Assembly: GCA_050010475.1 (NCBI GenBank)
Contig: JBEKKY010000011.1
Coordinates: 1 to 41,000, forward strand
DNA length: 41,000 nucleotides
Direction of reading: 5' to 3'
DNA from: Acidobacteriota bacterium
GTDB lineage: Bacteria > Acidobacteriota > UBA6911
A program made the translations under genes and the position numbers. Positions within the stretch are counted from its first letter, which is position 1; every line of letters begins with the position of its first letter. Positions 1 to 41,000 of the stretch are shown in pieces. The notes below the pieces were generated by a model. It had not been told where the DNA came from and made no database searches. It was given only the letters and a program-made list of their open reading frames with translations.

Positions 1-126
1 ATAATACTTGGCTTGGACGGGCTTCTGGTGAACAGGCTGCTGTGTTTCTGCGGGAACGACCTGACATTCCGGGAATTCAAAATCTCCAGAGATCCCGAGT
101 GCCGGATCTGCGGGAAAAGGAAATAA
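1..126 (+). CDS. C-terminal fragment of a ThiF/MoeB/HesA-family adenylyltransferase (partial, continues left of window)
   Basis: Frame 1 is open from base 1 to TAA at 124-126. The tail ...LLCFCGNDLTFREFKISRDPECRICGKRK ends with a CxxC pair like the C-terminal zinc site of MoeB/ThiF-type enzymes. Only 41 codons are visible. Confidence 0.4.
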   Translation: MILGLDGLLVNRLLCFCGNDLTFREFKISRDPECRICGKRK

Positions 127-135
127 GGCCGCAAC

Positions 136-199
136 AATCGGGGTCGGGGTCGGTATCGGATCAATTCCTTTTCGACCCCGATTCCAATACCGACCCCGA
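136..199. repeat. Imperfect hairpin with hexamer-periodic arms (NNTCGG family, copy 1)
   Basis: Left arm is AATCGG GGTCGG GGTCGG TATCGG A (136-160). Right arm is TCGACC CCGATT CCAATA CCGACC CCGA (172-199). The first 25 nt are identical to the copy starting at 18222. It lies between convergent gene ends. Confidence 0.8.
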
Positions 200-210
200 A
201 AAAATAAAAG

Positions 211-522
211 CTACTTAAGGGATACCACGTGATCCGCGAGTGCCTTTGCCTGATCTTCATTGAGCCCGGTGACAGGATTGTTGTGCGGAAACTTCTTTCC
301 GGCCTCGCCCTTGGTGAGGTATTCAACGATCTTGTCCGCAGTCATCTTGGTGCCCTTGACGGCCGGCATTTTTACTGCGGGCTTGCCCTGTCCTTCATCG
401 CCATGGCAAGCGGCGCACTTAGATTTGAAAAGCGCGGCGCCATCTTCAGCGGCCCACAACGATAACGGGGCTGCAACAAGCATTACCAAAACCATTACAA
501 TACAAACATTCTTCATTGCCAT
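211..522 (-). CDS. Secreted mono-haem class I c-type cytochrome
   Basis: 103-aa ORF with an N-terminal signal peptide (…APLSLWAAE) and a single CAACH haem-binding motif. A downstream Met (KMPAV) is the likely axial ligand. Size is typical of a small soluble cytochrome c. Confidence 0.85.
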   Translation of the reverse strand: MAMKNVCIVMVLVMLVAAPLSLWAAEDGAALFKSKCAACHGDEGQGKPAVKMPAVKGTKMTADKIVEYLTKGEAGKKFPHNNPVTGLNEDQAKALADHVVSLK

Positions 523-722
523 ACTCCTGAAAAGTTATGTAAACGTCAACACGCATAAGAAAAATACTTTATGAATTCCCGGATGACAACAACTTTTCGC
601 AATGACTGCTCTATTTCCTCCCATCGCCTTCTTCCTCCTCTTCGTGCTCCGAACCCCAGTCTGCTGCAAAACCAGCCTCCAAAGCATGCGGCAGAAGAGA
701 TTTCGATAAGGGCTGAAGAGAT

Positions 723-783
723 GCCACGGATTACGCGGATTGTCGCAGATTTGAATCCGTGATCATTCGGCGAATCCGTGGCG
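723..783. repeat. Imperfect hairpin, degenerate CACGGATT-family copy
   Basis: The outer 10 bp are perfect (GCCACGGATT 723-732 / AATCCGTGGC 773-782). The inner arms are degenerate CGGATT-type units, and a T6 run follows. It sits immediately 3' of the aminotransferase stop (799-801, minus strand). Confidence 0.75.
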
Positions 784-798
784 TTTTTTCTTTTGGTC

Positions 799-1980
799 TT
801 ATGCCAGGAGGCCCTGGTGCTTCTGCAGAGCGCGGCCAAAGGCAGGCAGCGATCGTACGATCGTCTCGCGCGGGACCGTAAGCGACAGCCGAATGTAACC
901 GCCGCGCCCGAAACCTCTGCCGGGCACCGCCAGAACCCCTTCTTCCTGGAGAAGCCGCGAAAAAGCAACGTCATCCGAAATGGGGGTTTTGAGGAAAATG
1001 TAAAAAGCACCCTGGGGTTTGCGAACCTCGTAGCCGAGTTCTGCCAAACCGCTGCACATGAGGTCGCGCTTTTCCTGATAGGCAACCAGATCCGTCATTT
1101 CTTCCGGCGCTTCGGCCACCACATGCTGCCAGATTGCAGGTGCGTTGATGTATCCCAGAATGCGGTTCGTGAAATTGCATGCGTTTGACAATGCCTCCGC
1201 ATCGGGAATTCTGGGCGAAATTGCCAGATATCCAATGCGCTCGCCGGCAAGCGCCCATGTCTTTGACCATGAAGTGGTAATGATGCAGTTGGAGATGATG
1301 GAAGCCATTTCCGGGCATTTCGCTCCATCATAAACAATTGACTTATAGGGCTCGTCGCTCAGCACGACAATCCTATGGCCAGCCCGTTGCAGCATCGATT
1401 CCAGATTCCGTAAAACGGATTCCGAATAGATCACGCCGGTTGGATTATTGGGCGAATTAAGGATAATGGCCTTGGTGCGCGGCGTAATCTTCGATTCAAT
1501 CGCGGGCACATTGATCGAAAATTCATCGTCGGTTTCAACGGGGACCATTTGTCCACCGTAATTGGTAATATAAAACTGATAATCGGGGAAGAACGGCATC
1601 AGCACGATGATTTCATCTCCCGGATCAAGGATGGCCTTCAACGCAGCATTCATCGCCCCTGCGCAGCCGACCGTCATCAGTACGTGATTCTCGGTATATT
1701 CGACGCCGGTGTCCCGCCGCAGACGCTGTGCGACCACTTTCCGTGTGGCAGGATATCCGGAATTCGGCATATACCCGTGAGAGCCCGGCGCATTCAGCTC
1801 AGCGAGGCGCCGGAATGTGGCCATTACGCCCGGAGGCGGGTCCTCGGCCGGATTGCCGAGCGAGAAATCGAAAACGTTTTCTGCGCCACGCTCGGCTTTC
1901 AATCGGATGCCTTCTTCAAACATCCTGCGGATCCAGGACGAGCGCTCGAGTTGCTGGGTTATGACATTGGCGACGGTCAT
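799..1980 (-). CDS. PLP-dependent class I/II aminotransferase (AspC/AlaA-like; substrate not assignable)
   Basis: Motifs SPNNPTG and SWSKTWALAGERIGY (PLP-lysine) are present. The ORF track extends to 2046, but those 22 extra codons run through the 2027-2098 hairpin. The ATG at 1978-1980 is preceded by AAGGAG at 6 nt spacing, so I place the start at 1980. Confidence 0.9.
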   Translation of the reverse strand: MTVANVITQQLERSSWIRRMFEEGIRLKAERGAENVFDFSLGNPAEDPPPGVMATFRRLAELNAPGSHGYMPNSGYPATRKVVAQRLRRDTGVEYTENHVLMTVGCAGAMNAALKAILDPGDEIIVLMPFFPDYQFYITNYGGQMVPVETDDEFSINVPAIESKITPRTKAIILNSPNNPTGVIYSESVLRNLESMLQRAGHRIVVLSDEPYKSIVYDGAKCPEMASIISNCIITTSWSKTWALAGERIGYLAISPRIPDAEALSNACNFTNRILGYINAPAIWQHVVAEAPEEMTDLVAYQEKRDLMCSGLAELGYEVRKPQGAFYIFLKTPISDDVAFSRLLQEEGVLAVPGRGFGRGGYIRLSLTVPRETIVRSLPAFGRALQKHQGLLA

Positions 1981-2026
1981 CGGGAACTCCTTTATTTGGG
2001 CGGCCAATTTTATCGCAATAATTCGG

Positions 2027-2098
2027 AAAAACGCCACGGATTTCACGGATTATCACTGATTTAGAATCTGTGGAATCCGTGAAATCCGTGGCGTTTTT
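2027..2098. repeat. Near-perfect ~33-bp hairpin, CACGGATT family, flanked by A5 and T5
   Basis: AAAAACGCCACGGATTTCACGGATTATCACTGATT - TAGA - ATCTGTGGAATCCGTGAAATCCGTGGCGTTTTT. The first 30 nt are identical to 38100-38129. It lies between the divergent starts of the aminotransferase (1980) and cbiM (2151). Confidence 0.9.
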
Positions 2099-2113
2099 GC
2101 TGCTTTTTTGCTG

Positions 2114-2143
2114 CTGTCATTAACGTCCCGATTGGTCTACAAT
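2114..2143 (+). promoter_or_regulatory. Candidate sigma70-type promoter for cbiM (CTGTCA-N18-TACAAT)
   Basis: TACAAT at 2138-2143 ends 7 nt before the cbiM ATG (2151). No Shine-Dalgarno is visible in TCCGCGG, which is compatible with a leaderless transcript. The -35 element is weak (4/6). This rests on motif reading only. Confidence 0.3.
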
Positions 2144-2150
2144 TCCGCGG

Positions 2151-3056
2151 ATGCATATACCGGATGGCTTTTTAACGAATCGCATTGCGGGTTCCCTGGA
2201 TGTCGTATCCGGTGCAACCATCCTCTATGCGGCCCGGCGGGTTAAGGTGGATTTCTCCGGCCGCATGGTCCCTGTTATGGGAGTTCTTGCTGCATTCGTT
2301 TTCGCCGCACAGATGCTCAATTTTCCGATCTTGGGGGGGACATCGGGCCACCTGGTCGGAGGCACTTTGCTCGCCATACTGCTGGGACCGATTGCCGGCT
2401 TCCTAACCATGTCAACTGTGGTCATCGCCCAGGCACTGTTTCTGCAGGACGGGGGCCTCGTCGCCCTGGGAGCGAATGTCTTCAATATCTGCGCCGTCAC
2501 CTGCTTCAGCGGCTATGCGATCTTCAGGTCCCTGGGCGGAGGATCGTCCGGCGGTAAACGGCTGGCCTTGATCGGATTCATCGCCGGATGGGCTTCACTG
2601 CTATTCTCTTCCGCCTGCTGCGCGCTCGAAATAGGGATATCCGGAGCGATCCCGTTGCGCATCGGATTGAGCACAATGGTGGGCTACCACATGGTAGTCG
2701 GAATTATCGAAGGCATGCTGACCGCCGGTGTCCTGACCTTTCTGTTCAAGGTGCGTCCGGACTTAATGAAGATCAACGGACCCGGCCGCTTTGGACTCGC
2801 GGACTGGGTTGGCTCCGTCGTTTTGGTCGTTATTCCCTTTACGATTTTGGTGTTGGCCGGAAGCTCCAAGCTCCCCGACCCGCTGGAAAAGCTTCTCGCG
2901 GTTTCGCCGCTGTTCCCGACCGGCGCCGGAGCGGACAGGCTGTATTCGAGCACACGGTATATGGACTACTTGATCCGGGCCGCTGTTTTTGTCGTTCTGA
3001 TTGGCCTCGGCATTCTCGCCGGTTTCCTGGGCAGGCGCAGGAGCAGCCGGCCATGA
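2151..3056 (+). CDS. cbiM: ECF transporter substrate-capture component CbiM/NikM with a C-terminal PDGLE-like extension
   Basis: The N-terminus MHIPDGFL is the hallmark CbiM/NikM metal-binding terminus. The protein is polytopic. About 80 extra C-terminal residues contain LPDPLEKLL plus one more TM helix, resembling the PDGLE domain often fused to CbiM. The stop overlaps the next start (ATGA at 3053-3056). Co versus Ni cannot be assigned. Confidence 0.88.
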   Translation: MHIPDGFLTNRIAGSLDVVSGATILYAARRVKVDFSGRMVPVMGVLAAFVFAAQMLNFPILGGTSGHLVGGTLLAILLGPIAGFLTMSTVVIAQALFLQDGGLVALGANVFNICAVTCFSGYAIFRSLGGGSSGGKRLALIGFIAGWASLLFSSACCALEIGISGAIPLRIGLSTMVGYHMVVGIIEGMLTAGVLTFLFKVRPDLMKINGPGRFGLADWVGSVVLVVIPFTILVLAGSSKLPDPLEKLLAVSPLFPTGAGADRLYSSTRYMDYLIRAAVFVVLIGLGILAGFLGRRRSSRP

Positions 3057-3760
3057 GACACAATTTTATCGATCGTTATGCTGCTCTCGACTCGCCCCTG
3101 CACGTGCTGGAGCCTAGAACAAAACTCCTGGGATTTACCGCGCTGATTGTGGCTGTCCTGTGTATTCCCTTGGACAAGGGACGCTTGTTTATTGCGTATT
3201 TCTTCGCCGCTGCCATCCTGATGGGCATTTCGCAGATTCCGCTCGGTTACATCCTGGGACGCACTCTCGTCATTTTGCCATTTATTGTGCTTGCGAGCCT
3301 GGCGGCGCCCTGGAAGGGGTACGCGGGAATCGGATTTCTGTTCGTCCGGGCGGTTCTGTGCCTGATGATGCTGATATTGTTGACGAATACGACCCGATTT
3401 GTCGAACTTTTGCGCGGATTGCGGAAATTGGGTTGTCCTCAAATCCTTGTAATGAACCTGGGCTTTCTCTACCGGTATCTTTTCGTCCTTACGGAAGAGG
3501 CAATGCGGATGAAACAGGCGCGGGATTGCCGGCGGGTAGGGCGAGCCCCGTTCAGGGAAGAGCTGAAAATTCTCAGTTCGATGATGGGAACTCTCCTGAT
3601 CCGCTCATTCGAACGGGCCGAGAGAATGCATTCCGCCATGTTGTCCCGCGGCTATACCGGCGATTTCCCGGTGGTTTCGCCGAAAAAATTTTCGTGGCAT
3701 GATTTTCTTTTTCTGGACGGCGTGACGCTTTTCATTGCTTTGACTTTTGTCCTGCGTTGA
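3053..3760 (+). CDS. cbiQ: ECF transporter transmembrane (T) component CbiQ/EcfT
   Basis: Starts MRHNFIDRYAALDSPLH at an ATG overlapping the cbiM stop. It is polytopic and carries the coupling-helix motifs QARDCR and AMLSRGY typical of CbiQ. The longer ORF 2588..3760 is an out-of-frame overlap with cbiM. Confidence 0.85.
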   Translation: MRHNFIDRYAALDSPLHVLEPRTKLLGFTALIVAVLCIPLDKGRLFIAYFFAAAILMGISQIPLGYILGRTLVILPFIVLASLAAPWKGYAGIGFLFVRAVLCLMMLILLTNTTRFVELLRGLRKLGCPQILVMNLGFLYRYLFVLTEEAMRMKQARDCRRVGRAPFREELKILSSMMGTLLIRSFERAERMHSAMLSRGYTGDFPVVSPKKFSWHDFLFLDGVTLFIALTFVLR

Positions 3761-3766
3761 AGTGAT

Positions 3767-4525
3767 ATGGCTGACTATGCGGTTCGAATCACTCGGCTGA
3801 GCTACACATACCCCGACGGAACAAAGGCGCTGGAAGGGATCGACCTCGATGTGCGCTGCGGAGAGCGGATCGCGATTGTCGGGCCAAGCGGGGCGGGAAA
3901 ATCCACCTTGCTCCTGCACCTGAACGGCGTCCTGTCCGGAACCGGATCCGTGAAGATCATGGGATCGGATTTGGAACCGTCGAACCTCCAGCGGATCCGG
4001 AAACAGGTGGGACTATTGTTTCAAGATCCCAACGATCAGTTGTTCTGCCCGACGGTTTTCGAGGATGTTGCATTCGGCCCACTGAATCTCGATGTACCGG
4101 CCGTTGAGATTTCCAGTCGAGTTGACAAAGCGCTGCTTGATTCCGGCCTGGATCGATCCTTTCGTTCCCGCTCCTCGCATCATCTGAGCCTGGGGGAGCG
4201 CAGGCGGGTTTCCCTTGCGGCAGTATTGGCGATGGAACCGGCGATTTTGGGAATGGATGAACCGACAAGCAACCTGGACCCCCGAAACCGCCATCATCTG
4301 ATCGAAGTTGTCTCCGGCCTTAGCGCAACCCTGATCATCGCAACCCACGATCTGGAGCTTGTGCTGGATGTCTGCTCGAGAACGGTTCTCATGGATCACG
4401 GCAAAATATGGGCTGATGGTGAAACCCGCTCCATGCTTTCGGATGCCGAGCTGATGGGGAAGCACGGTCTGGAGGTGCCCTTAAGTTTGAGGTCAAAAAA
4501 TTCGAGATTCGAGATTCGAGATTAA
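3767..4525 (+). CDS. cbiO: ECF transporter ATPase CbiO
   Basis: Walker A GPSGAGKST, signature LSLGERRRV and Walker B ILGMDEP are present. The gene directly follows cbiQ. The last 8 codons (NSRFEIRD) and the stop lie inside the left arm of the 4499-4572 hairpin. Confidence 0.9.
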   Translation: MADYAVRITRLSYTYPDGTKALEGIDLDVRCGERIAIVGPSGAGKSTLLLHLNGVLSGTGSVKIMGSDLEPSNLQRIRKQVGLLFQDPNDQLFCPTVFEDVAFGPLNLDVPAVEISSRVDKALLDSGLDRSFRSRSSHHLSLGERRRVSLAAVLAMEPAILGMDEPTSNLDPRNRHHLIEVVSGLSATLIIATHDLELVLDVCSRTVLMDHGKIWADGETRSMLSDAELMGKHGLEVPLSLRSKNSRFEIRD

Positions 4526-4572
4526 CTGCCAATCTGCTGATTTCTCAATCTCGAATTCCGAATCTCGAATCT
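4499..4572. repeat. Hairpin with heptamer-periodic arms (TTCGAGA family, copy 1)
   Basis: Left arm is AATTCGAGATTCGAGATTCGAGATT (4499-4523). Right arm is AATCTCGAATTCCGAATCTCGAATCT (4547-4572). The loop is 23 nt. Confidence 0.85.
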
Positions 4573-4580
4573 TAACGCCT

Positions 4581-5195
4581 ATGTCGTTCATGATTCCGGC
4601 CGGAGCCGTTCAACTTGAAGCGCAGCTTCGCGAGCCCAAGCAAGGCCTTCGGGGTGCCGTTGCCGTCTGTCATCCCCATCCTGTTTATGGGGGAACCATG
4701 GATAACCGCGTGGTGTACCGCGCAGCCAAAGCAGCTGCCGACGCGGGCTATGCAGCTCTGCGATTTAATTTTCGAGGTGCAGGCCGGAGCTCAGGCCAGT
4801 TCGACCAGGGTTTGGGAGAAAAAGAGGACGCAGCAGCCGCGATACACTGGCTGGAGAATCGGTATCCCGCTCTGGATTTGGCTGTAATCGGGTATTCATT
4901 CGGCGCCTGGGTCGGGCTGGAGGCCGGCCATTCCGTGCCGCGCATCAAAGCGCTCGTCGGGTTGGGGCTTCCTTTAAACATGTATGATTTTGGTTTTTTG
5001 CTTTCGAATCCAAAGCCGGCTCTTTACATAATCGGAACGAACGATGAGTTCTGCTCCCTGGAAAATCTGGATCGCTTTGCAGACCGGCTTCCATCAACTT
5101 CATCCGTGCACCGGATCGAGGGAAGCGATCATTTCTTCGCCGGCCATCTTGAATCCGTTCAAACGCTTGTTACCGGATTTTTGAGCAGTTTGTGA
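4581..5195 (+). CDS. Small alpha/beta-fold hydrolase (COG2945-like)
   Basis: 204 aa with the nucleophile elbow GYSFGAW, candidate acid NDEF, and His in GSDHFF. The length and layout match the short single-domain alpha/beta hydrolases. Confidence 0.75.
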   Translation: MSFMIPAGAVQLEAQLREPKQGLRGAVAVCHPHPVYGGTMDNRVVYRAAKAAADAGYAALRFNFRGAGRSSGQFDQGLGEKEDAAAAIHWLENRYPALDLAVIGYSFGAWVGLEAGHSVPRIKALVGLGLPLNMYDFGFLLSNPKPALYIIGTNDEFCSLENLDRFADRLPSTSSVHRIEGSDHFFAGHLESVQTLVTGFLSSL

Positions 5196-5247
5196 CCCTG
5201 AGGTTAAAATTCTTTCTGGGGCGTTCTCAAGAGCCGCTGAATAAATA

Positions 5248-5334
5248 CATGTGGGGGCGGCTCTCCAGAGCCGTCCTACCCGGACCATGATAAGACTGAA
5301 AGGCCGGACGGGTCTGGAGACCCGTCCGCACATG
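5248..5334. repeat. GC-rich composite palindrome (two self-complementary modules that also pair with each other)
   Basis: CATGTGGGGGCGGCTCTCCAGAGCCGTCC (5248-5276) pairs with GGACGGGTCTGGAGACCCGTCCGCACATG (5306-5334). Each half also folds on itself: GGCGGCTCT-CC-AGAGCCGTCC and GGACGGGTCT-GG-AGACCCGTCC. Confidence 0.8.
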
Positions 5335-5348
5335 TGGTACGCGGACCT

Positions 5349-6311
5349 ATGAACAAAGTGATTATTACCGCACTGCTCTCGCTCATGATTTGGATGAGTG
5401 CTCCACTTTTCGGCGCCCCGCTCCGGTTCGAGAAAGTGAGCGAGCATTGCTACTATCTGCAGCTCAAGGGAGGAGGGGAAAACGTTTTCGCTGTCGTTAC
5501 GGATGAAGGAATTCTGATTGTAAATCCGCCGTCGGAACCGGATCTGTCGGCTACCGTGGATGCGTTGAGGCGTCTGAGTACCAAAGCCGTACGCTGGGTC
5601 GCATTCTCCGGTCCCCGCGCTGTCCGTTCCGGGGGAGCGCGTTTCTTCTCCGAACAGGGTGCGATGCTTTTGGCCGGCGCCCAGCTCCGCTCCATATCAA
5701 CGTCGATCCCGGGAACCGATGCCAAAGGGCCGGTTGCACCCGGCAACAGTTCCAGCGAACCGCCTTCATTCCCCTGGCTCATTTTCGACCATCAGATGCA
5801 TCTGTTTCCGCAAAACCTGGAGATACGGATAACAGCGCTTCAACACAAAGCGCAAACAGGCGGCGATGTGGTTGTGTACGTTCCTGCCGAGAAGGTCCTT
5901 TTCGTTGGAGGACTCTATGAAGCGGCGCGCTATCCCGACATTGACACCGAGGCAAAAGGAGATGTAGCCGATTGGATCGACGGCCTGAAGCAGGTCGTTG
6001 ATTCCATTCCCGTGCTGAAACCTGCCATCCCGCAAACCAAAGCAGAAAGCAAAACGGCGGCTGAGAAGACATTGGAAGAAGGAATTGCGGTGATATCCGC
6101 GCGCGGCGAAGTCTCGAATTTTCAGAATATGAAAGATCTGCTGAGCGCCTGTCAAAAGCTCCGTGCCGACATCTCGAAATCGATCAAGGCCGGACGCAGC
6201 TGCGAGGATTTTCTGAGTTCATCCCGAACCGATATTTATCGTACCTACTCCAATTTCGACCCCTACGCCGGAAAGTTATGCGAATCCTTATCAGCCGGTG
6301 CTGATAAATAG
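5349..6311 (+). CDS. Secreted metallo-beta-lactamase-fold-like protein lacking the HxHxDH metal ligands
   Basis: A signal peptide follows MNKVIITALLSLMIWMSAPLFGAP. The strand pattern VFAVVTDEGILIVNPP ... VAFSGPRAVRSGGARFF ... GGDVVVYVPAEKVLFVGGLY parallels the MBL fold. The positions expected to hold HxHxDH and the later GD instead read SGPRAV and GG. An alternative GTG start is at 5334. Confidence 0.55.
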   Translation: MNKVIITALLSLMIWMSAPLFGAPLRFEKVSEHCYYLQLKGGGENVFAVVTDEGILIVNPPSEPDLSATVDALRRLSTKAVRWVAFSGPRAVRSGGARFFSEQGAMLLAGAQLRSISTSIPGTDAKGPVAPGNSSSEPPSFPWLIFDHQMHLFPQNLEIRITALQHKAQTGGDVVVYVPAEKVLFVGGLYEAARYPDIDTEAKGDVADWIDGLKQVVDSIPVLKPAIPQTKAESKTAAEKTLEEGIAVISARGEVSNFQNMKDLLSACQKLRADISKSIKAGRSCEDFLSSSRTDIYRTYSNFDPYAGKLCESLSAGADK

Positions 6312-6367
6312 ATTCGAAATTCGAGATTAAATCCCAATTTCGAATCTCGAATTTCGAATCTCGAATC
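6311..6367. repeat. Hairpin with heptamer-periodic arms (TTCGAGA/TTCGAAA family, copy 2)
   Basis: GATTCGAAATTCGAGATT - AAATCCC - AATTTCGAATCTCGAATTTCGAATCTCGAATC. It begins at the last base of the upstream stop codon and ends 8 nt before the xth RBS (GAGGAGG). Confidence 0.85.
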
Positions 6368-6382
6368 AAAAGAGGAGGCTCA

Positions 6383-7132
6383 ATGAAAATCGCGACATGG
6401 AATGTAAATGGAATCCGTGCCCGACAGAGCCAGGTACTTGAATGGATCGGCAGCGATCAACCCGACATAATCTGCCTGCAGGAAATCAAGGCTTCCCGCG
6501 AACAGATTCCCGAATCTCTCTGTGAAATGGCGGGATACTGGTGCTATTGGCATGGGGAGCGTGCATACTCCGGCGTTGGCCTTCATATTCGCCGCGAAAT
6601 CGCCCCGGATCCGCCGCGGTTCGAACACCCCGATTTTGATCACGAGACCCGCATCGTGACTGTGCGCCTCGGGAACATGGTGATCGGTTCCGTTTACGTC
6701 CCAAATGGGGGAAAGGATTTCGCTGCAAAGATGCGGTTTCTCGAAGCCATGGAGGGCTATGCGATCTCTTGCCGCGCCCAGGGGCTCGATCTAATTCTCT
6801 GCGGTGACATGAATGTCACCCGCACCGATCGCGACGTCCATCCCAAAGAACGCAAACCCAACATCATCGGCCAGCGCCCGGATGAGAGGGAGCTGTTCGA
6901 GCGCGTCATCGCGAATGGAGGTATGGTAGACGTGGGGCGAGCCATGGATCCTGACAACGACGAGCTCTTCACGTGGTGGCCTCCCTGGCGCAACATGCGC
7001 CAGAGAAATATCGGATGGCGATTGGACTACATTCTGGCGAGTCAACCGGTGGCGGCGCGGGTAACGCAGTGTATTGTGCTTGCTCAGCTCGGGACCAGCG
7101 ATCATGCTCCCGTCGTCGCAGTGATCCCGTGA
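6383..7132 (+). CDS. xth: Exodeoxyribonuclease III (AP endonuclease)
   Basis: MKIATWNVNGIRAR N-terminus, QEIK, and C-terminal SDHAPV. It is 249 aa, with a strong RBS (AGAGGAGG) upstream. Confidence 0.93.
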   Translation: MKIATWNVNGIRARQSQVLEWIGSDQPDIICLQEIKASREQIPESLCEMAGYWCYWHGERAYSGVGLHIRREIAPDPPRFEHPDFDHETRIVTVRLGNMVIGSVYVPNGGKDFAAKMRFLEAMEGYAISCRAQGLDLILCGDMNVTRTDRDVHPKERKPNIIGQRPDERELFERVIANGGMVDVGRAMDPDNDELFTWWPPWRNMRQRNIGWRLDYILASQPVAARVTQCIVLAQLGTSDHAPVVAVIP

Positions 7133-7215
7133 AAAAAGGGACGCCACCCTATTTCGCCCTATCAGCATCGGTTAAAGGGACTGCAAGCAGGCGAAATAGG
7201 GTGGCGTCCCTTTTT
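7133..7215. terminator. 26-bp perfect inverted repeat, candidate bidirectional terminator between convergent xth and alr
   Basis: AAAAAGGGACGCCACCCTATTTCGCC (7133-7158) is the exact reverse complement of 7190-7215. The loop is 31 nt. A- and T-runs sit at the two outer ends. The right arm contains the alr stop codon (7214-7216). Confidence 0.75.
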
Positions 7216-8353
7216 AGACGTATACGCGGGGCACCCGTGTGTTGATATTGGTCAGGATTTCATAGGGAATCGTTCCGGCCCATTCAGCCAGATCCTCGAC
7301 GGTGATCTTCTCGACACCCGATTCGCCCAACAGGATTACCTCATCTCCGTTATAGGCGGAATCCTGCTCTATATTGACCATCAACTGATCCATGCAGATT
7401 GCGCCGATCTGCCGATATTTGATGCCCCGGATAATAACCTGCGCTTTATTGGACATACTGCGAAAAAAGCCGTCCCCGTAACCGACCGGAACCGTTACGA
7501 CGCGTACGTCGTGGTCGGACCGCCAGGTGGAACCGTAGCTGACTGCATGGCCGGACTTGACCACTTTGAAATAGACAACACGCGATTTCCACGCCAGCGC
7601 CGGTTGAACTTCAATGACACGAGGCGTGGCCGGCGATGGATAAACACCGTACAGCATGATGCCCGGACGCACCATGTCCAGATAGCTTTCCGGGAGTTGG
7701 AGCACTGCTGCCGAATTGGCGATATGGCGCATCGGCATAGGCAGACTGTGGCGTTCGTAAAAGCGCAGCACTTCATGAAAGCGCTCCAGTTGAAGCCGGG
7801 CGTCAGCCAGATCATGGGAATCGGCATTGGCAAAGTGGGAATAGATTCCTTCGACCTCCACATTTGCGCACTTCAGCGCGAACTCCTGAAGAGACTGGGC
7901 GCTGTAATAATGGACGCCAATACGCTCCATGCCTGTATCGATCTTCAGATGAACCTTGGCCTTCACGTTCATCTGACCGGCCGCAGCATTAATCTGCTCC
8001 AACCGTTCCGCCGACGAAGCCGTCAGGGTTAGATCGTGCTCAAGATAACGATGGATCTGCTCGTGCCATATGCCACCGAGAACGATGATCGGGGCCGTAA
8101 TGCCCAATTCGCGCAGGAGGACGCCCTCTTCCAGCACTGCGACGCCGATATAATCCGCCTTCCCGGCCAGGGCCTTCGATACCTCCACCAATCCGTGCCC
8201 ATAGGCATTGGCTTTAACCACCAGCATCACTTTGGCGGGAGCGACTCGACGCCTGATGGCAGCCATGTTGTCTTCCAGGCGCTTCAGGTTCACTTCTACC
8301 CAGGTTGCCCGGACTCCTCCGGCTGTAGCAATTACATCGTGACAGATTTTCAT
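7214..8353 (-). CDS. alr: Alanine racemase
   Basis: 379 aa with the PLP motif VVKANAYGHG and C-terminal domain motifs (VSYG..., PVGYGDG). Confidence 0.93.
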   Translation of the reverse strand: MKICHDVIATAGGVRATWVEVNLKRLEDNMAAIRRRVAPAKVMLVVKANAYGHGLVEVSKALAGKADYIGVAVLEEGVLLRELGITAPIIVLGGIWHEQIHRYLEHDLTLTASSAERLEQINAAAGQMNVKAKVHLKIDTGMERIGVHYYSAQSLQEFALKCANVEVEGIYSHFANADSHDLADARLQLERFHEVLRFYERHSLPMPMRHIANSAAVLQLPESYLDMVRPGIMLYGVYPSPATPRVIEVQPALAWKSRVVYFKVVKSGHAVSYGSTWRSDHDVRVVTVPVGYGDGFFRSMSNKAQVIIRGIKYRQIGAICMDQLMVNIEQDSAYNGDEVILLGESGVEKITVEDLAEWAGTIPYEILTNINTRVPRVYV

Positions 8354-8439
8354 GGGGATTATTCTAACCGAACTATCCGGCCATTGTAATGCCAGTGGAC
8401 AGTCAGTATTCGTATTGTCTTTTAACTGCCCCCTGCATG

Positions 8440-9807
8440 CTAGTTCTGTTCCTGATACAGATTGTCGAACCGGGTGAATTGTTTGCTGAAGGCAAGTTGA
8501 ATCGTTCCTGTCGGGCCGTTCCTTTGTTTGCCGATGATCAGTTCTGCAAGCCCGTTGTTTTCCTCTGTGGGATTGATCATATCCTCGCGATAAATAAAGA
8601 GCACAAGATCGGCATCCTGTTCGATCGAACCGGATTCCCGCAGGTCCGAAAGTTGCGGTCGGCGATGCTCGCCGGTCCTGGATTCAATCGCCCGGCTGAG
8701 CTGCGAGACGGCGATGAGAGGCACGCTGAGCTCTTTGGCGATGCCCTTCAATCCCCGCGATATCTGGGAGATCTCCTGCGTGCGGTTTTCGTAGCGCTGC
8801 GTGGATCCGGACATCAGCTGCAGGTAATCCACAATAAGGAGGTCGAGTCCGTGTTCCAGGCTAAGGCGGCGGGATTTCGAACGAAGTTCCGGGATTGTGA
8901 TGCTGGCGGCGTCGTCGATGAAAATTTTTGTCTCCGACAGATCTCCCGACGCGCGGCTCAAATGATGCCAATCGTCTTTGTTCAGGTATCCTGTGTTGAT
9001 CCGATGAGCGTCAATTCTAGCTTCGCTGCACAGAAGCCGTTTTACCAGCTGCTCCTTGCTCATCTCCAAACTGAAGATCCCGACCGTTTTGTGTTTCCGG
9101 ATCGCGACATACTCGGCGATATTAAGACAAAGGCTCGTTTTCCCCAGGCCCGGTCGCGCGGCAACGATGATGAGATCCGAAGGGTGAATTCCCGAGGTCA
9201 TGCGATCGAGATCCGTAAAACCGGTTTCCAGACCGGTAACCGGAACCTTTCGATTTGAGAGTTCCTCGATCTGTTTGAAAACGTCGCTGACAACAGGTGA
9301 GATGGAAGAAAAGCCCGAGCGGAACTGCTGGCTGGCGATATCGAAAATTGACTTTTCGATTTGCTGAAGGATTTCCTGCGCTGGCTCCTCGTCCTGGTAG
9401 CTGCGGGCCATGATTTCGTTCGAGATCTGGATCAGGCGGCGCAGCGTCGATTTCTCTTTAACGATCTCGGCGTAATACTCGATGTTCAAGGCGCGCGGCA
9501 AGCCATCCGTCAGGCTTGCCAGGTAGGCAGCGCCTCCGACGCTCTCGAGTTCATTCGCGCGCTGAAGCTCATCTTTGAGCGTGACCAGGTCTATTGGCCG
9601 CGAGGCATTCATCAGCAAGATCATTTTCTCGAAAATCCGCCGGTGGCCGTCCAGGTAAAAATCCTGAGGTTTCAGCGTTTCGAAGACCGTAAAGACGGCT
9701 TTGTCGTCGAGCAGGATTGCCCCGAGTATCGAGCGTTCCGCTTCGAGGTTGCTGGGCAGGGTTTTTTCAAGACTAATGTCAGGTCGTACTTTTGGTGTTG
9801 ATGCCAT
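8440..9807 (-). CDS. dnaB: Replicative DNA helicase DnaB
   Basis: 455 aa. An N-terminal DnaB domain (PSNLEAERSILGAILLD) is followed by a RecA-like domain with Walker A AARPGLGKTS and Walker B LLIVDYLQLM. Confidence 0.95.
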   Translation of the reverse strand: MASTPKVRPDISLEKTLPSNLEAERSILGAILLDDKAVFTVFETLKPQDFYLDGHRRIFEKMILLMNASRPIDLVTLKDELQRANELESVGGAAYLASLTDGLPRALNIEYYAEIVKEKSTLRRLIQISNEIMARSYQDEEPAQEILQQIEKSIFDIASQQFRSGFSSISPVVSDVFKQIEELSNRKVPVTGLETGFTDLDRMTSGIHPSDLIIVAARPGLGKTSLCLNIAEYVAIRKHKTVGIFSLEMSKEQLVKRLLCSEARIDAHRINTGYLNKDDWHHLSRASGDLSETKIFIDDAASITIPELRSKSRRLSLEHGLDLLIVDYLQLMSGSTQRYENRTQEISQISRGLKGIAKELSVPLIAVSQLSRAIESRTGEHRRPQLSDLRESGSIEQDADLVLFIYREDMINPTEENNGLAELIIGKQRNGPTGTIQLAFSKQFTRFDNLYQEQN

Positions 9808-9809
9808 TT

Positions 9810-9880
9810 CAATTGACGATTGCCGATTTGAACTGCCGTACGATAATAATACTCATTCTAAAATCGTCAATCGTTAATTG
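9810..9880. repeat. Hairpin with GACGATT/GCCGATT-type arms abutting the dnaB start codon
   Basis: CAATTGACGATTGCCGATTTG (9810-9830) pairs with AAAATCGTCAATCGTTAATTG (9860-9880), about 18 of 21 positions. The loop is 29 nt. The left arm starts 3 nt from the dnaB ATG (9805-9807, minus strand). Confidence 0.75.
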
Positions 9881-10039
9881 AGTCAGAATGTATCCGCCCG
9901 GTTTCAAGCTGGGGAAACAATCGCTGCCAGGAAAACGAGGCCTCAAACCAACTCATTGATAGACCATATTGGAATGGTTTGAATTGGGATAAACTTGGCC
10001 TGACACCCTATTTTCATTATCAGATTTGGAGAAAGGTTC

Positions 10040-10612
10040 GTGACTCCTATGGCGGTCTATCTATTTCCGGCAATGTGGTTGGCTTTTTGGCTCTATTGGT
10101 GCTCCATGTCGCGACAGGTCAAGGCGAATGAGCGACGCGAGTCTTTGCCTTCGCGCCTGGTGCGCATGATCGTAATTGTCTGCGCGGCGATGCTTCTCTT
10201 CTTGCCTAAGGTTCCGCTTCCTTTGCTTGGGGATCGATTTCTACCACATGGCGCCTGGTGCTTCTGGATGGGCGCGGCCATTACCGCGATTGGGCTGCTC
10301 TTTGCCGTTTGGGCACGCCGACATCTGGGGGGCAATTGGAGCCAATCCGTCACTGTCAAATCAGGTCACGAACTCATTACCAGCGGCCCCTATGCCCTGG
10401 TCCGTCACCCGATTTATACCGGGTTTCTCCTAGGGTTTGCCGGTTCCGCCCTGGCGCGAGGCGAATGGCGGGGACTGCTTGCGGTAATCCTGCTCTTTAG
10501 CGTGCTGTGGCATAAGCTCAAGCTTGAGGAAAAGTGGATGAGCGCCCATTTTGGCGTATCGTATGAATCTTACGCCCGGAGGGTTTCCGCATTACTGCCA
10601 TACCTCTTCTAA
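10040..10612 (+). CDS. ICMT/PEMT-family membrane methyltransferase
   Basis: 190 aa and polytopic. The C-terminal motif LITSGPYALVRHPIYTG...EE is typical of isoprenylcysteine carboxyl / phospholipid methyltransferase family proteins. GTG start at 10040, with an ATG alternative at 10049. Confidence 0.8.
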   Translation: MTPMAVYLFPAMWLAFWLYWCSMSRQVKANERRESLPSRLVRMIVIVCAAMLLFLPKVPLPLLGDRFLPHGAWCFWMGAAITAIGLLFAVWARRHLGGNWSQSVTVKSGHELITSGPYALVRHPIYTGFLLGFAGSALARGEWRGLLAVILLFSVLWHKLKLEEKWMSAHFGVSYESYARRVSALLPYLF

Positions 10613-10879
10613 AACAACCCGCGAACTGAGATTGCCCGTCTGACTTCTATCATTATCAGGTGAGCAGATCGTTCAGCCTGATAAGAAACCCCACAGTTTC
10701 GATATGCACAAGGATGATGAATCCCTTGCGAATACGCGTGCCTAAAGGGGCCGCCGGAATAATCAGCGCGAGAAAAATGATCGGGGAATAGCCTTGTCTG
10801 GCGAGTGCTGGAAGCGCCGTCCCTGTAAACATGAAGGCAAATGGAAGCACACTTCCAGGAGGAGTCGGACGAGACTACC

Positions 10880-10918
10880 GATTGCCGATTGACTCGTTCA
10901 AATCGTCAATCGGCAATC
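10880..10918. terminator. 14-bp perfect hairpin just 3' of rplI
   Basis: GATTGCCGATTGAC (10880-10893) pairs with GTCAATCGGCAATC (10905-10918). The loop is 11 nt. The arms are GCCGATT-type tandem units. There is no clear U-tract on the minus strand. Confidence 0.55.
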
Positions 10919-10930
10919 AGCAATCATCAA

Positions 10931-11395
10931 TTAGGTCGTTTCTTCAGGTTCAGGTTCAGCTTCTACAATGACCTTGATCGGGACGGTGACGTCGCGGTGC
11001 AGACGGATGGGCACCTGGTATTCACCGATAGTCTTGATCGGTTCTTCCAGCTGGATCTTGCGCTTATCGATGTCGATTTTATGAGTGACGAGGAAATCCG
11101 CGATATCCAGAGCCGTTACGGAGCCATAGAGGGAGCCGCCTTCGCCGGACTTCCGCCGAATCGTCACCGCGAACTTCACAATCTCTTTGGCCAAAAGCGC
11201 GGCAGCTTCTTTTTCGCGGTGATCCCGTCGCGCCTGCGCGACTTTTTCCATTTCGGCAATCTTGACGTTTCCGGGGGTGGCTTCCATCGCGAATTTTCCC
11301 GGGACCAGGTAATTGCGCCCGTAACCGGGGGCCACCTTCACAACGTCACCAGCTTTGCCCAGTTTTTCAACATCCTGCTTTAAAATGACCTTCAT
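10931..11395 (-). CDS. rplI: 50S ribosomal protein L9
   Basis: MKVILKQDVEKLGKAGDVVKVAPGYGRNYLVP N-terminus; 154 aa; follows rpsR. Confidence 0.95.
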   Translation of the reverse strand: MKVILKQDVEKLGKAGDVVKVAPGYGRNYLVPGKFAMEATPGNVKIAEMEKVAQARRDHREKEAAALLAKEIVKFAVTIRRKSGEGGSLYGSVTALDIADFLVTHKIDIDKRKIQLEEPIKTIGEYQVPIRLHRDVTVPIKVIVEAEPEPEETT

Positions 11396-11419
11396 GTTTC
11401 ACCCTTTGAAGAAAATGTC

Positions 11420-11653
11420 TCAATCCGCGACGAATGGAAGGATGGCCAGATGCCTGGCACGTTTAATGGCTTCCGCAAGCAAACGCTGATGCGTAGAGCA
11501 GACTCCACTGATTCTCCTGGGCAGTATCTTTCCCCTTTCGGGGATGAAATGGCCGAGGAGCTTTCCATCCTTAAAATCGATATAGGTGATCTTCTCCGCG
11601 CAGAATTTGCATACTCGTTTGCGCCGAATGCTGAACCTTCTTGGACCTGGCAT
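11420..11653 (-). CDS. rpsR: 30S ribosomal protein S18
   Basis: 77 aa. CKFC ... IDFKD ... [30 protein letters not shown] is the conserved S18 core. Confidence 0.95.
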
Positions 11654-11683
11654 AATTTAGCCTTTCTCCCTGATGATAAATGC

Positions 11684-12100
11684 TTACAAATCTGATGGGG
11701 TTGCCTGTTCCGGCCCCACGCCCGTCAAAGGCTCGGGAAAATTGGAAATTTCCGGTTCGGGCTTGGCGCTCTTCTTGCGCCTGGCGGCCTTGATCTTTTC
11801 AGAGCGTTTGACGTCTTCGTCAATTCGGACCGAAATAAACCGGATGATATAGTCGGTTACCCTGAAACGCCGTTCGAGTTCCGCGATCGCGCTGCCGTCT
11901 CCCTCGATCGAAAGGACTACGTAGTACGCCTCACGAAATTTTTTGATTTTGTAGGCCAGGGATTTCTTCCCCCAGTTGTCGACTTTGACCACTTTGCCGT
12001 TTTTGCCCTCAACCACGGTCTGGATGTGGTTGATAAAGCCGTCCAGCTCCTCGCTGGTTAAAGTGGGAGCGGCAACGAAAACCACTTCGTAATTTCTCAC
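11684..12100 (-). CDS. rpsF: 30S ribosomal protein S6 (with charged C-terminal tail)
   Basis: MRNYEVVFV... N-terminus plus WGKKSLAYKIKK. It lies directly upstream of rpsR. No ssb/priB gene sits between them. Confidence 0.95.
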   Translation of the reverse strand: MRNYEVVFVAAPTLTSEELDGFINHIQTVVEGKNGKVVKVDNWGKKSLAYKIKKFREAYYVVLSIEGDGSAIAELERRFRVTDYIIRFISVRIDEDVKRSEKIKAARRKKSAKPEPEISNFPEPLTGVGPEQATPSDL

Positions 12101-12112
12101 GGTCTTCTCCTG

Positions 12113-12688
12113 TCATGCGTTAAAAATCGCCATTGTCTTGGAAATGCCATCCATGAGTATGGATTTGACTGCATTCCCGGCTTTCATAATCGTTTCATTC
12201 AGCTCCGCCTGTCTCCCCGGCGGGAAATCGGATAAAACGAAATCCGATTTGTCTTCGGGAATCTGATCTTCGCCGATTCCAATCCGAAGCCGCACGATCT
12301 CTTCCGTGCTCAACGTGCTCAAGATCGATTCAAGCCCATGGTGTCCGCCGGCCGATCCGCGTTCTCTTATCCGTATCCGGCCGAACGGCAGGTTCAAGTC
12401 ATCGAAAATCAGCAGAAGATCCTGCGGGCCCCGCTGAAGGGCTGCAAGCAGGACTCGAACAGCCTTGCCGCTGTTGTTCATATACGTCAGCGGCTCGACG
12501 AGAAGCACGGGACATCTGCTGATTTCGACCCGGCACGTTCGCGAAAGCATGTCGGGCGACCATTTGCCCGATGTTTCCCGGGCAAGGGCATCGAGAACCA
12601 TAAATCCAATGTTGTGCCGATTCCGTTCATATTGTTTGCCCGGATTCCCCAGCCCGACAATGACTTTGGTTCGTGCTTCCGTAGGCAA
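12113..12688 (-). CDS. pth: Peptidyl-tRNA hydrolase
   Basis: VIVGLGNPGKQYERNRHNIGF motif; 191 aa. It uses a TTG start at 12686-12688, and no in-frame ATG lies upstream of the conserved N-terminus. Confidence 0.93.
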   Translation of the reverse strand: MPTEARTKVIVGLGNPGKQYERNRHNIGFMVLDALARETSGKWSPDMLSRTCRVEISRCPVLLVEPLTYMNNSGKAVRVLLAALQRGPQDLLLIFDDLNLPFGRIRIRERGSAGGHHGLESILSTLSTEEIVRLRIGIGEDQIPEDKSDFVLSDFPPGRQAELNETIMKAGNAVKSILMDGISKTMAIFNA

Positions 12689-12698
12689 CCTTTTTTAA

Positions 12699-12753
12699 CC
12701 ACGAAACACACGAAATACACGAAAAAGCAAAGTCCCTTTCGCGTGTTTCCTGG
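12699..12753. repeat. Imperfect hairpin (CACGAAA-type units) between rplY and pth
   Basis: CCACGAAACACACGAAA (12699-12715) pairs with TTTCGCGTGTTTCCTGG (12737-12753), 15 of 17 positions. The loop is 21 nt. Confidence 0.7.
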
Positions 12754-12775
12754 CTAAAGTTTTTCATTCCATTCG

Positions 12776-13465
12776 CTATTTGGACTCAGGCTTTGCAGCC
12801 TTGGATTTTGACTCTTCTTCCGCGCCTTCCTCAACCGCCTTGCCCTTCTTAATCACTTCGGGTTCAGCAGTCTCAGCGGCCGCCGCTTCCACCGGCACCT
12901 CTTCTTCCTTGATCGGAGGAACGATGGTCACAATCACCACTTCCGGATCCGTTAGTATCTTGACTTTGGCATCCGTCTGAATGTTTTTCACGCGGATGTA
13001 GTCGTTGATTTTCAGAGGAGTGACATCGACCTTAATCGAATCCGGAATGTCCGAAGGGAGGCACTCGACTTCGATCGAGCGCGTGACGAAGTCCATGATG
13101 CCTCCGTCAATCTTAACGCCCTCCGCTTCGCCCTTGATTTCAATATTGACGGTAAGCTCGAGCAGGCGGTCCATCGCAATTTCGAGGAAATCAGCGTGGA
13201 TCAGATTTCCGTGGACAGGATCCAATTGGTAGTCCTTTACCATTGCGTTGTTCTGCTCGGAACCGTCCACGCTTAGGCCGAAAATGGTATTTCGACCGCT
13301 TTCGGAATGAAAAATGGCCTTTACCTGGCTCGGGTTGACGGAAATAACCACCGGGGGCTTTCCGGGGCCATATATGACGGCAGGGATTTGCCCCATTTTC
13401 CGGAGCCGCCTATTTGCATTTTTGCCGCCCGGGGTCCGTAATTGAGCCTCAATGACTGTTGGCAT
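12776..13465 (-). CDS. rplY: 50S ribosomal protein L25 / general stress protein Ctc
   Basis: 229 aa. The N-terminus (RTPGGKNANRRLRKMGQIPAVIYG) is typical of the long Ctc form of L25, and the C-terminal tail is acidic and lysine-rich. Confidence 0.93.
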   Translation of the reverse strand: MPTVIEAQLRTPGGKNANRRLRKMGQIPAVIYGPGKPPVVISVNPSQVKAIFHSESGRNTIFGLSVDGSEQNNAMVKDYQLDPVHGNLIHADFLEIAMDRLLELTVNIEIKGEAEGVKIDGGIMDFVTRSIEVECLPSDIPDSIKVDVTPLKINDYIRVKNIQTDAKVKILTDPEVVIVTIVPPIKEEEVPVEAAAAETAEPEVIKKGKAVEEGAEEESKSKAAKPESK

Positions 13466-13501
13466 GAACCCAACTCCTTCCTCGGAGTCCCAAGAAGTCC
13501 C

Positions 13502-13531
13502 GGAGTTTTCGCATCAGCAGGCGAAGACTCC
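13502..13531. repeat. Short hairpin 3' of prs / in the rplY leader
   Basis: GGAGTTTTCGC (13502-13512) pairs with GCGAAGACTCC (13521-13531), 10 of 11 positions. A repeat of the GAAGACTC unit follows at 13539-13546. Confidence 0.55.
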
Positions 13532-13558
13532 GATGTTCGAAGACTCGACTTAATAAAC

Positions 13559-14521
13559 CTAAACAAACAAATTACTAACACTCGTCTCTTCGTGAATACT
13601 CTGGATGGCGGTGCCCAACAAACCCGCCACGCTCAATATTTTCATATTCGGGAGAATCTTGGACTTATCCAGCGGAACCGTATTGGTGAGAACGATCTCC
13701 TCGATGGGAGCCGTATATAGCCTCTCGATCGCCGGCCCGCTCAAAACTCCGTGCGTTGCGCACACAAAAACCCTTTCAGCCTTCTTTTTCCTGAGCGCCG
13801 CGACCGCGTTTACAATGGTTCCCGCGGTATCGATCAAATCATCGCAGATAATCACGTTCCTTCCGGCTACATGGCCGACGATATGCAGAACCTCGGCCTC
13901 GTTGGGCCCGGTACGACGTTTGTCGATGATGGCAAGATCCGCATCGAGACGCTTGCCAAATGCCCGGGCGCGTTCCACGCCCCCCGCATCGGGAGAAACC
14001 AGCGTGAGGTTTGGAATATCCAATCCTTTCAGGTATTCAATCAGCACAGGCATCGCATACAGATGATCAACCGGAATATCGAAGAACCCTTGAATTTGTC
14101 CGGCATGCAAGTCCATCGACAATATTCTGTCGGCTCCCGCTGCCGTCAGCAGATCTGCCACCAGTTTTGATGATATCGGGACGCGCGGCTTGTCCTTCCT
14201 GTCCTGCCTTGCATACCCGTAATAGGGAATTACAGCCGTAATCCTGGTAGCGGAGGAGCGCTTGAACGCGTCAATCATGATCAGCAGCTCCATGATATTG
14301 TTGTTCGCCGGACAGCAGGTAGGCTGAATGATGAATACATCGGTGCCGCGAACGTTTTCCAGTATCTGGCAGTAAAACTCCCCATCGCTGAAACTGGCAA
14401 GGTTGATCTTTCCCAGAGGGATTTTCAGGCACTCGCAGATTTCCTGCGCAAGCGGGACATTGGAATTTCCCGAAAAGATTTTCAATTCTCTATTGACCCG
14501 CTTGTATCCAGTGTTATCCAT
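13559..14521 (-). CDS. prs: Ribose-phosphate pyrophosphokinase
   Basis: 320 aa with DLHAGQIQGFFDIPVDHL and the PRPP-binding loop VIICDDLIDTAGT. RBS is AGGAG. Confidence 0.95.
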   Translation of the reverse strand: MDNTGYKRVNRELKIFSGNSNVPLAQEICECLKIPLGKINLASFSDGEFYCQILENVRGTDVFIIQPTCCPANNNIMELLIMIDAFKRSSATRITAVIPYYGYARQDRKDKPRVPISSKLVADLLTAAGADRILSMDLHAGQIQGFFDIPVDHLYAMPVLIEYLKGLDIPNLTLVSPDAGGVERARAFGKRLDADLAIIDKRRTGPNEAEVLHIVGHVAGRNVIICDDLIDTAGTIVNAVAALRKKKAERVFVCATHGVLSGPAIERLYTAPIEEIVLTNTVPLDKSKILPNMKILSVAGLLGTAIQSIHEETSVSNLFV

Positions 14522-14548
14522 CCGCTCACTCCTGGAGGTGCTGCGAGA

Positions 14549-14623
14549 TGGCTGGGGCGGGAGGATTCGAACCTCCGAATGCAGGTTCCAAAGACCTGTG
14601 TCTTACCGCTTGACGACGCCCCA
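14549..14623 (-). tRNA. tRNA-Gln (anticodon UUG)
   Basis: The reverse complement reads TGGGGCGTCGTCAAGCGGTAAGACACAGGTCTTTGGAACCTGCATTCGGAGGTTCGAATCCTCCCGCCCCAGCCA. Acceptor stem is TGGGGCG/CGCCCCA. The D arm carries AGCGG. Anticodon stem is CAGGT/ACCTG with loop CTTTGGA. T arm is GGAGG-TTCGAAT-CCTCC. The CCA end is encoded. It closely parallels E. coli tRNA-Gln. Confidence 0.93.
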
Positions 14624-14633
14624 GCAATAAAGC

Positions 14634-14702
14634 ATTTACGATTGACGATTTGCGATTGACGATTGTTTCCAATCTAAAATCATCAATCGTAAATCGTAAA
14701 TT
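14634..14702. repeat. Hairpin with ACGATT-type periodic arms between ispE and tRNA-Gln
   Basis: ATTTACGATTGACGATTTGCGATTGACGATTG (14634-14665) pairs with AAATCATCAATCGTAAATCGTAAATT (14677-14702). Pairing is imperfect. Confidence 0.75.
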
Positions 14703-14716
14703 AACAGTGCCGGCGT

Positions 14717-15592
14717 TTACCCGAACATTTGTTGGAAATACTCAGCCCGAGAAAGGGTCTTCGCCGGAAACACTCGCCAGTCCTGCCGTGGTACATCACG
14801 GGAGGCAGCGACTGCTGACTCCTCATCAGAGAAGAATCCGAAGACAGAGGATCCGCTGCCGGACAGCAAGGTCGTTGCAGCGCCCCGCTTTTCCAGGAAA
14901 GCCTTGGCTTCCACGATGGGCGGGTAGGCAGCGAGGATCGAAGCCTCGAAATCGTTAAAGATCCCGGTCAGGGAGCCGTTTACGGCTTGCATCTGACCGA
15001 TAAAATGTTGAATTTTAAGGTCCTCGGCAGAGGAAGTCAACCCCAAATTCAGCGACCGATACGCCTCGGCCGTTGAAACGTGAACCCCTGGAAAAACCAC
15101 AACCAGGCGGTTCGGAGGAACATCGGGGAGAGGTTCAATTTTTTCCCCCCTCCCGGTCCCAAGCGCAGTTCCTCCGTTCAGGAAGAAAGGAACATCGGAG
15201 CCAAGTTCTTCGGCTAGCGAGAAGAGGTCGGAATCAGCGGCATCGAGGTTCCAGAAACGCCGCAGGCCAAGCAGCGCAGCCGCCGCGTTGCTGCTCCCCC
15301 CGCCCAGGCCCGCGCCGGCAGGTATCTTTTTTCGCAGGGTTATGGACGCCCCTTGCTTCACGCCACAGGACGAGGCCAGCCGGCTGGCCGCTTTCCATAC
15401 CAGATTATCTCTTTGATCTATGCCAGGGAGGTTTTCGCAACAAAGTTCAAGCTGCCGGGATGCGCGGAATTCCAGCTCATCACACAAATCGATGGTCTGG
15501 AATACGGTTTGAATATCGTGGTACCCGTCGAGTCGCTGTCCGAGTACCGCCAAGGCAAGATTTATTTTGGCAAACGAACGGATCTTGAGCAT
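14717..15592 (-). CDS. ispE: 4-diphosphocytidyl-2-C-methyl-D-erythritol kinase
   Basis: N-terminus FAKINLALAVLGQRLDGYHDIQTVFQTIDLCDELEF and GHMP kinase loop PAGAGLGGGSSNAAA; 291 aa. The ispE - tRNA-Gln - prs - ctc - pth order is a known conserved arrangement. Confidence 0.93.
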   Translation of the reverse strand: MLKIRSFAKINLALAVLGQRLDGYHDIQTVFQTIDLCDELEFRASRQLELCCENLPGIDQRDNLVWKAASRLASSCGVKQGASITLRKKIPAGAGLGGGSSNAAAALLGLRRFWNLDAADSDLFSLAEELGSDVPFFLNGGTALGTGRGEKIEPLPDVPPNRLVVVFPGVHVSTAEAYRSLNLGLTSSAEDLKIQHFIGQMQAVNGSLTGIFNDFEASILAAYPPIVEAKAFLEKRGAATTLLSGSGSSVFGFFSDEESAVAASRDVPRQDWRVFPAKTLSRAEYFQQMFG

Positions 15593-15601
15593 TGACGATT
15601 A

Positions 15602-15657
15602 ACCTGGGAGCGCGGGCGTCCCGCCCGCATGCGGCCGAGACGGCCGCGCTCCCAGGT
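15602..15657. repeat. GC-rich nested palindrome (outer 12-bp stem enclosing two mini-hairpins)
   Basis: The outer stem is ACCTGGGAGCGC (15602-15613) / GCGCTCCCAGGT (15646-15657). It encloses GGGCG-TCC-CGCCC and GGCCG-AGA-CGGCC around a central GCATGC. It lies between the TPR gene end and the ispE start. Confidence 0.8.
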
Positions 15658-15758
15658 GCGAATTAGCTACTTTGCCGATTTCTGTTTTCGAATGGTCTGC
15701 TGCAACAGATCCAGTTTTCGGCGAACCTTCTGGATGTCGTCCTGTTCTGTTCCGATAC

Positions 15759-17690
15759 TCACGGATTTTTCCCAGAACTCCTGCGCTCACCGGTCTTGAA
15801 ATAAAGGTCGCCCAGGTGTTCAACGATCGTAGGGTCGTCCTTGACGAGTTCGTCGGCTTTGAGAAGGTTTTTCTCGGCATTGGTTAAATCATTCATTTTG
15901 AAAAAAGCCCAGCCGAGGGAATCCAGATATGCGCCGTTCTCAGGATCAATGGCCAGCGCTTCTTTAACATACCGAAGAGCTTCATCGAGCCTCACACCAC
16001 GGTCTGCCAGCAGGTACCCGATGTAGTTCAATGCCACCGCGTTTTGAGGGTTCACCTTCAGGATTTCTTTGAGAACCGATTCGGCCCGGTCAAAATCCTT
16101 CTGTTTGTCGTAGACCGTCGCCTGTTGAATTTTCAGCCGCTCAGTATTTTCGCTGTCGGACGATTTCCCTTCCGCCCGGCGAAGGACCTTTTCGGCGTCG
16201 GAATAGCGTTTGTCCTGGAGATAGACTTGGCTCAAATTGACGTAAATCTCAATATTGTCCGGATTGGATTGCAGCATTTTGGAGAGCACTTCGGCGCCTT
16301 CTTTCGGCCGACCGGCATCGGCCAGAGTTCTTGCATAGGCGATTCCGATATCAACATCGCTAGGGTCCTTTTCGTATTGCTGCTTTCCCAAAGAAATCGC
16401 CTTGTCGAATTGTTTGCTGATCCGGTAGGCGTGCAAGAGCTGAGGATTGCCCTTCTTTGGGTCCGCCTTGACCATATCTTTATAAATCTCGATCGCCTTT
16501 CCGTAATCCTTCACTTCCATGTAGTCGGCGGCCAGGTGCTGCTGGAATACCAATCGATTGCTTTTGGCTTCCTCGGAGTCGTCCTTCGAACTTTCGAGCA
16601 GGCCCGAAAAGATCTTGACCGATTCGGCGTATTTGCCGCTTTCTTCGTAAGCCCGCCCAAGGTAAAAAGAGGCGTCTATTGCATTCGGGTTGGTCTCTAC
16701 AACCGACTGGAGAGTCTGGATTGCCTCCGAGTATTTCCGCAGGCCCAATTGGGCTCTTCCGCGGTAAATTTGGACTGCAGGCTCAACCGGCGGATTCTTG
16801 GCTACGCCATCAAGAATCTTGAGCGCTTCGCTGAATTCATTTGCTTCCACGAGCGAAGCCGCAAGGCTGAGGCTCACATTCACATTGCTTCCCATTACTT
16901 CCTGCAGCTTTCGATAGACCTGGACGGCCTCCTTGTTTTTGCTCGTTTTGGAATAAATCGAAGCCAGCAGCCCAAGGCTGTCGGGAGAATCGGGCTGGAC
17001 CTTCAGCGCCTTGTTCAGGTATTCGATGGCCTTTTCTTCATTGCCTTTGCGGTCATAATATTGCGCAATTTCCCTGTATCCGTTATCCGTGCTGGTTGAG
17101 AGGCTTTGAAATTTTTCATAAGCTTCAATGGCTTTATCGGGATTATCGGCCGCGAAGTAAGCCCGGCCGAGCGCATAGTAAACGCGTTCATCTGTCGGCG
17201 CGAGTTCCTTCAGCTTTTCTAACTCCTGGATTCCTTTCTGCATCCCGTCCGTTGTAGCACCCTTTTGCCCGCCAAAATAAATACTCACGAGAAGCCAATG
17301 CGGATCCGGGTCCCGAGGGTCTAGGCGAACGGCTTCCTCGGCATTTTCAATCGCTTCGCGAGTATTTCCGGTCTTATCCAACAGGGCTGCCATCTCCAGA
17401 TGCACCGCCGGGCTGTTCTGGTTGTACTTCAGCGCAGCCTCCATCTCCGAGAGCGCCTTGGGCAGGTCTCCGTTGTACTCGTAGTATTTTGCCAACGAGA
17501 AATGATAGTAACTGGCAGCCCGATCCGGGGCCACCGGAACTTCCAGTTCCTTATCCAGATTGATCGGCTTCTGTCTTTGTGGCGGGGTAAGAACCCGCTC
17601 CCCTTGGGCAAACGCGGAAGCAGATATAAAAACAGATGCTAAACCCAGGTACAGAACCAAGCACCTCAGGGGACGTATACCGCATTTCAT
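15759..17690 (-). CDS. Secreted tetratricopeptide-repeat (TPR) protein, probably frameshifted near the 3' end
   Basis: 643 aa with a signal peptide (…ISASAFAQG). It contains many 34-aa repeats with the A..Y...G....A pattern. The last 9 residues (ERRSSGKNP) break the TPR pattern. A neighbouring frame continues AQEFWEKSVSIGTEQDDIQKVRRKLDLLQQTIRKQKSAK to TAG at 15667-15669. Confidence 0.85.
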   Translation of the reverse strand: MKCGIRPLRCLVLYLGLASVFISASAFAQGERVLTPPQRQKPINLDKELEVPVAPDRAASYYHFSLAKYYEYNGDLPKALSEMEAALKYNQNSPAVHLEMAALLDKTGNTREAIENAEEAVRLDPRDPDPHWLLVSIYFGGQKGATTDGMQKGIQELEKLKELAPTDERVYYALGRAYFAADNPDKAIEAYEKFQSLSTSTDNGYREIAQYYDRKGNEEKAIEYLNKALKVQPDSPDSLGLLASIYSKTSKNKEAVQVYRKLQEVMGSNVNVSLSLAASLVEANEFSEALKILDGVAKNPPVEPAVQIYRGRAQLGLRKYSEAIQTLQSVVETNPNAIDASFYLGRAYEESGKYAESVKIFSGLLESSKDDSEEAKSNRLVFQQHLAADYMEVKDYGKAIEIYKDMVKADPKKGNPQLLHAYRISKQFDKAISLGKQQYEKDPSDVDIGIAYARTLADAGRPKEGAEVLSKMLQSNPDNIEIYVNLSQVYLQDKRYSDAEKVLRRAEGKSSDSENTERLKIQQATVYDKQKDFDRAESVLKEILKVNPQNAVALNYIGYLLADRGVRLDEALRYVKEALAIDPENGAYLDSLGWAFFKMNDLTNAEKNLLKADELVKDDPTIVEHLGDLYFKTGERRSSGKNP

Positions 17691-17926
17691 AGCCTGTTTA
17701 TTCCTTATCTCCAGGAATCAATTTTGCGTGCACCATTATGGCACATGGAGTTCAGTCTTTCCAGAGTTCGTGTGCGGGACGATATTCGGGAAATTTCAAG
17801 CTTTTTTTGGCTCAAATTGAGATTGGGCCATTAGATATCAGGAAGGCAAGATTTCGTCCCAGCCCGCAATTCCAGCCAGGTTTGGAGGCGGGCTGACTAC
17901 CCCAATAGCCACGAGGAGAGCAAAAA

Positions 17927-18217
17927 ATGAACAAAGCAAGAGTAGCCTGCGTGCTGGTGCTATGCCTGGGCCTGGTATTCAGTTCAGTTTCCGTATTGGC
18001 CCAGAAATCAAGTCACCCTGCGACTGAGAAAATCAACCTGAACTCGGCGACGGCTGAACAATTGCAGTCTCTTCCGGGTATCGGTCCGGCAATTGCAAAG
18101 AGTATCATTGAATACCGCACAAAGACGGGGAAGTTCAACCGCATCGAGGAAATCATCAACGTCAAGGGAGTAGGGGAGAAGAAGTTCCAGAAGATAAAAG
18201 ACCGTCTGGTGCTCTGA
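17927..18217 (+). CDS. comEA: ComEA-family helix-hairpin-helix DNA-binding protein
   Basis: 96 aa with a signal peptide, then INLNSATAEQLQSLPGIGPAIAKSIIEYR...VKGVGEKKFQKIKD, which is tandem HhH motifs typical of ComEA. Confidence 0.85.
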   Translation: MNKARVACVLVLCLGLVFSSVSVLAQKSSHPATEKINLNSATAEQLQSLPGIGPAIAKSIIEYRTKTGKFNRIEEIINVKGVGEKKFQKIKDRLVL

Positions 18218-18221
18218 TAAT

Positions 18222-18304
18222 AATCGGGGTCGGGGTCGGTATCGGAATCGGGGTCGAGACCGGGAAAACCGACCCCGGTTCCGATACCAACCCCGACTCC
18301 GATT
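18222..18304. repeat. ~36-nt-arm hairpin with hexamer-periodic arms (NNTCGG family, copy 2, best preserved)
   Basis: Left arm is AATCGG GGTCGG GGTCGG TATCGG AATCGG GGTCGA (18222-18257). The reverse complement of the right arm (18269-18304) is AATCGG AGTCGG GGTTGG TATCGG AACCGG GGTCGG. The four differences are all transitions. It fills the gap between convergent comEA and truB. Confidence 0.9.
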
Positions 18305-18310
18305 CGTCAT

Positions 18311-19279
18311 TCAGCTGAAGATCAAATGCGGATGGATCCGGATCCAGTGTGCAGGCTGTTCCACGGGAGATGTGAAAGTCTGAACGCGCTTTACCAGGGC
18401 GATAATCTCGCCGGATTGATCGGTCAGACGGTATTCGTCTGATTTCCAATCAGCCGTGAGCAGGTTCAAATCCATTCCATGAACTACCTTCATCCTGTCT
18501 CCGTCGGAAACCACAATCGACGGGATCTCGTGGAGAAGGTTGCGCATGGGAATCAACCGGTCGAGGAAGAAATCGCGGGAATAGAACTGCACTCCGTCGC
18601 TTAAGGAGACGGCGGTTTCAATCGGAAATTCGCCGCTTCGCGTGCGGCGCAACCGTATGAGGTGGGCGCCGCAGCCGTACTCCGAACCGATATCGTGAGC
18701 CAGGCTGCGCGCGTAGGTGCCTGCCGTACAGGCAAGCTCGAATTCCACTTCGCAACCGTTCACCGAGATTACCGTGAGCGCTTTGATTGTGACCTCCTTT
18801 TTGGTCGGGCTCAGCTCGATTCCTTTGCGGGCATAGGAGTATAAGGGCCTGCCCTGGATTTTCTTGGCCGAGTAAGGAGGGAGCGTCTGGAGAACGGTTC
18901 CCCGATAATGGTTGAAAATCTGTTCAAGCCGCATCGGATCCAATTCCGGCCGACTATCTTCGCCAAGAGGTTCCCCATCCACGTCGTAGGTGGTCGTCGC
19001 AAAACCAAAACGCATCACACCGTGATACACCTTATCGGATGCGAGAAAATAGCTTGTCAAGCGAGTTGCCCGGCCCAACGTCAAAGGGAGGACTCCGGTA
19101 GCGAAGGGATCGAGCGTCCCCGTGTGTCCGACCTTTTTTGCTTTAGTCAGATTCCGGACCTTTGCTACCACGTCGTGGGAGGTCCATCCGGAAGGCTTGT
19201 CAATAATCACGACTCCATCCACTTCACTCTTCGTGGTGCTCGTGGATTTCGTCGATGAGTTTGTCGATGTGCTCGCCAT
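18311..19279 (-). CDS. truB: tRNA pseudouridine(55) synthase TruB
   Basis: VVIIDKPSGWTSHDVV and GHTGTLDPFATGVL (catalytic Asp) are present. The ATG at 19279 would overlap rbfA by 56 nt and adds a low-complexity MASTSTNSSTKSTSTTKSE. A GTG at 19220-19222, 1 nt after the rbfA stop, is the more likely start. Confidence 0.9.
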   Translation of the reverse strand: MASTSTNSSTKSTSTTKSEVDGVVIIDKPSGWTSHDVVAKVRNLTKAKKVGHTGTLDPFATGVLPLTLGRATRLTSYFLASDKVYHGVMRFGFATTTYDVDGEPLGEDSRPELDPMRLEQIFNHYRGTVLQTLPPYSAKKIQGRPLYSYARKGIELSPTKKEVTIKALTVISVNGCEVEFELACTAGTYARSLAHDIGSEYGCGAHLIRLRRTRSGEFPIETAVSLSDGVQFYSRDFFLDRLIPMRNLLHEIPSIVVSDGDRMKVVHGMDLNLLTADWKSDEYRLTDQSGEIIALVKRVQTFTSPVEQPAHWIRIHPHLIFS

Positions 19280-19580
19280 AGTCTTGTGATGTGTCCGTCA
19301 AAAAAACGATATCCGGCAAGAACTTCATTCGAATCCGCTGGCCAAGTTCGTGGCGTATCCATCCGGCGGCATGGTTCAGAGCTGCCAGGCTTTCTTTTTT
19401 TTCCTCTTCAGACCCCATTAAGGAAACAAAAACTCTGGCGTGTCTGAGGTCCGGGCTCATCTCGACACCCGTCACGGTTACGAAACCGATTCTCCGGTCT
19501 TTCACGTCCCGGAAAATCATCATACTGACTTCATGCTGGATCTGAAGCGCCAGTCTTTGTGGTCTTCTTGATTGATGCAT
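19224..19580 (-). CDS. rbfA: Ribosome-binding factor A
   Basis: 118 aa. RLALQIQHEVSMMIFRDVKDRRIGFVTVTGVEMSPDLRHARVFVS is the RbfA KH-like core. It has the conserved position after infB. Confidence 0.93.
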   Translation of the reverse strand: MHQSRRPQRLALQIQHEVSMMIFRDVKDRRIGFVTVTGVEMSPDLRHARVFVSLMGSEEEKKESLAALNHAAGWIRHELGQRIRMKFLPDIVFLTDTSQDYGEHIDKLIDEIHEHHEE

Positions 19581-19589
19581 ATTGGATGC

Positions 19590-19877
19590 TCAAGGATCGA
19601 TATAGGAAACCTGGCAATCGATCAGGAGGTCTTCCAGAATATTCTCGGCATCGCGGACGAACTGCTGCGTGACTCGTTCCAAAACAACATTATCAGGACC
19701 TACGGTCACGGCTGCCAGTTTCGCGCGCTGCCATAAATCCTGGTATTCCACTTCTGCAATGGAGAAATTCGACCGGGCGCGCAATCGATCCTGAGCCTTG
19801 CGCAGCACCATTCGTTTCTCTTTGAGGGACTGGGAATACGGCAGAAATAATTCGAGAGTGCAGTACGCTATGGGCAT
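19590..19877 (-). CDS. DUF503 (YlxP-like) protein
   Basis: 95 aa. LELFLPYSQSLKEKRMVLRKAQDRLRARSNFSIAEVEYQDLWQRAKLAAVTV matches the DUF503 pattern. It has the classic position between infB and rbfA. Confidence 0.8.
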   Translation of the reverse strand: MPIAYCTLELFLPYSQSLKEKRMVLRKAQDRLRARSNFSIAEVEYQDLWQRAKLAAVTVGPDNVVLERVTQQFVRDAENILEDLLIDCQVSYIDP

Positions 19878-19883
19878 GTGACA

Positions 19884-19957
19884 AATTACGAATGACGAAT
19901 TACGAATTACGAGTAAACGGTTTTTAATTCGTCATTCGTCATTCGTAATTCGTAATT
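19884..19957. repeat. ~30-nt-arm hairpin with ACGAATT/ACGAATG periodic arms inside the infB-rbfA operon
   Basis: AATTACGAATGACGAATTACGAATTACGAG (19884-19913) pairs with AATTCGTCATTCGTCATTCGTAATTCGTAATT (19926-19957). The right arm includes the infB stop codon. The left arm ends 6 nt from the DUF503 ATG. Confidence 0.88.
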
Positions 19958-22703
19958 AGAGAGAGGTGGGTTGGACCCTTTCAATAATGTACGCTTCGAT
20001 AATATCGCCCACTTTGACATCGGAGAAATGCTCAAATCCGATGCCGCACTCGAATCCCGATTTTACTTCCGAGACATCATCCTTGAAGCGGCGCAGCGAA
20101 CCGATCTTTCCCTCATGAATCACCGCGTTGTCCCGAAGGAGTCGCGCTTCAGCGTTACGGCGGATTACGCCGTCAAGCACATAGGATCCTGCGATGAATC
20201 CGAATTTGGGCACGCGGAAAGTGTCGCGGACCTCTGCCCGGCCGACATATTTTTCATGAGTGGTATATTCCAGCATGCCGATCATCGCGGCTTTGATTTC
20301 GTTGGTCAAGCTGTAGATGACCGTATAGAGCCGGATCTCCACCCCTTCGGAATCGGCAAGTTCCTGAGCCTTGCGCTCAGGCCGAACATTGAAGCCAATG
20401 ACAATGGCGTTGGAGGCGGAGGCAAGGAGCACATCCGTTTCGGTCACTGCGCCGGCTCCGCTGTGCAGTATTTTGACTTTCGCCTTATCCGTGCTCAGCT
20501 TGTTCAGCATGTCGGTTACGACTTCGACCGATCCCTGCACATCCGCTTTTATGATCAGCGGCAGTTCCTTAACAGTCCCTTCTCTCATCTGCTCGTAGAG
20601 AGCCTGAAGCGAGAGGCGAGCCGATTTGCCCAGCAACTGCTCCCGTTCTTTGGCCTGCCGGTATTCGGCAACCTGTCTTGCTTTCGTAGCGTCTTCGAAA
20701 ACCTGGAAGGTATCGCCTGCCAGGGGCAAATCCTGCAATCCCTGTATCTCAACAGGGATTGAAGGCCCGGCAGAAGCAATGTTTGCGCCGCGATCATTGA
20801 CGAGCGCGCGTACGCGTCCGTATACCGAACCTGCCACAAAGGAGTTTCCCAGCTCCAGGGTGCCGTTTTGCACCAGGACCGTGGCGACAGATCCCCGTCC
20901 TTTGTCCACCTTTGCTTCGAGGACAACTCCGGACGCGAGGCGTTTCGGATTGGCTTTGAGGTCCTTCAGGTCCGCGACCAGCAGAATCATTTCCAGCAGC
21001 AGATCGAGGTTGGTTTTCTGTTTGGCGGAAACGGGAACTGTTACGACATCGCCGCCCCAGTCTTCGGCCAGCAGCCCTTGATCCGAAAGCGCTTGTTTCA
21101 CACGATCGATTTGAGCTCCGGGTTTGTCGATTTTATTAATGGCCACTACGATGGGGACGTTGGCTGCCTTGGCGTGGTGAATCGCTTCAATTGTCTGGGG
21201 CATGACGCCGTCATCTGCTGCGACCACGAGCACGACAATATCGGTTGCCTGAGCCCCCCGGGCGCGCATCATGGTGAACGCTTCATGGCCGGGAGTGTCC
21301 AGGAACACGATGCTGCGGCCCCGGATGTCAACCTGGTAAGCTCCGATGTGCTGTGTGATCCCTCCAGCTTCTGTTGCCGTTACGTTGGACTCGCGAATCG
21401 CATCCAACAGAGATGTTTTCCCGTGGTCCACATGACCCATGATGGTGACGACGGGGGGGCGCTGTACATGGTCCTCAGGTTTGTCGGGCACTTCCTGCCT
21501 GGCCTCCGCTTCCTGCTCAAAACTGATCACACCGGCCCGGAACCCGAATTCCGCGCATACTTCCTTGGCGGCTTCCACGTCGAGGGCTTGGTTTATAGAT
21601 GCTAGAATTCCCTTCGAAATGAGCTTTTGGATAATGTACTTCGACTTGATATCCATTTTTTCCGCCAGCTCTTTAATCGTAACTCCCTCGGTAATAGCGA
21701 TCGGCTTGAAGTCCTCGGGTGAAGCCGGAGGGCGCGGCAGTTCGATTACTTTGGCCACCCTTTCGAGGATCTCGGGCTTGCCGGGCTTTTTCTTCCGGAT
21801 AAACCTCGTGGGAGCGGCAGCTCTCGGTGCAGCCGGCCTCTCCTCGCGGAGCCCCTTGAGAATGCGATCGGTGATTTCGGGCGTTACTACTTTTTCCGTA
21901 CTTGTCCGCATCAGGATCTTTGTTCTTGCCTTTGGTACTACAATCTTTTTGGATACAACTCCGGGATGGACTGTGGGTTCGGCGGTCCGTCCAGCCGGCG
22001 GAGCAGCGCCAGCCGGTACTGCCGTCTCAACGGTTCCGGCCATCTCGGGAGCAGGTTCGACAACTTGCGGATGTCCGGGAATTAAGACTGCGGCAGGTGC
22101 TTCCGGCTCCACCACAGATGGCGCAGGAAAACCTTCCCCGACTGCTGAAATTGTGACCGGCGGCGCAGCAGTCTCGATAGCTTCTGCCGGCGCTGTCGGG
22201 ATTACAGAAGGAGATTCTTCCAGTATTTGTTCGGATGGGATAGCCTCTGCGGAAGCGTTTGCTGCCACCGGTTGATCGACGAGTCCGGCCGACTCCCGAT
22301 CGTAATGTTTCCGCCCTTTGCGAGGGGCGAGAGAAACCTTGGCGGAGGGCTCTTCCGGCTTTACTTCTACCACCTTCTCGACTTTAGCAGCTTTTTTCGC
22401 TTTCCGGGGAGCTGGAGCCTCGACCGGAGGCAGCGGTTCGACGGGAGCCGCAGCCTTTTTTGCAGGCTTTTTGTCCAGCTTCTTGGCGGCCTCGCTCTCT
22501 TTTTTTCTTTCGACTTCGAGCGCTTTCGCCTCCTCCGCCTCCCGTTGAGAAAGAATTTTCTTGCGGATCGTCTCGGCGAAGTTCACGTCGATCGTCGCAG
22601 TCGGCGAAAAAACATACAGACCCAGACGCTTCAGTTCAGCCAGGACTACCTGATTCTTTACTGAACATTCTGTCGCCAGTTCCGCGACGGTTATTTTATC
22701 CAT
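19956..22703 (-). CDS. infB: Translation initiation factor IF-2
   Basis: G domain motifs GHVDHGKTSLLD, DTPGHEAF and NKID are present. A long Pro/Ala/Lys-rich N-terminal region precedes them. I prefer the ATG at 22701-22703 (MDKITVAELA...); the ORF track begins at a GTG at 22724. Confidence 0.95.
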   Translation of the reverse strand: MDKITVAELATECSVKNQVVLAELKRLGLYVFSPTATIDVNFAETIRKKILSQREAEEAKALEVERKKESEAAKKLDKKPAKKAAAPVEPLPPVEAPAPRKAKKAAKVEKVVEVKPEEPSAKVSLAPRKGRKHYDRESAGLVDQPVAANASAEAIPSEQILEESPSVIPTAPAEAIETAAPPVTISAVGEGFPAPSVVEPEAPAAVLIPGHPQVVEPAPEMAGTVETAVPAGAAPPAGRTAEPTVHPGVVSKKIVVPKARTKILMRTSTEKVVTPEITDRILKGLREERPAAPRAAAPTRFIRKKKPGKPEILERVAKVIELPRPPASPEDFKPIAITEGVTIKELAEKMDIKSKYIIQKLISKGILASINQALDVEAAKEVCAEFGFRAGVISFEQEAEARQEVPDKPEDHVQRPPVVTIMGHVDHGKTSLLDAIRESNVTATEAGGITQHIGAYQVDIRGRSIVFLDTPGHEAFTMMRARGAQATDIVVLVVAADDGVMPQTIEAIHHAKAANVPIVVAINKIDKPGAQIDRVKQALSDQGLLAEDWGGDVVTVPVSAKQKTNLDLLLEMILLVADLKDLKANPKRLASGVVLEAKVDKGRGSVATVLVQNGTLELGNSFVAGSVYGRVRALVNDRGANIASAGPSIPVEIQGLQDLPLAGDTFQVFEDATKARQVAEYRQAKEREQLLGKSARLSLQALYEQMREGTVKELPLIIKADVQGSVEVVTDMLNKLSTDKAKVKILHSGAGAVTETDVLLASASNAIVIGFNVRPERKAQELADSEGVEIRLYTVIYSLTNEIKAAMIGMLEYTTHEKYVGRAEVRDTFRVPKFGFIAGSYVLDGVIRRNAEARLLRDNAVIHEGKIGSLRRFKDDVSEVKSGFECGIGFEHFSDVKVGDIIEAYIIERVQPTSL

Positions 22704-22798
22704 TTGCGCAAAGACCTCTACCACGCATGCCTTGATGGTCCGTTATCAGATAAGCAAAAATCTTAAACTAACACGGTTGCAATTTGCAATCGGGGAGC

Positions 22799-22876
22799 AA
22801 ATGGGGACGCTCCCCTTTTTCTCTTAATCCCTTGTTCTGCGTTTCCACCAGGAGAAAAAGGGGAGCGTCCCCATTT
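22799..22876. repeat. 25-bp perfect inverted repeat between nusA and infB
   Basis: AAATGGGGACGCTCCCCTTTTTCTC (22799-22823) is the exact reverse complement of 22852-22876. The loop is 28 nt. Each arm also contains a mini-hairpin GGGGA-CGC-TCCCC followed by T5. Confidence 0.9.
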
Positions 22877-22881
22877 TTCCT

Positions 22882-24360
22882 TCAAACAGGTTTATTTTCA
22901 TCTTCGACAGCCGCCGTTTCGGCGTCTTCGGACGGGGTGACCGAGACTTTTTCTGGTTCCGGCCCTGGTTCTGCGTTCCCCTCATCTGACGCTGCTTGTG
23001 CGGCCTCTTCAGAATTCGAAGAGTCCTCGGCTGTTTCGCCCTCTTCAGATGCTGCCTGGATTGCAGTCGGCAGATCCATCCCTTCAGGAACCTCGATCTC
23101 GACTTCTTCAAACAGATCGCGAGCCGCTTCCATGATTTTGGCAGCTGTTTTATCGCCGACGCCGGGAATCTCCTTGAGCTTATCCTCGCCCAATTCGAGG
23201 ATGCGTTCGACGTTTTCAATTCCGAATTCGCGCAACCGCTCGATGGTGCGGGCGCCGACCCCTTCCAATTCGGAAAGGGAGGTAGAGGAGGATGTCAAAG
23301 ACTCCATGACGCTGAGAACTTCCTGTTTTTTCTGCTCCTCGCTCTTGATGTCGATTTGCCATCCGATGAGTCTTGAGGCCAGGCGCACATTCTGGCCTTT
23401 CTTCCCGATCGCCAGCGATTGCTGCTTCTCCTCGACAATTACCTCCATTCGCTTCTCTCCGGGATCGATGATCAGCACTTTGGAAATTTTCGCGGGATTT
23501 AGTGCATTGGCAGCATACTGGGCGGGATCGTCTGACCACTGGACGATATCGATTTTCTCACCCCTGAGCTCGCGGATAATCGAATTGATGCGGGACCCCT
23601 TCATCCCGACACAAGCTCCAACCGGATCCACGTCCCTGTCCAGAGACGCGACTGCAACTTTGGCACGGTCTGCCGGTTCGTGCACGGCGTTTTTCACTAC
23701 TATCGTGCCGTCGTAAATTTCCGGGATTTCCATTTCAAACAGGCGTACCAGTAATTGAGGATCCGTACGGGAGAGTATAACCTGAGGGCCTTTCGCAACG
23801 GGAAGAACCTTGACGATCACGGCGCGAATTCGTTCCCCCTGCTTATAGGTTTCCGCTCTGGATTGCTCGCGCAACGGGAGCAGAGCTTCCGTCTTGCCGA
23901 TATCAACGATAATGTCCGGCCCTTCGAATCGCTTGGCAACGCCATTGACCATTTCGCCTATTTTCTGCGAATACTCGTTGTAGATGTTCTCTCGTTCGGC
24001 TTCTCGGACCTTTTGCAGAATTACCTGCTTTGCTGTCTGGGCGGCTATTCGGCCCAACACATCCGTGGGCTTCGGTATTTCGACGGTGTCATCGATTTCC
24101 AGGGTGCTGTCTATTTCCCTTGCTTCCGTTAACGAGATTTCCAGACTCGGGTTTTCAACGGTCTCGACCACACGTCTGACAGCAAAAATTTCAACCATGC
24201 CAGTTTCAGGGTCAAAACGGGCGTTGATATCTTCGTTTGTCTTGTAGAATTTCCTGGAAGCAGCCACCATCGCATCTTCCAATGCGCTGATAATTATTTT
24301 CGGATCGACATTTTTCTCTTTGCTGATTTGTTCGATCGTTTGAGCAATGATGTTCGACAT
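22882..24360 (-). CDS. nusA: Transcription termination/antitermination factor NusA
   Basis: 492 aa. The order is N-terminal domain, S1, two KH domains (DPVGACVGMKGSRI), a C-terminal HhH repeat (ELEGVGARTIERL...IPGVGDKTAAKI) and an acidic tail. Confidence 0.95.
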   Translation of the reverse strand: MSNIIAQTIEQISKEKNVDPKIIISALEDAMVAASRKFYKTNEDINARFDPETGMVEIFAVRRVVETVENPSLEISLTEAREIDSTLEIDDTVEIPKPTDVLGRIAAQTAKQVILQKVREAERENIYNEYSQKIGEMVNGVAKRFEGPDIIVDIGKTEALLPLREQSRAETYKQGERIRAVIVKVLPVAKGPQVILSRTDPQLLVRLFEMEIPEIYDGTIVVKNAVHEPADRAKVAVASLDRDVDPVGACVGMKGSRINSIIRELRGEKIDIVQWSDDPAQYAANALNPAKISKVLIIDPGEKRMEVIVEEKQQSLAIGKKGQNVRLASRLIGWQIDIKSEEQKKQEVLSVMESLTSSSTSLSELEGVGARTIERLREFGIENVERILELGEDKLKEIPGVGDKTAAKIMEAARDLFEEVEIEVPEGMDLPTAIQAASEEGETAEDSSNSEEAAQAASDEGNAEPGPEPEKVSVTPSEDAETAAVEDENKPV

Positions 24361-24363
24361 ATT

Positions 24364-24867
24364 TCAGGACCCCTGCGGCCTTAAACTCAACTCGCCTATC
24401 AAATTGGCCTTTTCGATGTCCGTTAAACCAATCCCGATCTGTTTGCCCGGTGCAACATCGAGCTCCACTCGACCTTCTGTGACGCCTGCGATCTTACCCT
24501 TGAAGTTTCTCTGGCCCTCTATGGGGAGCCGGGTCCGGATCTTGGCATTTTTCCCGCTAAATCGCCGGAAATCGGATTCCTTGACCAGAGGACGATTCAC
24601 GCCGGGTGAAGATACTTCCAAGACATAGTTGAATGGAATCCAATCCTCCACATCTAGGGCTACCGAAAAACGCCGGCTGAATCGCTCGCAGTCATCCAGT
24701 GAGATCCCGCCGGGCTGATCGATATACGTCCGGACAACAGAGTGGTTTGCATCCCCCTTTACTTCAACAAGAACCACTTCCATGCTCATGGAAGCGGCAA
24801 CCTCTTCCGCCAACTTCGTGATCCTGATTTCCAGGGATTGACGTTGGTTCAAATCCGATACTGCCAT
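24364..24867 (-). CDS. rimP: Ribosome maturation factor RimP
   Basis: 167 aa, immediately upstream of nusA with a 3-nt gap. It has the RimP-like pattern (VLVEVKGD...VVRTYIDQPGGISLDDCERFSR). Confidence 0.88.
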   Translation of the reverse strand: MAVSDLNQRQSLEIRITKLAEEVAASMSMEVVLVEVKGDANHSVVRTYIDQPGGISLDDCERFSRRFSVALDVEDWIPFNYVLEVSSPGVNRPLVKESDFRRFSGKNAKIRTRLPIEGQRNFKGKIAGVTEGRVELDVAPGKQIGIGLTDIEKANLIGELSLRPQGS

Positions 24868-24881
24868 TTTGAACCCTAAAC

Positions 24882-24907
24882 AAAAAAAGTGGGCACTCGC
24901 CCACTTT
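24882..24907 (-). terminator. Intrinsic-terminator-like hairpin in the rimP-nusA-infB leader (candidate attenuator)
   Basis: The minus strand reads AAAGTGGGC-GAGT-GCCCACTTTTTTTG, a GC-rich stem followed by a T7 run. It lies downstream of the 24928-24956 promoter and 14 nt upstream of the rimP ATG. Confidence 0.6.
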
Positions 24908-24927
24908 GTACAAAAGCAGCAGGTGAA

Positions 24928-24956
24928 AGTATACTCGACAAGGTAATAAATATCAA
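24928..24956 (-). promoter_or_regulatory. Sigma70-type promoter of the rimP operon (TTGATA-N17-TATACT)
   Basis: On the minus strand, TTGATA is at 24956-24951 and TATACT at 24933-24928, with a 17-nt spacer. Both hexamers are close to consensus. Confidence 0.6.
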
Positions 24957-24995
24957 CTCCCTGTCGGAATCCGGCCCAGGTTCAACCAGATTTTC

Positions 24996-25066
24996 AATCG
25001 GGGTCGGTATCGGAATCGGTACCGGGGTCGAAAAGCTCGATACCGATTCCGATACCGACCCCGATT
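24996..25066. repeat. Hairpin with hexamer-periodic arms (NNTCGG family, copy 3)
   Basis: Left arm is AATCGG GGTCGG TATCGG AATCGG TACCGG GGTCGA (24996-25031). The reverse complement of the right arm (25037-25066) is AATCGG GGTCGG TATCGG AATCGG TATCGA. It lies 3' of the DUF4340-like gene and upstream of the rimP promoter. Confidence 0.88.
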
Positions 25067-25099
25067 CTAAATTTTGCTGTGGGGTGCCCAATAACGCAG

Positions 25100-26524
25100 C
25101 TACTTCCCGCTCTTCGCAGGGGTAGCCGGAGTGGGTTCTACCATGTCGGCTTGCCCCTTGTTCAAAGCGTCCAGGCCCTCGGGATCGGCCACTTTGACGG
25201 AGGAATCTCCCTTTGCCTGAGCATAAATGCCGCCCTCTTTAGCCGATCTGCCAAAAGAGCAGTCAGCCAGCACCGTGCTCCCCTGCTTCAGAATCACATG
25301 GATGGCTGGTTTATCAAGTCCGTAGGACGCGAGGGGCGCCGGTTTGTCAATCCATTCTTTGACCGGCTTTTCCATAGCATCCAGGATAGCATTGACCGCA
25401 TCCCATTTTGCTTTGGTGTTCGTACCGGCCACAAACCACTCCCCGGCCGGTTTCGAAAAGCTGAAGCTTCCCTTCTGGTTGGTTATCGCGATGAAATCCA
25501 CGTCCCAGCGCTGAATGGGTGCGAGCGCTTTATCCCGGACGTCGTTGGGAGATTTGAGGAGTTTGTCTACCACGTCTTTTTCTACAAAAAACAAATCGGC
25601 CCTTGATTCGTCTTTTGCCAGGTATAATTCCGATAAGGGATTATCAGGATTCCTTTTGGCCGACCCGCTTTCTCCCTTTTTCCGGAGGTTGGATTTTGCC
25701 GAACCGATGACAAGGTGTTTTAACGCTTTATTCTTGCCATAAGTGAGCCGGACATCGATAGTAGGCTTATCCAAGCCCAGGTTTTGGTAATCCTCAGGAG
25801 GGTCATTGAAAAACTCCTTGATTTTTCCCATGGATAAGGCATTCAGAATTCCCCTTACACCGGGAGAATCCGCGGCTATTCTTTCCTTTCCGGCGATCCA
25901 CCATCGGTCGGTGCTGTCCTTCTCGATATCCAAATCTCCTTTCGAGCTTTTCAGGTTTAGCGACTGAACGTCAGGCTGGTCGAAACTCAGGATTCGTTGG
26001 TTCCGCAGATCGTCCAGCTTCTTGTCGAAGGCGCTTGCAGTGGAGCTGGAAACCAGGAATACCTCTTTTCCCCCCGTGACCGCAGCATAAGCGGAATTGC
26101 CTGTGGGATTGCTATTGCCGAAACCGATTGCGTATTCCTTCCCGGCTTTGGTTTTGAGTCTCAAACTTGATTTGGCCGGACTTAATCCGAACTTGGCTAA
26201 ATCTGTCGCATTCGACTCAAGAACACTCTCACGCCGAATATTGGATGCAGAGTTTGCCAGGCTGTTCAGCTCGTCCGAATCGGCATCCAGCGCCCTTGGA
26301 GATGTAAGTGCCCAATTGTTTTCCCCCTGGCGCACTGCAGTGATGTGCTGGCTGGAAGACAACAGATCGATTTGCCGGATGTCCTTGCCTTCGAGCTTCC
26401 ATACCTGGTTTTCAGCCTCTTTAGCCTTTTCGCGCTGCTCGCCCCCTTTGATTTCATAAAAATATAAGTAGCCGCCGAGCAGCAGGCAAACCACCAGCAA
26501 TACGAGCGTACCCTTAAAACGCAT
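25100..26524 (-). CDS. DUF4340-like membrane-anchored protein (partner of GldG-type ABC accessory proteins)
   Basis: 474 aa with a single N-terminal TM helix (GTLVLLVVCLLLGGYLYF) and a large, mostly beta-looking extracytoplasmic part. Its start abuts the gldG-like stop (TAGATG). The family call rests on architecture and context, not on an alignment. Confidence 0.6.
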   Translation of the reverse strand: MRFKGTLVLLVVCLLLGGYLYFYEIKGGEQREKAKEAENQVWKLEGKDIRQIDLLSSSQHITAVRQGENNWALTSPRALDADSDELNSLANSASNIRRESVLESNATDLAKFGLSPAKSSLRLKTKAGKEYAIGFGNSNPTGNSAYAAVTGGKEVFLVSSSTASAFDKKLDDLRNQRILSFDQPDVQSLNLKSSKGDLDIEKDSTDRWWIAGKERIAADSPGVRGILNALSMGKIKEFFNDPPEDYQNLGLDKPTIDVRLTYGKNKALKHLVIGSAKSNLRKKGESGSAKRNPDNPLSELYLAKDESRADLFFVEKDVVDKLLKSPNDVRDKALAPIQRWDVDFIAITNQKGSFSFSKPAGEWFVAGTNTKAKWDAVNAILDAMEKPVKEWIDKPAPLASYGLDKPAIHVILKQGSTVLADCSFGRSAKEGGIYAQAKGDSSVKVADPEGLDALNKGQADMVEPTPATPAKSGK

Positions 26525-28108
26525 CTATCTCCTCCGGCGATTCCAGACAACCGCGAACCCAGTGATAAGCGCAATGCCGGGCAGTACAATAACGGTGAAC
26601 AGCAGCAGCATTCTCATCTGGGCTTGAGAGAGGAGGATCCGTCGATCTTCAGGCGGCTTCGGTCGGATAGAAATCAGGTCCTCATCTTGCGCAAGCCAAC
26701 TGACCATGTTCAGGAACAGATTCCCGTTACCCTGCGGGAAATAGGCGTTCACCGGGAAATTCGAAGTTCCCGTCACGACCATCCGGGACTTTATTGCCGG
26801 AGCTTTATCGGAAGCAGGTTTGACTTCCTTCGTTGCCGCCACCGCAAGCGGAAGCGGGCCTTTGAGGTCAACGCCGGCGTCGTACGAGGCTTGCTTGCTC
26901 TTCAGATCCGTTTCGCCCCAGCTGTTGGGATTGCTCTTGAACAGCGTATCCACAGTCGTTCCGCTCGGGATTGTCTTCTCCGGCTCTATCGAGCGGGTAA
27001 TGGGGAAAAAGGTCATCGTTCGGAAGCGATCTGTGATTTTGTGGTTTTCGTAGCTGAGCACGAGTGGATAAGTGGGACCGGCGCCGAAAAGCCTGCCCGC
27101 GCCGCTGAAATCGATCACCAAGTCATTATCCGCTTCGACTCCCCAATCCTTAAGAATCGGATCGAGCGTTGGAGCCTGCGGATCGACCAGCAAAAATAAG
27201 CTTGTGCCCCCTTTATTCAGAAAGTCTTTGATGAACTGCAGTTCCTGAGGGAAAGGCTCCATCGTCGGCCCTGCTTCAATAAGGACCCTCGCATCATCGG
27301 GCACTTTTCCCTCACTGGCGAGATTCACCGTGTCGACCTTATACCCCTGGCCCTCCATTCCCTTTTTGGCTTCGGAGTAACCGCCGCGATCGGTATCGGA
27401 CGGGGTTTTTTCGCCGTGTCCCTGGATGAAATAGATCTTCTTGGCTTCAGACTGGCCTGCCTTGATGATCGCATTCGTAAGATCTTCCTCCTGAACCTCT
27501 TCGGACCGCTTCTCGATTTTTTCTTTGCGAGCCCCATATGAAACGATCACCGTCCCGAATTTGAGCTGAGACCCTGTGAACGGATTTTGGGCTGTGCCAT
27601 ATACCGTAACGTCATTCTGTTTCGCCACGTCCGGCTGCCTGTCGGGATCAATGAACTCGTAGTGCATGTGCGGACTTGCAGTCTTGTATTCTACGAGCAG
27701 TTCTTTTAATGGAGCGTAATCGCCTCCGGGAAAGAAAGCTTTGATATCGACATCGTTACTCAATTTTCCGAGGATTTGGATTGTTTGCGGAGCAAGCGTG
27801 AAGCGTCCGATTGCCGTCGTGTCTATGCGCTTTGGATGCCGCTGGCCGATGAAGTTCAAACCTGAAACCACCGCGATGACCAGAATCAGCGAAATCACAT
27901 AGTTGCTGGCGTATTTCGTCGAGCGCTTTCCCAGAGATTCCAGGATCCGCCGGTAATTCGATGCGATCCCGACAATCACCAGCAGGCCGCCGACAATCGC
28001 AAGCGCCACATTCCATTTTTCCCAGACATTGGACACTGAATACCCGATGACTGCAGCCACCAAAAGCAACAGGCCTAATGTATCAAATTTCTGTAGATAT
28101 TTTTTCAT
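26525..28108 (-). CDS. GldG-like ABC-transport auxiliary protein
   Basis: About 527 aa with N-terminal TM helices, a large periplasmic domain and a C-terminal TM anchor (LLLFTVIVLPGIALITGFAVVW). The ATG at 28106-28108 overlaps the permease stop (TAATG). An alternative GTG is at 28120. Confidence 0.7.
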   Translation of the reverse strand: MKKYLQKFDTLGLLLLVAAVIGYSVSNVWEKWNVALAIVGGLLVIVGIASNYRRILESLGKRSTKYASNYVISLILVIAVVSGLNFIGQRHPKRIDTTAIGRFTLAPQTIQILGKLSNDVDIKAFFPGGDYAPLKELLVEYKTASPHMHYEFIDPDRQPDVAKQNDVTVYGTAQNPFTGSQLKFGTVIVSYGARKEKIEKRSEEVQEEDLTNAIIKAGQSEAKKIYFIQGHGEKTPSDTDRGGYSEAKKGMEGQGYKVDTVNLASEGKVPDDARVLIEAGPTMEPFPQELQFIKDFLNKGGTSLFLLVDPQAPTLDPILKDWGVEADNDLVIDFSGAGRLFGAGPTYPLVLSYENHKITDRFRTMTFFPITRSIEPEKTIPSGTTVDTLFKSNPNSWGETDLKSKQASYDAGVDLKGPLPLAVAATKEVKPASDKAPAIKSRMVVTGTSNFPVNAYFPQGNGNLFLNMVSWLAQDEDLISIRPKPPEDRRILLSQAQMRMLLLFTVIVLPGIALITGFAVVWNRRRR

Positions 28109-28878
28109 TAGCCTTTCCACCGCATGGACTCAAGTGAGCGATATGCCAGAAAAAGTCCGACGAAAGCAAATGTCAGGTAATAGATCACGTGAGAAGTGTC
28201 GATCACCCCTTTAATGAAATCATCAAGGTGACTGATTACCGACAAATAGCTGATGACACTCTTGGCGACTCCCGTGGCTGAAGCTGCAAAAACACTAACC
28301 AGCCAGAGAACAAGGCTTACCCCGAATGTTAGGATAACCGCCACGATCTGGTTTTCGGTCAGCGTGGAGATAAACACCCCGAGCGCCAAAAGCGCCGCGC
28401 CGTAAAGGAACATGCCGAAATATCCCGAAAGAATAGGCTTCAAATCCGGCTGGCTGTAGACGAAAAGGGATGAAATCGTTATCGCGCTGGACACGAACAG
28501 GATCACCAGGAAAGTAAGACTGGCCAGGTATTTTCCCATCAGTGCCTGAAAATTGCCGACCGGCGTTGTGAGCAGAAGCTCGATCGTTCCGCGTTTCTTT
28601 TCCTCGGAGAAAAGAGCCATCGTCAGCATGGGGATCAGAAACAGCAGAATCACGGTTGTAGTCCTAAATAACGACTGGGTCACGTAAGCCGGAACGTCGA
28701 TTGGCTGCATGCTCTGGCCCGTCTGCGCTGTCGTCATCATGAATTGATACACTTCCGTGAGATTTCCGAAGAAAATCAAGCCGGAGAGGAAAAGAAAGAC
28801 AACCAAGACTACGTAAGCAATCGGCGAGACAAAATAGCTCTTCATTTCGCGCTGCCAGATTGCCAGAATGTTTTGCAT
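28108..28878 (-). CDS. ABC-2 type transporter permease (GldF-like)
   Basis: 256 aa with six predicted TM helices. It lies 1 nt after the ATPase gene. Confidence 0.8.
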   Translation of the reverse strand: MQNILAIWQREMKSYFVSPIAYVVLVVFLFLSGLIFFGNLTEVYQFMMTTAQTGQSMQPIDVPAYVTQSLFRTTTVILLFLIPMLTMALFSEEKKRGTIELLLTTPVGNFQALMGKYLASLTFLVILFVSSAITISSLFVYSQPDLKPILSGYFGMFLYGAALLALGVFISTLTENQIVAVILTFGVSLVLWLVSVFAASATGVAKSVISYLSVISHLDDFIKGVIDTSHVIYYLTFAFVGLFLAYRSLESMRWKG

Positions 28879-28879
28879 T

Positions 28880-29818
28880 TTAAGCCTCTTCCTTGGTGAT
28901 CAGGTTGATGAAAACGTCCTCAAGACTCATGGAAACGCCGCGCAGTTCGAGCAATCCCCAGCCCTGCGACACAACGGTTGCGGCGAGCAAGCGCCTAAGA
29001 TCGCTGTTCAGTTTGCATTCAACTGAGTAGGTTGCGGAATTGCCTGCCGCCTCACCCACCTGCACCCGCAATACGCCGTCAATGCCTGCCAGCTTTTCAC
29101 GGATTGCTTCCACCGGTCCGTCAACCGTCAAGGATATTCGTTCGGCTCCGCTCATCTGGTGAGCCAGACCCTGTGGAGTATCCATTGCTACCAGCTTACC
29201 TTTATTGATGATGACGACCCGATTACATGTCATGCTGACTTCGGGCAGAATATGGGTCGAAAGAATTACCGTATGGGTCGAGGCGAGCCCTTTGATCAGG
29301 GAGCGAACTTCGTGGATCTGCTTGGGGTCCAGGCCGAGCGTGGGTTCGTCGAGTATCAGGACTTCCGGGTTGTTCAGCAGCGCCTGCGCCAGCCCGACCC
29401 GCTGCTTATACCCCTTTGAAAGCTTTCCGATAATACGATTCCGCACGTCCCCCAGGTTGCATTTTCCAATCGCGTCATCCACCTGAGCTTTGCGTTGATT
29501 CGATCTGGCGCCCTTGATCTTGGCCACGAAATCCAGATAGGACGTTACCGTCATTTCGGGATACAGCGGAGGGCTTTCGGGAAGATAACCGATCCGCTTT
29601 CTAACTTCCATGCTTTCTTCGAAGACGTCGTATCCCGCAATCCTGGCAGTGCCCTCCGTCGAGGGCATGTAGCAGGTGAGGATGCGCATCGTTGTGGTCT
29701 TCCCGGCGCCGTTGGGGCCAAGAAACCCGAGGACCTCTCCTTTTTCTACCTTAAATGAGACGTCATCTACGGCCTTGCGGACGCCATAAACTTTGCTGAC
29801 ATGCTCTACTTCGATCAC
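28880..29818 (-). CDS. ABC transporter ATP-binding protein (GldA/CcmA-like)
   Basis: Walker A GPNGAGKTT, signature LSKGYKQRV and Walker B LILDEP are present. GTG start with a strong RBS (GGGAGGAAAGG). Confidence 0.92.
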   Translation of the reverse strand: MIEVEHVSKVYGVRKAVDDVSFKVEKGEVLGFLGPNGAGKTTTMRILTCYMPSTEGTARIAGYDVFEESMEVRKRIGYLPESPPLYPEMTVTSYLDFVAKIKGARSNQRKAQVDDAIGKCNLGDVRNRIIGKLSKGYKQRVGLAQALLNNPEVLILDEPTLGLDPKQIHEVRSLIKGLASTHTVILSTHILPEVSMTCNRVVIINKGKLVAMDTPQGLAHQMSGAERISLTVDGPVEAIREKLAGIDGVLRVQVGEAAGNSATYSVECKLNSDLRRLLAATVVSQGWGLLELRGVSMSLEDVFINLITKEEA

Positions 29819-29861
29819 GCCTTTCCTCCCAGGATTGATTTGCAGGGTTTAAAAAACTTGA

Positions 29862-29890
29862 ATTCTAGTGAAAAGCCTTGATCGAGTCAA
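29862..29890 (-). promoter_or_regulatory. Sigma70-type promoter of the ABC/gldG-like operon (TTGACT-N17-TAGAAT)
   Basis: On the minus strand, TTGACT is at 29890-29885 and TAGAAT at 29867-29862, with a 17-nt spacer. It is about 45 nt upstream of the GTG start. Confidence 0.55.
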
Positions 29891-30071
29891 CCAAGCTGTT
29901 TGGTTGCTCAATTTGCCCGTAACCATTAGTTTCAGTTCTCCATAAGGAGAAATGCCATAGATTTCATAGAATTTATGGGAAATTTAAGAAATTCGTGAAG
30001 TCCGCCTGGTTGTTTTCCTCGTAATTCCATGGTATTTCAAAGGAAATTCATACGTGGAAACCAAAAAGCGG

Positions 30072-30100
30072 TTGCGAAAATTAGAACGCAATGTTATAAA
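30072..30100 (+). promoter_or_regulatory. Candidate promoter upstream of rpoD (TTGCGA-N17-TATAAA)
   Basis: This is a hexamer match only, about 280 nt upstream of the rpoD ATG in an AT-rich 560-bp gap. Other weaker candidates exist. Confidence 0.3.
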
Positions 30101-30379
30101 TAAAACCCGGAACGAATTGAATGCTCTTCCGTATTAATCGGGCGTAATGATGTTCCAACCTGATACAACGGGGTATACACGTTGAGGTATATAAAAATTC
30201 ATCCAGCCCGCTGAAACAATTCTCAATTTCGACTATCTATACTTGATGTAATCGCTCTCGGGTATTTGAGATGTCGGGATCAATAACCACGAATCCCCCC
30301 CAAGTCATTGCCGAGGCAGGTTAGTTTTGGAGGTATGGGGTTTTCGAAAAAATCTCTCCCTAGAAGGATATTAGTAACG

Positions 30380-31975
30380 ATGATCGAATTAGAAAACGAC
30401 GATGTCCTGGAAGAAACTGAATACGACTCCATCGATTTGGACGAGGAAGGTCTGTCAGGGGATTCTGAGGCATTTCCAAGACTTACACGGGCCAACTATG
30501 TCGACAGAGTTCGATTTGCTCGCGTTCCCAGTGAAAGCAGGCCGGTTGGGAAAGGCGAAGAGCCTGCGGCTTCAGCAGACCCTCTCTATATCTATTACAG
30601 AAGCATGAGCAAAATTCCTTTGCTCACGCGCGAACAAGAGGTCTACTTGGCCAAGAAAATCGAATCTGCCAAGCTCAACACTTTGAGGCTTCTGTCGCTG
30701 ACTACCATCAATAGTTACAAACTGATGGAACTGGCAGAAGAGCTCCAGCCTGTCGGAGTGCAGAGTGCCCTGCCCCAGTTTGGGATGGAGGAGAAACGGG
30801 AACCCGAAACCGAGATTTCCCTTGAAGAACGCACACGGCTCCGCATCCGGCAGATTCGCCGAATAATCTCCCGTCTTGAGAAACTCGAAACCAAGTACCG
30901 GCGGGCGAAAGGCAATTATCAGAGAAGCAGGACCAAAGGAAGCAGAGATCTTAACGGGATGAAGAATAATCGGGAGGCCATCTACACTTCTCTGCAGAAG
31001 ATTGACTTTTCCGAAAACCAGATCAGCACCCTGATTGGCAGCGTGGAAGATGTTTTGCATCAGATGGAAGCGGCGCAATCAGCGGTGAAGACGCTTTCCC
31101 AACGTCAGGATTCGAATTCCAAGGCAGTGCGCGAAGCGCGAGCCCGCCGGATTCAGCTTGAATCCCAATACCTGACCAACACGGACGAGCTTCGTAAGAT
31201 TCTTGCGCTGATCAGTGAAAACAAGATCGAAATGCTGCACGCCAAGGATCAATTCGTGCGGTCGAATTTAAGACTGGTCCTGAGCATAGCAAAAAACTAC
31301 TCCTATCCCGGTCTGGACCTTCTTGACTTGGTGCAGGAAGGAAACATCGGCCTTATGAAGGCCGTTGACAAGTTCAATTACCGCCTTGGCCACAAGTTCT
31401 CGACTTACGCGACCTGGTGGATACGGCAGAGCATCACGCGCGCAATCGCGGATCAAGGAAGAACGATTCGCATCCCCGTTCACATGGTGGAAGCGATGAA
31501 CCGCGTGTTGAAAGTCGCAAACGAGCTTACGAAGCGTAATGGGCGCGAACCGTCTGTCCATGAGCTGGCCAAAGAGCTCAAAACTCCGGTTTCGAAAATA
31601 ACGCAGATTTTGAAAGCTGCCCAAGAGCCGATTTCGCTCGAGGCCAGCATCGCGGACAACAAAGACGCTGTGCTGAACAAGTTCATTGAAGACAAGAATG
31701 CGACATCACCCGACGAAGACGTTATGAAGCATAACCTTCGAGAAGTGACCAGCTCTGCTCTCCAATCTCTGTCTCCTCGTGAGCAGGAAATCGTAAGGAT
31801 GCGTTACGGCCTCAACGACACAGGGAAAGAATATACCCTGCAGGAAGTCGGGGAGATATTCCAGGTGACGAGGGAACGGATACGGCAGATTGAAGAAAAG
31901 GCTCTCTTGAAGCTTCGCAGTCCTTATCGCTCAAACAAACTGCGCGAATTTGCTGATTTTGTCAGCAAGAATTGA
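30380..31975 (+). CDS. rpoD: Primary RNA polymerase sigma factor (sigma-70)
   Basis: An acidic region 1.1 is followed by region 1.2 ([29 protein letters not shown]). Region 2 reads [12 protein letters not shown]...[31 protein letters not shown]. Regions 3 and 4 follow ([21 protein letters not shown]). I prefer the ATG at 30380 ([14 protein letters not shown] upstream); the ORF track starts at 30308. Confidence 0.95.
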
Positions 31976-31981
31976 TTTCAG

Positions 31982-32010
31982 TCCGCGGCAGGATCAACTC
32001 CTGCCGCGGA
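31982..32010. terminator. 12-bp perfect hairpin between convergent rpoD and hup
   Basis: TCCGCGGCAGGA - TCAAC - TCCTGCCGCGGA. There are no flanking T-runs. Confidence 0.55.
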
Positions 32011-32014
32011 TAAC

Positions 32015-32287
32015 CTAACGAACGGCCTTTTTGAGTTCGCTTCCAGACGCAAATTTTGGAACTTTGCGGGCGGCGATTTTGATCGCAGCGCCGGTCTGAG
32101 GATTGCGTCCCGTTCTGGCCTTTCTTTTGGCCACGGAGAAAGTTCCAAAACCCACGATTGTAACTTTCTGGCCCTTTTTCAAAGAAGCGGTTATGCCCCC
32201 GACGATCGAATTAAAAGCGGCCTCCGCCTGCGATTTAGTAAGGCCAACTTCCTTCGCAATTTTTCCTACCAGATCACCCTTGTTCAA
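32015..32287 (-). CDS. hup: HU-family nucleoid-associated DNA-binding protein
   Basis: The core is NKGDLVGKIAKEVGLTKSQAEAAFNSIV...GFGTFSVAKRKARTGRNPQTGAAIKI. A TTG at 32285-32287 gives the canonical 90-aa HU and is preceded by AAGGGGGA at 6 nt. The ORF track extends 8 codons further, to 32311. Confidence 0.92.
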   Translation of the reverse strand: MNKGDLVGKIAKEVGLTKSQAEAAFNSIVGGITASLKKGQKVTIVGFGTFSVAKRKARTGRNPQTGAAIKIAARKVPKFASGSELKKAVR

Positions 32288-32337
32288 AGAGAGTCCCCCT
32301 TTCTGCACCAATTTTTAGGATATGAGGAAACGGGCGA

Positions 32338-32367
32338 GTAATAACACCGCGCCGTCCTGCGAGTCAA
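32338..32367 (-). promoter_or_regulatory. Candidate hup promoter (TTGACT-N18-TATTAC)
   Basis: On the minus strand, TTGACT is at 32367-32362 and TATTAC at 32343-32338. This is a hexamer match only. Confidence 0.3.
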
Positions 32368-32420
32368 GCGAAATCCATGATGGCATAGCGATGCCGATTT
32401 ATCGGATTTCCTATCGAAAA

Positions 32421-32487
32421 ACGTTTGCGCGTCTACGGGTTCACGTGTTAATGCGTAAACGCGTGAATCCGTAAATGCGTAAACGCT
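32421..32487. repeat. Octamer-periodic tract / imperfect palindrome (ACGC/ACGG + A/T tail units)
   Basis: The minus strand reads TTTACGCA TTTACGGA TTCACGCG TTTACGCA TTAACACG TGAACCCG TAGACGCG. The halves are partly self-complementary, for example TTCACGTGTT / AAACGCGTGAA. It lies in the divergent hup / GH57 control region. Confidence 0.75.
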
Positions 32488-32592
32488 CATCTGGCAGGCC
32501 GGGCTTGAATTTTGCTATTCTGACAAAGGGCCTATCCGGTAATTGAAAGGGATATCTTTCCCGTAGCGATGGGTTTCCTGGTGGGAGCGATC

Positions 32593-34767
32593 ATGTCGAA
32601 AAAGCCTCTCTGCGTGGCCTTTCTGTGGCACATGCATCAGCCGGATTACCGCAAAGCGCAGACGGGGGAAACCTATCTGCCGTGGACCAGGTTTCATGCA
32701 ATAAAAGACTACTATGATATGGGCGCGCTGGTGGAGCAGGCAGGCGATGTTCATGTGACCCTCAATCTTGTGCCGTCGCTCATTGACCAGCTCGAGGCCT
32801 ACAGTTCCGGAAGAGTCAATGAAATCCAAACCCTCATGACACTCCGGGATGCATCGACTCTCGATCAAGAAGAGAAAGCTTTCCTGCTGCGCACCTTTTT
32901 TCAGCTTTCTCCGACCCATATGCTGTTGCCGTATCCACGATACCGGGAGCTTTGGGAACGACGCGGTGCGGTCGGCGAAAACGGGGAGTTCTCCGCCGGA
33001 CTTCGTTCGTACACGGTCAACGACTATCGGGATCTGCAGCTTTGGTACAATCTGACGTGGTGCGGGCAGGAACTTCGGAAGGATCCTGAGATCGCAGGGC
33101 TGTTCGAAAAAGGCGCGGGTTTTACAGAAGAAGACAAAAGACGACTTCTTCAAATTCAGCAGTCATTCGTAGCCAAGATTCTTCCTTACTACCGAAAACT
33201 CTCGGAAGCGCACGCGAGCGAATTTTCCGTCTCCCCATATTTTCATCCGATTCTCCCGCTACTCTGCAATTTGCGCACTGCACAGGAATCTCTGCCCTCG
33301 ATCGCCCTTCCTTCCGATTCCTATCAGCACCCGGAGGATGCAAAGGAGCATATCGATCGGGCCCTGCAAGCCCACAAAGCAGTTTTCGGCAGCGCCGCGC
33401 AAGGCATGTGGCCTTCGGAAGGAGCGCTCAGCGATGCTTCTCTGGTTCTGGCGAGAGAGGCCGGGCTGCGCTGGCTGGCTTCCGATGAGAGTGTCCTCTG
33501 GAACTCGCTTCATCGGGAAGGACGCGTATCGGGATCTCTGCGGCCCGAAGAAAAATACAGTGCATACCGCTGGGGGCCCGGAGATCCGGGTCCGTGCCTG
33601 TTCTTTCGAGACCATGCCGTATCCGATCTTTTAGGTTTTTCATACCACAATTGGGGCGCAGCGGATGCGGTAGCCGATTTTCTGGAGCGTCTGCGCCGGA
33701 TCCATAGGACTCTGCCGGATAACGGGCGCCACTATGTTGTCCCCGTCATTCTCGACGGCGAAAACGCCTGGGAGCATTATCCGAATAACGGTGCAGATTT
33801 TCTGAAGCTGCTTTATCGGCGGCTCTCGGAATCCAGCGACCTGCGAACCGTGACATTCTCGGAGTTCCTGGATCTGGAAACTCACCGGGAGCCATTGAAG
33901 TCCATTGTATCCGGAAGCTGGATTTATGGGAACCTGGCTACCTGGATCGGCCATCCAGAAAAAAACCGTGCATGGGAACTCCTGGCCGGCGCCCGCAGAC
34001 TCCTCAATTCTTTCCAACGAAAGCAACCGAATGAGCAAAAGATCGGTGCAGCCTTCCATGAGATAATGATCGCGGAAGGGAGCGATTGGTTTTGGTGGTA
34101 CGGAGATGATCATCAGACCGAAAATGCCGCGGAATTCGATGCCTTATTTCGAACTCACCTGAAAAATGTTTATATCCTCTTGGATGAGACCCCGCCTGCC
34201 GTTCTCGATGAACCCATCAAGAAAACCCAGGCGAAATTCCGGCAAAGGAACCCTGTGCACACAATCACTCCTCAGCTGGACGGAATCGAAACAGACTACT
34301 TTGAGTGGCTTTCGGCCGGTTTCGCCGTTCCGGGCGGCGGAGAATCGATGCACCGCGTTGAACGACTGCTGGAAAAGGTTTTTTTCGGGTATGATGCACA
34401 ATCGTTTTACCTCCGGATCGATCTGGCCCCGGGAAAGATCGAGAACTTTTCGCCGGCTGAATCGATTCAAGTGCAGTTTGGATCTCCGGAGAAATGCTGC
34501 CTGGTCCTGGAAAAGACGGAGAGCCGGAACTGGCGCTGCCGGAGTGTGATTTGGCCATCTCCCGGGACAGTGCCGGGTTTTGCGGCAAACCGCATAATTG
34601 AATTGGGCGTTCCATTAGAGGCGCTTGGTGTTCGAAGGCCGACAGAGGTAACCTTCTTCATCTCGGTCCTGGATCGCGGCCGGGAAGTGGAGCGGTTCCC
34701 ATCCACAGGCGTTGTATCGGTGCCGACAGACCCCTGGAATCTGGACCAGCAGGAATGGATGGTGTGA
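32593..34767 (+). CDS. Glycoside hydrolase family 57 alpha-glucan-active enzyme
   Basis: GH57 conserved regions are present: FLWHMHQPDY, MWPSEGALS (nucleophile Glu), VILDGENAWEHY (acid/base Asp) and IAEGSDWFWWYGDDH. The ATG at 32593 has GGGAG upstream. The exact activity (amylase, branching or pullulanase type) cannot be assigned. Confidence 0.88.
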   Translation: MSKKPLCVAFLWHMHQPDYRKAQTGETYLPWTRFHAIKDYYDMGALVEQAGDVHVTLNLVPSLIDQLEAYSSGRVNEIQTLMTLRDASTLDQEEKAFLLRTFFQLSPTHMLLPYPRYRELWERRGAVGENGEFSAGLRSYTVNDYRDLQLWYNLTWCGQELRKDPEIAGLFEKGAGFTEEDKRRLLQIQQSFVAKILPYYRKLSEAHASEFSVSPYFHPILPLLCNLRTAQESLPSIALPSDSYQHPEDAKEHIDRALQAHKAVFGSAAQGMWPSEGALSDASLVLAREAGLRWLASDESVLWNSLHREGRVSGSLRPEEKYSAYRWGPGDPGPCLFFRDHAVSDLLGFSYHNWGAADAVADFLERLRRIHRTLPDNGRHYVVPVILDGENAWEHYPNNGADFLKLLYRRLSESSDLRTVTFSEFLDLETHREPLKSIVSGSWIYGNLATWIGHPEKNRAWELLAGARRLLNSFQRKQPNEQKIGAAFHEIMIAEGSDWFWWYGDDHQTENAAEFDALFRTHLKNVYILLDETPPAVLDEPIKKTQAKFRQRNPVHTITPQLDGIETDYFEWLSAGFAVPGGGESMHRVERLLEKVFFGYDAQSFYLRIDLAPGKIENFSPAESIQVQFGSPEKCCLVLEKTESRNWRCRSVIWPSPGTVPGFAANRIIELGVPLEALGVRRPTEVTFFISVLDRGREVERFPSTGVVSVPTDPWNLDQQEWMV

Positions 34768-34795
34768 TCGCCATAGAACTAATTGACGAGGGAAA

Positions 34796-36952
34796 ATGAA
34801 TCTAAACACAAATCCAATTTCGTATCCGGACGAAACCGCCGAGCTGCTTGCACGCCTAAGACTGCTCGCGACAAATCTGTGGTGGACATGGAACCAGGAA
34901 TCCCAGGAAATTTTTCAGGAACTCTCTCCGCGCGGATGGCAGGATCTCTATCACAATGCGGTGGCCGTTTTACAGGACATCTCCGAATATGAGCTGCGGA
35001 TGCGCCTGCAGGACCCGGTCTTTGCCCGCCGCGTGCGCGACGCTCTGGCTGATTTCGATGACTACATGAACGAGAAGGACACCTGGGCATTTCGTCACGC
35101 GCCCTCTCTGATCGCGAATCCTGTAGCCTACTTCACGGCGGAGTACGGATTTCATGAAACGCTGCCGATTGCCGCGGGCGGGCTTGGAATTTTATCGGGC
35201 GACCATGCCCGTTCTGCCAGCGATCTCGGCCTTGGCCTGGTGGGCGTCAGCCTCTTGTACCGCGAAGGCTATTTCCAGCAGGTGATTGACACGGACAACT
35301 GGCAGACGGAACGCTATACGCAATTAAATCCTGCTTCACTTCCACTCCAGCCGGTTCTGGGTTCAACCGGAGAGAGGCTGGTCTGCAAGGTGGAGGTCAA
35401 CCTCTCGGAAGTCTATTTCCAAGTATGGAGAGTGAACGTCGGCCGCTGTCCTGTTTACCTCCTGGATTCCAATCGACCGGAAAACGAATCGTTGTACCGG
35501 GACCTGACCCTGCGGGTTTACGGCGGAGACAATTCGACCCGGATCATGCAGGAGATGCTGCTTGGAATTGGAGGAGTGCGGCTGCTGCGGGCGCTTCGCA
35601 TCCAGCCCTCTCTCTATCACATGAATGAGGGGCATGTGGCTTTTGTCTCGCTGGAATTGATCCGCGAAAGAATGGCGCAAGGCTGCTCTTTCGACGAGGC
35701 ACTTGCTCAAACGCGCAGGCAGTGCGTTTTTACGACCCATACGCCGGTAGAGGCGGGACACGACCGGTTTAGTCCTGACCTCGTAAAATACGCCATGCAA
35801 CGTTTCCAGCCCAAAATCACCTCCTCCTTCAACGATTTCATGGCCCTGGGACGGGTCGATCCCGACAACGAGGGAGAGCCTCTTTGCATGACCGTGCTGG
35901 CTTTGAAAACGTCCCGAGCAGCAAACGCTGTAAGCGAGTTGCATGGAAAGGTGAGCCGCAACATGTGGCAGGCGCTTTATCCGGGGAAATCGGTGGATGA
36001 AGTGCCGATCGGACATGTTACCAACGGCATTCACCTAATCGGGTGGATGAAAGGGGCTGTCCGCAGCTTCTGGAGAAACAAGCTGGGACCGAAATGGGAT
36101 AGAGATATCCACACCCAATCGTTTTGGGAGCGAATGCTCGACCCCGAGTTCGTCACGGATGAGGAGATCTGGGCCTTGCGCTACCGGCTGAGGCGCGCTC
36201 TGATCGAGTTCGCCCGCCGCAGGCTGGTGATGCATCGAGTTTCCCTGGGAGACCCCAGTTCGGTCGATCGCATGCTCGACACGGATATTCTGACCATCGG
36301 TTTTGCGCGGCGATTCGCCACTTACAAACGTGCGCCTCTCGTATTTGAGGATTATGATGCCCTCCTGAAACTGGCGTCCGATCCGTTCCGGCCGATTCAG
36401 TTCATCTTTTCCGGAAAAGCGCATCCGGCAGACGATGAAGGCAAGCGCCGGATTCAAAAGATTATTCACTTCAGCAGGTACAGCGACCTCCGGGGGCGCT
36501 TGGTGTTCATAGAAAATTATGACATGCACGTTGCGAGGCAGATGATCTCCGGGTGCGATGTCTGGCTGAACACTCCCAGGCGGCCCCTCGAAGCCTCCGG
36601 CACAAGCGGGCAAAAAATCATCAGCAACGGTGGTTTGAATCTAAGTATCATGGACGGCTGGTGGCGTGAGGCTTACGACGGCACCAACGGCTTTGCAATT
36701 GGAGAAGATTCACAACCTGCGTCCGTCGTTGAGCAGGACAGGCTGGACAACGCAAATTTCCTTCGGGTCCTGAGCGAAGAGGTGGTCCCCTGTTTTTACG
36801 ATCGCGATGAGCGTGGCATCCCCCGCAAATGGATCTCAAAAATCCGCCGCTCGATGGCCACCATGCTTCCCAAATTCACCACGTGGCGCATGGTCCAGGA
36901 ATACGCGCTCAAATATTACCTGGCCGATCATTCGCCGGATCTCGGACATTGA
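34796..36952 (+). CDS. glgP: Alpha-glucan (glycogen/maltodextrin) phosphorylase, GT35
   Basis: 718 aa. FTAEYGFHETLPIAAGGLGILSGDH and the PLP-lysine region RRPLEASGTSGQKIISNGGLNLSIMDGWW are present. Confidence 0.92.
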   Translation: MNLNTNPISYPDETAELLARLRLLATNLWWTWNQESQEIFQELSPRGWQDLYHNAVAVLQDISEYELRMRLQDPVFARRVRDALADFDDYMNEKDTWAFRHAPSLIANPVAYFTAEYGFHETLPIAAGGLGILSGDHARSASDLGLGLVGVSLLYREGYFQQVIDTDNWQTERYTQLNPASLPLQPVLGSTGERLVCKVEVNLSEVYFQVWRVNVGRCPVYLLDSNRPENESLYRDLTLRVYGGDNSTRIMQEMLLGIGGVRLLRALRIQPSLYHMNEGHVAFVSLELIRERMAQGCSFDEALAQTRRQCVFTTHTPVEAGHDRFSPDLVKYAMQRFQPKITSSFNDFMALGRVDPDNEGEPLCMTVLALKTSRAANAVSELHGKVSRNMWQALYPGKSVDEVPIGHVTNGIHLIGWMKGAVRSFWRNKLGPKWDRDIHTQSFWERMLDPEFVTDEEIWALRYRLRRALIEFARRRLVMHRVSLGDPSSVDRMLDTDILTIGFARRFATYKRAPLVFEDYDALLKLASDPFRPIQFIFSGKAHPADDEGKRRIQKIIHFSRYSDLRGRLVFIENYDMHVARQMISGCDVWLNTPRRPLEASGTSGQKIISNGGLNLSIMDGWWREAYDGTNGFAIGEDSQPASVVEQDRLDNANFLRVLSEEVVPCFYDRDERGIPRKWISKIRRSMATMLPKFTTWRMVQEYALKYYLADHSPDLGH

Positions 36953-37058
36953 ATTGACTGTCTGAGAATGATAGCATCGAGCTTTTGTACCGGGCATTCG
37001 GTTTCAAATACGGAACCCACGGCCTGAAGTTGGTTGTGCATCTGCCGATATATATCTT

Positions 37059-38084
37059 ATGCCTGAATTGCGCCACGATCCCATCCAGAGACGCTGGGTC
37101 ATTATTGCCACTGAACGAGGCCGCCGGCCTGATGATTTTCCCAGGAACGAACCTGAGCCGACAGGCGGCTTTTGTCCTTTCTGCGAAGGAAATGAAAGCA
37201 AAACTCCGCCGGAAATAACCGCAATCAGAAATGGGACCGGAGCCAATCAGCCTGGATGGGAAGTGCGCGTCGTCCCCAACAAGTTCCCGGCCCTTCGGAT
37301 TGAGGGAGGCCTCGATCGCAGGGGAATCGGCGCATATGATCAGATGAACGGAGTCGGGGCTCATGAGGTGATCATTGAGACTCCGAAACACTCTCTCCAA
37401 CTCGCCGATGCGCCGCTCGAACATATTCAAAAAGTGCTGCGGATCTACCGGGAACGCCTCGTCGATCTTCTGCGGGACCAGCGGTTCAAATACGTGCTGA
37501 TCTTCAAAAATCACGGAGCGGCGGCCGGAGCTTCGTTGTCTCATCCGCACACGCAACTGATTGCGACCCCCGTAACGCCGTTGACGATTTCGGAAGAACT
37601 GAATTCCGCGCAGGACCACTATCGCGAAAAGGAACGATGTCTTTTTTGCGATCTGATTGAGCAGGAGCTCGATTCCGGACAGCGGATCGTGATCGCGGGA
37701 GATCAGTTTGTAGCCTTGACTCCTTTTGCCTCCAGGTTCCCGTTCGAGATTTTCATCGCACCTCGAAATCATCATCACAGCTTTGCAGAGATTACCGATA
37801 GCATGCTAAACAGTCTTGCGGCGGTGTTGAAAGAGGTTCTGCTTCGAGTCAAAAAGTGCCTGAAGGACCCGCCTTACAATTTCTTGATTCACACAATTCC
37901 TAACCTGCAAGCCGGGCGTTCGCATGGCGGGCACTGGGAAACGATCGAACAAGATTATCACTGGCACATCGAGTTCATCCCGCGACTGACTCAGGTGGCC
38001 GGTTTCGAGTGGGGAACCGGTTTCTACATCAATCCCACCGCTCCCGAAGAAGCGGCGAAATATCTGCGTGAAACCGAGTTGTAA
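37059..38084 (+). CDS. galT: GalT-family (HIT-like) nucleotidyltransferase, galactose-1-phosphate uridylyltransferase-like
   Basis: N-terminus LRHDPIQRRWVIIATERGRRP, zinc-site CPFCEGNE and active-site SHPHTQLIATP (HPH motif). It is 341 aa. The actual substrate pair is unknown. Confidence 0.8.
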   Translation: MPELRHDPIQRRWVIIATERGRRPDDFPRNEPEPTGGFCPFCEGNESKTPPEITAIRNGTGANQPGWEVRVVPNKFPALRIEGGLDRRGIGAYDQMNGVGAHEVIIETPKHSLQLADAPLEHIQKVLRIYRERLVDLLRDQRFKYVLIFKNHGAAAGASLSHPHTQLIATPVTPLTISEELNSAQDHYREKERCLFCDLIEQELDSGQRIVIAGDQFVALTPFASRFPFEIFIAPRNHHHSFAEITDSMLNSLAAVLKEVLLRVKKCLKDPPYNFLIHTIPNLQAGRSHGGHWETIEQDYHWHIEFIPRLTQVAGFEWGTGFYINPTAPEEAAKYLRETEL

Positions 38085-38097
38085 CAAAATTCAAAAA

Positions 38098-38173
38098 GCA
38101 AAAACGCCACGGATTTCACGGATTATCACGAATTTCAAATCGGTGAAATCCGTGGAATCCGTGGCGTTTTTGC
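38098..38173. repeat. ~36-bp hairpin, CACGGATT family, copy 3
   Basis: GCAAAAACGCCACGGATTTCACGGATTATCACGAATTT (38098-38135) pairs with AAATCGGTGAAATCCGTGGAATCCGTGGCGTTTTTGC (38137-38173). Bases 38100-38129 are identical to 2027-2056. It lies between the galT-like gene and glgA. Confidence 0.9.
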
Positions 38174-38199
38174 TTTTCCCAATACAATGAGGGTGGAAA

Positions 38200-39738
38200 T
38201 TGACTGCAAAAGAACAAGGTACTGAACCGGGTTTGCGAGTTGTAATGTTTGCTGCTGAGGCCGTTCCCTATGCCAAGGTTGGAGGACTCGGAGACGTCCT
38301 CGGCGCTCTCCCGAAGGCAATGGCAAAACTGGGCGTGCAGCCCACTATCATTATCCCTGCATATCGTTCAGTCGATTTCAGCAGGTTTCAAATAAAACCC
38401 TGTGCCGCCGTGTCCGGATTTGATGTCCCCATGGGGTCTTTTCTCGAACATGCCGATGTGTTTCACACGCGGACCAGCGAATCGGCAGCGGAAGTATTTC
38501 TGATCGGGTCGCGGAAATATTTCGATCGAGATGGAATCTACGATAATCCCGCCACCAAGGAGGGATATCTCGACAACATGGAGAGGTTTGTTTTCTTCAT
38601 GAAATCGGGTCTCGAACTGCTTTCACGGCTCGGGCTTCCTGTAGACATTATCCATTGCCATGATTCGCACACCGCGCTCATCCCCGGAATGGTTAGTCTA
38701 AACCGGACGAACAATCCCTTCTTCTCCCGTGTTGGGACGCTCTTCACGATTCACAACCTCGCATACCAGGGGCTCTTTTCAAAAGACTCGCTGGTGTTCG
38801 CCGGAATTGATCTGAGCCGCTTCTACCCCATGTCTCCTTTCGAATATTGGGGCCAGGTCAATTTCATGAAGGCGGGGATTGAACTTGCAGATAAAGTAAA
38901 TACGGTCAGCCATACATATTCCGTTGAGATCCAGACCGACCCCGAATTCGGCATGGGGCTGGAGGGAGTTTTGCGTAACCGGAAGGAAGACCTCAGCGGA
39001 ATTGTCAACGGCATCGATTACGATGAGTGGGATCCCGAAAGGGATCCGCTCATTCCGGCCCACTTCTCTTCATACGACCTCTCCGGCAAAACCAAATGCA
39101 AGGAGTATCTGCTGCATTATTTTGGCTTGCCTCATTCACGGAACCGGATTCCCCTGGTGGGAATCATTTCAAGACTGGCGGACCAGAAAGGATTTGATCT
39201 CATCGCGGAAGCTGTTCGAGACCTCATGGAGCTCAATTTGCAGCTGGTGGTTCTGGGAACCGGACAAAAGAAATATCACGACCTGTTTGAACAGATTGCG
39301 GCCCAGTATCCGGGAAAAGTTGGAGTCCGCTTATCTTTTGACAATGAGCTGGCTCATAAAATCGAGGCGGGCTCCGACCTTTTTTTGATGCCGTCTAAAT
39401 TTGAGCCTTGCGGTCTGAACCAGCTCTACAGCCTGCGGTATGGAACCATCCCGATAGTGAGGGCAACTGGCGGCCTTGCGGATACGGTCCGCGACTATGA
39501 CCAGGACTCAGGTACGGGATTTTGCTTCTCGGGATACACGTCCGGAGAAATGCTGGCGGCGATCAAACGGGCACTGGAAGTCTATTCAGATCCGGGTCAA
39601 TGGCAGGCGCTGATGATTCGCGCCATGTCCCAGGATTGGTCTTGGGACCGGTCCGCGCGCGAATATTTGAACCTCTACCGCACAATTCGAGATTCGAAAA
39701 TCCCGATTAGACCGAGTGGCTCCGCGTCGGGCGCTTGA
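38200..39738 (+). CDS. glgA: Glycogen synthase (GT5)
   Basis: VMFAAEAVPYAKVGGLGDV (KxGGL) and PSKFEPCGLNQLYSLRYGTIPIVRATGGLADTV are present. A TTG start at 38200 is preceded by GAGGG. The C-terminal ~18 residues after ...AREYLNLYRTI run into repeat-derived sequence. Confidence 0.92.
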   Translation: MTAKEQGTEPGLRVVMFAAEAVPYAKVGGLGDVLGALPKAMAKLGVQPTIIIPAYRSVDFSRFQIKPCAAVSGFDVPMGSFLEHADVFHTRTSESAAEVFLIGSRKYFDRDGIYDNPATKEGYLDNMERFVFFMKSGLELLSRLGLPVDIIHCHDSHTALIPGMVSLNRTNNPFFSRVGTLFTIHNLAYQGLFSKDSLVFAGIDLSRFYPMSPFEYWGQVNFMKAGIELADKVNTVSHTYSVEIQTDPEFGMGLEGVLRNRKEDLSGIVNGIDYDEWDPERDPLIPAHFSSYDLSGKTKCKEYLLHYFGLPHSRNRIPLVGIISRLADQKGFDLIAEAVRDLMELNLQLVVLGTGQKKYHDLFEQIAAQYPGKVGVRLSFDNELAHKIEAGSDLFLMPSKFEPCGLNQLYSLRYGTIPIVRATGGLADTVRDYDQDSGTGFCFSGYTSGEMLAAIKRALEVYSDPGQWQALMIRAMSQDWSWDRSAREYLNLYRTIRDSKIPIRPSGSASGA

Positions 39739-39800
39739 AAAATCGGGCTTGGGGCCGAGACAAACGCTTTTCACCCCCGACTCCGATAAATCGGATTTGC
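39739..39800. repeat. Degenerate NNTCGG-type hairpin 3' of glgA
   Basis: AAATCGG GCTTGG GGCCGA (39739-39759) pairs with CCCCCGACTCCGATAAATCGGATTT (39774-39798). Pairing is partial. Confidence 0.5.
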
Positions 39801-39923
39801 AGTGAGTACCGCTCGCGTCATCGACGTAGAAAAGCTCAAGCCGACCAACTTCAAAACAGAGGTTCTGCCCGATCTGATGGATAACCTATTCAGACACTGA
39901 TGTGAGTGCCTTGGGCCAGACGT

Positions 39924-40613
39924 TCATATGGAGGAGTCGGAAAACCGGCTTATTTTGCCGTCAACAAACATGCGCCGGATGCGGATCGGATCATCAATGG
40001 GCACGCTTTGGCTGCGGATAGCATATAAGGTTTGAGAGGTTGAACCAGGGTTCCCGCCAGTTAGCCGGAAAATCTCAGATGCAATTGTTTTCTCCAGCTC
40101 TTTCGAGTAGCTCATATTTCTGAGCTCCGCGCCAATCCAACTCAGCGCGGCCTTTCTGGGAAGATCCTTAATCTCCAGGGATTTGAATTTCCAATAATGC
40201 AGGTCATATGATCCGGGAAGACCCGTCACTCCGAACGCCAGTACGCAACTTTCTTCCATGATTTCCAGTAGATGTTGCAGCGGATGATGCAGTTTGGGGA
40301 GATGGTCCAGGATGAGGCAAAGACGCTGCTTTTTGCCCGATTTTAACAGCGCATTTCGCAAATCCTTGACGGACATATTTTTGATCTGCGCATTAATGCT
40401 TTGCCGGATCTTCACTGCTTCTTCGAGAAGAATCCTTCGGGACCTGCAATCATTCACGTAAACAACATCTATCTCGTCTCTAGAAAGTCTGTTTGAGACT
40501 TCCTTTAAAATGGCGGATTTGCCCACACCAGGAGCGCCGAAGACGAGAGTGTGGATTCCTCGCTGCATATTCAGGACCAGCTTGCGGATTTCTTTTTCCC
40601 TGCCAAATAGCAT
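39924..40613 (-). CDS. Small AAA+/STAND-like P-loop NTPase (AAA_16 / Arch_ATPase-like)
   Basis: 229 aa. FGREKEIRKL precedes Walker A GAPGVGKSA. Walker B is CLILDHL, and the later LTGGNPG motif is typical of AAA_16/STAND NTPases. No fused sensor or effector domain is present. Confidence 0.6.
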   Translation of the reverse strand: MLFGREKEIRKLVLNMQRGIHTLVFGAPGVGKSAILKEVSNRLSRDEIDVVYVNDCRSRRILLEEAVKIRQSINAQIKNMSVKDLRNALLKSGKKQRLCLILDHLPKLHHPLQHLLEIMEESCVLAFGVTGLPGSYDLHYWKFKSLEIKDLPRKAALSWIGAELRNMSYSKELEKTIASEIFRLTGGNPGSTSQTLYAIRSQSVPIDDPIRIRRMFVDGKISRFSDSSI

Positions 40614-40632
40614 ATTACTTTGGATTCAGATG

Positions 40633-40941
40633 CTATGCTGGATTCACTTTCACGGCTTCTTGTGAATCGCATGGGTTCCCGTTTTCATCGAATTGCACCT
40701 TCAAAAGCGCAATGTCGGCTCGAATAACGTCGTTGGGAAGATCGGACTTTTGATCCTGATATCGATACCTCAAGGGATCGGTTTGCACATGATAGCTATC
40801 CTTTAAGGAATTGATTGTTGCTCGGAACCAATATCGCAGACGTGGAGTAAGTTCCTCCAGCACTCTGCTTATGGGCTCGCTTGCCTTCTCCCCCAGCTCG
40901 TTTCGATAGTGTCTCTCTCTGGTAGCCTGGCTCACATTCAT
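40633..40941 (-). CDS. Hypothetical protein (102 aa), first visible gene of the ATPase operon
   Basis: The ORF ends 19 nt upstream of the ATPase start. Its ATG overlaps (ATGA) the stop of another open frame that runs off the window edge. I recognise no motif. Confidence 0.45.
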   Translation of the reverse strand: MNVSQATRERHYRNELGEKASEPISRVLEELTPRLRYWFRATINSLKDSYHVQTDPLRYRYQDQKSDLPNDVIRADIALLKVQFDENGNPCDSQEAVKVNPA

Positions 40942-41000
40942 AAAAATGCCTGGATCGGAGATTTCGAATCCATCCAGGAAAGAAAGAACCGGTGAAGGGA

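Follow-up and report, generated by a model that had tools for sequence, protein, structure and literature searches.

What fills the gaps between the genes of an Acidobacteriota bacterium (lineage UBA6911) along positions 1 to 41,000 of contig JBEKKY010000011.1, a 41-kb stretch referred to here as the window? A preliminary description, made from the letters, placed a long hairpin in almost every gap. We ask whether these structures are real, whether they are terminators, and to what kind of element they belong.

Results

Long hairpins occupy most intergenic gaps

A repeat search combined with RNAfold shows a hairpin at each of the 21 sites originally listed (Table 1), with stems of 12-37 bp and folding energies of -17 to -70 kcal/mol. 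With a score of at least 12, an ungapped palindrome finder recovers 18 of the 21 in the 41-kb window, all 18 intergenic and none in coding sequence, against a mean of 0.10 in 40 dinucleotide-preserving shuffles of the window; at a score of at least 14, the figures are 15 and 0.00. The three sites missed by this finder are the gapped hairpin 723-783, the 12-bp stem 13502-13531 and the degenerate, weak copy 39739-39800. Ungapped hairpins occupy 18 of the 27 gaps of at least 25 nt, and inclusion of the three gapped hairpins brings this to 21, in line with the initial impression. The hairpins are real and lie far above chance.

Table 1 Coordinates, unit types and surroundings of the 21 hairpins in the window
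Position	Strand	Hairpin	Surroundings and remarks
136..199	-	NNTCGG hexamer	11 nt 3' of cytochrome c stop; polarity minus, reverse complement ...GGAATCGGGGTCGA-aaaggaattgat-CCGATACCGACC...
723..783		gapped, CACGGATT-type	15 nt 3' of aminotransferase stop; ends GCCACGG...CCGTGGC; z = -4.7
2027..2098		CACGGATT(T) 9-mer	divergent gap aminotransferase/cbiM; outer stem 25 bp, perfect, A5/T5 cap
4497..4573	+	TTCGAGA heptamer	left arm includes cbiO stop codon (4523-4525)
5247..5335	+	non-periodic, GC-rich, 30 bp	adjoins next ORF's start
6310..6367	+	TTCGA(G/A)A heptamer	begins at stop codon of ORF 5334-6311
7128..7220		non-periodic, 26-31 bp (AAAAAGGGACGCC...GGCGTCCCTTTTT)	fills convergent gap EEP-family gene/alr; looks like a bidirectional terminator
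9809..9881		GACGATT/GCCGATT heptamer	divergent dnaB/PEMT gap; dnaB start 2 nt away
10873..10925		GCCGATT heptamer	convergent gap; 5 nt 3' of rplI stop
12694..12758	-	CACGAAAYA 9-mer	L25/pth gap; RNA fold far stronger in sense (-29.6 kcal/mol) than antisense (-17.9 kcal/mol)
13502..13531	-	short, non-periodic, 12 bp	prs/L25 gap; conserved in relative L125
14634..14702	-	GACGATT heptamer	ispE/tRNA-Gln gap; homologous hairpin in relative L124, GCGGAT units in L126
15602..15657	-	GC-rich non-periodic palindrome (CCTGGGAGCGC...GCGCTCCCAGG)	GACGATT hairpin at same place in L124, relics of which flank the palindrome; family found in another gap in L247-L249
18222..18304		NNTCGG hexamer, 35-bp arms	fills convergent gap between comEA-like gene (17927-18217, + strand) and truB (stop at 18311)
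19881..19957	-	ACGAATT/ACGAATG heptamer	fills 78-nt infB-DUF503 gap
22799..22876	-	non-periodic, 25 bp, perfect	nusA/infB gap; GGGGACGCTCCCC and T5 within each arm; kept in L124 with one pair changed compensatorily
24983..25079		NNTCGG hexamer	core 24996-25066; loop GGGGTCGAAAAGCTCGA; 3' of DUF4340 gene, upstream of rimP promoter
31982..32010		short, GC-rich, 12 bp	convergent rpoD/HU gap; conserved in all relatives, pairing preserved in L126 by compensated change
32421..32487		8-mer (ACGCRTTT / CACGNGTT)	divergent HU/GH57 gap; related hairpin in L124, none in L126
38094..38177	+	CACGGATT(T) 9-mer, 31-bp arms	galT/glgA gap; by its ~86% identity, a sister copy of 2027-2098
39739..39800		degenerate hexamer family	directly 3' of glgA stop; z = -1.6; weakest of the 21

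TRF reports arrays of period 6-9 in both arms of most hairpins. In a shuffle test on half-hairpins, at least one arm is periodic at p<0.01 in 12/21 hairpins and both arms are in 9/21; with 723 and 9809 borderline, 12-14 of the 21 are significant overall, and the early observation that most arms are internally periodic holds. Seven hairpins (5247, 7133, 13502, 15602, 22799, 31982 and 39739) show no periodicity in this test. Insertions and deletions in the hexamer arrays come as 6, 12 or 18 nt, that is, in whole-unit steps. The proposed common theme of a CG followed by an A/T-rich tail fits the periodic units of the window and the arrays beside the four-helix-bundle genes described below (NNTCGG, CTCGTA, YACGAY), but it breaks down in relatives, where CG-less CAGATTC, GGTTACA and CAGCYRW units stand at orthologous sites.

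The hairpins are not canonical terminators

Thirteen hairpins lie in co-directional gaps, some of them within the rimP-nusA-infB-DUF503-rbfA-truB operon, five in convergent gaps and three in divergent gaps, so that 3/5 divergent gaps are occupied; these last hairpins may be untranscribed. The range of contexts given in the early description is thereby confirmed. A sense-strand U-tract, taken as at least five T within 8 nt downstream, follows 1/13 co-directional hairpins and is absent from the other 12, which bears out the early remark on missing U-tracts. About five hairpins (723, 2027, 7133, 22799 and 38094) have a T-run at the stem end or directly after it, which in 2027, 7133 and 38094 is paired with a matching A-run. 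Canonical terminator-like sites are no commoner in the window than in shuffles, and a canonical terminator-shaped attenuator is present in the rimP leader. Given the missing U-tracts, the intra-operon and divergent positions and the shuffle-level frequency of terminator-like sites, the hairpins are not canonical terminators, and a terminator role does not account for all of them, as had been suspected. Two weak tests address strand asymmetry: the sense strand folds better than the antisense strand in 8 cases, worse in 3 and equally well in 2, and mismatches of the G:T and A:C kinds number 17:9, which is not significant.

Hairpins turn over at orthologous gaps

In six syntenic relatives the corresponding gaps again contain a hairpin, but its sequence and unit type are replaced; the flanking stops and promoters are conserved beside the swapped hairpins. 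The gap after truB holds six different hairpin kinds among seven genomes, including NNTCGG-type hexamers (NNTCGG in the window, TATCGG/TATCGC in L247 and L248), CACGAAAYA, CAGCYRW, CACGGATT-type and CAGATTC. Relatives L248 and L249 are 95-96% identical overall and unalignable in the truB and DUF4340 gaps; only these two carry a hairpin-bearing insertion of ~160 nt in the 8-9 nt DUF503-rbfA spacer. Orthologous-gap hairpins are thus replaced wholesale over a short evolutionary distance. The non-periodic 31982 and 22799, conserved with compensatory changes, may simply be functional terminators. In L125, the units of the truB hairpin look derived from the CAGCTGA around the local stop codon, and this case, together with the variety of unit types, argues that some hairpins arise in place and not by insertion.

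Hairpin families recur in unrelated genomes

Members of one family turn up at loci, and in genomes, that are otherwise unrelated. Within the window, the hexamer family is represented by 3-4 hairpins (136, 18222, 24996 and the degenerate 39739), and its 20-mer GGGGTCGGTATCGGAATCGG matches >120 metagenome contigs, in which the flanks are unrelated and the GC content ranges from 40 to 70%. This hairpin is also nested within the loops of other hairpins and lies inside a TIR-bounded element of ~130 nt in at least 14 contigs. Hairpins of the form GCCACGGATT...AATCCGTGGC are found in MAGs assigned by label to Acidobacteriaceae, Ignavibacteriales, Akkermansiaceae, Thermodesulfobacteriota, Bacteroides, Phenylobacterium and a deltaproteobacterium, in which six copies stand in tandem, and CACGGATT-type hairpins are carried by several phyla. 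For the hairpin elements, the analysis revealed no target-site duplication, no transposase and no other mechanism of mobility. Rfam gives only generic, sub-threshold hits resembling miRNA precursors, and literature searches found no description of these hairpins, which agrees with the early failure to place them among named elements. The idea of REP-like mobile elements survives in part: dispersed families, complete turnover at orthologous sites and nesting in other hairpins speak for it, but the defining REP features do not, as no hairpin shows an unpaired GTAG/CGTC tag and the tag letters occur in 4/21, at chance level.

Hexamer arrays flank a four-helix-bundle gene

Inverted arrays almost identical to the NNTCGG arms lie on both sides of a gene for a four-helix bundle of ~120 aa, assigned to the '23S rRNA intervening-sequence protein' family (Pfam PF05635, E = 2.8e-19; TIGR02436, E = 1.1e-17). 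These cassettes and the hairpin family share both the arms and the inner junction (…GGGGTCGA-aaagg…). The loci form a series from intact (L159) through frameshifted (L217) and internally deleted (L148, two copies) to short hairpins and the window copies. The best 120 homologues of the protein are 83-100% identical; of the 20 homologues read, 17 have a C-terminal (D-P/T/S)n tail, and at three mis-called N-termini the sequence is IGVGIGIGVEK or similar; both represent array sequence in translation. Diverged members have (CTCGTA)n/(GAGTAC)n flanks with the same TCGAAAGG-ATG junction (L250) or (YACGAY)n/(RTCGTR)n flanks (L252). The gene is absent from the window and from the 21-kb loci of the six relatives. 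Judged by this similarity, hairpins 136, 18222 and 24996 are members of a family that crosses lineages and that, at full length, includes a gene of the 23S-IVS type; the NNTCGG copies of the window would be its ORF-less members, internally deleted or non-autonomous. At the sequence level, the link is direct for the hexamer family only, whose 20-mer was used to ascertain the loci, and it would extend to the 7-9 nt families only by analogy.

Discussion

Based on the above data, we lean towards a reading in which the hairpins are a dense and diverse population of extragenic palindromic repeats that behave like REP, MITE or IVS elements and occupy almost every available gap of a soil-type Acidobacteriota chromosome. 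Each element would have the structure (unit)n-loop-(reverse-complement unit)n, and its periodic arms would arise as units are gained and lost through strand slippage while both arms are kept complementary. Read-through transcription by the host would expose the perfect stems of 25-36 bp as double-stranded RNA. By analogy with IVS stems and REP elements, such stems would serve RNase III as processing sites and would shield 3' ends, so that operon transcripts are segmented and stabilised, and their mode of action would differ from classical termination by hairpin plus U-tract; the role of the hairpin RNA is probably of one of these two kinds. In phage T7, at the intercistronic RNase III sites, and in chloroplasts, at the 3' inverted repeats, long stems that separate the cistrons are cleaved or stabilise 3' ends, and separate stable mRNAs result from one transcript. 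These systems offer a functional analogy only and have no sequence relationship to the hairpins described here.

That the hairpins are fold-back chimeras of metagenome assembly or scaffolding deserves next to no credence. Three of them do contain ends of same-strain short-read contigs, and the hexamer 20-mer matches near contig ends at twice the expected frequency, but such ends are the expected effect of genuine inverted repeats on de Bruijn assemblers. Independent short-read contigs carry near-identical hairpins, running intact across 24996-25066 (L001) and 22799-22876 (L003) at 99.7-99.9% identity, and both long-read assemblies of relatives and a closed 6.9-Mb genome contain hairpins of this type. 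A more serious alternative, although still an unlikely one, is that these are the ordinary terminators or attenuators of the lineage, with unusually long stems evolved in place at gene ends, without mobility, and with arm periodicity as a neutral by-product of slippage and pairing selection. Like intrinsic and bidirectional terminators, the stem-loops lie directly 3' of stop codons (18/21 at 0-55 nt, one of them at 101 nt), and A- and/or T-runs cap the outer stem ends in five, among them 2027, 7133, 38094 and 22799; the persistence of a hairpin in the corresponding gaps of relatives, the compensated changes in 31982 and 22799, the locally seeded truB hairpin of L125 and the slightly better folding of the sense strand point the same way. 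Against this, the stems exceed those of intrinsic terminators two- to fourfold in length, the sense-strand U-tract is almost always missing, and hairpins sit within the conserved nusA-infB-DUF503 operon and in divergent gaps. Identical heterogeneous unit orders of 17-30 nt recur at unrelated loci and in the >120 unrelated contigs, a pattern that slippage at each site independently would not generate; hairpins are nested within hairpins, and arrays flank a gene. The canonical short attenuator in the same window also implies that the RNA polymerase needs no long stems.

It is improbable, in our view, that the arrays act at the DNA level, either with the unit as the binding site of a multimeric protein (such as a nucleoid protein, gyrase or IHF in the manner of BIMEs, or else the four-helix-bundle pentamer) or through extruded cruciforms that organise supercoiling domains. 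The regular period of 6-9 nt with usually one CG per unit would suit such a role, as would the occupied, possibly untranscribed divergent gaps, the mismatch asymmetry without clear preference for the RNA sense strand, and the linkage of the hexamer arrays to a gene of the Avd/S23p family, whose proteins form nucleic-acid-binding pentamers (PMC4990558, PMC10053308). However, a single sequence-specific binder fits poorly with units that change in sequence and period from one hairpin to its neighbour and among orthologous sites; seven hairpins are wholly non-periodic, and the window has no candidate gene for a binding protein.

Among known elements, the IVS of Leptospira, Coxiella and Brucella are similar in layout to the proposed repeat population: in them, terminal inverted repeats pair into a stem, of 28 bp in Coxiella, that encloses an S23p ORF of the PF05635 family and is cut by RNase III, ORF-less versions exist, the tip of a pre-existing hairpin is replaced, and their sporadic distribution suggests horizontal transfer with no known mechanism of spread (PMC4990558). 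Exactly this order, stem-ORF-stem, is seen in the full-length relatives of the hexamer hairpins in the window. IVS differ in residing in 23S helices 9, 25 or 45, whereas the present elements lie in gaps between protein genes, have arms made of tandem short-unit arrays and, in the window, contain no ORF; cleavage by RNase III, documented for IVS, is a proposal for the hairpins. REP/BIME/REPIN elements and CGTC-tagged palindromes are likewise multi-copy and extragenic, mostly downstream of genes and often intra-operon, occur in clusters (as in L027 here), differ in family composition between close relatives and have proposed roles in mRNA stabilisation or termination (PMC3733652). Their stems are shorter (5-13 bp; PMC3733652), and unlike them the present hairpins lack the unpaired tag, have internally periodic arms, come with no visible RAYT and reach a far higher occupancy (about 78% of gaps). 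The long SSRs of 5-11 nt, such as the cyanobacterial STRR heptamers and the TAACTGA repeats of Beggiatoaceae, Cyanobacteria and Bacteroidetes, share the intergenic tandem units of 6-9 nt with prominent heptamers; one and the same unit appears in distant phyla although no mechanism of transfer is known, slippage is the presumed engine, and the arrays are direct and usually precede start codons, with a single 'indirect' TAACTGA repeat reported (Mrazek 2007 as cited in PMC4679880; PMC4060949). In contrast, the arrays described here each pair with an inverted copy to form a hairpin.

Density and periodicity of the intergenic hairpins

The window is a 41-kb stretch of bacterial chromosome (49-56% GC), dense with housekeeping genes: cytochrome c, aminotransferase, cbiMNQO, alr, dnaB, rplI, rpsF, pth, L25 and prs; tRNA-Gln, ispE, a TPR protein, a comEA-like gene, truB, rbfA, DUF503, infB, nusA and rimP; and a gldG-type ABC system, rpoD, HU and a GH57-glgP-galT-glgA cluster. 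NusA homologues with source names are labelled Acidobacteria or Acidobacteriota, and an identical NusA is encoded on contigs 99.7-99.9% identical in DNA to the window, from two Logan runs and one JGI metagenome.

The preliminary description placed a long hairpin in nearly every intergenic gap of this DNA, and our searches bear this out. An ungapped palindrome finder returned 18 hairpins scoring at least 12, all of them intergenic and none in the ~90% of the window that is coding. In 40 dinucleotide-preserving shuffles the mean number at this score was 0.10, with none at a score of 14 or more, where 15 were observed. Three extra sites are gapped or short (723-783, z = -4.7; 13502-13531; and the degenerate 39739-39800, z = -1.6). 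A hairpin is present in 21 of the 27 gaps of at least 25 nt (~78%), and hairpins make up ~3.6% of the window. Their arms measure 12-37 nt, reaching 20 nt or more in 13 of 18, and RNAfold energies across the 21 sites range from -17 to -70 kcal/mol; a repeat search found 29 close-spaced inverted repeats in all, the longest with arms of 42 nt. The resulting density is 3.7-4.4 per 10 kb (3.7 at a score of at least 14), compared with ~1 per 10 kb at that score, few of them periodic, in ~0.9 Mb of unrelated bacterial loci. The hairpin observation is thus confirmed and highly non-random.

The claim that the arms are built from short periodic units holds for part of the set. In most hairpins Tandem Repeats Finder (TRF) detects an array in each arm, of period 6, 7, 8 or 9 and with 2-7 copies. 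In a shuffle test, 12 of the 21 reach p<0.01 in one arm or more and nine do so in both; seven hairpins are non-periodic.

An assembly artefact is rejected, since independent contigs cross the hairpins intact and the same kind of structure occurs in relatives' long-read assemblies and in a closed 6.9-Mb genome. The hairpins do disrupt assembly from short reads: three same-strain contigs terminate at window positions 22805, 25052 and 19929, within hairpins 22799-22876, 24996-25066 and 19884-19957, and metagenome matches to a 20-mer of the NNTCGG hexamer family (hairpins 136-199, 18222-18304, 24996-25066 and, degenerate, 39739-39800) are twice as frequent near locus ends as expected (23 vs 11.8 at a distance of up to 150 nt). 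Such breaks help explain the fragmentation of MAGs from Acidobacteriota and the PVC superphylum.

Turnover at orthologous gaps

Orthologous sites were compared in six syntenic loci whose NusA is 88-95% identical to that of the window, one of them from GCA_035506515.1 ('Acidobacteriota bacterium SMAG_U14907'). Across these relatives hairpins persist at the same positions with different sequences, as at the gap between the convergent stops next to truB (table below). L248 and L249, two relatives' loci, are 95-96% identical across 21 kb, but their truB and DUF4340 gaps cannot be aligned; these two alone carry an insertion of ~160 nt (a GGTTRCA-unit hairpin plus ~50 nt) in the DUF503-rbfA spacer, whose length is 8-9 nt in the remaining four relatives and in the window. 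After infB, all the genomes carry a hairpin built of heptamers, with ACGAATK or GACGATT as the unit; the order of unit variants is reshuffled and the arms are still largely complementary. The gap between the TPR gene and ispE is occupied in the window by a GC-rich palindrome, with relics of the GACGATT hairpin of L124 on its flanks; L126 is missing this gap altogether. This non-periodic palindrome family (CCTGGGAGCGCCGGCGTCCCGCC / GGCGAGACGCCGGCGCTCCCAGG) occupies differing gaps among the relatives, with several copies in a single gap of 350-390 nt in both L248 and L249.

Change is also visible between close strains: hairpin 24996 (71 nt) carries two substitutions, against 0.24 expected, where the genomes differ at 0.3% of sites. 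Hairpin 31982-32010 is conserved in all relatives, and 22799-22876 in L124 and L125 only; both show compensated changes and may be ordinary functional stems.

Features of the window and of related loci. L124-L126 and L247-L249 are the six syntenic relatives' loci; other L numbers are metagenome or MAG loci.
Feature	Locus	Position	Remarks
truB gap	window		NNTCGG hexamers
truB gap	L124		CACGAAAYA 9-mers
truB gap	L125		CAGCYRW heptamers, seemingly growing out of CAGCTGA at the truB stop
truB gap	L126		CACGGATT-type hairpin
truB gap	L247, L248		TATCGG/TATCGC hexamers
truB gap	L249		CAGATTC heptamers
DUF503-rbfA spacer	window	19581-19589	no insertion
DUF503-rbfA insertion	L248	14795-14932	GGTTRCA-unit hairpin
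DUF503-rbfA insertion	L249	14830-14962	GGTTRCA-unit hairpin
GC-rich palindrome family	window	15602-15657	TPR-ispE gap
GC-rich palindrome family	L247	9221-9494	
GC-rich palindrome family	L248	9138-9494	
GC-rich palindrome family	L249	9101-9494	
Six tandem hairpin copies	L027	1000-1800	deltaproteobacterial MAG
~130-nt element, TIRs GCAATTCTCATTATGAGGCGATTGGGTCA.../...GATGGTCCCATCTCCAAAATGAGAATTGC	L131, L141, L180, L182, L201, L206, L223, L228, L236, others		contig GC 51-69%
Four-helix-bundle gene between inverted hexamer arrays	L159	541-1125	intact
Four-helix-bundle gene between inverted hexamer arrays	L217	1180-1700	frameshifted
Four-helix-bundle locus	L148	1385-1800	two tandem copies, internally deleted ORFs, 96-125 nt between arms
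Four-helix-bundle gene	L156	1-900	between two complete hexamer hairpins with mutually homologous 48-nt loops
Four-helix-bundle gene with hexamer arrays	L250	1580-2050	
Four-helix-bundle gene with hexamer arrays	L252		
Short hairpins of the cassette series	L241, L153		
Acido-Lenti-1 RNA (RF01687)	L153	1307-1352, 6550-6596, 8103-8148	8-kb locus
rimP-nusA-infB promoter and leader hairpin	window	24956-24886 (-)	TTGATA-17-TATACT, then AAAGTGGGCGAGTGCCCAC + T7
Left-arm heptamer array, end of cbiO	window	4497-4525	
Hairpin before dnaB	window	9809-9881	
Hairpin before DUF503	window	19881-19957	
Mechanical ORF	window	18008-18310 (-)	100 aa
Mechanical ORF	window	24889-25125 (+)	78 aa

Dispersal of the hairpin families

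Within the 41 kb each hairpin family has 2-4 copies. Hairpins 2027-2098 and 38094-38177 are ~86% identical across 84 nt, loop included, and strings such as TCGGGGTCGGTATCGGA are common to hairpins 136, 18222 and 24996; the unit order of this string is heterogeneous, so independent slippage would not recreate it.

The families also extend well beyond this genome. A scan of a single genome from each species sought adjacent pairs of CACGGATT units (pattern CACGGATTN{0,2}CACGGATT). Most of the at least 120 loci are uninformative singletons, because the pattern is short and ~800 chance matches are expected. Despite this permissiveness, about a dozen true hairpins with taxon labels were recovered, those of the form GCCACGGATT...AATCCGTGGC lying in MAGs labelled Acidobacteriaceae, Sulfotelmatobacter, Ignavibacteriales, Akkermansiaceae, Thermodesulfobacteriota, Anaerolineales, Bacteroides, Prevotellaceae and Phenylobacterium; the matches listed are strongly skewed to Acidobacteriota, Chloroflexota, the PVC group and Bacteroidota. 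In a deltaproteobacterial MAG (L027), six tandem copies of a GCCACGGATG...AATCCGTGGC hairpin element, ~131 nt apart, resemble a BIME-like cluster. A 123-nt tandem repeat in another locus, L065, contains the unit doublet of the same element.

The hexamer-family 20-mer GGGGTCGGTATCGGAATCGG occurs in at least 120 metagenome contigs of 40-70% GC with unrelated flanks, from peat, sediment, soda-lake and bioreactor samples. The hexamer hairpin stands there alone, or nested in the loops of other hairpins (L137, L229, L169/L238), or inside a ~130-nt element with terminal inverted repeats GCAATTCTCATTATGAGG..., found in at least 14 contigs with unrelated flanks. Copies differ in length by 6, 12 or 18 nt, that is, by whole units. 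Neither the hexamer hairpin nor the four-helix-bundle protein discussed below has a match in a plasmid collection. Viral contigs yielded one match to the 20-mer and none to the protein, so phages are no obvious vector. One locus with a hexamer hairpin (L153) also holds three copies of Acido-Lenti-1 RNA, a motif with no relation to the hairpins.

Relation to four-helix-bundle gene cassettes

In several contigs retrieved with the hexamer 20-mer, the left array leads straight into ...GGGGTCGAaaaggag...ATG and an ORF reading MGFGHEKLDVYR..., which matches PF05635 (23S rRNA-intervening sequence protein; E = 2.8e-19) and TIGR02436 (four helix bundle protein; E = 1.1e-17). Beyond the ORF comes the inverted array, part of which is translated, giving a DPDSDPD tail. 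These loci can be ordered from an intact copy (L159) through a frameshifted one (L217) and the internally deleted pair of L148 to the short hairpins of L241 and L153. The copies in the window have the same left arm as this series, AATCGGGGTCGG(GGTCGG)TATCGGAATCGGGGTCGA, and the arms of 18222-18304 (35 nt) and 24996-25066 (29 nt) are near-identical to those of L148, L217 and L159. On the minus strand, 136-199 reads 'aaaggaattgat' at the position of 'aaaggagatcggg ATG' in L148. Of 124 arrays in the metagenome matches listed, 84 end in NNTCGA. An ORF of PF05635/TIGR02436 is present in L159, L217 (frameshifted), L148 (remnants), L156, L250 and L252. None is found in the window or the six relatives' loci; the window copies are therefore ORF-less.

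A homologue search returned ~8000 proteins. The best 120 are 83-100% identical, mostly on contigs under 3 kb, and their named sources are MAGs of Lentisphaerae, Kiritimatiellia and Verrucomicrobiota. All but three of 20 homologue sequences read have (D-P/T/S/A)n tails, and three mis-called N-termini read IGVGIGIGVEK or similar, the translated 5' array. An exhaustive search of cluster representatives gave 4101 PF05635-type clusters (50% identity) at E<=0.001, whose diverged members have other Asp-X/Glu-X dipeptide-repeat tails (EYEYEYE, DYDNDYD, DFDFDFD, EHEHEHE). In L250 the gene lies between (CTCGTA)n and (GAGTAC)n and shares the TCGAAAGG-ATG junction; in L252 the arrays on either side are (YACGAY)n and (RTCGTR)n. 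These flanks and tails indicate that, in this part of the family, the four-helix-bundle gene generally lies between inverted arrays of a short CG-containing unit, whose type varies from one gene lineage to another.

Among described objects, the rRNA intervening sequences (IVSs) come closest. In an IVS, terminal inverted repeats pair into a stem (28 bp long in Coxiella), which in some cases contains an S23p ORF belonging to the PF05635 family. The element takes the place of the tetraloop in 23S helix 9, 25 or 45 and is excised by RNase III; it is sporadically distributed, and its origin and mobility are unknown (PMC4990558). Terminal inverted repeats giving a stem of at least 20 bp are likewise found in window hairpins 18222-18304 and 24996-25066. 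Unlike IVSs, however, the window copies have no ORF, and the hexamer elements sit between protein genes or within the loops of other intergenic hairpins rather than at 23S/16S rRNA helix tips. An IVS in the strict sense of an rRNA insertion is rejected, as the window holds no rRNA; none was detected in ten loci scanned either. The homology of one hairpin family to IVS-type four-helix-bundle cassettes is the new part of the story.

Comparison with other known elements

A canonical intrinsic terminator does not fit. Only one of the 13 hairpins in co-directional gaps has a sense-strand U-tract (at least 5 T in the 8 nt past the stem), and hairpins are not confined to the ends of transcription units: they lie inside the conserved rimP-nusA-infB-DUF503-rbfA-truB operon, between nusA and infB, infB and DUF503, L25 and pth, and galT and glgA, and in three of five divergent gaps. 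The preliminary statements that many lack a U-tract and that termination does not explain them all are thereby upheld. Consensus terminator-like sites in the window are at shuffle level (26 vs 25.2 and 31 vs 24.8). Strand tests (sense vs antisense dG; G:T vs A:C mismatches) lean to the sense strand without significance.

The failure to match the hairpins to named elements likewise proved justified. At the gathering threshold and at E<=1, Rfam finds in the window only tRNA-Gln and sub-threshold generic long-hairpin miRNA-precursor models; with no Rfam family matching the hairpins, a riboswitch is rejected, as is a CRISPR, the copies being without spacer-type regular spacing. REPs are defined by an unpaired GTAG/CGTC tetranucleotide at one end, a stem of 5-13 bp and a loop of 2-20 nt (PMC3733652). 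Here the tag lies within 8 nt of an end in just four of 21 hairpins, at inconsistent positions, and the arms are 12-37 nt long. The suggestion of REP-like mobile elements is partly supported in its leaning towards a mobile element, and REP membership is rejected: as dispersed, multi-copy extragenic families the hairpins share a lifestyle with REPs and REPINs, but they lack the features that define REPs. No Y1 transposase (IS200/IS605-type TnpA, RAYT) is encoded among the genes of the 41 kb, and no direct repeats of the kind expected from MITE target-site duplication border the window hairpins or the L248/L249 insertion.

Intergenic arrays of 5-11 nt units, chiefly heptamers, are known as long simple sequence repeats, among them the TAACTGA repeats, puzzling for their occurrence across phyla; the published descriptions are of direct arrays rather than hairpins (PMC4679880, PMC4060949). 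TRF and the shuffle test find such head-to-tail units here too, but as inverted pairs, which that literature does not describe. Searches for the unit arrays by exact sequence found nothing, those on periodic-arm hairpins, Acidobacteria terminators and the context of PF05635 found no description, and no paper was found on repeat-armed hairpins at gene ends or on arrays around PF05635 genes; coverage being incomplete, this is absence of evidence only.

Proposed origin of the hairpins

The comparisons show that the hairpins behave as selfish or semi-selfish palindromic repeats: their appearance, replacement and changes in unit number far outpace change in the adjacent genes, they tolerate or prefer gene ends and hairpin tips, and one family or more has a common ancestry with a cassette that carries a gene. 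They are probably extragenic palindromic repeats or IVS-like elements. The main rival is that they are this lineage's own long-stem terminators, evolved in place, which would account for the conserved positions and the few A/T-capped stems; it does not account for heterogeneous sequences recurring at unrelated loci, for nested hairpins, for copies flanking genes or for hairpins in divergent gaps. Spread of elements and evolution in place may both be at work, given that 31982, 22799 and perhaps 7133 look like conserved functional stems and that the truB hairpin of L125 looks locally seeded.

The periodic arms would arise by slipped-strand gain and loss of units, and arm complementarity could be kept by selection on pairing or by correction in a folded intermediate. 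Since most lie 0-20 nt from a stop codon in transcribed operons and have near-perfect stems of 25-36 bp, the hairpin RNA is a putative RNase III substrate, and the stem lengths in the window are compatible with such excision. After cutting or stalling, the stem would shield the 3' end of the upstream message; protection of this kind is documented for IVS stems and has been proposed for REPs.

It is conceivable, although we consider it rather unlikely, that repeat-armed hairpins are the ORF-less majority of a cross-lineage class of palindromic cassettes, one with the IVSs and served by the four-helix-bundle protein. The autonomous form would then encode this 'IVS protein', and the 23S IVSs would be only the rRNA-resident members. 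Such elements would enter or lengthen hairpin tips and stems at gene ends, be carried along by read-through transcription of the host and be excised by RNase III, while the pentameric protein would recognize the short-unit arrays and help to maintain or spread them. This would offer a concrete, testable answer to the 35-year-old question of IVS origin and a function for the 4101 PF05635-type clusters without a known role.

One kind of structural element, described neither in Rfam nor in the literature searched, occupies 78% of intergenic gaps. The four-helix-bundle tie joins three poorly understood subjects: rRNA IVSs, the very large PF05635 family (including the DGR accessory protein Avd) and cross-phylum short-unit repeats. 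Because the hairpins evolve far faster than the surrounding genes, they could serve as strain markers and as a natural system for palindrome and microsatellite growth. If the stems are RNase III sites, operon transcripts would routinely be cut gene by gene, which would change how transcriptomes are read.

Promoters and gene edges

The leader hairpin of the rimP-nusA-infB operon, followed by T7, has the classical attenuator/terminator shape at a place where one is expected, and this organism does use such structures. Leader hairpin and promoter are nearly invariant in all six relatives; the hairpin just upstream has been replaced.

The heptamer array of a hairpin's left arm encodes the final residues of CbiO (...K F E I R D S R L stop), so that the repeat became, or replaced, the C-terminus of this protein. 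The start codons of dnaB and DUF503 each lie 2-3 nt from the end of a stable hairpin, and nothing resembling a Shine-Dalgarno sequence intervenes. Annotation pipelines would overlook the hairpins or call spurious ORFs across them; two mechanical ORFs without a Pfam match cross hairpins in the window and are likely to be mis-called as genes.
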